Positions 1 through 27,417 of a stretch of 27,417 nucleotides of DNA are shown here, piece by piece; positions within the stretch are counted from its first letter, which is position 1; each line of letters begins with the position of its first letter. The DNA lies in the IMG/VR virus record IMGVR_UViG_3300030617_000044, positions 1-27,417 of that record. The stretch is one strand, 5' to 3'. This DNA is from a virus. The position numbers were made by a program, and so were the translations under genes. Below the pieces are notes generated by a model, which was not told where the DNA came from, did no database searches, and worked only from the letters and a program-made list of their open reading frames with translations.

Positions 1-123
1 CTCGTGGGGGATGTCCTTTTTATCGCCAAGCTCAATTTTGCGGTAATTATTAAATGACGCGTGCGATATCCCTAATATGGCCGGGATCAGCTTAAGCGAT
101 TTTTGAAAATCATCTACCGACAT
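1..123 (-). CDS. Duplicate partial copy (first 41 codons) of the Cro-like HTH gene at 27144..27413. It is a consequence of the terminal overlap, not a separate gene.
   Basis: The reverse complement of 123..121 is ATG, and the sequence is identical to 27413 downward. Confidence 0.8.
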   Translation of the reverse strand, partial: MSVDDFQKSLKLIPAILGISHASFNNYRKIELGDKKDIPHE

Positions 124-127
124 TTTC
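1..127. repeat. Terminal direct repeat. Bases 1-127 are identical to 27291-27417, indicating a circular-contig overlap or terminal redundancy. The unique genome is 27,290 bp.
   Basis: Base-by-base comparison of the two ends shows 127/127 identity. The repeat stops exactly at the window end. Confidence 0.95.
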
Positions 128-337
128 CGGAGATGCTCGTTAATGCGGTATTTGTAATTTTTCTGTGGCATTGTAATTTCTGTAAATTTTTAGTGTCGAA
201 AACCAAAATATTAGTATGTTTAACTAAGATTTTGTTATACAATACTAAGTTTTTTTTTGTATTAAAACAAAATTATTTAAGTAAATGATACTTAAAGTTT
301 TATTAACAACTTGATTTACAGTTAGATTAATTTACGA
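124..337. promoter_or_regulatory. Divergent control region between the Cro-like gene (minus) and the repressor-like gene (plus); putative lysis/lysogeny switch
   Basis: A 214-bp AT-rich intergenic region between two divergent HTH genes. It contains TTGTAATTT at 152-160 and 171-179 plus TGTAAATTT at 181-189. ACTAAG-T(n)-TTGT repeats sit at 223-236 and 244-261. TTGT..ACAA inverted repeats sit at 232-242 and 255-272. Confidence 0.5.
268..275 (-). promoter_or_regulatory. Candidate Bacteroidota -7 promoter box (TAATTTTG on the minus strand, matching TAnnTTTG) for the early leftward operon
   Basis: Plus-strand CAAAATTA at 268-275. No clear -33 TTTG partner was found, so support is weak. Confidence 0.2.
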
Positions 338-712
338 ATGACCTTAAGACAGATAGTTGAGCAACTATTGAAAGACAGTCCTAAATCGATGGCAGACCTT
401 GCTACTGAGATGGATAGAACCTATGATGGCTTTAAATTGAGCCTCAATAAAGAATCAATAAAATACAGTGATTTAAAAAAACTAGCAACCATTTTAAATG
501 TGCCAATAGAGCTCCTTTTTGTAAGTGGTACAACCAACATACAAAGCCAAAAAGGTGGCAGTTACAACACAATGGCGCATAGCTCCACATTGCATGAACC
601 GGCAACGGAATACATAAGAAAAGAGCTAGACGGACTTAAAAAACAGGTTACTTTATTGGAAAGCCAGATAGTTGATAAGGATCGGATAATTGAGCTTTTA
701 AGCAGGAAGTAA
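338..712 (+). CDS. XRE/CI-type helix-turn-helix repressor candidate with a C-terminal coiled coil
   Basis: 124-aa ORF. The HTH pattern is SMADLATEMDRTYDGFKLSLNKE...LKKLATILNVPIELLF, with a heptad-like C-terminus LDGLKKQVTLLESQIVDKDRIIELL. It is divergent from the early operon and co-oriented with the integrase. Confidence 0.65.
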   Translation: MTLRQIVEQLLKDSPKSMADLATEMDRTYDGFKLSLNKESIKYSDLKKLATILNVPIELLFVSGTTNIQSQKGGSYNTMAHSSTLHEPATEYIRKELDGLKKQVTLLESQIVDKDRIIELLSRK

Positions 713-760
713 TACGTACAACTTACAGGAATGGTTACACATAAACCTTTATATATCACA

Positions 761-1141
761 ATGAAAAAAATCATGTTAATAGGCTTGATAGCCTTAAGTT
801 CTAATGCTTGTAAAAAAGCTGACCCTAATGCCGGTAAAACAAAAATTGAGTATAAATACACGGCCGATGTGAGCGACACATATGAGGTTAGCTACTTGGA
901 TGAGAATAACGACCCACAGGGCGGAACCTTTACAGGAACTACTTATGATAAGGTAATTTATACTGATCAAGCTATGGGTTTCAAATTTGCGCAACTTACA
1001 ATAGTCACAACAGCGCTCCCAACTTATACAATACACGGTTCAGCATCGATTTATTGCAATGGTAAAATAAGTCAAGATAATGAAACATTAAGTAATGGGG
1101 GCGGGAACTCTTTAACCGTTACTTTTCCACTTTTTAAATAG
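761..1141 (+). CDS. Small secreted lipoprotein in the lysogeny module; candidate superinfection-exclusion or lysogenic-conversion factor
   Basis: The ORF track gives 731..1141. The internal ATG at 761 gives MKKIMLIGLIALSSNAC-KK, a signal peptide followed by a lipobox-like Cys. The remainder is beta-rich and polar. Confidence 0.6.
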   Translation: MKKIMLIGLIALSSNACKKADPNAGKTKIEYKYTADVSDTYEVSYLDENNDPQGGTFTGTTYDKVIYTDQAMGFKFAQLTIVTTALPTYTIHGSASIYCNGKISQDNETLSNGGGNSLTVTFPLFK

Positions 1142-1146
1142 GAAAC

Positions 1147-1159
1147 TGCGTCACTAAAC
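1147..1159. repeat. 13-bp direct repeat TGCGTCACTAAAC, copy 1
   Basis: Exact match to 1306-1318. A third partial copy, GTCACTAAA, lies at 1321-1329. Confidence 0.85.
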
Positions 1160-1264
1160 TGGCGCGTCAGTGCTGTTTTGTTGCGGCAAAAATGCAATTA
1201 TACTAGTAATAAGATACTTAGATCATAAAAATGTTAATAGGAATGTTAGCCCCATCATTTACCC

Positions 1265-1300
1265 AAAACCGCCTTTACAATGCGTAGGGGCGGCTTTTTA
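1265..1300 (+). terminator. Weak rho-independent terminator or attenuator after the lipoprotein gene
   Basis: CCGCC (1269-1273) pairs with GGCGG (1289-1293), followed by CTTTTTACTTTTT. The loop contains the ATG at 1280. Confidence 0.35.
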
Positions 1301-2530
1301 CTTTTTGCGTCACTAAACGAGTCACTAAAAGATACCTTTTCACTGGTGAAACCCGAAGATTTACCCTTTAAACCGCCCTATAAACCGGCGCGGCTTGTTA
1401 ATGAGGATAAGCCCCTCTCTGAACGGTGGTATATCGTTTTTTGGGTGTGGGATGCTGCCCAAAAACAATTAATCCGGCGCCGGGATTATAAAGTAAACAA
1501 ATTCGACAGCGTTAAGGAACGTAAGAAATACGCCGCAACAGAGATCAAAGGGCTTAATGAGCTTTTAAAAGCCGGTTACCATGTAAATGCCAAGGTTAAG
1601 GCAGCGCAAGCCAAAAAGCCTACTATCATGATCCGAAAGGATTTTACGGTTAAGCAGGCCTTTGATTTTGTGCTTACGCTGGTAAAGGCCACCAAACGAC
1701 CGGCCACTTACAACACCTATTCCTCATGCAGTAATTTGTTTACCACCTGGTTTGAATATTGCTACGCCAAATCGCTTAAAATTAGTTTCCTGCACAAATC
1801 GCATATCGTGGAATACCTCGACTTTGTCCAGGTTGACCGTACCTTAAACAACCGGTCGCGTAACGGATACCTGGGGCATATTAAAACCTTGCTGGGTTTA
1901 ATGGTTGAGCGGGATATCATACCGCATAATCCTGCGGTGGGCATCAGGGAAGAACCAGAAGATATTGGCGGCAATACCGCTTACTTGCCTGAGCAGGTAG
2001 CCACGCTTAAAACCGCCATTACCGAAGAAAATTACCGGCTGTGGCTATTTATCCAGTTTATATTTTACGGCTTTATCAGGCCGGGAGAGATCGGCCGCAT
2101 ACGGATTAAATTTGTCAACCTGGAATCGGGCAAAATATTCCTGCCGGGTAATATCACTAAAAACAGGAAACCACGGCATGTGCAGCTGTCACCGGCGTTT
2201 AAAAAATATATTTTGGAGATGAATTTGGGCGCTTATGATCCGGAACATTTTGTATTCGGGCATAACCTGGTTACCGGGCCTATGCAGCTGCAAAAGAATT
2301 ATGCCAGCGCACTACATACTAAAATTGCCCGCAAGCTTAAGTTTGGGCTTGAATACACCCTTTACTCGTGGAAACATACCGGTGTAATTATGCATTACCT
2401 TGCCGGTATCGATATTAAAACGCTGCAAAACCAATTGGGGCATTGGTCGCTACAGGAAACAGATACTTACCTCAAATCGTTAGGGGTATTCGATAATCAG
2501 GAATTTGAATTGAAAAGCCCATCGATCTAG
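1280..2530 (+). CDS. int: Tyrosine recombinase (phage integrase)
   Basis: 416-aa ORF with an arm-binding-like N-terminus (RWYIVFWVWD). The catalytic-domain landmarks are GFIRPGEIGRIR, YSWKHTGVIMHY and LGHWSLQETDTYL (His plus nucleophile Tyr). The start is uncertain: ATG 1280 sits inside the hairpin loop, and GTG 1346 is an alternative. Confidence 0.85.
   Translation: MRRGGFLLFASLNESLKDTFSLVKPEDLPFKPPYKPARLVNEDKPLSERWYIVFWVWDAAQKQLIRRRDYKVNKFDSVKERKKYAATEIKGLNELLKAGYHVNAKVKAAQAKKPTIMIRKDFTVKQAFDFVLTLVKATKRPATYNTYSSCSNLFTTWFEYCYAKSLKISFLHKSHIVEYLDFVQVDRTLNNRSRNGYLGHIKTLLGLMVERDIIPHNPAVGIREEPEDIGGNTAYLPEQVATLKTAITEENYRLWLFIQFIFYGFIRPGEIGRIRIKFVNLESGKIFLPGNITKNRKPRHVQLSPAFKKYILEMNLGAYDPEHFVFGHNLVTGPMQLQKNYASALHTKIARKLKFGLEYTLYSWKHTGVIMHYLAGIDIKTLQNQLGHWSLQETDTYLKSLGVFDNQEFELKSPSI
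1306..1318. repeat. 13-bp direct repeat TGCGTCACTAAAC, copy 2, followed by partial copy GTCACTAAA at 1321-1329
   Basis: Exact match to 1147-1159. It lies at the annotated 5' end of the integrase ORF. Confidence 0.85.
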
Positions 2531-2634
2531 ATCTCGCATCGCAAAATTATTTGGTGCTCGAGTATTTACCAAGAACCTTATCGCACAATAAAGCGATGTT
2601 GGCCAGCCTCGCATAAAACTGCGATTAGATCTAG
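2524..2634. other. Structured non-coding block immediately 3' of int; candidate attP/recombination region
   Basis: A 10-bp perfect palindrome GATCTAGATC (2524-2533) overlaps the int stop codon. TAGATCT recurs at 2626-2632. Nested ATCGCA / TGCGAT half-sites lie at 2539, 2580, 2593 and 2620. See findings. Confidence 0.35.
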
Positions 2635-2644
2635 CATAAAAGCA

Positions 2645-2680
2645 AAAACCCCGGCGACCCTTTCGGATGGCACGGGGAAA
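2645..2680 (-). terminator. Rho-independent terminator ending the late (minus-strand) operon
   Basis: CCCCG (2649-2653) pairs with CGGGG (2673-2677), with an inner ATCC-GAAA-GGGT tetraloop hairpin on the minus strand. It is followed on the minus strand by TTTTTGCTTTT. Confidence 0.6.
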
Positions 2681-2707
2681 ATGTCGCAAGGTTGTGGCGC
2701 GTACATT

Positions 2708-2944
2708 TTATTTATTCTTGGTTATCTTAAATTCGGTTTCTAACGTTGTTATGCGGGTATCAAGTAGGTTATATTTATCATCGCGCTTATCGAGCTTTTC
2801 GGCCATTTTTTCGATAATGGTAGTTAGGTTGGCAACCTTTTCGGCTAAAAAACCAACCTTTAAATAGTTAATGGCAAAGCCACTCCCGAAACTGATCAGG
2901 GCGACAAAATAAGGTAGTATTTCAGACAGTTTTGCCGCTTCCAT
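2708..2944 (-). CDS. Small membrane protein (N-terminal TM helix plus coiled coil), last gene of the lysis cassette; spanin- or holin-partner-like
   Basis: The ORF track gives 2708..2977. The ATG at 2944 gives MEAAKLSEILPYFVALISFGSGFAINYL (TM), followed by the heptad-rich LAEKVANLTTIIEKMAEKLDKRDDKYNLLDTRITTLETEF. Confidence 0.45.
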   Translation of the reverse strand: MEAAKLSEILPYFVALISFGSGFAINYLKVGFLAEKVANLTTIIEKMAEKLDKRDDKYNLLDTRITTLETEFKITKNK

Positions 2945-3212
2945 CGGTTGTATTTGTTGCAGGTGGCGTAATTGCATTAGGGTCTACTTTTGCCTGGGCG
3001 TGTATTATTCCCAGCCCTGATATGCCCAGGGCTACTTTTGCGGCTAACAGCAAATGTTCGCTTAAAACTACGCCGGTGCTGGCCTCTTTTAATATTACTG
3101 CTGATGCCGATAAGATGCAGGCCCACACATTGCGTACAAACTTGTAAATAGCCGGTGTCGGCGCGGTAAAGGTGTATAACAGCTTACCGAAAAATGCGAT
3201 TATTTTATCCAT
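2922..3212 (-). CDS. Holin-like small multi-TM protein
   Basis: 96 aa with 2-3 hydrophobic segments (VWACILSASAVIL; LLLAAKVALGISGLGII). It lies directly downstream of the GH25 lysin. Confidence 0.5.
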   Translation of the reverse strand: MDKIIAFFGKLLYTFTAPTPAIYKFVRNVWACILSASAVILKEASTGVVLSEHLLLAAKVALGISGLGIIHAQAKVDPNAITPPATNTTDGSGKTV

Positions 3213-3224
3213 GATTTTAATTGA

Positions 3225-3875
3225 TTAGGCGGTAATATTGGCTAAGGCGTTCAACTCTTCCTGCGTGCCCATCCACTGGTCTAAATCCATATTACCGCCT
3301 GTAGTTGCACCATTTAACTGACCATATTCGCTGTATTGCCAAATCTTATAAGCCCATCCCGGTATAAAAGGCGGCGGCGTTGGTTGGTATGAGGCTACCC
3401 AAAATATAGCATCGGGCCAGGTGTGGCAGATCACGTTTTTAATAAAATCATCATTTGAATAGATAATAATATCCTTACGGCCATAACGCGGATCGGCATA
3501 TAAAGCGGCTATGAAATTATTTACCCGTTGGATGCATAATGCCCGGTTATTGATTACGAATGTTTCTTCAGCGCTGCCGGAATCGGCTTCAAGGTCCAAC
3601 ATTAACGGTCCTGTGCTCCGCTCGGTATAACACACCCCTCTGCTTAAAACATTTTCAACTTGAAGTTCGCCATCGGCTTCCCAATCAAAAAAGTGATAAT
3701 CAATCACGATCACGGTAGGATATAGTCTTTTCAGCTCGTGATAAAATATTTGAAAATCCGGGTCCTGGAAGGAAGCGCCCTGCGTTCCTTTTATAGCAAC
3801 GATTGATATATCGGCGGGCAGGTTGTTAAGTACCTCAAGGCCGTTATTGTGTGAAAGATCGATTACTCTGATCAT
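3225..3875 (-). CDS. GH25-family muramidase (endolysin)
   Basis: VIDLSHNNG...VAIKGTQGASFQDPDF...IDYHFF matches the GH25 landmarks D-x-S-H, K-(A/G)-T-(E/Q)-G and YHF. It is adjacent to the holin-like genes. Confidence 0.7.
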   Translation of the reverse strand: MIRVIDLSHNNGLEVLNNLPADISIVAIKGTQGASFQDPDFQIFYHELKRLYPTVIVIDYHFFDWEADGELQVENVLSRGVCYTERSTGPLMLDLEADSGSAEETFVINNRALCIQRVNNFIAALYADPRYGRKDIIIYSNDDFIKNVICHTWPDAIFWVASYQPTPPPFIPGWAYKIWQYSEYGQLNGATTGGNMDLDQWMGTQEELNALANITA

Positions 3876-3910
3876 GGTATTATAAGGTTGAATTGATTTT
3901 ATGCTAAATA

Positions 3911-6064
3911 TTACCTGCTTAATGCACCTAAAAACGTTAAAACGTCGCTCGCGAATGATGCCTTTTGATCATCTGTAAAGCCAGCGCCAATACTTGCAAA
4001 ACCGCAACCATTTGGCGTAAACTGTACCGGCGTTCCGGTGCCATTAACCGCCCCTATATAAATACTTTTGGTAGGGGTGCCATTGGAAACATAATTTGCT
4101 GTTTGTTGCAAAGTGCCGTTTAAATCGAGCGTTTCAGTAGCCGCGTTATTTCTATTAATCAGCCATAAACCGGCAAAGCTATCGGTTATAGGAGCGTATA
4201 CTCCGCCCGTAGTTAAGCCACTGTTGGAGTTTACACTGGTATAATTTCGTGATCCATAGTTGAAAGTAAATTGGCTTATTTGATTATCAGCCGAATTATA
4301 GCCACCCATGAAAGAACTGTTATTCACCGCTGCGCTTAAAGAGTAATAACTCATATGTGCCGAATCTTGAGATATTAGGCCGTTTGTAGAAGGTATCAAG
4401 CCGGTATCGGCGTAAGAGCTCGTTCCATCAGGCAGATATCCGGTAGCGCCGAATACTTGCGAACCGCCATAAGAAAGCTGGTAGGTGGAAGGTGATATTA
4501 AGTTAAATGAACACTGGCTGGCCGCACCGCCCACAAATGGGTATATGGCTGCGCACAATGCCCAGGTGCCGTGCGCCTTTAATGCAATAACCAGGTTGGT
4601 TACAGCGGATTGCTGTGTCGGGTCTGTAATGCCGGCTGCCGTGAAAAATGCATTTGCATCCGCATCGCTTCCGCCGCCACCACCGCCGGTGTTTCCGCCC
4701 CTGCCAGTAGAAACTACGTCACCGGTCAATAACCAGGTGTTTATCGCTTGTTTGATTAATAACCCAATAGAATAAACCGCATTGGTGGAATATTTACCGC
4801 CTGCTGAATTAACAATTACACCCGTTGCCGAGGTAATATCTACCTGCCCGGCTCCCAATTGCAAAACCCTTATTTGCGATCCTGCCGCGAAAGGCACTTC
4901 GTTTTCCAAAGGCAACGTAAGCGCTACATTAGCCGCACTGTTAATGGATATAACCGAACCGCTGTCGGTCGGCTGCAAAGTATAGGCATCAGTTTGGGCA
5001 TTAAATGATAACTCCTTGCTTGAAAAGCCGATATTGTCCGCTTTAATGTTGCTTAAATATTGTGTCCGGGTAAAGATCGAATTATCATCCCCCACACCTG
5101 AAATAACCTTATTATACCGGATATAACCCTCTGTGCCTGATACCCGTTCGTCCAGGTCGAATTGAGTGGAATACCATAGGCCAGCACCAAGCCCATCGGG
5201 ATTGGTATCTTCTAATGCCAATTGGTTTATACTAAAAGGCATAACGCCCTTAACCACAATATTAAATGCCGTACGCGCCACGCAAGCCCTGTTTACCAGG
5301 GCAGGATGATAGGAGGTATTGAAGCTTAATCCCTCATAACACATATCAATCATAACATTGTCAATGTTCGCATGCTCATATAATTCCATGCCGGTGTATA
5401 CACCGATTATTAAAATTTTATCGGCATTTACGGAGACAAAATTATTAATGCCTGGGAACACTACTCCCCTGCATGTATTGGCTGGCATTACCGATAGGTT
5501 TTGGATAGACATCGTATCTATCCTTACATTCAATAAACTTAAATGCGCAAGGTTTAAGGCGTTAATAGCGGTAGCGGTAGGGGCAATATTGGTTGCGCCC
5601 GAAAGGCTATTTACGCGTATGGTGATATTTTCTACGTCTAAATGGCAATAACTAAAGTTACCCCACGGCCCGGTAGCAGAAAAGCTGCCGATTACGTTTC
5701 CCGCGCCAACTAACGTACTTTTTAGTATTACACCTGTGTTTGGGGGTGTTCCGCCGGTAAAGGGATCAGAATAATTATTCGGACCTGATTCACCCAATAA
5801 TTTTATTTTGTTATGCGCTACGCTGTTAACGTAGGCATGTAACGGAATGCTTAATTGACTGTTGGTCGTTCCATTCAGCGCGCCGCCTATAACATAAATG
5901 CCATTTGGAAGATAAACAACGCCGCCACCTGCCGCATCCGCGGCGTTAATGGCGTTTTGTATGGCAGTTGTATCATCGGTGGTGCCGTCTCCCAGCGCGC
6001 CGAAAGCTTTAACGTTATAAACGCGGCTGGTTTCTGATATTTTTGAGAATCTATCTATGAACAT
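3911..6064 (-). CDS. Spike/receptor-binding depolymerase: N-terminal pectate-lyase-3-like beta-helix, Gly-rich hinge, C-terminal lectin-like domain
   Basis: YNVKAFGALGDGTTDDTTAIQNAINAA..GGVVYLPNGIY is the signature N-terminus of the pectate-lyase superfamily and of tailspikes. The hinge is GGNTGGGGGGSDADANAFF. About 260 aa of beta-rich C-terminal domain follow. Confidence 0.7.
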   Translation of the reverse strand: MFIDRFSKISETSRVYNVKAFGALGDGTTDDTTAIQNAINAADAAGGGVVYLPNGIYVIGGALNGTTNSQLSIPLHAYVNSVAHNKIKLLGESGPNNYSDPFTGGTPPNTGVILKSTLVGAGNVIGSFSATGPWGNFSYCHLDVENITIRVNSLSGATNIAPTATAINALNLAHLSLLNVRIDTMSIQNLSVMPANTCRGVVFPGINNFVSVNADKILIIGVYTGMELYEHANIDNVMIDMCYEGLSFNTSYHPALVNRACVARTAFNIVVKGVMPFSINQLALEDTNPDGLGAGLWYSTQFDLDERVSGTEGYIRYNKVISGVGDDNSIFTRTQYLSNIKADNIGFSSKELSFNAQTDAYTLQPTDSGSVISINSAANVALTLPLENEVPFAAGSQIRVLQLGAGQVDITSATGVIVNSAGGKYSTNAVYSIGLLIKQAINTWLLTGDVVSTGRGGNTGGGGGGSDADANAFFTAAGITDPTQQSAVTNLVIALKAHGTWALCAAIYPFVGGAASQCSFNLISPSTYQLSYGGSQVFGATGYLPDGTSSYADTGLIPSTNGLISQDSAHMSYYSLSAAVNNSSFMGGYNSADNQISQFTFNYGSRNYTSVNSNSGLTTGGVYAPITDSFAGLWLINRNNAATETLDLNGTLQQTANYVSNGTPTKSIYIGAVNGTGTPVQFTPNGCGFASIGAGFTDDQKASFASDVLTFLGALSR

Positions 6065-6066
6065 AA

Positions 6067-7245
6067 TTAATCTCCTAAAATGATGGTTATTGGTGCCTGT
6101 ACGTTCGGGAATGAGAAATTGCCGTGGCTTTCGGTGAGGGTTTGGCTTACACCGTTACATATTACGGTTGCATGATCTGTTGTTGATACAACCGCGATGG
6201 CTACATTTCTGTATAGATAATCACCTATGGTTTCCTGAATTATTTGGCCATGTAAAATACCTGAGTAGTTATAATTTTCAGCGCCCTCTATGCTCACCGC
6301 GGTTATACTAGCTACCGACGCTTCATTCTCAATCGTTAGGTTATAGGTTGGTGCAGGTGGATTTACGGTACAAGTTGCCCCATTAGTGCCATCATTGGCA
6401 AATGCCTGGCCTGATGCCTCAAATGTGCCGTCAGCTGCCGCGGTTGAATCGGCATCCGCCTGGCTAATGGTAGAGGTATAAGTCTGTGAATAGTTGATGG
6501 CTGATCCAGTTGAGCCAGCGCCGCAATTGTTACGGGTAAAGCTTTCGGTACGGGTAGAGCTGTATACGGTAGCCACTACCGGTTGAAAGAAAGTGTCAAT
6601 ATAATATGGCGGGTTAGTTGCCCCGGTATCATCGGTATTGTTTGCAGGCAGGTTAAAGCCATCTTTTGAGGATAGGATCACATCGCCATCGGTATTAATA
6701 AGCAGGTATAATTCTATATTGGCTACTATTAAGTACTTTATAATATTTGCCGATGGCCTGTTGTTAACCGGCAAATTACCCAGTGTAATTGTTGTACCGG
6801 TAAAGCCGCTGGTTAACCCGAATTGTCCCTGTAAATAAGTGATCACCCGGTTAGGGAATGCGGAAAGGTCTGTTTTATATTGCAGTTCAAGCTGATCGAT
6901 CGTATCGCTTGACGGACTGTTTAAAGGTGTCCATACGCCAAAGTTTCCTGATAGTAAACTAATATCGGCACTATCGCCACCGGTGCCGGGAGCGCCACCG
7001 CCTTGCTGTTCATAAACCACCCAGGTAACCAGGTCGTTTTCCAGTTGGTAGGTAGTAGAATTGGCAATTACATAACAAGTCATCCCCGCCTCGCGCAAAT
7101 AAGTGCCTATGGCATTCATCGCCGCGATTGATGGCCTTGTATGCGCACCGCCCATAATTTCTTCCTGTAGCGCAACCGGGTATTGATCCAGGCTATCGTT
7201 TGGCCTGATGGCAGCGGCTATTAAGGTCCCTGTGTTCTTTCCCAT
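6067..7245 (-). CDS. Virion fibre/host-recognition protein with a DUF5977-like module
   Basis: FTRNNCGAGSTGSAINYSQTYTSTISQADADSTAAADGTFEASGQAFANDGTNGATC resembles the Cys-bounded DUF5977 repeat of Bacteroidota. It also carries a Gly-rich GGGAPGTGGDSAD hinge. Confidence 0.5.
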   Translation of the reverse strand: MGKNTGTLIAAAIRPNDSLDQYPVALQEEIMGGAHTRPSIAAMNAIGTYLREAGMTCYVIANSTTYQLENDLVTWVVYEQQGGGAPGTGGDSADISLLSGNFGVWTPLNSPSSDTIDQLELQYKTDLSAFPNRVITYLQGQFGLTSGFTGTTITLGNLPVNNRPSANIIKYLIVANIELYLLINTDGDVILSSKDGFNLPANNTDDTGATNPPYYIDTFFQPVVATVYSSTRTESFTRNNCGAGSTGSAINYSQTYTSTISQADADSTAAADGTFEASGQAFANDGTNGATCTVNPPAPTYNLTIENEASVASITAVSIEGAENYNYSGILHGQIIQETIGDYLYRNVAIAVVSTTDHATVICNGVSQTLTESHGNFSFPNVQAPITIILGD

Positions 7246-7246
7246 C

Positions 7247-8026
7247 TTAGTTTACGATTATGCTGTCTAAAGGTGAATTGTATAAATAAATCGATACGTA
7301 CACATCCATAATGATGGTAGCGCCCTCGGCATTTACAAAGCTGCTGGTAGGCCTTACGTTGGTAAATGCTGTGTTAGCAAGGCCATTGATTACAAAGGAT
7401 GGTGTACCGTATGAGCTTGGTATCGCAAAAATTAAGTATTGCGCGCCGCCGCCAAAATCTGTTAAAGTAAGATCGCGGGTGGCTTGCAGGTTAGAGTTTG
7501 CCAGCGCCAGGATATCGCTATCCAGTATAGGGGCATCACTTAAGCCATCTTTGGCAATCGTACCCCAAAACATGCGCGGGAAATATTGCACGGTACAACT
7601 TGCCGAACTGCTTAAGGTGCCATCCGTTGCGGTCATGCTTTTGGTATAGCTATCATAAGGGTTGGCGAAATTTCCGGTCTGTGTGCCGCTCTGATCGCCA
7701 CCGGTAGGGGTAATGGCTGTGCCATCAACTGTAATGCCGGTAACGGTATTGGTTTTCCCGGTTACTTCCCAGGTTAAAGTATAGGCATCACTTTGGCCTA
7801 TCTCGCGGATAGGATCATCTACGCTAATAGCGCATTCGGGTGGTATGGGTGGATAAAACACTTGTTCTAAAAATGCTACTACGGTTGTTGTATTGGGATC
7901 AAAGCCTAGTATGCCGGGTGTGTTACGGGTAATATCGCGTTCACCATTAAAGGCATCGCTGCCACCGCCACCACCTGAACCGGTTGCCTGTTTACCTCCC
8001 CAAATTTTTTGTTTTTGAATATTCAT
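7247..8026 (-). CDS. Structural protein with an N-terminal Gly-rich hinge (GSGGGGGSDAFNG)
   Basis: 259-aa beta-rich ORF, tightly packed between fibre-like genes. Confidence 0.4.
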   Translation of the reverse strand: MNIQKQKIWGGKQATGSGGGGGSDAFNGERDITRNTPGILGFDPNTTTVVAFLEQVFYPPIPPECAISVDDPIREIGQSDAYTLTWEVTGKTNTVTGITVDGTAITPTGGDQSGTQTGNFANPYDSYTKSMTATDGTLSSSASCTVQYFPRMFWGTIAKDGLSDAPILDSDILALANSNLQATRDLTLTDFGGGAQYLIFAIPSSYGTPSFVINGLANTAFTNVRPTSSFVNAEGATIIMDVYVSIYLYNSPLDSIIVN

Positions 8027-8436
8027 TAGATGCCGCTAAAGAATTGTATTTGCACTACGTGTTGGTTACCATCTGTCGAGATCATCCTAAAATTATTCAG
8101 GTCATCTGCACATTGAATTTCATAGCTCTGTCCGTCATAGGTGGGTATGCCTGATATTGTGCTCGGCCATTGCCCATCCATCCAAAACCTGATTAATACC
8201 TGACCGTCGGGGATGCTGCTATTAGCTGCCTCCACGGTAACGATAGCCGAGTTTGAACCGGCGGGCCATAAACCAAGCAGCGAACACACTTTTGTCGGAT
8301 CGATCTGAGCCGAAGCGTGACCTACAGCGCGCTTGCGTGCGTTTGCTATAAAAGCGGTAGGGCCTGCCGCGGGTGTTGTCGGCGCGGTTGGATATTCGGG
8401 GCCGGGGACGGCTACTGGTAGGGTGGTGAATGACAT
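8026..8436 (-). CDS. Small beta-rich structural protein (vertex/penton candidate)
   Basis: 136 aa with a Pro/Ala-rich N-terminus followed by beta-rich sequence. Its stop overlaps the next start (TAATG). Confidence 0.3.
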   Translation of the reverse strand: MSFTTLPVAVPGPEYPTAPTTPAAGPTAFIANARKRAVGHASAQIDPTKVCSLLGLWPAGSNSAIVTVEAANSSIPDGQVLIRFWMDGQWPSTISGIPTYDGQSYEIQCADDLNNFRMISTDGNQHVVQIQFFSGI

Positions 8437-8437
8437 A

Positions 8438-8968
8438 TTAACTCAATAAATTGTGTAATACTTTTGATATGGCTGGCTGCTGATAATAGGCCAGGTGATT
8501 TTTATTGATGCTGCGTTCCTGCGCGAACATTTGATTGTCGTATTGTTGCAGGTTATTCTCTTTAATGATCCGCGATAACTTATCGGCATACTGTGCCCTA
8601 TCTCCACCACGGTTAAAGCCGGCCGCTTGTATGGCTTTAGCCTGCGCAAACGGGTTTTTAGCGGTTACCACCCCGGCTGCCAGGTAGATCGGTTTTTTAA
8701 GGATCACTATTTCTGCCGATATCGCATCGCTTATGCTATTATACCAGCGCCAAACGTTTCCATGCGGCGTTGTTTGCCCTTTTTTACCTGTCCAGTTGGC
8801 GTTAGCCATGTGTCCGAAAATGTTATTATACATCTGCGCGATCTTGGAAGTGCCCGAGCCGCTTTCCTGTATGGCCTGAGCAATTACTACCGATGGGAAA
8901 ACACCGGTGTTAATGCAGTTGGCAATAACATCCGGTGCGATCCGCTGGGCAAAGCTTGATGATGGCAT
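8438..8968 (-). CDS. Glucosaminidase-domain (FlgJ/GH73-like) peptidoglycan hydrolase, virion module
   Basis: FPSVVIAQAIQESGSGTSKIAQMYNNIFGH matches the mannosyl-glycoprotein endo-beta-N-acetylglucosaminidase signature. Confidence 0.7.
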   Translation of the reverse strand: MPSSSFAQRIAPDVIANCINTGVFPSVVIAQAIQESGSGTSKIAQMYNNIFGHMANANWTGKKGQTTPHGNVWRWYNSISDAISAEIVILKKPIYLAAGVVTAKNPFAQAKAIQAAGFNRGGDRAQYADKLSRIIKENNLQQYDNQMFAQERSINKNHLAYYQQPAISKVLHNLLS

Positions 8969-8974
8969 ATCGGG

Positions 8975-9106
8975 CTATACTCTTTTAGCGGCTTCCTTAA
9001 CGCAGGTTGTCCACTTCTTTTTATTGGTTGATTTGTTGTAAACCTTTTTTGCCGCTGTGATGATCTTTTTCAGTTTAGCGGTGCCTTTGTTGTGTTTTTT
9101 TGCCAT
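8975..9106 (-). CDS. 43-aa highly basic protein (MAKKHNKGTAKLKKIITAAKKVYNKSTNKKKWTTCVKEAAKRV)
   Basis: Hand-translated ORF below the 60-aa track cutoff. It fills the gap between the two hydrolase genes on the operon strand. Confidence 0.4.
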   Translation of the reverse strand: MAKKHNKGTAKLKKIITAAKKVYNKSTNKKKWTTCVKEAAKRV

Positions 9107-9158
9107 GGTGTTTAGTCAATTAGTTCGTTAATTATTAGGATGATCATTATTATAATGG

Positions 9159-9674
9159 CTATGATAAGCCATAAACTTTTTTTTTTGGATCTGTTATCGC
9201 TGAAATGATCGATGCTGCAGTCGTACCGGCGCCACTTATTAATATGGCATCATGTGCTCGCCTGGCAACAAGGGCAGCATTCCTACGGCCGTTAGCTTTA
9301 ACATAAAGCATGGCATGTGCTGCCGTTTGTGTTGTATCACCGGTTTTATTCCAGATTTCAATAACTTTTTTGGCATTACCAGGGCCTGCATTAAATCCCA
9401 CATCAAAAATACCGTCGTATACACCCTGTGGAGGGGTTCTGGTATAATATGAATTGATCGTGGAGGCTATAGCGCCTAAATCCTTTTGCTTTATCGCCTC
9501 AGCCTGTGCCTGGGTTAATGTTGCCGTAAGCAAATAGCTTTCGCTTGGCTGTATTTGGTGCCCGTAGCCGATTGATCTTCGCCCTTTGGTATTACCAGGA
9601 GGGTCGAGGTAGGCACGTGGCGCAAAAGCCTCGGTACTGGTTATATAGCTTACTAAACTTGCTGATGGCCCCAT
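9159..9674 (-). CDS. GH24-type phage lysozyme, virion module
   Basis: TSTEAFAPRAYLDPPGNTKGRRSIGYGH matches the E...AY.D..G..TIGYGH lysozyme signature. Confidence 0.7.
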   Translation of the reverse strand: MGPSASLVSYITSTEAFAPRAYLDPPGNTKGRRSIGYGHQIQPSESYLLTATLTQAQAEAIKQKDLGAIASTINSYYTRTPPQGVYDGIFDVGFNAGPGNAKKVIEIWNKTGDTTQTAAHAMLYVKANGRRNAALVARRAHDAILISGAGTTAASIISAITDPKKKVYGLS

Positions 9675-9676
9675 GG

Positions 9677-9778
9677 CTATTTATCCTTTATGATGCCTTT
9701 TTTGTACAGATAGAAAGTGCCTAACAGTATCACGATGATACCGGCCCATAAGAATTTGTTTTGCTGTGCTGCGCTCAT
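9677..9778 (-). CDS. 33-aa single-pass membrane protein (MSAAQQNKFLWAGIIVILLGTFYLYKKGIIKDK)
   Basis: Hand-translated. ATG at 9778, TAG at 9677-9679. It fills an intergenic gap and its TM anchor is paralogous to 10476..10574. Confidence 0.45.
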   Translation of the reverse strand: MSAAQQNKFLWAGIIVILLGTFYLYKKGIIKDK

Positions 9779-9782
9779 GTTG

Positions 9783-9911
9783 TTATGAATTGAAAATGTA
9801 TTTTTTGATTGCTAAAAAGACTACCGCGCTGATCACGGCCGACATGACCAGGTGCGTAATGCTTGGTTTATCTATTTTTACCGTTAATTCTACTTGTTGC
9901 GGTGTGTTCAT
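9783..9911 (-). CDS. 42-aa single-pass membrane protein (…LVMSAVISAVVFLAIKKYIFNS)
   Basis: Hand-translated. ATG at 9911, TAA at 9783-9785. It is packed 2 nt after the upstream stop. Confidence 0.45.
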   Translation of the reverse strand: MNTPQQVELTVKIDKPSITHLVMSAVISAVVFLAIKKYIFNS

Positions 9912-9913
9912 GG

Positions 9914-10471
9914 TTACGATTTTGCTAATGAATGTGCCGAATATGCCGCCGAGCTGTCTATCTGCCCGGTAAGTTCGCCGTATCTGCTTAAAAAAATTGA
10001 TTTTGACCCGGTATTGCTTACATTACCCGCTAACGGGGTTTTATATAAGTCGGGGTTATTGCTCAGGGCTAAAAAACCTTTCACGGCAAGCATAAAATCA
10101 TGATCCGATAAAGCGTTCGCGGCTTTAAGGGCTTTATTGATCACGATATTAGTATCCTGTTTTTTAACAAACTTTTTGGCCTGCAAGTTGGCATGTTCTA
10201 ATTGTATAGCTACTACCAGCGTATGCGGGGCGCTCGTTAAATCTTCTTCCGTTTTTTTGGCAATTTTGCTTACAAGGTCATTAGGCCCATTGCTGTTAGC
10301 GCTGGCGCTGCCGTAAGTTTTAACCTTACCGGGGCCACCAAACAAGGTACCACCATTGCCGCCAACATGGTTTTTAAGCCATTTATACAGGAAATACAGT
10401 CCGATTAGTATACCGGCGGCAATGCCTATGTTAAGGGCTTTGTATGCGATATCGTTTTGCTTTGCTGTCAT
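9914..10471 (-). CDS. Membrane-anchored virion protein (N-terminal TM IGIAAGILIGLYFLYKWLK)
   Basis: 185-aa ORF with an N-terminal TM followed by a Gly-rich and helical region. Confidence 0.5.
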   Translation of the reverse strand: MTAKQNDIAYKALNIGIAAGILIGLYFLYKWLKNHVGGNGGTLFGGPGKVKTYGSASANSNGPNDLVSKIAKKTEEDLTSAPHTLVVAIQLEHANLQAKKFVKKQDTNIVINKALKAANALSDHDFMLAVKGFLALSNNPDLYKTPLAGNVSNTGSKSIFLSRYGELTGQIDSSAAYSAHSLAKS

Positions 10472-10475
10472 CGGG

Positions 10476-10574
10476 TTATTTTTTAACGGTGTGATATTTT
10501 TTGTACAGGAAATAACCTGCTATCGCCAATGAAGCAATAATGATGACGTACTTAGTGTTGTTGCTGATTACCAT
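10476..10574 (-). CDS. 32-aa single-pass membrane protein (MVISNNTKYVIIIASLAIAGYFLYKKYHTVKK)
   Basis: Hand-translated. ATG at 10574, TAA at 10476-10478. Confidence 0.45.
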   Translation of the reverse strand: MVISNNTKYVIIIASLAIAGYFLYKKYHTVKK

Positions 10575-10587
10575 GATTGTGTTTGTT

Positions 10588-10830
10588 TTAATTATTTAAC
10601 TTATTATATCCTTGCCTTAATAAATCAACTGGCACGTACAAGGTTCCTAAAATGGCCATGCCGAGTGCCGTGTCGGCAGTTTTATGATAAATCTGCTTAG
10701 CCGTCTTTATCGCTGTTTTTTGCGGTACTGGAGGCGTATTTTCTTGTTTATCATCATCCTGATGGTTATGCCGCCATATAAAAAATGCGATGGTGGCCAA
10801 TACCGCGGTTACAAGCAAAAATTTGAACAT
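10588..10830 (-). CDS. 80-aa membrane protein (MFKFLLVTAVLATIAFFIWRHN…)
   Basis: The ORF track gives 10588..10863. The ATG at 10830 lies 1 nt after the upstream stop and begins at the TM helix. Confidence 0.45.
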   Translation of the reverse strand: MFKFLLVTAVLATIAFFIWRHNHQDDDKQENTPPVPQKTAIKTAKQIYHKTADTALGMAILGTLYVPVDLLRQGYNKLNN

Positions 10831-10831
10831 C

Positions 10832-11803
10832 CTACTTTTTGTGTTTTTTATACCACCAAACAATACCGATCACGGCTATTACCGCTATGGCTATATAAAT
10901 GATCTTCTTTTTGCGTGCCTCTGCGGCTTGCGCTGCATCGGCTTCCGCCTGTTCTTGTTGCTGCTGTAGGCTTTGTGATTGATCAGTGGGTTGCTGATCA
11001 TCGCCACCATCTTCGCCCGTTTCGTCGCCATCGTCTCCGCTATCACCACCACCGCCGTCACCAGCTAGGGGGGATAAATAAGGAATGGCTGGTTTTATGG
11101 AATCGAGGCCGGTTAATGCTGCAGCACCGATAGAAAGTGCAAGGGGTATACCTACGCCAGTCATGGCTAAACCGGCAACAATTGCCGCCGTGGCAATAAC
11201 TTTCCAGTAAGGCTCAACGGCTTTTAAACCGCCCTCAACACCATGGCCTACACCCTTTAAAACTTTGTCTATCTCTTTGTCCTGGGCATTATGCAGCTTT
11301 ACAGCTTCTTTGCCTACATCAGTAGCGGTGTTGCGTACATCGTGGGTAGCATCAACAGCTACATTTCGCACATCGTGAGCAGCTCCTACGGTAACATCAC
11401 GCACACCATGCGCGGCACCTACGGCTACACTTCTTACGGCATGCCCTACACTATTAACCGCTTTTTTAATAAAGCCTAAAAAGTCCTCGTAATAGGCTAT
11501 ATCGGCAGTCGACATGTTATCATAGTCGAAGTTTTTATCACCTAAAAAACTTGCTTTTTCCCTACGGTTGATTAATACACGTTGATTGATGCCGTTATAT
11601 CGTGACCAGTTGCCGTTTTTAAGGTCGGTAAAAGCCGAATAATCATTGATAACACTATCTTTTGCCTCCCAAAAAGGAAAGTCCTGAGTCGTATTTATAT
11701 CATGCTTGCCGTTTAGCGTTTTAGCCAATGCGCCCTGGGCTGTAAGCTCCTCATAAGCCGTTTGTACAGGGCTTTTATTGATAACTTTTAGTAGTGGTGG
11801 CAT
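10832..11803 (-). CDS. Membrane protein with four 11-residue tandem repeats, internal TM hairpin, acidic/Gln-rich tract and C-terminal TM anchor
   Basis: The repeats are NSVGHAVRSVA / VGAAHGVRDVT / VGAAHDVRNVA / VDATHDVRNTA. The TM hairpin is VIATAAIVAGLAMTGVGIPLALSIGAAALTGL. The acidic tract is GDGGGGDSGDDGDETGEDGGDD, and the C-terminal anchor is IIYIAIAVIAVIGIVWWYKKHKK. Confidence 0.55.
   Translation of the reverse strand: MPPLLKVINKSPVQTAYEELTAQGALAKTLNGKHDINTTQDFPFWEAKDSVINDYSAFTDLKNGNWSRYNGINQRVLINRREKASFLGDKNFDYDNMSTADIAYYEDFLGFIKKAVNSVGHAVRSVAVGAAHGVRDVTVGAAHDVRNVAVDATHDVRNTATDVGKEAVKLHNAQDKEIDKVLKGVGHGVEGGLKAVEPYWKVIATAAIVAGLAMTGVGIPLALSIGAAALTGLDSIKPAIPYLSPLAGDGGGGDSGDDGDETGEDGGDDQQPTDQSQSLQQQQEQAEADAAQAAEARKKKIIYIAIAVIAVIGIVWWYKKHKK
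11315..11451. repeat. Four imperfect 33-bp tandem repeats (encoding the 11-residue repeats)
   Basis: The period is visible in both DNA and protein, for example ..CATCGTGGGTAGC.. / ..CATCGTGAGCAGC.. / ..CCATGCGCGGCAC.. Confidence 0.7.
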
Positions 11804-11808
11804 TACTG

Positions 11809-12186
11809 TTAAACTTTAGTATTATGATTTATTTCGCGGTCGTATTTTTCAGCCCTTAAAGTCTGCAAATACATCCGCTCGTTGTGATCCCTTAAATTGG
11901 GGTTCAGTATGCGGGTAAGGGCTTTAACACTTTCTGATAGCGGGTAACCCATATCAGCGTACTTTTTAAATGCCCAGGCATCGGCCTCAATCTCATTATC
12001 GGTTCGCAAAACCACATGCGCCATTTCGTGCAGCATGATAAACATTTGATGGCTTTTAGGTATGCGGTTAAAAACCGACATGTTTCTTTCCATTACACCG
12101 GTGTTCATCTCTACGCGTGCCGGTGTCCCGCCTGGTAATGTGGGATAATCCACTATCGCGGTTATCCCTTTAGGATATCGGCCCAT
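11809..12186 (-). CDS. Small HExxH zinc-metallopeptidase-like protein
   Basis: FIMLHEMAHVVLRTDNEIEADAWAF contains HEMAH plus a downstream acidic residue. The ATG at 12186 lies 2 nt after the upstream stop; the track start at 12207 is TTG. Confidence 0.5.
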   Translation of the reverse strand: MGRYPKGITAIVDYPTLPGGTPARVEMNTGVMERNMSVFNRIPKSHQMFIMLHEMAHVVLRTDNEIEADAWAFKKYADMGYPLSESVKALTRILNPNLRDHNERMYLQTLRAEKYDREINHNTKV

Positions 12187-12188
12187 AC

Positions 12189-12863
12189 CTAGCGTATTTT
12201 TGACCAAATGATCAGGGCCAATATTACGCCGCCTATTATAAACAGGGGTTTTCTGATCTCTGTAAAGAGATCATCTGTATATGAACCTGACTGATCATCG
12301 CCCGTGCTTTGACCGGATGCCTGATTGCCGCTGTCGCCTTGCGACTGATCATCACCGGCAAATTGTACGCCTACACTATAAATAGGGGGAACCAGCTGGT
12401 AATAATCATTTTGCTCCAAACCCTGCATGTAATTGCGGCGTATCGATTCATTCCTGAAATGACTAACCAATTCAAGGTAGGCCGAATTGCGGCCGGGGCC
12501 GCGCGGTACCCCGCCATTTTGGTTACCGAAATAATTGCCGAAATCAGGTTTAGCCGGTATGCTACCCATTTGAAATGGTGATGAGCTGCCTAAGTTTGCT
12601 AAACTGTCACTTGTGGTGCTGTTAGATGAACTTAAGGCCGGGTTGCGTGAAGGCGTTCCGCCCCAAACTTTGGCTACGCTGCCTAATACCGAGGCCAGGT
12701 CATCAAATAAACCTTCGCGCTGTTCACCTTGCAAGGCCCTGTAATAATCGTAATGATTTGGGCGGCGTGATGCATTGTACCCATGCCTGCGCAAAATGGC
12801 TTGGCCCTGTGTTCCGTTTTTTTCAATAAACTGGTTGGTACCCGGTAATAAACTGTAATACAT
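12189..12863 (-). CDS. Disordered Gly/Ser/Gln-rich protein with a C-terminal TM anchor
   Basis: 224 aa, ending LFIIGGVILALIIWSKIR. It is the first gene after the terminator that follows the capsid-candidate gene. Confidence 0.5.
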   Translation of the reverse strand: MYYSLLPGTNQFIEKNGTQGQAILRRHGYNASRRPNHYDYYRALQGEQREGLFDDLASVLGSVAKVWGGTPSRNPALSSSNSTTSDSLANLGSSSPFQMGSIPAKPDFGNYFGNQNGGVPRGPGRNSAYLELVSHFRNESIRRNYMQGLEQNDYYQLVPPIYSVGVQFAGDDQSQGDSGNQASGQSTGDDQSGSYTDDLFTEIRKPLFIIGGVILALIIWSKIR

Positions 12864-12879
12864 CGCTTAATATTTTTAC

Positions 12880-12915
12880 AAAAAAGCCTGCCTGGTTATT
12901 GGCAGGCTTTTTTTA
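12880..12915. terminator. Strong bidirectional-looking rho-independent terminator
   Basis: AGCCTGCC (12885-12892) pairs with GGCAGGCT (12901-12908). It is flanked by an A-run and a T-run. Confidence 0.8.
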
Positions 12916-12939
12916 TGAGTTAATTGATACTAAGGCTGA

Positions 12940-13680
12940 TTAGCGGCCTAAACCCCTGAAGCTTGCGGTTGGCAATGCGCCCGCTACTGCGGCTACTTTG
13001 TTGTTTTGGATAACTGAATCCTTAGTGCGTAATGCCGTAGCGATATTTAATGATGCACCGAATGCCATCACCAACGATACAGTGGTTGAAGCTAAAATTG
13101 GGTACTGTATTTGTGTCTGACCATCCATGTAGAATTTCTCAGGGATGTTTAACAAGGTCGTATTCGGGTTGATCGGGTCGGCATAGATACCAATTTGAAT
13201 CAAGCGGCTACTATAGTTTTTGAAAGGTGATTGCCTTTGGATAGTGATGATCTGATCCAGCTGAACCGGATTGTTTGTAGATACCTTAAAGCCTAAAATA
13301 GTAGTCGGGAATTTGTCAATAAACGCGTTGAAGTATGCAATTGGCTGCGGGCCACCTGCACCAACTAAACCCGTACTACCACCACCCGAAACCACATCAT
13401 CATAATCGGTAAATCCACCATCTGCCATCAAGCCTACCGCATTGCGGATTAACCCTGGGCACAATAAAGCGATTAAGGTTGCTGATGTGCTATTGTTTTT
13501 TAGGGTAATGGTATAAATCTTTCCTGAGTTTACGGCATCGCCGAATGTGCCTGCGTTACCGCCGAAGTCTAGGAAATCATCATTTGAGCCATCGTAAAAA
13601 CCGCCGTCATAGCTAGAGTAATTTACGGTGCGGGCTTCTAAATCTTGTGGGTTGTATAACCCGTTATTTTTTGGTTTCAT
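12940..13680 (-). CDS. Candidate major capsid protein
   Basis: 246-aa beta-rich protein with no TM. Together with the small gene 13730..13888 it forms a unit bracketed by two strong terminators (14017-14042 and 12885-12908), consistent with very high expression. No family motif was recognised. Confidence 0.4.
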   Translation of the reverse strand: MKPKNNGLYNPQDLEARTVNYSSYDGGFYDGSNDDFLDFGGNAGTFGDAVNSGKIYTITLKNNSTSATLIALLCPGLIRNAVGLMADGGFTDYDDVVSGGGSTGLVGAGGPQPIAYFNAFIDKFPTTILGFKVSTNNPVQLDQIITIQRQSPFKNYSSRLIQIGIYADPINPNTTLLNIPEKFYMDGQTQIQYPILASTTVSLVMAFGASLNIATALRTKDSVIQNNKVAAVAGALPTASFRGLGR

Positions 13681-13729
13681 GTTTAATTGATTGAAAGTTT
13701 TACTGTTGTTGCTTTGGTTGAGAGGGTGA

Positions 13730-13888
13730 TTAGCTTACTTTGAGGTAGCCGGTTGATGGGGTGCCGACGTGCACGCTTAATGCACCATCTTTAATGAATT
13801 CTTTAGTAAGTAGGCCTTTAAGAAAGAACCATATAACGAGCGCTAGTAGAACCGTTACTAATACTTTTTCATCAATGTATTTTTTCAT
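13730..13888 (-). CDS. 52-aa single-pass membrane protein (MKKYIDEKVLVTVLLALVIWFFLKGLL…)
   Basis: Hand-translated. ATG at 13888, TAA at 13730-13732. It lies directly upstream of the capsid candidate. Confidence 0.45.
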   Translation of the reverse strand: MKKYIDEKVLVTVLLALVIWFFLKGLLTKEFIKDGALSVHVGTPSTGYLKVS

Positions 13889-13977
13889 GATTTAATGGGT
13901 TGTTTGACTGATTTTTTCTTGAATTTACCCCGCTCAGACTTGGGCGTACTACGTGGGGAATTGTAGGGCATTTAAGG

Positions 13978-13993
13978 GAAATCAATTGATTTC
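13978..13993. promoter_or_regulatory. 16-bp perfect palindrome GAAATCAATTGATTTC (candidate operator) flanked by TAGGGCA direct repeats (13964-13970, 14004-14010)
   Basis: The palindrome is exact. It sits between a terminator and the capsid-gene unit. Confidence 0.5.
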
Positions 13994-14016
13994 AACTGCA
14001 TTTTAGGGCACAAAAA

Positions 14017-14042
14017 AGCCCGGCACTTTCGGGTGCCGGGCT
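14017..14042 (-). terminator. Strong rho-independent terminator
   Basis: AGCCCGGCAC (14017-14026) pairs with GTGCCGGGCT (14033-14042). On the minus strand it is followed by TTTTTTG. Confidence 0.85.
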
Positions 14043-14115
14043 GACTTATTGAACTAGATCAAAGAACTAATCTGCCACTGATTTCGGTTTGTGATACCTG
14101 TGTTTTTCAATAAAG

Positions 14116-14769
14116 TTATACAGCCGGATTATTGGTGTTATCAACCACAGGCCCGCTGTTTTCAGAGCTTTCAGCACCGGCAGCGGGTCCGGCGTTAACT
14201 TGTGTGTTAGGGTCGGTGTTTTTATCAGTGCTGGGTTCATCTTGAATGACATTGCCACCGATGGGTATGATGTTATTAATGGATTGATCGCCTGAAGTGT
14301 TATTTTCAGCATCAATGGATTGATTGATATCTGATGTAACAGAGCCGCCCTGAACCTGTGTGTTACCTTGTTCCTCGCTTTCTGTATCAAGCGGCGCAGT
14401 TAACGCCTGGCCGAATATCTGAAGCGTTGCAACCCCGTTTTCAATTACTACGCTCAACTGATCATTAAAGGTGAATGATTGTGATTGAGCCGGTACCGTA
14501 CCGGTAATTTGTGCGATAGTAGATCCGACTAAAGTATCGCTGTTTTCACCGGCGGTATCAGTTGGCTCAACATATTTATCTAATGTTAACAAATACGTTA
14601 CACCTATTTCCGGTTCAAAATCAGTCGCAAACACATCTAATAGGGTGACGCCATTCTGAGAACCTGAGCGGAAATCATTTAATCCCTCGCCACTGTCTAC
14701 ATTGCGTAGGTTTAATTTGGGCATACCGGCCGATATGGGGGCCGCTACTAATAAAAATGTACTTTTCAT
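14116..14769 (-). CDS. Structural protein with a hydrophobic N-terminus and a long polar/acidic disordered C-terminus
   Basis: 217-aa ORF with N-terminus MKSTFLLVAAPISAG. The C-terminal third is rich in N/Q/S/D/T. Confidence 0.45.
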   Translation of the reverse strand: MKSTFLLVAAPISAGMPKLNLRNVDSGEGLNDFRSGSQNGVTLLDVFATDFEPEIGVTYLLTLDKYVEPTDTAGENSDTLVGSTIAQITGTVPAQSQSFTFNDQLSVVIENGVATLQIFGQALTAPLDTESEEQGNTQVQGGSVTSDINQSIDAENNTSGDQSINNIIPIGGNVIQDEPSTDKNTDPNTQVNAGPAAGAESSENSGPVVDNTNNPAV

Positions 14770-14793
14770 TGTTTTATGGTTTTTTAATTTTAA

Positions 14794-15066
14794 TTATTCT
14801 TTTACTGGTTCGTATGTTATTTCGAAAACATCAATCGGACAGGCATATATCTCACCTTTTACGCCTATAATCAGTACATCATTTGGGGTAAAAAGGAAAT
14901 TCGTTCCCTGGTTAGGTATGATATAACAAGCATCATTTTCATGAGTAACAGGATAGCCTTTAAAATCAAAACTCCAATGTGGATGTGGTGAGTTTTCTTT
15001 GGCATATTGGACAAACTCGGCAAAAGTTATTACCTCAATAGCTATTGGTTTTTTTCTGTATAGCAT
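14794..15066 (-). CDS. Hypothetical protein (90 aa)
   Basis: ORF on the operon strand, tightly packed. No motif was recognised. Confidence 0.4.
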   Translation of the reverse strand: MLYRKKPIAIEVITFAEFVQYAKENSPHPHWSFDFKGYPVTHENDACYIIPNQGTNFLFTPNDVLIIGVKGEIYACPIDVFEITYEPVKE

Positions 15067-15071
15067 GATAT

Positions 15072-15851
15072 TTATGGGTTAATTTTTACAAGATCATAAG
15101 CCGCGCCTACCGACTGTTTAAGGTTGTTTTCATAATACCAGGTATCGGTTACATGCCAGCGGCCCAGGCGTAGGTTAGCTTCCAGCGCCGGGGTTATGGT
15201 TTTGGTATCTAAAAAATAATTAGCCTTTGCATAGGCCGAAAAACCAATAAAAGCAGGCTGGGCGATCACGCTGTTTTGGTCGATTTCGTCAATGGTAGCG
15301 CGGGGATCATCGGTACTGAAATCCAGTACTGCCGGTTTGGTGCTGAAAGGCAGTAAACTAGCCGGTGTAAACTTTACCGCCGTAACCCGCACCTGGTAAC
15401 TCACCTGTGCCGTATTGGTGACCGTGTAATAAGTGAGCTGCAAATGAGCATCGGTATAACTATAAACATTATTACCGGCCGGGGTGAGCTGTATACTGGC
15501 AGCTAGCTTCAGGTTTACGCGGGTAAGCTCGGCTATTTGCTCATCCTTAATTTTTAGTTTAATGGCGTTGCTATCCAGTAGGGTATGGTTGGTTACGCTG
15601 GTATCTTTCAGGCTCTTTTGGCTTACCTGGTTAGCGTTAGCCTGTGTTTGTACGTGGGTATCGCCGGCAGTATCCTTAAATGTTTTGATTTGAGTGGCCT
15701 GCGGATGCTGTAAGGCTGTTTTCGCTACGGTTACAGCCTTTTTATTAGCTGATTGATTGGATTGATGCCAATAACTGAATATAGCAAAGGCAAGAACTAA
15801 TATCGAAGCGATATCAATTATTCTTAAAGTCCATTTTCTAAAGTTTTCCAT
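15072..15851 (-). CDS. N-terminally membrane-anchored beta-rich structural protein
   Basis: 259 aa, with TM segment WTLRIIDIASILVLAFAIFSYW. Confidence 0.45.
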   Translation of the reverse strand: MENFRKWTLRIIDIASILVLAFAIFSYWHQSNQSANKKAVTVAKTALQHPQATQIKTFKDTAGDTHVQTQANANQVSQKSLKDTSVTNHTLLDSNAIKLKIKDEQIAELTRVNLKLAASIQLTPAGNNVYSYTDAHLQLTYYTVTNTAQVSYQVRVTAVKFTPASLLPFSTKPAVLDFSTDDPRATIDEIDQNSVIAQPAFIGFSAYAKANYFLDTKTITPALEANLRLGRWHVTDTWYYENNLKQSVGAAYDLVKINP

Positions 15852-15852
15852 C

Positions 15853-16236
15853 TTAAATAAGTTTTGACATTTGAACAGAGAGCATGTATAGCAGGTATTT
15901 AACCAGTTTGTCTTTTGAAATTAATTCAGCCTCGTAATCAGTTGAAAACTGGAAACTGCAACGGCGCAAATACATATCGTTTTTTACATATTCAATCCAA
16001 TACATCGCCTGCCCAGCTTCCGGCTTAATTGTCCACTGAAGTTCCTTCACCTCCTCGGCTTCATCTTCAAAAAATTCGGGGGATTCAATTCGCTTTGCAA
16101 CTATTAGCTTTTCTTCAACCTTCTCAAACGTGATCTCACCCGCTTTAAAATCTTCTACAAGGGCAGCGTAATACTGATCCTGTGTAAACTCCACCTTTTC
16201 GGTGCTTATGTCCTTGTTTTCTTTTACTATTTCCAT
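15853..16236 (-). CDS. Acidic hypothetical protein (127 aa)
   Basis: ORF on the operon strand, overlapping its upstream neighbour by 10 nt. Confidence 0.4.
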   Translation of the reverse strand: MEIVKENKDISTEKVEFTQDQYYAALVEDFKAGEITFEKVEEKLIVAKRIESPEFFEDEAEEVKELQWTIKPEAGQAMYWIEYVKNDMYLRRCSFQFSTDYEAELISKDKLVKYLLYMLSVQMSKLI

Positions 16237-16424
16237 GGTTCACCTAAATGATTAACTATTTTTTCTACCTGGGCGGGTGTGAATGCTTTGCCATGACACT
16301 TACCTAGATCGGGAACGCCCCCTAGCCAAATTCTAAATGTTTTATAGGTTACATCATAAAAGGTGATTAACTCTTTAAGTCTGTAAGCCTTTATAGTGAA
16401 TTTTGCTTCCTGCTCTGCACTCAT
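16227..16424 (-). CDS. DUF4248-like small HTH protein
   Basis: YRLKELITFYDVTYKTFRIWL...FTPAQVEKIVNHLGEP resembles the Bacteroidota DUF4248 pattern, which ends ...FTP.QV..IV..LGEP. Confidence 0.45.
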   Translation of the reverse strand: MSAEQEAKFTIKAYRLKELITFYDVTYKTFRIWLGGVPDLGKCHGKAFTPAQVEKIVNHLGEPWK

Positions 16425-16984
16425 ATCAGGGTTTCAATATCTTCGAAGTAATAAGGGTCTTTGCTGGCGTTAACACGTTTAAAAGCGGCCGATACCTTTT
16501 CGAAATTTGGGATGCGGCCGCGGTATTTATTTTCTAGCACATCCTGTGTTTTAAGCAGGCGTAAATAGCTTGCCATCTGCCAAAAAAACGGCGGTACCAT
16601 TACTAGGCTGTGAAAGGTGAATATCAGATCGCAATTGTACATGCGGTGATCCACCAAAAACGTTTTTATCTCCGGGCGCACATTGCCACTGATATACTTG
16701 GTACAATCCTCGAAAACAAGTAACCCACCCCTAAAATATTTAGCGATAGTTTTTAACGCTTCCTCATCAGGCGTGCCTAATAGTTTCACCTTGCCGCTTT
16801 TTAACGCTTTAACCTGGTCAAGCTCAATCGCCGGGTATTTATTATATGCCGGTGAGTTGTTTACATCTAAAATCAGCACTTTATCGCCTGCGTAAGCATC
16901 TACCGTGCCGGCAGTTTTAGTGCTTTTGCCTGTTCTTTTTCGGCCTACGGTGAGTATGGTATATTGTTCATCGCGTGTGCTCAT
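16421..16984 (-). CDS. Small P-loop NTPase; candidate genome-packaging/assembly ATPase (Zot/pI-like motif arrangement)
   Basis: Walker A is GRKRTGKST and Walker B is LLVFEDC, followed by HRMYNCDLIFTFHS (compare HRH.G.D of Zot-type ATPases). It is the only NTPase in the late region. Confidence 0.55.
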   Translation of the reverse strand: MSTRDEQYTILTVGRKRTGKSTKTAGTVDAYAGDKVLILDVNNSPAYNKYPAIELDQVKALKSGKVKLLGTPDEEALKTIAKYFRGGLLVFEDCTKYISGNVRPEIKTFLVDHRMYNCDLIFTFHSLVMVPPFFWQMASYLRLLKTQDVLENKYRGRIPNFEKVSAAFKRVNASKDPYYFEDIETLI

Positions 16985-17196
16985 TCTTTCAGGTCCCGGC
17001 TTTTTTGGAATACGATAAGAAAACCATTTAATTTATCTTTGAGGGATCGCTCCATATCATCTATCTTGTTTTCGATTAACGATTCAAGTTTATCGGTCTT
17101 TTTTTCGGCAACTACCCCTGTTAACAGCACACTCCATATAATAAATACATTTAAGGCGACTAGCACGCCTAATAAGATCACTATCGCTATTCCCAT
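16981..17196 (-). CDS. Single-pass membrane protein with a coiled-coil tail
   Basis: MGIAIVILLGVLVALNVFIIWSVLLTGVV… The track start at 17205 is TTG; the ATG is at 17196. Confidence 0.45.
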   Translation of the reverse strand: MGIAIVILLGVLVALNVFIIWSVLLTGVVAEKKTDKLESLIENKIDDMERSLKDKLNGFLIVFQKSRDLKE

Positions 17197-17197
17197 A

Positions 17198-17332
17198 TCA
17201 ATCAATTATTACAGTAGGTTTGGTTTCGGGTGCTAAATCTTCATATACCGGTTTTTTATGGCTGAAAATAACCATTGCTGCCACACTTGCAGCCAGTATA
17301 AACACGCTTATGTACAGGTACCGGTTACGCAT
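17198..17332 (-). CDS. 44-aa single-pass membrane protein (MRNRYLYISVFILAASVAAMVIFSHKK…)
   Basis: Hand-translated. ATG at 17332 lies 2 nt after the upstream stop, and TGA is at 17198-17200. Confidence 0.45.
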   Translation of the reverse strand: MRNRYLYISVFILAASVAAMVIFSHKKPVYEDLAPETKPTVIID

Positions 17333-17334
17333 GG

Positions 17335-17919
17335 TTAATCAGTTAGTATTAATTTGCCACGATTAAAGATCACTTCGCTGTATGCGGCTAGCAGACCCTG
17401 CATTGGTGTCATTTGTAAATCAACTGTTTTCGCATAACGCTCGGTAGCATTTATCAGGCGCTTGGTTTCACCGGTATTAAATGGCACCTTTTTAATTTTC
17501 TTTTCGTAATACAGCCACTTTTTGTAAAGCATAGCTTTGGTATCGGTGCCCGGATATTCGGTTGCGCCGCTTAAATCCATTGTTTGCAGGGTTTCACGCT
17601 CCTTTTCGGTAAAGGTTCGTTTCTCAATGAGCAGGGGTAAGAATGAGCTTTGCATGCCATCCAGTAAATTAACAATGGTTTCGGCCATATCCCGGTGAGG
17701 CATAAAACCCTCATCAATTACTTGTTCGGCGGTTTCAACTACGGGTTGTTGCTGCTGGCGGGTTTCTTCCTGTATGATTTCATCAAACAGTACATCGTTT
17801 ACATCGGTAATTTGCTCTTCCTCATTTAGTATAAAGCTCGGCCGCTCTGCTTGGTTAACCACCGGGCGGGACAGCATATCATCCAGGTTAAAAACCTGTG
17901 TTTTATTGCCCTTATCCAT
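17335..17919 (-). CDS. Hypothetical late protein (194 aa)
   Basis: The track gives 17335..17952 with a TTG start. The ATG at 17919 overlaps the upstream stop (ATGGATAA). Confidence 0.45.
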   Translation of the reverse strand: MDKGNKTQVFNLDDMLSRPVVNQAERPSFILNEEEQITDVNDVLFDEIIQEETRQQQQPVVETAEQVIDEGFMPHRDMAETIVNLLDGMQSSFLPLLIEKRTFTEKERETLQTMDLSGATEYPGTDTKAMLYKKWLYYEKKIKKVPFNTGETKRLINATERYAKTVDLQMTPMQGLLAAYSEVIFNRGKLILTD

Positions 17920-18505
17920 TGATTTCAGGATTTTTAGTGGTGTATTTATCAATTACGCGCACAATGCCCGATAGCTCGGCCATCTTGGTTTTATCTTTCA
18001 TCATTTTGGTGATGACCGGTATAACCGACATTACGCCTTTACCCTCAAATAAGCCCGCAAACACCTGGAAAACATTAACCATTTCGATGATATCAGCTTT
18101 GTACTCGGTATTTTGCGCTAAGAACTCGGCAAATTGATCCCGGTTAACTAGAACGTTTTTTTCGAGGTCTAACTCCAATAATTTAATAGTGTTTTGTACT
18201 AATTTATCGAACTCTTCCTTTCCTACTAATTGATTGTTTTCAAGGTCTAATTCTTCGTAAGCAGTTGCCTTCTCACGTAGTTCTTTTAAGATCGAATTAT
18301 CTATCGGGGTATTGTTATCAAATTCGATAAGCAACATCTTTTGATACCAGTTATTATTTACCGGTACATGGTTATCATCCTGCCAGGCCTCAGCCATTTG
18401 CTCATATTGTTTGTACTTTTCGAGGTCTGATTTTTTTATAACTACCTCGTCAACATCGACATAAACATCACCGCCGTTTAGTTCGCCTGCTTTTTTAGTT
18501 CCCAT
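17912..18505 (-). CDS. Acidic coiled-coil protein (scaffold-like)
   Basis: 197 aa, rich in E/K/L/N with heptad-like stretches. Confidence 0.4.
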   Translation of the reverse strand: MGTKKAGELNGGDVYVDVDEVVIKKSDLEKYKQYEQMAEAWQDDNHVPVNNNWYQKMLLIEFDNNTPIDNSILKELREKATAYEELDLENNQLVGKEEFDKLVQNTIKLLELDLEKNVLVNRDQFAEFLAQNTEYKADIIEMVNVFQVFAGLFEGKGVMSVIPVITKMMKDKTKMAELSGIVRVIDKYTTKNPEING

Positions 18506-18810
18506 TAGCGTTTTTTTTTTGTTTTAAAAGGTGAAAGGAAATCCCCGTTTGCGTGGTCGAGCATCTTGATAACAAGGCGCACAATGTCAAATTTTGATTC
18601 AGGTGTAGGTTTATATCTGTCGATCACTTCCTGAATGCGCTCGGCTTCGCTTACCGTTGATCTGCCGCCCCACTGTATGGATTTAGGATCAGGCGACTTT
18701 AAATGCTGATTACGGGGTTTAGAGGCAGGCACGGCGGGAAATACCGCCGTTTCCTGTGCCTGGGTTGCCTCGGTATCCGGGATGGATGGGTTTTGTTGTT
18801 CTGTACTCAT
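18505..18810 (-). CDS. Hypothetical late protein (101 aa)
   Basis: ORF on the operon strand with a 1-nt start/stop overlap at each end. Confidence 0.4.
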   Translation of the reverse strand: MSTEQQNPSIPDTEATQAQETAVFPAVPASKPRNQHLKSPDPKSIQWGGRSTVSEAERIQEVIDRYKPTPESKFDIVRLVIKMLDHANGDFLSPFKTKKKR

Positions 18811-19046
18811 TACCTGCCTTTGCGTTTAGCCCTTAGTTTAGCCTGTTTTCGGGATTTAAGGCGGTTTGTATGGCGCTTTTTAATCTGGATGTTAAGCGCA
18901 TGGCCTTGCACCCTTTCGGTATTAGGCGTACGTGCCCACTTTTGTACCGTGGATTTGGTTCTAGCATAGTTTTCAGCGGTTTTTTGCTGACTACGTTGCG
19001 GTGCAGGCCTGTGAATTGCCGGTGGCGGCGGGGGAGTAGAGAGCAT
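18810..19046 (-). CDS. Very basic small protein with an HTH-like segment (…NYARTKSTVQKWAR…KKRHTNRLKSRKQAKLRAKRKGR); DNA-binding
   Basis: 78 aa. It is the first gene of the late operon. Confidence 0.4.
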   Translation of the reverse strand: MLSTPPPPPAIHRPAPQRSQQKTAENYARTKSTVQKWARTPNTERVQGHALNIQIKKRHTNRLKSRKQAKLRAKRKGR

Positions 19047-19299
19047 GAGCTTATATCAATAGTTTAAATTAATTAGGCGAAATAAAATTTTGCTCAGCTG
19101 GTACCGCATAAATGTGCGTTTACAGCTGTTTTCAATAGTTAATCCAAAGATGATTAAATGAAAACAGGGTGTGAAGCAACCTACTACCGAAATATAATTC
19201 TGTAAATGCCTGCCGTGGCATAGTGCAGCAAAAGTGATAACGAGGTGAAACAACGTTTTTTTGCCATTTTATTGTTTTAAAATAAAATTTGCTTTCGGG

Positions 19300-19518
19300 G
19301 TGTTACACCCGTTACACTGTTACAAAGTGGTTTATGTGGCTAAAAATGAGTTTTTTACGTTGTAACACCAGTTGTAACACCTGTAACAGTTGTGTAACAG
19401 TTGTAACACCTTATTAGCTTGCTGTTACACTTAGTGTTACACGATTTTTTTTTGACTTAATTAGTAGTTAATCAATTATTTACGGTTTTAATTTTTGTTG
19501 TTGTAACAGTTGTATCAC
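19300..19518. repeat. Iteron array (core TGTAACA[C/G] / GTGTTACAC); putative origin of replication
   Basis: GTTACAC/A in plus orientation lies at 19302, 19311, 19319, 19424 and 19436. TGTAACAC/G lies at 19361, 19373, 19382, 19393, 19402 and 19502, with 9-12 bp spacing. Full 9-bp palindromes GTGTTACAC lie at 19300-19308 and 19434-19442. Confidence 0.7.
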
Positions 19519-19568
19519 TTTTTTTATTATAATAATAAATAAATAATATATTGTACAGAATATAATTT
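19443..19568. other. AT-rich tract adjacent to the iterons (candidate DNA-unwinding element)
   Basis: Runs such as TTTTTTTTTGACTTAATTAG and TTTTTTTATTATAATAATAAATAAATAATATATT. Confidence 0.5.
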
Positions 19569-19776
19569 GGCGAACGCTTAAAAATCGTTGGTTACCACCT
19601 CCCCTCATCACAAAATAGGGACATGAGCGGCTAAGCCGGTAGGTCAAACCGGTTCGTGCTCCGCCCGCCCGGTTTGTAAAGAATTAAAGGATTTCGCTAC
19701 GCGAAGGTGTGCCCAGGTCGCTGCCGCTCCCGTGGGCGAAAATGGGGCGAATCAATGCCCGTGCCACGTTTTTATT
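19569..19776 (+). ncRNA. GC-rich, ORF-free structured element; candidate ncRNA or host-derived att fragment. Strand is uncertain.
   Basis: No ORF of at least 60 aa in any frame. Several mutually exclusive helices are possible (see finding). It ends in CCACGTTTTTATTTATG on the plus strand. Confidence 0.3.
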
Positions 19777-19791
19777 TATGAGACAATAAAA

Positions 19792-19817
19792 AGGCCGCTT
19801 AATAATTTAAGCGGCCT
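19792..19817 (-). terminator. Rho-independent terminator ending the early operon
   Basis: AGGCCGCTTAA (19792-19802) pairs with TTAAGCGGCCT (19807-19817) across loop TAAT. On the minus strand it is followed by TTTTTATTG. Confidence 0.85.
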
Positions 19818-19861
19818 GTAGGTAGTGATATCGCATCTAAGTTTTTTGCGATGCTCGAGGT

Positions 19862-20221
19862 TTATTTAACGTACTTCCATTTTTGGTTCTCAACGGCATC
19901 TCTAAACCAATAGGGTGCTTTAAGCTTTATGGATAATGCCCTAAATTCAAGGCCGGGAAATAGTCCGCTGGCCCTATCCTCAGCATACATTTTTATATGC
20001 AGGTTAACGCCTCCTTTTATTTTTATAAGCGTTGCTAACAACGCCGGGTGTTTGGTTGGTATGCTTTTACCCTGGCTATCATATAGGAAAAAAGCTTGCT
20101 TGCCATCTATGCCATCAGCACTAAAAACAATATCAGGCGGTAATGATCCATCAAAATTAAAAAAGTGCCTCATTTTAAGGTACCAAGCAAAGTCCCGGTT
20201 AAAGTTTTTTGAATATTTCAT
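19862..20221 (-). CDS. Hypothetical protein, last early gene, flanked by the two-part repeat
   Basis: The ORF track gives 19862..20245. The ATG at 20221 (MKYSKNF…) is an alternative start. No family was recognised. Confidence 0.45.
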   Translation of the reverse strand: MKYSKNFNRDFAWYLKMRHFFNFDGSLPPDIVFSADGIDGKQAFFLYDSQGKSIPTKHPALLATLIKIKGGVNLHIKMYAEDRASGLFPGLEFRALSIKLKAPYWFRDAVENQKWKYVK

Positions 20222-20309
20222 ACTTTTAAGCTGCTCACATCGCATTTTTATTCATGGGTGGCCGACATCGCAAATTGCTGCGATAAATGCCGGCAAATTT
20301 GTTTCCTGA

Positions 20310-21038
20310 TCATATCGCACTATTTTGCGAGGCAAGATCTGAAAGTATGGCGTTGCGCAATACTGGTTCGAGCCGGTTAATTTTTTTGATGAGGTTTTTT
20401 CTTATCCGGGCGAATTGTTCACGCTCCCTAAACTCTTCACCTATAAAGCTGTAGTCGTGTAGTTGATCGTTAAGCTGATAGTTCATGTAAATTCGCTCCA
20501 AAGCCCTGCCATTATGTGTATTTGACCAAAAATCGTGTGTGTACCATCCTCTTAAATATTCATCATAAAGTGGGTCTGGGTAGTTGCTGATCATTATTTT
20601 TGTTTGATTTAACGATAAGCAGCTTTCTAAAAGTTCGATGTGCTTTTGTTCGCTCATCTCAAATCGATAAACTGGGCGCTGTGTTTTTCTAACAGCCGTA
20701 CGATAAGTAGGGTCGAGATATAAAAACACATCGGCTGTGTCATAATATTCCGCTATTATAGACCGAATTAAAGTGACTACATCAATATTATAAAACTCAA
20801 AACATTTGCGGGATCCTATCGCATATTTCCACGATGCTACCAGGTCGCTATCAAGGTCGTTCAATATCATTAATTCAGCCGGTTTGATGTACCTGGTTAA
20901 GCCACAATTGCCCAGGCACCCTGAAACATACGTAGTACAGGGCGGCACGTGGTTTATAAGCGTTTGGTAAGTACCAGCGCCGCTTTTGCCACCGAAATAA
21001 GTTGGGTAATCTTTTACTGTGATGGGCGGCTTATTCAT
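20310..21038 (-). CDS. D12-class (Dam-like) N6-adenine DNA methyltransferase, orphan
   Basis: YFGGKSG (compare Y/W-GGK), LINHVPPCTTYVSGCLGNCGL (AdoMet-binding region), MILNDLDSDLVASW (compare NDIN.DL) and LYLDPTY (DPPY-type catalytic motif). Confidence 0.7.
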   Translation of the reverse strand: MNKPPITVKDYPTYFGGKSGAGTYQTLINHVPPCTTYVSGCLGNCGLTRYIKPAELMILNDLDSDLVASWKYAIGSRKCFEFYNIDVVTLIRSIIAEYYDTADVFLYLDPTYRTAVRKTQRPVYRFEMSEQKHIELLESCLSLNQTKIMISNYPDPLYDEYLRGWYTHDFWSNTHNGRALERIYMNYQLNDQLHDYSFIGEEFREREQFARIRKNLIKKINRLEPVLRNAILSDLASQNSAI

Positions 21039-21255
21039 GTATTCTAAAATTAAATAACTCGTTTTTGTTATACTCTATATTTAATTCAGATTTTATAATA
21101 ATTTCAGTTTCCCAATAAGGGAATTTTTTACTTACCACTTGTTCTGTATGAACCCTTTTTATTTTGACCGTGTTTATTACGTCCGATATTTTGCTTTTAA
21201 ATGAAGCGTATTTATAATAAAACTCAATGGTAATGTCGCTATCAATATTATACAT
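21031..21255 (-). CDS. Hypothetical 74-aa protein in a conspicuously AT-rich gene
   Basis: ORF on the operon strand between the primase-helicase and the methyltransferase. Its composition differs from both neighbours. Confidence 0.4.
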   Translation of the reverse strand: MYNIDSDITIEFYYKYASFKSKISDVINTVKIKRVHTEQVVSKKFPYWETEIIIKSELNIEYNKNELFNFRIHE

Positions 21256-21257
21256 AA

Positions 21258-23612
21258 TTAAAATGCTTGTTGATCTTCCAAAACCTCATGTACATCCGAT
21301 CGGCTGGCGATAATGGCTTCGTAATCAAAAAATTCGTTAAACTCTTCGCGTAAATCCTCTTCTGTAAAAAAGTTCTCTACCCTAAATTCGTATAAGCGAC
21401 CGTGCTTTTTTAGCATGGTAGGCAAGCCCATGCCCAGGTGATCCGGTTCGACCGGGAACTCGCGGCGCAACATTTTTGATTTCAGGTTAAATTTTTCTTT
21501 CAACTGCTTAAATATGTCGGCATCACGGTATTTTACGGCTGCACCGGGCTTGTTGATCAGCGCTGAAATTTCCTCTAACGTATAAAACAGCGTATGGTAC
21601 TTGTAATGCAAAAACCTGCTTTGCAGTATAACGGTAAGCTCGCTATAGGCCCAGCCTTTGCTATTTTGGCGCACGCGTTTAAGCGCTTCAGTTTCCAGCA
21701 GCATAGGGTCAAACCAGTGGCGGCTCTTGCGTGGGTGCAGTATTTCGCGGTTGCTTAGGTAGTGTAAAAAGGCCGGTACCTCTTCCTGCATCTTTTCGCG
21801 GATCAGCGGGTCATCTTCTTTAAATTTGGGTACTTTGTTTACCCAAAAGCGGTTCTCGAGGTCATCAATAGCGATAAAGTTTTCTTCATCATTGCTACTC
21901 AACCCAAATTTGCCGAAAAATGGAATTTCCTGTTTAGCCTGGTAAAGCCCGCGGTATTTTATTGATGGAGCGGTGCTCATACTCTTTACTTTTTCGAGGG
22001 TTGATTTTTTGTCGATAAAGCCCTCATCAATGCCGATAAACAGTTTCGAGCACCAATCATCATTAAACTGGTCTTTTAAGTCCTCGGGGCTTATAAACGT
22101 GGCATTTTCCTGCCATAAATCCTTTTGAAACCACAGGAATGTACTTTTACCGGTGCCGCGATCGCGGCTAACCAGGCAGGGGATAGGCAGCGGCTGCGTA
22201 GGGTAGCGGTAAATGATGGTGAGGTAATCTAATGCCAGCTCATAATTGGTGTGGCCGCTGGATAATGCCGCCTCGCCGAATATGTGCTTTAAAAACATTT
22301 CGATGGTTGACCAACTGCCCGGCTCTAAAACATGATCAAGCTTGTAATACATGTTATAGCAGCCATTTACTACAGGCTGGTAGGCATCGGTATTGCAGGG
22401 TACATTACAAAACTCATCGTATTTTTCAAGGGTTTCGTAAAAATTTTTAAAGCCGTTGTTAACGTAATCGCGGCTAATTTCGCCACTCTTCCAGCCCTTA
22501 AGCTTGCGGCGCAATACGCCTTTTGCATCAGGAACGTGTATGATTTTGATATAATCACATCCAACCCGGATAAATTTAAAACTGTCCTCGTGGCGCACAA
22601 GTTCAAGGCCTTCGCCCTTGCTGCTTTTTTTGTACCGGGCACCGCTGAAAGTAAATTCCTTTTCGCCGATCAGATTTTCATACCAAAAATAGAATGATGA
22701 TGGCACGCCCTTAACAATGTTGAGCCTGAATATATTTTTTAGCTTAGTTGGTGTTAACGAGGTTAAATTATGGCCGTTAAACCACACCCTAGCGCCTGTT
22801 AAGCGCTGTAAATCGGCAATTACCTTTTGTACGGTATCACCGCCCTTTGCCCTGGCATCGCAAAGCAAATCATCAAGTCCCTTTGTTTCTTCAACATAAT
22901 CATCCTTAATATGCAGAAAATACACATCCTTAACCAGGCTTTTCGCCACCTCGCGAAAACGTACCACGGTATTATAAAAGCTGTACAGGCGCTTGGCTAA
23001 ATCTTTGTTCGGCTCTTCCTCGTGATCCCAGGTAACCAGTTCGACATCCGCATCCAAAAGCAATACCAGGTTAGTTACATCGCATGCGTGAATGATTTTG
23101 ATTAAATCATCGTGCAGGCTCTTTTTATCGCTGTCAAGAAACAAATCTTTACCACCGAGGCCAACGATATCTAATCCCTGCAAAGCGCCTGCAAAGGCTT
23201 TAAATTCGCCCTCAACAACATAAAGGGTTTCAATTTTTGTTTTCGCTGCGAATTTTTCAATTACCTGTTGCGTATGGAAGATGTGTACACCGCTTTTAGG
23301 CTCCTGAAAGTATTTACGGTCGGGTTCGGGTTGGTTATCCGGTTTAAACCTTATGCGCTTAAACTCATTTTCAGTACCGGCAATTAATTCGGCACCCCCG
23401 TAAAGCGATGGATAATGAATTACAATATTACCTGATGCCTCATGCTCTGCAAAAATGGGTTGGTTATATGCTTTAAAAGGATATTCCGGTTCAACCTTAA
23501 AAAAATGGTCGGAGGTGTCAACGATGCCCATCTCGTGCATGCGTTTTTTAAAATAGGTATCGAGCTGTGAAGGATCGATTTGTTCGGTTTTTTTATTCTG
23601 TCGCTTAGCCAT
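21258..23612 (-). CDS. Replicative primase-helicase (Toprim-like N-terminal half plus P4/D5-type SF3 helicase C-terminal half)
   Basis: LYVVEGEFKAFAG and VLLLDADV form a Toprim-like Glu and DxD. The Walker A is SRDRGTGKSTF, with FIGIDEGF as a Walker B-like motif. The 784-aa size is typical. Confidence 0.7.
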   Translation of the reverse strand: MAKRQNKKTEQIDPSQLDTYFKKRMHEMGIVDTSDHFFKVEPEYPFKAYNQPIFAEHEASGNIVIHYPSLYGGAELIAGTENEFKRIRFKPDNQPEPDRKYFQEPKSGVHIFHTQQVIEKFAAKTKIETLYVVEGEFKAFAGALQGLDIVGLGGKDLFLDSDKKSLHDDLIKIIHACDVTNLVLLLDADVELVTWDHEEEPNKDLAKRLYSFYNTVVRFREVAKSLVKDVYFLHIKDDYVEETKGLDDLLCDARAKGGDTVQKVIADLQRLTGARVWFNGHNLTSLTPTKLKNIFRLNIVKGVPSSFYFWYENLIGEKEFTFSGARYKKSSKGEGLELVRHEDSFKFIRVGCDYIKIIHVPDAKGVLRRKLKGWKSGEISRDYVNNGFKNFYETLEKYDEFCNVPCNTDAYQPVVNGCYNMYYKLDHVLEPGSWSTIEMFLKHIFGEAALSSGHTNYELALDYLTIIYRYPTQPLPIPCLVSRDRGTGKSTFLWFQKDLWQENATFISPEDLKDQFNDDWCSKLFIGIDEGFIDKKSTLEKVKSMSTAPSIKYRGLYQAKQEIPFFGKFGLSSNDEENFIAIDDLENRFWVNKVPKFKEDDPLIREKMQEEVPAFLHYLSNREILHPRKSRHWFDPMLLETEALKRVRQNSKGWAYSELTVILQSRFLHYKYHTLFYTLEEISALINKPGAAVKYRDADIFKQLKEKFNLKSKMLRREFPVEPDHLGMGLPTMLKKHGRLYEFRVENFFTEEDLREEFNEFFDYEAIIASRSDVHEVLEDQQAF

Positions 23613-23829
23613 TAATGAGATCGGTAATACTGCACTTAAAAAAGTTTGAAATTTTGATCAGCTCATCACTCGGGATGCTGAAACTATCGCCGGTTTTCAC
23701 GTTCAACCAGTAGTCGATAGTACGCTCGGATTTATCCACCAGGATAGCCAATTCATATTTTTTGTGCTGGTATCGACCGGGCAATTTGCGCAAACGATCC
23801 TCGATGTTGTATTTGGGATTAACACACAT
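23605..23829 (-). CDS. Small XRE-type HTH protein
   Basis: KKYELAILVDKSERTIDYWLN…ELIKISNFFKCSITDLI. Confidence 0.5.
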   Translation of the reverse strand: MCVNPKYNIEDRLRKLPGRYQHKKYELAILVDKSERTIDYWLNVKTGDSFSIPSDELIKISNFFKCSITDLING

Positions 23830-23878
23830 AGTTTGTTGATTAAGTAATTAAGGAGTAGAATTTTAAGCGATAGGCAGT

Positions 23879-24070
23879 TTAATTTAACTTAAAGCAAATA
23901 GTAGAATGATGGTAACCGTTAGCCTCGTGGTGATCCTCAAAATATACGTCGACAGCTTTATCACCAAAAAGAAAGGCGCTTACGCTCTCGGTGTCGGCAA
24001 ATTGTTCGCCCATGGTGTTTACCGCTATTCGGTTTATACCTGGCACCTGTAATTCACTTTGGCTGCTCAT
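23879..24070 (-). CDS. Hypothetical early protein (63 aa)
   Basis: ORF on the operon strand with an ATGA overlap to its upstream neighbour. Confidence 0.35.
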   Translation of the reverse strand: MSSQSELQVPGINRIAVNTMGEQFADTESVSAFLFGDKAVDVYFEDHHEANGYHHSTICFKLN

Positions 24071-24363
24071 TTCTTGTTTTTATTACGGATTGCGAAAAAC
24101 TTGGCGCGGCTTTTATTGCGGGCTACTTTAGCCGCACGGCTTTCGTAAACCTCGCGGGCCATCTCTAAATAAAGTGCCTTTGTTAAGCCTTCGGGTACGG
24201 GTACCAAACCATCTTTAATCTTCATGTAAAAACCTTTGTAATCAGCCAGTCCACACACTTTAATATAGCTATTGAGCGCCTCGATAGTAGTTAGTACCGG
24301 ATTCCCGGTACTAACTTTTTCAGTTTCAACCGCAGGTTGAAAAAATTCGAATGTCATTTGCAT
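24067..24363 (-). CDS. Hypothetical early protein (98 aa, basic C-terminus)
   Basis: ORF on the operon strand with a TAATG overlap to its upstream neighbour. Confidence 0.4.
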   Translation of the reverse strand: MQMTFEFFQPAVETEKVSTGNPVLTTIEALNSYIKVCGLADYKGFYMKIKDGLVPVPEGLTKALYLEMAREVYESRAAKVARNKSRAKFFAIRNKNKK

Positions 24364-25307
24364 TATTTTGCCTCCTTTAAAAGTTCAATTAATTTTGCAG
24401 CCATTGCGATATAGTGCTGTTTGCGAGCATCAGCACGAGCATCAGCATCAGCACGAGCACGAGCATAAGCATCAGCATAAGCATCAGCATCAGCATCAGC
24501 AGCATCAGCACGAGCACGAGCATCAGCACGAGCACGAGCATCAGCAGCACGAGCATCAGCAGCACGAGCATCAGCAGCACGAGCATCAGCAGCACGAGCA
24601 TCAGCAGCACGAGCAGCAGCAGCATAAGCAGCAGCAGCATAAGCAGCAGCAGCATAAGCAGCATCAGCAGCAGCAGCATAAGCATCAGCATAAGCATCAG
24701 CATCAGCATAAGCAGCAGCAGCATAAGCAGCATCAGCAGCAGCATAAGCAGCATCAGCATCATAAGCAGCATAAGCATCATAAGCAGCATAAGCAGCATC
24801 AGCAGCTAACTTTTCCCAAGTTTCGCGGGGAACTGTTGTGGTTAATGAAGTGGTATAAGCGTCTGCCACATCTCGAATAGCCTTGCGGCTATTCTCGGTT
24901 TTTGCAAATTTGATGACACCTGCGGTATCATCAACCAAAAGCCAAATCATGAATTTGCGCCATACATTTTCAAGGTCGACACCTACCGGCACGGCCTCCA
25001 TAAAGTTTAGCGGCCAGTCCTTTGATTCGCCTACCGGTAAGCCCTCAAAAATTCGATCTTCCAGCATGGCAATAATGCGCGGGATGCCTAATTGTGTTAC
25101 ATAACGGCCGTGTATGTCCTTTTTGTCGACATTGCCGGTTTTAAAATCTTCCGGTGTAAACATGGTGCAGGTTACCGCGCAACCTTTTTCGCCATTCCAG
25201 TAGTCACCCTGGATTAAATTGTCTAGTTCTTTGTGGCGCTTTAAATCAGCGATTTTGGCGTCCTTAATTTCTTGCTTTCCGTGGAAGCTTAGTAGTGGTG
25301 TGTTCAT
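24363..25307 (-). CDS. Early protein: about 150-aa globular N-terminal domain followed by about 150 aa of Ala/Asp/Tyr/Arg low-complexity repeats
   Basis: The N-terminal domain (…GDYWNGEKGCAVTCTMF…QLGIPRIIAMLEDRIFEGLP…) has normal composition. The repeats (AADAAYAAY… (ARAAD)x5 …) stay in frame with it and with a normal C-terminal helix, KQHYIAMAAKLIELLKEAK. Confidence 0.6.
   Translation of the reverse strand: MNTPLLSFHGKQEIKDAKIADLKRHKELDNLIQGDYWNGEKGCAVTCTMFTPEDFKTGNVDKKDIHGRYVTQLGIPRIIAMLEDRIFEGLPVGESKDWPLNFMEAVPVGVDLENVWRKFMIWLLVDDTAGVIKFAKTENSRKAIRDVADAYTTSLTTTVPRETWEKLAADAAYAAYDAYAAYDADAAYAAADAAYAAAAYADADAYADAYAAAADAAYAAAAYAAAAYAAAARAADARAADARAADARAADARAADARARADARARADAADADADAYADAYARARADADARADARKQHYIAMAAKLIELLKEAK
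24538..24657. repeat. Two abutting perfect 15-bp tandem arrays: GCATCAGCAGCACGA x5 (24538-24612) and GCAGCAGCAGCATAA x3 (24613-24657), inside a GCN-periodic tract spanning about 24420-24806
   Basis: Counted directly. All copies are exact. Confidence 0.9.
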
Positions 25308-25420
25308 TTTTGGGTTTTTATAATGTGATAAATAATTAATGCGATTAGTGTATAGGTTAAGATGCTAAGCGGGGCGGTTTTCCTGTCGCCGAATAGCAGG
25401 ATGTGTTTAATAAGCTTCAT
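25304..25420 (-). CDS. 38-aa membrane peptide (MKLIKHILLFGDRKTAPLSILTYTLIALIIYHIIKTQK)
   Basis: Hand-translated, with ATGA overlaps at both ends to the neighbouring genes. Confidence 0.4.
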   Translation of the reverse strand: MKLIKHILLFGDRKTAPLSILTYTLIALIIYHIIKTQK

Positions 25421-25593
25421 ATCTCAATCTCATTTTTTCCGCTCTCTCGCAGCTCCCTAAGCTTTTCTTGAAACATATAAATTGCGGCGTTGGGGTTAGG
25501 GTCAACATACCCGGGATAGTATTTTTTACTCAGTAACATGATGTGATCTTCTATCTCGCTTTTAGTCCAGGTTTCGGTTTGTTTTTCAGGCAT
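25417..25593 (-). CDS. Hypothetical early protein (58 aa)
   Basis: The track gives 25417..25644. The ATG at 25593 overlaps the upstream stop (ATGCCTGA). Confidence 0.4.
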   Translation of the reverse strand: MPEKQTETWTKSEIEDHIMLLSKKYYPGYVDPNPNAAIYMFQEKLRELRESGKNEIEI

Positions 25594-26050
25594 TGTTTTG
25601 GGTATTAAAAAGGTTATTAGATTGTTCAGGTTTTGGCGGTTCAATAGGTGCTAGCTTAGGCATATTAGGCCAGTGCTCGCAATGGGTACCGTACAATTCA
25701 ACCGGAAACTCCGGTATTTTCATTTCGCAATGATCAATCAGGATAAAAGATAAATCCTGCGTTTGCCAGTTGATGTTTTTGTTTTTATACATCCGCATAA
25801 ACATGCCCTTGCATTCAGGTAACGAAAGGCCGGTATCTAACCGGGCGATGTATTCGGTAAGCTGCGATAGCTTGTAATGCTTAATGTCAATGATGATACC
25901 GGGGCCTATGCAGCTATCCTTTAAGCCAAGCATATACCAGTAACCAACCTTGTAAAAGTTATCGTTACGCAGCCTTATGGTGGTTAGGTTACGGCAAAAT
26001 AGTTTACCGTTCCAGTTGTGTGAAAAGTCGATTGAGCCGCCGTAATTCAT
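25586..26050 (-). CDS. ASCH/DUF3850-like (PUA-fold) protein candidate
   Basis: …NLTTIRLRNDNFYKVGYWYML… loosely resembles the (E/T)IR.ND..F.VGD motif of ASCH-like domains. This call rests on weak similarity. Confidence 0.3.
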   Translation of the reverse strand: MNYGGSIDFSHNWNGKLFCRNLTTIRLRNDNFYKVGYWYMLGLKDSCIGPGIIIDIKHYKLSQLTEYIARLDTGLSLPECKGMFMRMYKNKNINWQTQDLSFILIDHCEMKIPEFPVELYGTHCEHWPNMPKLAPIEPPKPEQSNNLFNTQNNA

Positions 26051-26310
26051 GCTGTGTAGATTATTTCAGATGGCAATTGATTAACTCCAAACCAAATTTT
26101 AAAATGGCCTTTCATATAGCAGATAGCTATTTTTTTGCCATCGTCAACCGGGTGAACATTTGGGTTCGTATCTGCGATATATAAGATGTGGTTATGGTCA
26201 TCAGGATCATAATACATCCCTTTACCTAAACCTTGCGCAGCGATAGCACCAAATACAATGCGCTCTATAGTTTCGCGGCTATATTCCGTAATTGGTTTAG
26301 GCTGGTTCAT
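26047..26310 (-). CDS. Hypothetical early protein (87 aa)
   Basis: ORF on the operon strand with an ATGA overlap downstream. Confidence 0.4.
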   Translation of the reverse strand: MNQPKPITEYSRETIERIVFGAIAAQGLGKGMYYDPDDHNHILYIADTNPNVHPVDDGKKIAICYMKGHFKIWFGVNQLPSEIIYTA

Positions 26311-26719
26311 TGGTGATTGATTTTAAACGGGCACCTAAATTGCCGTTACCATCTTTATAAAACTCGTAATCAATATCGCAGTAAAATAATTCAACAAGTT
26401 TCTTTTCGGCTTTTTTTAATTCTCTGCCTACTATTTGTTCATACTCTTTTAAAGTATTCTGCCAGTCTGATCGGGCAGCTTCCGTACATTCAACACAAAA
26501 GCTATTGCCTTGATCATCACAATTAAAATACTCCTCATCAAATATGATTGCCAGGCATCCCTCGCACCTGGCAACGCCTGTTGATAGGTTTTCATTATCA
26601 GTGATAAAATCCGCTTTATGCCCTCGGTGGCGATTTTCGGCAAGCTTAATAGCTTCTTTTGGTGCATTTGCTTCAATTTCTACCGACCGGCGGCTAATTA
26701 GATCAATATTATATTTCAT
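26297..26719 (-). CDS. Cys-rich zinc-ribbon-like early protein
   Basis: ARCEGCLAIIF…NCDDQGNSFCVEC forms CxxC…CxxC pairs. The ATG at 26719 (MKYNIDL) overlaps the upstream stop. The track start at 26788 would overlap the upstream gene by 80 nt. Confidence 0.45.
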   Translation of the reverse strand: MKYNIDLISRRSVEIEANAPKEAIKLAENRHRGHKADFITDNENLSTGVARCEGCLAIIFDEEYFNCDDQGNSFCVECTEAARSDWQNTLKEYEQIVGRELKKAEKKLVELFYCDIDYEFYKDGNGNLGARLKSITNEPA

Positions 26720-26900
26720 GATTTTTGGTTTTGGGTTCATCATCGTAAAACAATGCAAGTTTGTTAATGGTATCGCGGTAATCGGCACGTAGCAGGGTGG
26801 CTTTAATCTCGTCCTGAGTTTCCGGGATCAGTTTTTCAAGTTTTGCCTTTGTTGCCAGCAAATCAGCTTTGCGGGTGGCATAGTCGGTTACTTCACTCAT
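26709..26900 (-). CDS. Hypothetical helical early protein (63 aa)
   Basis: ORF on the operon strand. Confidence 0.4.
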   Translation of the reverse strand: MSEVTDYATRKADLLATKAKLEKLIPETQDEIKATLLRADYRDTINKLALFYDDEPKTKNHEI

Positions 26901-27141
26901 TTTCTTTTGCTTTAAGGTTTAAATATTCTGTTATAGGTATTTCGACAAGGTTGCCGATGATCAGCCTTTCAAGATATCTGATGGTATTTTCCAAAACCAT
27001 AAGCTGTATAAGCAGTTCCTTTTCTCGGGTTTCACGGTAAGGGTGAGCATCGTCCATATGCTTAAACTCGTGCTGTACGCACATTAATTCCGCGTATTGC
27101 AAATTGAGCTCAGCGGCCGCCAGATCGATGTTTTGTGTCAT
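26893..27141 (-). CDS. Hypothetical early protein (82 aa)
   Basis: ORF on the operon strand, 2 nt after the Cro-like gene. Confidence 0.4.
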   Translation of the reverse strand: MTQNIDLAAAELNLQYAELMCVQHEFKHMDDAHPYRETREKELLIQLMVLENTIRYLERLIIGNLVEIPITEYLNLKAKENE

Positions 27142-27143
27142 GA

Positions 27144-27413
27144 TTATAGGTTTTCAGGTTTATCTAATCCATACTTAGCGGATACGTCCTCTTTATCCTC
27201 TGTCATTTCGCCGATGGGGCGTACTTCGGTAGTGAAATTTTGAAGCTGGCCGGGTTGCAGGCAGAAAAGCTTTTCAAGTTTGTCAACTACCTCGTGGGGG
27301 ATGTCCTTTTTATCGCCAAGCTCAATTTTGCGGTAATTATTAAATGACGCGTGCGATATCCCTAATATGGCCGGGATCAGCTTAAGCGATTTTTGAAAAT
27401 CATCTACCGACAT
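27144..27413 (-). CDS. Cro-like XRE-family HTH protein, first gene of the early operon
   Basis: LKLIPAILGISHASFNNYRKIELG…VVDKLEKLFCLQPGQL. It is divergent from the repressor-like gene across the circular junction. Confidence 0.6.
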   Translation of the reverse strand: MSVDDFQKSLKLIPAILGISHASFNNYRKIELGDKKDIPHEVVDKLEKLFCLQPGQLQNFTTEVRPIGEMTEDKEDVSAKYGLDKPENL

Positions 27414-27417
27414 TTTC
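27291..27417. repeat. Second copy of the 127-bp terminal repeat
   Basis: Identical to 1-127. Confidence 0.95.

Follow-up and report, generated by a model that had tools for sequence, protein, structure and literature searches.

A 27-kb circular genome most likely belonging to a temperate bacterial virus without a tail

The stretch of DNA analysed here in full (the window; 27,417 nucleotides, virus record IMGVR_UViG_3300030617_000044) is most likely the complete circular genome of a temperate bacterial virus that lacks a tail. The explanation that we consider probable, if well short of certain, is that of a tailless temperate virus of a new lineage, self-sufficient, icosahedral and probably with a membrane, with Bacteroidota of the Sphingobacteriaceae type as its host group. 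A sequence-only reading had proposed a tail-less, membrane-containing temperate virus, and this proposal is supported by the jelly-roll model of one late protein, the profile match of a small ATPase, related prophage loci, and the lack of any terminase, portal or HK97 match in the profile searches. The element most likely belongs to a large virus family, built on a new capsid-type protein and a small motor for DNA packaging, that none of the reference databases checked annotates, and our literature search found no paper describing this family.

Genome organisation, gene content and relatives

The termini of the contig overlap exactly over 127 nt (1..127 identical to 27291-27417), which implies a circular assembly with 27,290 bp of unique sequence and confirms that the genome is closed at 27.3 kb, as had been claimed. 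The same virus is present in 81 collection blocks of a metagenome index, 66 of which hold contigs of 20-50 kb, with lengths of 27,417 and 27,218 bp among them. The features of the window are as follows (- and + denote strand).

338..712, +, 124-aa protein, possible repressor; homologues in two related prophages, at the corresponding end
1280..2530, +, tyrosine integrase (PF00589, PF13102; phrog_1, E 1.7e-32)
2708..3212, -, two small hydrophobic proteins of 89 and 96 aa
3225..3875, -, GH25 muramidase (PF01183, E 1.6e-17)
3911..6064, -, 717-aa spike with pectate-lyase-like beta-helix (PF12708, E 9e-13; tail-spike PHROGs)
6067..7245, -, fibre of 392 aa with a DUF5977 domain, kept in 8 related loci
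7247..8026, -, acidic protein of 259 aa (cluster c24), flanked by the fibre and the 136-aa protein
8026..8436, -, conserved protein of 136 aa (cluster c8), always just upstream of the spike genes
8438..8968, -, glucosaminidase-family peptidoglycan hydrolase (PF01832, E 1e-20)
8975..9106, -, 43-aa very basic protein, pI 10.6
9159..9674, -, phage-lysozyme-family hydrolase (PF00959, E 8e-16)
9677..10863, -, block of small membrane proteins (33, 42, 185, 32 and 80-91 aa), the 185-aa one being conserved cluster c10
10832..11803, -, 323-aa protein of c19, a conserved cluster of large membrane proteins, with two hydrophobic helices (hhalign 95.7% to c19)
11809..12207, -, protein with HExxH (zinc-metallopeptidase) motif (cluster c2), a core member of the family that the remotest relatives have as well
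12189..12863, -, low-complexity protein of 224 aa with C-terminal membrane anchor, in the slot held by c7 in relatives
12890..12907, no strand, bidirectional terminator-like hairpin just past the capsid-candidate gene
12940..13680, -, 246-aa major capsid protein candidate (AlphaFold2 model, Foldseek, family conservation)
13730..13888, -, 52-aa single-pass membrane protein (cluster c16), preceding the capsid-candidate gene in 8 loci
14017..14042, -, strong terminator hairpin (10-bp stem with 8 G-C pairs) closing the accessory insert
14116..16236, -, accessory (moron-like) insert absent from all related loci: 127, 259 (with membrane helix), 90 and 217 aa
16227..16424, -, 65-aa protein (cluster c5) with weak DUF4248 match, directly 3' of the ATPase gene in the majority of related loci
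16421..16984, -, 187-aa P-loop ATPase, candidate genome-packaging ATPase (hhalign, weak Pfam matches)
16981..17332, -, two single-pass membrane proteins, both small (71-74 and 44 aa), encoded directly 5' of the ATPase gene
17335..17952, -, acidic protein of ~200 aa (cluster c1), second only to the ATPase in breadth of core-gene conservation
17912..18810, -, 197-aa acidic protein (c6) and 101-aa protein (c12), conserved at the start of the late operon
18810..19046, -, extremely basic protein of 78 aa (pI 12.0), whose gene opens the late operon
19301..19508, no strand, array of ten TGTAACA/TGTTACA heptamers in the 0.8-kb early-late intergenic region
20310..21038, -, D12-class N6-adenine DNA methyltransferase
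21258..23612, -, 784-aa DUF5906 (D5/P4-like) primase-helicase (PF19263; DNA primase PHROGs)

Some 50 proteins (30 late and 20 early or lysogeny proteins) were compared with Pfam, PHROGs and NCBIfam, and none matched a large terminase subunit, a portal, an HK97-fold major capsid protein, a head protease, a tape measure, a tail tube, a sheath or a baseplate; the only 'tail' matches in PHROGs were to the spike and depolymerase domains of 3911-6064. Sizes agree with these negative searches. Large terminase, portal and tape-measure proteins typically have roughly 400 aa or more, and the late ORFs, largest first, encode 717 (3911-6064), 392 (6067-7245), 323, 259, 259, 246, 224 and 217 aa, so that only the pectate-lyase spike exceeds 400 aa and no long ORF could be a tape measure. 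The earlier statements that no ORF has the size or motifs of a tailed-phage hallmark, and that the spike and the fibre are the largest late ORFs, are thus in accord with the data. The majority of the late proteins matched nothing in the databases.

On the lysogeny side, an integrase, a repressor module and a P4/D5-type primase-helicase had been named; Pfam and PHROGs sustain the integrase and the primase-helicase, and the 124-aa protein (338-712) has neither a Pfam match nor other database support as a repressor. The heptamer array may be an operator or a replication origin.

The late operon spans ~16 kb, and its order is conserved in at least 17 genomes of several families: the search for related prophages in Bacteroidota that had been called for revealed at least 17 syntenic loci, in Pedobacter, Mucilaginibacter, Hymenobacter and Chitinophagaceae, which share the ATPase, the 65-aa protein, the capsid candidate, the HExxH protein, membrane proteins, lysins and spike genes in the same order. 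The conserved order begins with the acidic c12/c6/c1 group, small membrane proteins, the 187-aa ATPase, the 65-aa protein, the 52-aa membrane protein and the 246-aa protein, and continues through the HExxH protein, membrane proteins, peptidoglycan hydrolases, the 136-aa protein, and the fibre and spike to the lysis cassette. Integrase-bounded prophage copies lie in four genome loci, one of them beside tRNA-Met. In most related loci, the gene directly 3' of the capsid candidate encodes a membrane-anchored protein of ~130-185 aa; the 224-aa protein of the window shows weak homology to c7 (hhalign 25%).

Around 11-13 late proteins carry a hydrophobic helix (44, 71, 259, 52, 224, 323, 80, 185, 42, 96 and 89 aa, plus two ORFs of 32-33 aa), and these suggest a membrane in the virion. 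As only some seven or eight of them are tiny, the earlier count of at least 12 tiny single-pass membrane proteins was slightly generous. Two peptidoglycan hydrolases, the lysozyme (9159-9674) and the glucosaminidase (8438-8968), do lie amid the membrane genes as had been noted, with a third, the GH25 muramidase, elsewhere; the very basic 43-aa and 78-aa proteins and the pectate-lyase-type spike were likewise recovered. The spike is probably a depolymerase, and the muramidase, which adjoins holin-like genes, is likely the endolysin, with the 89- and 96-aa hydrophobic proteins as its putative holin-like partners. By size and position, the 136-aa protein (c8) is a candidate vertex (penton) protein, with no similarity to PRD1 P31 or the other proteins compared; the 259-aa c24 protein is probably part of a vertex or spike complex, and the c1 protein may be an assembly or scaffold factor.

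The capsid candidate and the packaging ATPase

By its model, the structural protein with the strongest conservation adopts a jelly roll and not an HK97 fold. The AlphaFold2 model of the 246-aa protein (pLDDT 89.8, pTM 0.81; 150-sequence alignment) contains one eight-stranded jelly-roll-like beta-sandwich of ~160 residues, with helices interspersed, further helices at the N terminus and a long helix at the C terminus, in line with the earlier description of a beta-rich protein and answering the proposed check of 12940..13680 for such folds with a single sandwich. Its best Foldseek neighbours are capsid proteins of picornaviruses (VP2/VP3), nodaviruses, circoviruses and STMV, together with other jelly rolls, all of them weak matches (best E 4e-4, TM 0.2-0.45); the capsid label thus draws on fold class, gene position and conservation, not on homology. 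The same lists also hold C1q/TNF-like and carbohydrate-binding jelly rolls, which makes a spike or receptor-binding role possible. The 50 best matches do not include the capsid proteins of P23-77.

In metagenomes, the 246-aa family comprises 562 clusters at 50% identity, with no match in Pfam, PHROGs, NCBIfam, PDB or GenBank phages. It is conserved in all complete related loci, distant ones included, and always together with the ATPase; the proximity of the two genes is as in PRD1, PM2, P23-77 and SH1. On these grounds, we infer that the 246-aa protein, with its modelled fold, would serve as major capsid protein in an icosahedral shell. A single jelly-roll gene was detected, and neither a second capsid protein nor a penton protein was identified; c8, c24 and c1 may include a second jelly-roll protein. 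The region 14116-14769, proposed earlier as a further jelly-roll candidate, belongs to the insert missing from relatives, whose 90-aa protein matches phrog_419. Hairpins upstream (14042-14017) and downstream (12890-12907) corroborate the two strong terminators said to insulate the 246-aa gene, the upstream one preceding the 52-aa and 246-aa genes together.

The 187-aa protein (16421-16984), whose gene is overlapped in the window by that of the 65-aa protein, is an ASCE P-loop protein with the motifs GRKRTGKST, LLVFED and DHRMYNCD, as first read from the letters. Comparison with FtsK/HerA, Zot and PRD1-P9 profiles had been suggested; among the reference virus ATPases tested with hhalign, the packaging ATPases of IN93 (95.9%) and P23-77 (94%) matched best, in alignments of 147-166 residues that span Walker A, Walker B and downstream motifs, against 40% for PM2, 24% for SH1, 11% for PRD1 and 2.7% for M13 gI. 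Similarity to PRD1 P9 and PM2 P9 lies mainly in the P-loop region. HMMER gave weak reciprocal best hits with IN93/P23-77 (E ~1e-3 in a tiny database, 21% identity), and a PDB search returned nothing beyond the P-loop. Family members match Zot, FtsK, HerA, TraG and TrwB weakly in Pfam, and a few are named 'Zot' in UniProt; the Zot match of the ATPase itself (E 0.005) scores 16.8 bits, below the curated cut-off of 20.3. Altogether, this protein is a candidate packaging motor of the FtsK/HerA type and a remote homologue of the Matshushitaviridae enzymes, and the weak Pfam matches suggest that it may share the ASCE, FtsK/HerA-like superfamily with A32/P9-type enzymes.

A proposed virion and its alternatives

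Gene content points to an icosahedral virion with an internal membrane. In such a virion, the 246-aa protein would form the shell, assembling around a host-membrane vesicle loaded with the 11-13 viral membrane proteins, and the FtsK/HerA-type ATPase would pump dsDNA through one vertex into the preformed particle. For adsorption, the vertices would bear the DUF5977 fibre and the depolymerase spike of pectate-lyase-like type, along with the 136-aa and 259-aa proteins; the lysozyme and the glucosaminidase, carried in the virion, would open the cell wall at entry, and the GH25 muramidase with the two holin-like proteins would release progeny.

A pleomorphic membrane-vesicle virion of the pleolipovirus or Plasmaviridae kind, with no icosahedral capsid, would account for the many membrane proteins and the one small NTPase, which would then have a role other than procapsid packaging; the 246-aa protein would be a spike, matrix or receptor-binding protein, as its likeness to C1q/TNF-type and carbohydrate-binding modules and the missing penton and second capsid proteins would allow. 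We nonetheless regard this as unlikely, given that the ATPase aligns over the whole ASCE core with packaging enzymes of icosahedral Thermus phages, that its gene lies near the jelly-roll gene as in icosahedral membrane-containing viruses, that dedicated spike and fibre genes stand elsewhere in the operon, and that the capsid candidate has a conserved N-terminal extension (modelled as helices) and a C-terminal helix, both frequent in shell proteins. Still less probable is a satellite or phage-inducible island that depends on a helper phage and travels in the virion of that phage. The integrase, the DUF5906/D5-type primase-helicase and the small regulators do resemble those of P4-like satellites, and sequence searches gave no recognised capsid gene; at 27 kb, however, the element exceeds the typical satellite size, and it differs from P4-like satellites in its own conserved ~16 kb module for morphogenesis, adsorption and lysis, kept in order across the related genomes. 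The gene content is not that of the satellite or fragment that would have undone the earlier reading: the element encodes its own ATPase, capsid candidate, spike, fibre, three lysins and holin-like proteins, with Pfam matches for the receptor-binding and lysis genes. To our knowledge, an own ATPase, spike, fibre, lysins and holins are not typical of known P4-like or PICI satellites.

Two further accounts dispense with a tailless virion. A non-viral integrative element, such as one encoding a secretion or surface apparatus, with the ATPase and membrane proteins as parts of transport machinery, could draw on the weak TraG, TrwB, FtsK and Zot matches and the many membrane proteins, yet the lysis cassette, the virion-type depolymerase spike, the fibre and three muralytic enzymes are typical of a virus, early and late operons are separated by terminators in a virus-like manner, and no relaxase or type IV secretion component was found in the element, so that we consider it very improbable. 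Least credible of all is a conventional tailed phage in which divergence has made the terminase, portal, HK97 capsid and tail genes unrecognisable: the scarcity of database matches among late proteins would fit, whereas the ORF sizes (none but the spike reaching ~400 aa), the jelly-roll model and the recurrence of the same pattern in all related loci speak against it.

Comparison with known virus groups

The icosahedral membrane-containing reading invites comparison with PRD1 and PM2 (Tectiviridae and Corticoviridae; Bamfordvirae), in which a small ATPase gene likewise adjoins the capsid gene, tiny membrane proteins are many and muralytic enzymes lie in the structural module; in PRD1, furthermore, a cluster of small vertex-protein and spike genes stands, as here, beside a muramidase gene (P15-P2-P31-P5), and a lysozyme, transglycosylase or muramidase is annotated within the structural module, as in P23-77. 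Their capsid proteins, however, are double jelly rolls of 269-395 aa, in contrast to the one sandwich modelled here, a point on which the element departs from the prokaryotic Bamfordvirae (Tectiviridae, Corticoviridae, Autolykiviridae and Finnlakeviridae), and the PRD1 genome is linear and protein-primed. Profile comparison of the 246-aa family with PRD1 P3, PM2 P2 and the FLiP capsid protein gave hhalign probabilities below 1%, with no sequence match in PDB, and no sequence similarity to PRD1 P3, P2, P31 or P1 was found.

An inovirus ATPase of the Zot/pI type was rejected in view of the sub-threshold Zot score, the 2.7% for M13 gI, and the lack of a hydrophobic helix and of the C-terminal membrane domain of that type. 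The element also differs from inoviruses in having lysins and spikes, both absent from them, and neither a rolling-circle Rep nor a filament coat gene was recognised in it.

The tailless haloarchaeal Sphaerolipoviridae and Simuloviridae have genomes of comparable size (16-31 kb), capsid proteins of the single jelly-roll type, an ATPase of FtsK/HerA type and an internal membrane, the last of which is suggested here by the genes; simuloviruses are temperate (PMC12642351). They differ in infecting archaea and in using two capsid proteins, and no similarity to SH1 VP4 or VP7 was detected.

Closest by ATPase are the Matshushitaviridae, that is, the Thermus phages P23-77 and IN93 (Helvetiavirae, of late placed in the realm Singelaviria), which share circular dsDNA, the absence of tail genes, an ATPase gene followed closely by the capsid gene or genes and then by many small membrane and structural proteins, lysozyme and transglycosylase genes among the structural genes (P23-77), and a temperate habit with an integrase (IN93). 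Differences are nonetheless substantial: their genomes measure 17-20 kb against 27 kb here, their capsid genes, two neighbours of the single jelly-roll type (VP16 and VP17), contrast with the one detected, the hosts here are mesophilic Bacteroidota, and the large spike and fibre genes and the D5-type primase-helicase set the element apart. The 246-aa protein has no sequence or Foldseek similarity to VP16/VP17, and a comparison of P23-77 proteins of at least 80 aa with four conserved clusters detected no other shared gene. The earlier view that the element corresponds to no recognisable family holds for the capsid-candidate family, which matches none of the databases searched, and needs amending for the ATPase: through its remote link to the Matshushitaviridae, the group is not wholly without relatives.

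Gene content of the closed genome

The genome is closed, as had been claimed from the sequence alone, with its terminal 127 nt repeating the initial 127 nt exactly and a unique length of 27,290 bp. The window corresponds to record ena:ERZ19991658:scaffold_463_c1, and assemblies from many further samples contain this virus too, its capsid-candidate and ATPase proteins being identical there (81 collection blocks in the index, 66 of them with 20-50 kb contigs, for example of 27,218 and 33,228 bp). Except for three genes at one end, the minus strand encodes essentially everything:

338-2530 (+): the three exceptional genes, including the integrase at 1280-2530
19046 down to 2708 (-): late operon
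3225-3875: GH25, a third peptidoglycan hydrolase, adjoining two holin-like genes
8438-8968: glucosaminidase
9159-9674: lysozyme
12940-13680 (-): 246-aa capsid candidate
16421-16984 (-): 187-aa P-loop ATPase
between 19862 and 19046: early-late intergenic region, 0.8 kb
27413 down to 19862 (-): early and replication genes
20310-21038: D12 methyltransferase, confirmed
21258-23612: DUF5906 primase-helicase

The integrase and primase-helicase named in the sequence-only reading were recovered, whereas its repressor (338-712) found no database support. Rfam and tRNA scans of the whole window gave no match, nor did megablast of 25 kb against phages.

Equally in line with that reading, which had described tailed-phage hallmarks as missing, comparison of the approximately 50 proteins with Pfam, PHROGs and NCBIfam (core proteins only for NCBIfam) returned no match to a terminase, portal, HK97 capsid, prohead protease, tape-measure, tube or sheath protein, and the spike is the sole late ORF of terminase or portal length, as in all related loci. 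The largest late ORFs indeed encode 717 and 392 aa, the former being the proposed pectate-lyase-type spike, with a pectate-lyase-like domain and matches to tail-spike PHROGs. The suggestion of at least 12 tiny membrane proteins holds in part: approximately 11-13 late proteins carry a hydrophobic helix, as called by a simple hydropathy window, but just 7-8 of them fall below 100 aa. The lysozyme and glucosaminidase do lie amid the membrane genes, the two proteins described as very basic have pI values of 10.6 (43 aa) and 12.0 (78 aa), and the terminators described around the 246-aa gene are present as hairpins at 14042-14017 and 12890-12907, which enclose the 52-aa gene as well.

The capsid candidate and the ATPase

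The central element of the late module is the 246-aa protein, which had been called beta-rich and which AlphaFold2 models as a single jelly-roll-like sandwich. A word-indexed search of 5.8 billion proteins returned 14 relatives, all from Mucilaginibacter or Pedobacter, yet a HMMER profile run against 1.84 billion cluster representatives recovered 562 clusters at E <= 1e-3 (359 at E <= 1e-10), indicating a large but unannotated family of at least 562 clusters defined at 50% identity, mainly in Bacteroidota, with further members in a contig binned to Oscillospiraceae. The protein had no match in Pfam, PHROGs or NCBIfam, by tblastn against 50,697 GenBank phage records, or at sequence level in the PDB, whether queried as a single sequence via Foldseek or as a 150-sequence profile.

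With 14 sequences the AlphaFold2 model was mediocre (pLDDT 63.7), and with 150 sequences it reached pLDDT 89.8 and pTM 0.81. The main elements of the better model, which also has short extra strands, are:

Eight main strands: 55-62, 69-75, 103-110, 126-135, 144-150, 155-162, 189-195, 200-211
Helices: two N-terminal, 114-123, 138-142, and a long C-terminal one at 213-235

These strands form one beta-sandwich of approximately 160 residues, which rules out a double jelly roll for this protein. Neither model had a significant Foldseek match in PDB or BFVD, the best E values being 5e-3 (PDB, high-confidence model) and 4e-4 (BFVD, first model); capsid proteins of the single jelly-roll type (enterovirus VP2/VP3, nodavirus, circovirus, STMV, TYMV, cucumovirus) dominated the lists, which also held other jelly rolls (C1q/TNF, nucleoplasmin, CBM16, cupin). 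By hhalign, the capsid-candidate profile scored a probability of at most 1% against each of the capsid proteins VP16/VP17 of the Thermus phage P23-77 and their homologues in IN93, and likewise against SH1 VP4/VP7, PRD1 P3/P31, PM2 P2/P1 and the FLiP capsid protein. Judged from the predicted model, the protein belongs to a jelly-roll-like fold class and has no detectable specific relative. A second jelly roll was sought by profile-profile comparison of the ORF clusters c1, c2, c6, c7, c8, c12 and c24 with the capsid-candidate profile, with no match.

The late operon contains a single 187-aa P-loop protein bearing the motifs previously attributed to it, whose family comprises at least 116 clusters. 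Its Pfam matches are sub-threshold and mixed among P-loop families, including Zot, FtsK, HerA/DUF87, TraG and TrwB. The genomes of P23-77, IN93, SH1, PRD1, PM2, FLiP and M13 served as references for hhalign comparison.

hhalign probabilities for the ATPase profile, and for controls between reference proteins
ATPase profile and IN93 ATPase: 95.9% (166 columns)
ATPase profile and P23-77 ATPase: 94.0% (147 columns)
ATPase profile and PM2 P9: 40%
ATPase profile and SH1 ORF17: 24%
ATPase profile and PRD1 P9: 11%
ATPase profile and M13 gI: 2.7%
Control, IN93 ATPase and SH1 ORF17: 85%
Control, SH1 ORF17 and PRD1 P9: 93%

The IN93 alignment spans Walker A, Walker B (LLVFED against LLLLDE), DHRMY against GGREF, and FTFHS against FVTQ. 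In a HMMER search of all ORFs of the seven reference genomes, the two top hits of the profile, both weak, were the ATPases of IN93 (E 1e-3) and P23-77 (E 6e-3); in reverse, a Helvetiavirae ATPase profile ranked the window-family ATPases first among 728 proteins, a weak reciprocal best match. Of the reference virus ATPases compared, hhalign and reciprocal HMMER both place the packaging enzymes of the Thermus phages, which contain a membrane, closest to this putative motor; the relationship is remote. PDB searches with the single sequence and the profile gave matches at P-loop level only, a profile search of a large protein collection brought just closer family members among the matches listed, and clusters c5 and c16 matched none of the small proteins flanking the P23-77, IN93 and SH1 ATPases.

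Related loci, affinities and rival readings

A check of Bacteroidota genomes for related prophages, suggested by the sequence-only reading, found loci with the same gene order. An ATPase-pattern scan of 185,579 species genomes yielded 17 loci, hosted by Pedobacter (several species), Mucilaginibacter, Pseudopedobacter, Nubsella, Hymenobacter, Hymenobacteraceae, Chitinophaga, Chitinophagaceae and Cyclobacteriaceae, with a few on contigs binned to non-Bacteroidota MAGs. Loci L007, L012 and L016 lie on contigs binned to Rhizobium, Janthinobacterium and Pyrinomonadaceae MAGs; because their sequences are close to Bacteroidota loci, these assignments more probably reflect mis-binning of a mobile element than the true hosts.

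Clustering of all ORFs gave a shared order: c12, c6, c1, small membrane proteins, the ATPase, c5 (approximately 60 aa), c16 (approximately 50 aa, membrane) and the capsid candidate, continuing with c7 (membrane-anchored), c2 (HExxH), c19 (approximately 450 aa, membrane), c9, c10 and c13 (membrane), and ending with one or two peptidoglycan hydrolases, c8 (approximately 138 aa), c24, a DUF5977 fibre and further spike genes. Four loci have the module bounded by an integrase gene, which in Hymenobacter saemangeumensis adjoins tRNA-Met. The window matches this order, its 323-aa protein belonging to c19 (hhalign 95.7%). Three remote capsid-candidate relatives (L032, L033 and L034) lie in elements sharing c1, the ATPase, c5, the capsid candidate, c2, c9/c10/c13 and muralytic enzymes, with an integrase in two of the three (L032 and L034), so that the lineage core comprises c1, the ATPase, c5, the jelly-roll protein, the HExxH protein and membrane proteins. 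The L032 contig (GCA_029004655.1, JAQVYP010000028.1), 15 kb long and assigned by binning to an Oscillospiraceae (Firmicutes) MAG, also encodes an M23 peptidase, Amidase_3 and an integrase; given this contig, whose MAG binning is uncertain, the lineage may reach beyond Bacteroidota.

The HExxH protein of this conserved core (11809-12207, minus strand, motif MLHEMAHVV) measures 125-132 aa in the window, as against 250-280 aa in the distant relatives (L032 9202-10017; L033 10557-11303; L034 11587-12432), one of which shows a faint Peptidase_M48 match; it may be a maturation protease or a wall peptidase.

PRD1, PM2, P23-77/IN93 and SH1 parallel the window in several respects: all have a small ATPase gene beside the capsid gene, then many genes for small membrane proteins, with muralytic enzymes encoded inside the structural module and a small vertex-protein gene adjoining the spike genes. 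The element probably works like these tailless, membrane-containing viruses. However, Helvetiavirae have two capsid proteins, whereas one jelly-roll gene was detected here; the 246-aa protein resembles neither VP16/VP17 nor VP4/VP7; and clusters c1, c2, c7 and c8 scored nothing above 20% against the 26 P23-77 proteins of at least 80 aa. Since the ATPase alone is detectably shared with P23-77 among the genes tested, the window is not in Helvetiavirae as currently defined. Membership of Bamfordvirae was rejected as the predicted model has no double jelly roll, and an inovirus reading was rejected by the M13 gI hhalign score and by gene content.

The parallels in gene content and order, the jelly-roll model and the ATPase link are, in combination, best explained by a self-sufficient, tailless, probably membrane-containing icosahedral temperate virus, a reading that we consider likely, though well short of certain. 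Under it, the jelly-roll-like protein would be the major capsid protein and the membrane proteins would belong to an internal membrane. Ranked below it are a pleomorphic vesicle-type virion and a highly diverged tailed phage. A helper-dependent satellite and a non-viral element are likewise ranked lower, and the element is most probably no satellite. Beyond the icosahedral temperate virus itself, we hold only tentatively that it represents a large unrecognised lineage of temperate, tailless, membrane-containing dsDNA viruses, whose shell would consist of one jelly-roll capsid protein, not related by sequence to any known one and paired with an FtsK/HerA-type ATPase nearest that of Helvetiavirae; that such a capsid defines a distinct high-rank lineage is possible to a similar degree.

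Tailless membrane-containing phages are badly under-sampled, and how the jelly-roll virus realms evolved at the deepest level is debated mainly on the evidence of their capsid proteins and ATPases. If the proposal is true, the group would either be related to the two-capsid-protein helvetiaviruses while using one capsid protein, a state that to our knowledge has been hypothesised but never observed, or have acquired a jelly-roll capsid independently; in both cases at least a new family or order would be warranted, and a shell of one jelly-roll protein with a helvetiavirus-like ATPase would bear on the origin of two-protein and double-jelly-roll capsids. No description of the family was found in the full-text literature searched, beyond whose coverage papers could hold one, and the surveys PMC5894146 and PMC8812541 do not mention it. 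The capsid-candidate family amounts to hundreds of clusters missed by all the annotation resources and phage records searched, and two pattern scans of 2.9 million IMG/VR contigs found one ATPase relative and no capsid-candidate relative. Given this yield beside the 562 capsid-candidate clusters of metagenome protein collections, current virus-detection pipelines may miss the lineage; capsid-candidate and ATPase profiles would let them recover the group. The prophages in cultured Pedobacter, Mucilaginibacter, Nubsella, Pseudopedobacter and Hymenobacter strains make the proposal directly testable; candidate lysogens among them are Pedobacter jeongneungensis H1ai (AYMG01000008.1, approximately 157-181 kb), P. 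cryophilus AR-3-17, P. vanadiisoli KCTC 42866, Mucilaginibacter pankratovii ZT4R22, Nubsella zeaxanthinifaciens TDMA-5 and Hymenobacter saemangeumensis JCM 17923.

Accessory genes and intergenic repeats

Directly downstream of the ATPase gene in most relatives lies a gene for a 65-aa protein (16227-16424, minus strand), which in the window overlaps the ATPase stop codon. It resembles DUF4248, a Bacteroidota domain of unknown function, weakly and below cut-off (E 1e-4), and could be a DNA-binding partner of the putative packaging ATPase. Between it and the 52-aa gene, an insert at 14116-16236 (minus strand) carries four genes, encoding 127 aa, 259 aa (with an N-terminal membrane helix), 90 aa (matching phrog_419, E 6e-12, unknown function) and an acidic 217 aa. 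The insert gave no defence-system match, and a PADLOC scan of the accessory genes returned the methyltransferase only. Because none of the 17 related genome loci has it and it stops at the 14042-14017 terminator, the strongest hairpin of the late region, it looks like a moron-like accessory block.

Among the early genes, 24363-25307 (minus strand) encodes a 314-aa protein whose C-terminal half is of extreme Ala/Asp/Tyr/Arg low complexity (AAYAAYDAYAAYDADAAY ... ARAADARAADARAAD ...), with no match in Pfam, PHROGs or PADLOC and no homologue among the related loci. A 136-aa predicted lipoprotein (731-1141, plus strand; signal peptide end ...LSSNAC), with no database match, sits between the putative repressor and the integrase, a position typical for a lysogenic-conversion or superinfection-exclusion gene.

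Within the early-late intergenic region, two minus-strand ORFs at 19056-19253 and 19480-19647 (65 and 55 aa) have TTG starts and odd composition, overlap a repeat-rich, AT-rich stretch and are probably no real genes. Of the 12 heptamers TGTAACA/TGTTACA in the window, where approximately 2 per strand are expected, 10 crowd into approximately 210 bp at 19301-19508, an array that could be an operator or replication origin. L002, L009, L001/L005 and L006, which likewise all encode the DUF5906 primase-helicase, have such arrays of 4-11 copies approximately 2.5 kb upstream of their ATPase genes.

Follow-up and report, generated by a model that had tools for sequence, protein, structure and literature searches.

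The 27,417-nt window analysed here (positions 1 to 27,417 of IMG/VR virus record IMGVR_UViG_3300030617_000044) carries a gene in which an ordinary-looking protein runs into 127 codons for only four amino acids. The locus raises the questions of whether such a gene is real, how its repeat array came about, and what the array does for the phage. We found that the target is a genuine gene with a real reading frame, belonging to a complete ~27.4-kb temperate phage whose host is probably a Mucilaginibacter-like Bacteroidota. The best explanation of the whole, to which we give a probability of about 0.6, is a real gene with an array shaped by slippage and selection that acts as a helical stalk or spacer. 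The features on which the argument rests are:

24363..25307, minus strand: target gene, 314 codons plus stop, complete
24813..25307, minus strand: N-terminal all-alpha domain, aa 1-165 (conservation and AF2)
24426..24806, minus strand: coding repeat array, aa 168-294, 127 codons (Tandem Repeats Finder and codon count)
24613..24657, minus strand: three exact tandem 15-bp units, AAAAY x3
24538..24612, minus strand: five exact tandem 15-bp units, ARAAD x5
24366..24425, minus strand: conserved C-terminal segment RKQHYIAMAAKLIELLKEAK, aa 295-314 (AF2 pLDDT 96-98)
24067..24363, minus strand: 98-aa gene directly downstream of the target gene
21258..23612, minus strand: 784-aa DUF5906/primase-like replication protein, which marks the surrounding early/replication module

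The 5' end of the target gene overlaps a 38-aa upstream gene. At the other end its stop codon shares bases (TAATG) with the start codon of the 98-aa downstream gene, which is probably translationally coupled to it. This downstream gene was kept with the target only in the closest relatives and was not a family-wide partner. The window had no nucleotide match among cultured phages, and scanning it for Rfam families and tRNAs gave no hits.

The sequence bore out an earlier note's description of exact 15-bp tandem arrays, five copies and then three, abutting and in frame. On the plus strand, GCATCAGCAGCACGA occurs as five exact tandem copies at 24538-24612 (ARAAD on the coding strand), and GCAGCAGCAGCATAA as three exact copies at 24613-24657 that abut the GCATCAGCAGCACGA block. 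The coding strand of the GCAGCAGCAGCATAA unit reads as four GCT codons and one TAT (AAAAY), and two more dispersed copies start at 24667 and 24712. The array encodes 78 Ala, 23 Asp, 14 Tyr, and 12 Arg using only GCT, GAT, TAT, and CGT; Glu and Lys are absent. Its halves are also as first described, the first rich in Asp and Tyr and the second alternating Arg and Asp. Because GCT makes up 22% of the Ala codons and CGT 14% of the Arg codons in the rest of the window, the probability that all 127 codons keep to a single choice for each amino acid is ~1e-67. The GC content of the array is 53% versus 43% for the whole window. With 18% Asp and 9% Arg, its net charge is about -11 over 127 residues, and some relatives had roughly neutral arrays, which leaves the proposal of a polyanionic surface weak. 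The chosen frame is the one in which, as in homologous proteins, the N-domain and the C-terminal helix, both conserved, are joined. The other open frames over the repeat (His/Gln-rich, Ser/Ile-rich, and Leu/Met-rich) were rejected as by-products of composition.

The exact 314-aa protein was recovered on at least 21 contigs and in 51 index data blocks from ENA and JGI assemblies, and the 945-bp gene was identical in independent ENA (k141) and JGI assemblies. Among 22 contigs with the downstream gene, the 314-aa gene adjoined it in 19, and the remaining three, one of them a Logan assembly, ended inside the array with the retained part equal to the window sequence. The array is no assembly artefact, since the same protein stands in at least 19 independently assembled contigs of ~27.4 kb. 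Length variation between isolates, which the earlier note considered probable, was not borne out: the 19-21 complete assemblies of this phage all had an identical array, an invariance established by look-up on exact protein identity, which would miss variants. The comparison of related contigs for repeat-number polymorphism likewise gave none for this phage, with identical arrays throughout, and searching IMG/VR with the exact flanking DNA turned up no variant of the phage. With no polymorphism in this phage's population, array turnover is not fast here on ecological time scales.

The design of the protein proved to be widespread. An exhaustive profile search gave 4,292 representatives at E<=1e-3 (1,098 at E<=1e-30), so that the family comprises 4,292 clusters of phage and prophage proteins at 50% identity; a word-indexed search gave 633 matches, and members were present on 401 IMG/VR contigs. 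Prophages or MAG contigs carrying the gene came from at least ten phyla, the closest being Mucilaginibacter (68-71% identity). The family follows a fixed three-part plan, in which an Ala-rich array that varies between members stands between a ~165-aa N-domain and a C-terminal helix that is conserved. The architecture noted at this one locus, a folded N-domain with an Ala-rich repeat and a short terminal helix, is therefore common to thousands of unannotated homologues, and the family is unnamed. The recurrence of the same design in thousands of unannotated phage proteins marks the array as a selected feature. Pfam, NCBIfam, and PADLOC gave no match for the target or for 32 family N-domains. 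Literature searches gave no description of the motif or family, nor is it treated in PMC10392669, an article about repeat proteins that are hypervariable.

A distant relative was found in phrog_3416, which matched 9/32 family N-domains (best E 6e-7). The full-length window protein matched it at E 0.0048 over residues 113-236, and the window N-domain alone gave no match at the PHROG threshold. Distant protein matches among cultured phages were confined to 13 Xanthomonas phage records. One of these Kantovirinae proteins, NEB7 WHB31219.1, has the same three-part plan with an array of the form (SAA[E/Q/R/W])n, and its gene sits between primase and helicase genes. The phrog_3416 and Kantovirinae proteins share only 27-31% identity with the window N-domain, and all are annotated as hypothetical proteins. 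The position of the target in an early operon held up as well, with the gene lying within early/replication modules of phages and prophages. The search for homologues and neighbourhoods thus yielded a very large family and no conserved partner gene: in ORF clustering within 4 kb across 112 loci, the best cluster occurred in only six.

The N-terminal domain was present as the earlier note proposed, and its length was ~165 aa, not 150. In the family alignment H25, C43, and C47 were invariant, H66 was nearly so, and E70, D84, and E88 were also conserved; the domain carries the motifs KGCAV(G/T)C and LGIPRI.A.LEDRIFEGL. Judged from this conservation, H25, C43, C47, and H66 form a possible Zn site; the domain may be Zn-stabilised, and the LGIPR segment may be helix-turn-helix-like. 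Structure prediction gave a confident, compact, all-alpha AF2 model (pLDDT 91, pTM 0.83), and no relative in the PDB by structure comparison (best E 2.7). The full-length model fared similarly against the PDB (best E 0.83, all long-helix noise), sequence profiles had no PDB match, and BFVD gave a single match to the N-domain model, the uncharacterised phage protein A0A6J5QCR4. At the other end, the family shares the motif R-x3-[YRF]-x2-[QM]-[AS]-[DE]-K-L-[IL]-E-L-L-x-x-A, usually sited ~4 residues before the C-terminus; of the sequences that match it, 97% have the K and 100% the first L. The helix that it forms (KL[IL]ELL) is amphipathic and conserved family-wide.

Bacterial SSB likewise has a folded OB domain, a variable Gly/Pro/Gln-rich disordered linker, and a conserved acidic C-terminal tip. 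The target family is SSB-like in its conserved N-domain, variable linker, conserved C-terminal motif, and DNA-replication context. It differs in that its linker is Ala-rich and helix-prone, its C-terminus is an amphipathic helix, and its N-domain is all-alpha.

The codons of the arrays tell how they arose. Over 66 arrays of relatives, the majority third codon base had a median share of 98.3%, and entropy at codon positions 1/2/3 was 0.76/0.95/0.27 bits, against ~1.9 bits at each position in the N-domain. The closest relative had 89% nucleotide identity in the N-domain and 39 third-position differences in 166 N-domain codons, and its array was re-patterned and 57 codons shorter (70 vs 127). Zero third-position variants occurred in the arrays of the window and this relative (127 and 70 codons). 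The inference of slippage made from the window therefore gained support, from codon homogeneity across the family and from the shorter, re-patterned array of the closest relative. Another lineage showed strong array variation between near-identical gene copies: tandem paralogues with 0/429 and 0/45 flank differences had different arrays, and adjacent paralogues with 4/429 flank differences had arrays that could not be aligned. Such paralogue sets were seen in just 6/112 loci. Arrays turn over far faster than their flanks.

Composition was held while sequence changed. Ala made up 69% of the 40 T-type arrays, in which 39% of the remaining residues were Asp and 37% were Tyr, and the 23 C-type arrays, whose codon set is disjoint from that of the T-type, were 71% Ala with Asp and Tyr each 36% of non-Ala; across both types Asp and Tyr each made up ~11-12% of residues. 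Although two mutations separate Tyr from Ala, Tyr was far more common than Ser, Thr, Val, and Gly, each of which is one step away. G-ending and mixed arrays used Trp, Glu, and Arg, and the Xanthomonas-phage and actinobacterial arrays had as much Arg as Glu or Asp. Most family arrays were net acidic (Asp/Glu ~10%, Arg/Lys ~1% inside arrays), with basic residues mainly at both array edges. The polarity of this phage, with Tyr first and Asp/Arg later, was not a family trait, as composition was flat along arrays. Arrays ranged from ~10 to >200 residues, and some members had degenerate or very short ones; an array was kept in nearly all of ~240 sequences inspected from many phyla. The 92 singleton codons in 80 arrays fell 34/31/35% at codon positions 1, 2, and 3, and this equal spread indicates that mutation was not targeted.

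Comparison across the family indicates that arrays grow by unit slippage and that selection amplifies aromatic and charged codons. Such an array starts as a homogeneous Ala-codon tract whose length rises and falls through replication slippage or unequal recombination, in units of 3 to 21 bp across the family that are unconserved between relatives (15 bp in this phage). All copies descend from a few founder codons, which accounts for the uniform third codon base. Point mutations enter the three codon positions equally, and only units with aromatic and charged codons are amplified (Tyr and Asp, with Arg here; Trp, Glu, and Arg in the G-ending arrays), so that selection on the protein holds Ala at ~70% and acidic residues about level with aromatic ones. 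Reviews (PMC3523016 and PMC11285758) describe the expansion of low-complexity regions by replication slippage, and PMC6821194 reports their persistence in prokaryotes and phages. Like slippage repeats, the array in the window has exact units, codon homogeneity, and pattern differences between close relatives. Slippage-generated low-complexity regions and coding microsatellites likewise have exact in-frame units with one codon per amino acid, differ in length from one relative to the next, and interrupt assemblies. Unlike in coding microsatellites, thousands of members of this one family have arrived independently, by way of different codon sets, at a defined composition of three or four residues. 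Unlike bacterial contingency loci, the array is no homopolymer and no on/off frameshift switch, as its units are multiples of 3 bp.

The claim that the repeat forms one very long single helix stood for one part of the protein only. AF2 predicted a confident helix at residues 222-312, which covers the Arg/Asp half and the C-terminal motif, and gave pLDDT <50 for the Asp/Tyr half (residues 184-221); given this very low confidence, the Asp/Tyr half could be disordered. Asp-to-Tyr and Tyr-to-Asp pairs were 1.2-1.5-fold enriched at i+3, i+4, and i+7, statistics that are inflated by repeated units within arrays. Tyr-to-Tyr pairs were enriched at i+3, i+7, and i+10, and neighbouring Asp/Tyr pairs (i+1) were strongly avoided. 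This spacing appears to match the i+3/i+4/i+7 rhythm of an alpha-helix. Spacings of two residues (ADADAD, YAYAYA, ARARAD) were as common as those of three, so the pattern is not that of a simple amphipathic helix, to which the purely alternating arrays of some relatives (L050) are also a poor fit. The averaged periodicity spectrum had no sharp helical period, only a broad peak at 3.3-4 residues; the pair-spacing test is the more informative of the two.

Two kinds of Ala-based helix invite comparison. One kind is salt-bridged, as in engineered rigid linkers of the form A(EAAAK)n and in ER/K single alpha-helix domains, the latter being rich in Glu, Lys, and Arg, with opposite charges from i to i+4, and stable as monomers. 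The (ARAAD)x5 block is ER/K-like in placing opposite charges three residues apart (Arg to the next Asp) on Ala, with AF2 predicting one helix. Unlike ER/K domains, only the (ARAAD)5/ARARAD part alternates charge, Glu and Lys are absent here, and family arrays are mostly Asp/Tyr-dominated and without basic residues (~1%). Alacoil-type antiparallel helix pairs and type I antifreeze helices are also Ala-rich, and the array would resemble them as a long Ala-rich helix with non-Ala residues on one face at i+3/i+4/i+7. It differs from them in its irregular pattern, with period-2 segments common.

No homology ties the family to any role, and the host-takeover or anti-defence role that the earlier note considered plausible found no backing in a PADLOC match, a conserved neighbour, or a structural relative. 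Our best guess at function is a stalk or spacer, helical in form, of which one face evolves fast. The array would fold largely as alpha-helix, with Asp and Tyr lined up on one face and an all-Ala face left for close helix packing. It may form a stalk or spacer of variable length that separates the N-domain from a C-terminal docking or oligomerisation helix, and present a rapidly changing Tyr/Asp/Arg surface to a binding partner in early infection. The near-neutral split of singletons implies that individual residues are weakly constrained, which fits a spacer better than a precise binding surface.

The leading alternative, which we regard as unlikely though worth keeping in view, makes the array the active part of the protein: a helical display of binding hot-spot residues (Tyr, Trp, Arg, Asp), diversified by slippage in an arms race, that would bind and neutralise a host factor prone to vary, such as a defence protein. 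Its constant scaffold would consist of the N-domain and the C-terminal helix, and the phage would gain by changing arrays or carrying several. In one lineage at least two paralogues do stand in tandem, their scaffolds identical and their arrays different, and the array is completely re-patterned at 89% flank identity. Only non-synonymous variants become amplified, and composition converges on aromatic and charged residues across codon classes. The gene is also a single one in the early region without a conserved partner, as is typical of anti-defence genes. Against these points, PADLOC gave no match to defence or anti-defence models, singleton substitutions look neutral and not positively selected, and the array was invariant in the 19-21 complete assemblies of this phage. 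Sequences with ~70% Ala and simple periodic patterns would make a poor specific interface, and the paralogue sets are limited to the six loci.

A particular form of this idea, for which we hold a lower expectation, is display with a minimal alphabet, in which a constant scaffold and an Ala helix would carry Tyr/Asp or Trp/Arg/Glu ladders rewritten by slippage against variable host targets such as defence proteins; the paralogue sets would be repertoires, with no dedicated diversification enzyme. Synthetic four-amino-acid code libraries draw Tyr, Ala, Asp, and Ser from the degenerate codon KMT. The arrays are similar to these libraries and to the variable regions of diversity-generating retroelements (DGRs) in that the first two positions of their codons vary and the third is always a pyrimidine, which allows no stop; GCT, GAT, TAT, and TCT together make up the KMT set. 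Unlike in DGRs, array diversity comes from unit duplication and selection, with no reverse transcriptase among the window's larger ORFs, no template repeat in the window, and no positional bias of mutation.

It is also doubtful that the array is a tolerated junk linker. On that view a tract prone to expand, whether selfish or neutral, would sit in a permissive loop between two functional modules, and its composition would reflect only what a soluble linker tolerates. The wide range of lengths, the degenerate or very short arrays of some members, the unconstrained singleton mutations, and the low AF2 confidence over half of the array all accord with such a tract. They are opposed by the retention of the array across many phyla and by the arrival of two disjoint codon systems at the same 70% Ala and ~11-12% each of Asp and Tyr. 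Tyr and Trp, both two steps from Ala, moreover outnumber Ser, Thr, and Gly, which are one step away and equally soluble, and the spacing is biased towards i+3/i+4/i+7.

We consider it very unlikely that the array is a DNA mimic, with Asp standing for the phosphate backbone and Tyr for the bases, that plugs restriction enzymes or RecBCD. Ocr, ArdA, and lambda Gam are mimics that plug host DNA-binding enzymes, and an acidic and aromatic ladder, a net acidic charge in most arrays, and a place in early phage regions would suit such a protein. The charge density is low (the net -11 over 127 residues given above), the Arg content of Xanthomonas-phage and actinobacterial arrays equals that of Glu or Asp, and Pfam and Foldseek gave no sequence or fold similarity to known mimics.

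There is little to favour a repeat that acts as nucleic acid with coding secondary, whether as an origin or iterons in an initiator gene, a structured RNA, or a DGR-type variable region in which mutagenesis is aimed at codon positions 1-2. Array variation is confined to codon positions 1-2 and leaves the third base unchanged (an NNY or NNG lattice), replication genes are found next to the gene, and the order of domain, repeat-encoded linker, and C-terminal module resembles that of lambda O, an initiator whose gene has the origin inside it. Singletons, on the other hand, hit the three codon positions equally, and it is amino-acid composition that is conserved and not DNA sequence. DGR or other targeted mutagenesis was rejected, as the window's larger ORFs held no reverse transcriptase in PHROG and Pfam scans, the window held no second, template-like array copy, and there was no codon-position bias. 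Array RNA folded no better than shuffles (z = -0.41), which disposed of a functional RNA structure. An origin inside the gene was discarded because the array exceeds the genome in GC content and lacks an AT-rich unwinding element, and a lambda-O-like initiator with internal iterons of about 15-20 bp because array units are unconserved between relatives; a better origin candidate lies at 19300-19560, with >10 TGTAACA heptamers and an AT tract. Least credible of all is a repeat collapsed or expanded in assembly or an error of frame, for although some assemblies break inside the array, ~15/80 IMG/VR contigs end at or in their own array, and a few database copies are frameshifted in or near it (P0009, L106, L009/L091), the 945-bp gene recurs unchanged in independent assemblies (21 contigs read, 51 index blocks) and its frame runs unbroken into the C-terminal motif conserved family-wide.

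For annotators, the three-part plan gives a handle on a family of >4,000 clusters without a name, domain model, or structural relative. There is a practical side as well, as the arrays break short-read assemblies and give rise to false ORFs that overlap and to gene calls with frameshifts. As a natural case of slippage and selection keeping composition constant while sequence churns, the arrays are unusually clean. If they were specificity determinants, they would generate hypervariability by simple means and without an enzyme; they would be nature's counterpart of the minimal Tyr/Ala/Asp/Ser binding libraries and a third route to programmed hypervariability of phage proteins beside DGRs and cassette recombination.

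The target gene encodes a 314-aa protein in which an N-terminal domain is followed by an Ala-rich repeat array and a C-terminal helix that carries the KLIELL tail motif. All 127 codons of the array were GCT, GAT, TAT, or CGT. The exact, abutting, in-frame repeats described in the earlier note held up within this reading frame:

24363-25307, minus strand: target ORF, 314 aa
24426-24806, minus strand: repeat array, aa 168-294 (78 Ala, 23 Asp, 14 Tyr, 12 Arg)
24538-24612: five exact tandem copies of GCATCAGCAGCACGA (plus-strand sequence), coding ARAAD x5
24613-24657: three copies of GCAGCAGCAGCATAA (plus-strand sequence) abutting the GCATCAGCAGCACGA block, coding AAAAY x3

Two more copies were dispersed. 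Outside the array, GCT made up 22% of Ala codons and CGT 14% of Arg codons in the rest of the window, so a single codon per amino acid across 127 codons has P ~1e-67. Other open frames across the array arise automatically from the NNT codon lattice; in NNT arrays a stop codon is impossible in the +1 frame.

The contigs carrying genes of this family often ended at array-bearing genes, and a few database copies were frameshifted in or near the array. For the target, assembly artifact is excluded because the identical gene recurred across contigs and the broken copies matched the window wherever sequence was retained. The identical 314-aa protein was found on at least 21 contigs of ~27.4 kb from ENA and JGI assemblies, including the window's own contig (the index lists 51 data blocks for the exact protein). 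Among 22 contigs that were read and carry the downstream gene, 19 had the identical gene; the remaining ones, two plus a Logan assembly, broke inside the array. No array polymorphism was detectable in the sampled population of the target's phage, and the length variation between isolates anticipated earlier was thus not seen for this phage.

A search with the N-terminal 176 aa returned 633 proteins; each was annotated as hypothetical and lacked any Pfam domain. A profile built from 32 N-domains matched 4,292 representatives (50%-identity clusters) at E ≤ 1e-3 and 1,098 at E ≤ 1e-30. Relatives were encoded on 401 IMG/VR viral contigs. The closest relatives in reference genomes were in Mucilaginibacter prophages (68-71% identity). 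Contigs with distant relatives were assigned to Acidobacteriota, Alphaproteobacteria, Actinomycetota, Chloroflexota, Myxococcota, Planctomycetota, Patescibacteria, and others. Among cultured phages, relatives were limited to 13 Xanthomonas phage records (27-31% identity), in which the family gene sits between the primase and helicase genes. Pfam, NCBIfam, and PADLOC searches gave no match to the family, phrog_3416 (function unassigned) was a distant relative, and no description of the family or its motif was found in the searchable literature. Every member inspected had the same three-part plan:

N-domain: all-alpha, ~150-170 aa, with invariant H25, C43, C47, G74, D84, and F87, and nearly invariant H66, E70, and E88
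Ala-rich array: median ~41 aa, range ~10 to >200 aa
C-terminal motif: R-x3-[YRF]-x2-[QM]-[AS]-[DE]-K-L-[IL]-E-L-L-x-x-A, with K present in 97% of the sequences that match and the first L in 100%

Some copies departed in detail. Protein P0121 (600 aa) consists of two complete units fused head-to-tail, each with an N-domain, a degenerate Ala/Thr/Ser array, and an LLALLAAAP tail, and P0150 (357 aa) has an extra Cys-rich C-terminal extension beyond the tail motif. In P0009, L106 79-, and L009/L091 (the last two being one contig), frame shifts fell in or just ahead of the array, such that one frame held a stop-free Leu/Met-rich run and another the true array and KLIELL tail. Either sequencing error at the repeat or natural frameshift variation could account for these copies.

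Third-base uniformity extended across the family. Across 66 homologous arrays with 20 codons or more, a median of 98.3% of codons ended in the array's majority base. That base was T for 34 arrays, C for 28, A for three, and G for one; the choice of T or C tracked genomic GC only loosely. Array entropy was 0.76, 0.95, and 0.27 bits at codon positions 1, 2, and 3, compared with ~1.9 bits at each position in the adjoining N-domains. Exceptions to the uniform third base were still short periodic DNA units, e.g. 6-bp (Y/S)-A and 9-bp AA(E/G/W). The closest relative (L084) had N-domain DNA 89% identical to that of the window, with 39 of 54 differences at third codon positions, whereas its array of 70 codons (vs 127) used the same four codons with zero third-position variants, was re-patterned in the interior, and could be aligned at the edges only.

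We took codons occurring once per array and one step from an abundant codon as likely recent point mutations. Mutational input is unbiased by this measure, because the 92 such singletons in 80 arrays were split 34/31/35% over codon positions 1/2/3. The same split ruled out targeted mutagenesis, which the inverse third-position pattern of N-domains and arrays could suggest. With mutation even over all codon positions, the uniform third base is therefore a mark of descent by duplication. Arrays grow from a few founder codons and are rebuilt repeatedly by slippage or unequal exchange in units of 3-21 bp, with rebuilding outpacing the accumulation of point substitutions. We consider this evolutionary mechanism well supported. 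Neither a reverse transcriptase nor a second array copy was present in the window, and shuffled sequence folded as well as the array RNA did (z = -0.41). An element acting at the DNA or RNA level is largely excluded, and so is a DGR.

One lineage (L024/L098, L099, L100, L102, and L103) carried at least two paralogs per genome, tandem or nearby in L024 (29-688 and 1864-2496), L103 (88-687 and 698-1378), L099, and L100. N-domain DNA differed at 0-7 of 429 positions and the tails at 0-10 of 45, yet the arrays differed altogether, in length (35-66 codons) as well as pattern. Two adjacent paralogs with four differences in 429 flanking positions had unalignable arrays, built from ~12 different NNT codons, the third base being T in 94-100% of cases. 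Judged from these sequences, array turnover may outpace change in the flanks by orders of magnitude; another possibility is that gene conversion homogenizes the flanks or that they serve as recombination handles for array swaps. Contigs tended to end at these paralogs, and true copy number may exceed that observed.

T-type arrays (40 arrays, 2,948 residues) were 69% Ala, with Asp (39%) and Tyr (37%) leading the non-Ala residues. C-type arrays (23 arrays, 1,329 residues) were 71% Ala, with Asp and Tyr each at 36% of the non-Ala residues, from a wholly distinct codon set (GCC, GAC, TAC). Tyr, two mutational steps from Ala, far exceeded the one-step residues Ser, Thr, Val, Gly, and Pro (each ≤8% of non-Ala). 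G-ending arrays, in which Tyr and Asp are not encodable, used Trp, Glu, and Arg instead, as in Xanthomonas phage NEB7 (SAA[E/Q/R/W])n and actinobacterial ([AD]A[WR])n. Since disjoint codon systems reach like compositions, an Ala or Ser background studded with aromatic and charged residues is a convergent outcome. Third-position variants arose as often as others and were seldom amplified, whereas Asp, Tyr, and Arg units were amplified, which points to protein-level selection on array composition rather than drift.

AlphaFold2 modeled the N-domain with pLDDT 91 and pTM 0.83. Foldseek found no PDB relative of this model (best E 2.7) and a single BFVD match, the uncharacterized phage protein A0A6J5QCR4. 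In the full-length model, residues 222-312 (the Arg/Asp half and C-terminal motif) formed a single confident helix, and the Asp/Tyr half (residues 184-221) had pLDDT <50. Across 90 Asp/Tyr arrays, Asp-to-Tyr and Tyr-to-Asp pairs were enriched 1.2-1.5-fold at separations 3, 4, and 7 (z = 2-4.4, with counts not independent since units recur within arrays) and Tyr-to-Tyr pairs at 3, 7, and 10. Separations 1, 5, and 9 were mostly depleted, as was 2 for Asp-to-Tyr and Tyr-to-Tyr. Such spacing is characteristic of an alpha-helix whose non-Ala residues share one face, with the caveats that period-2 segments (ADADAD, ARARAD, YAYAYA) were common and the averaged periodicity spectrum was broad. The Tyr-first, Arg-later polarity of the target was not family-wide and, edges excluded, only ~1% of array residues were Arg or Lys, so the (ARAAD)5 block is a lineage-specific expansion. 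A subfamily (L030, L044, L048, L059, L072, L108, and L116) had arrays of 3-residue units, A-[D/Y]-[L/R] (ADLADRAYLAYRADL...), and its tail motif was a variant, (E)ILLEVLAAS. A Leu-containing period of three residues does not fit easily with a simple amphipathic helix.

The window, one full contig (JGI 3300030746 Ga0302312_10000539), is essentially an entire small temperate phage, with endolysin-like genes and one tail-spike-like gene. Features by position:

1280-2530, plus strand: integrase
3225-3875, 8438-8968, and 9159-9674: three separate ORFs matching endolysin PHROGs
19301-19520: more than 10 copies of the heptamer TGTAACA/TGTTACA, in both orientations
19519-19560: pure AT tract directly after the heptamer cluster
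19590-19820: GC-rich stretch of ~170 bp
19792-19817: perfect 11-bp terminator-like hairpin (AGGCCGCTTAA/TTAAGCGGCCT) at the end of the GC-rich stretch
20310-21038: DNA methyltransferase
21258-23612: 784-aa DUF5906 primase-like protein
23605-23829: Cro/CI-type HTH protein
25586-26050, minus strand: 154-aa early protein, weakly matching the ASCH domain (E 0.0076, short of the Pfam cut-off)

The genome was assembled repeatedly at ~27.4 kb (1-27417 in the window; 27,431, 27,382, and 27,067 bp in L086, L131, and L132), which makes a complete genome, circular or terminally redundant, probable; shorter versions open or break exactly within the Ala array. Upstream of the primase gene runs a close-packed minus-strand row of small genes that includes the target. 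The target overlaps a neighbor at both its start and its stop, and the ASCH-like ORF lies two small genes upstream of it. Three endolysin-matching ORFs are more than expected for a 27-kb phage, and some may be tail-associated lysins. The non-coding gap at 19047-19861 holds the heptamers, AT tract, and GC-rich stretch. Its 19300-19560 portion resembles clustered iterons beside an unwinding element, which would make it a candidate origin of replication, or else a densely packed operator region. The GC-rich stretch is a possible small RNA; Rfam and tRNA scans gave no match there.

Genes near family members were of early or replication-module type (ERF, DnaB, ParB, primase, Dam, HTH regulators). 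None was a conserved neighbor, the best cluster occurring at 6 of 112 loci, so the protein seems to act alone. Most likely, the N-domain and C-terminal amphipathic helix would be constant functional modules joined by the array as a selected, mostly helical, length-variable stalk or spacer, whose Asp/Tyr (or Trp/Arg/Glu) face would change rapidly; the structural role is suggested by AlphaFold2 and the pair spacing. First among the rivals is an arms-race reading in which the array would be a true repertoire of specificities, favored by the paralog sets. We rank second a merely tolerated linker and third a DNA mimic, and prefer the stalk or spacer to all three. Slippage-built low-complexity regions are already a known kind. 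Unusual here are how large a family has gone unnamed, how strictly the lattice keeps one codon per residue, how disjoint codon systems converge on a single composition of three residues, and the sets of paralogs that share a scaffold and differ in their arrays.
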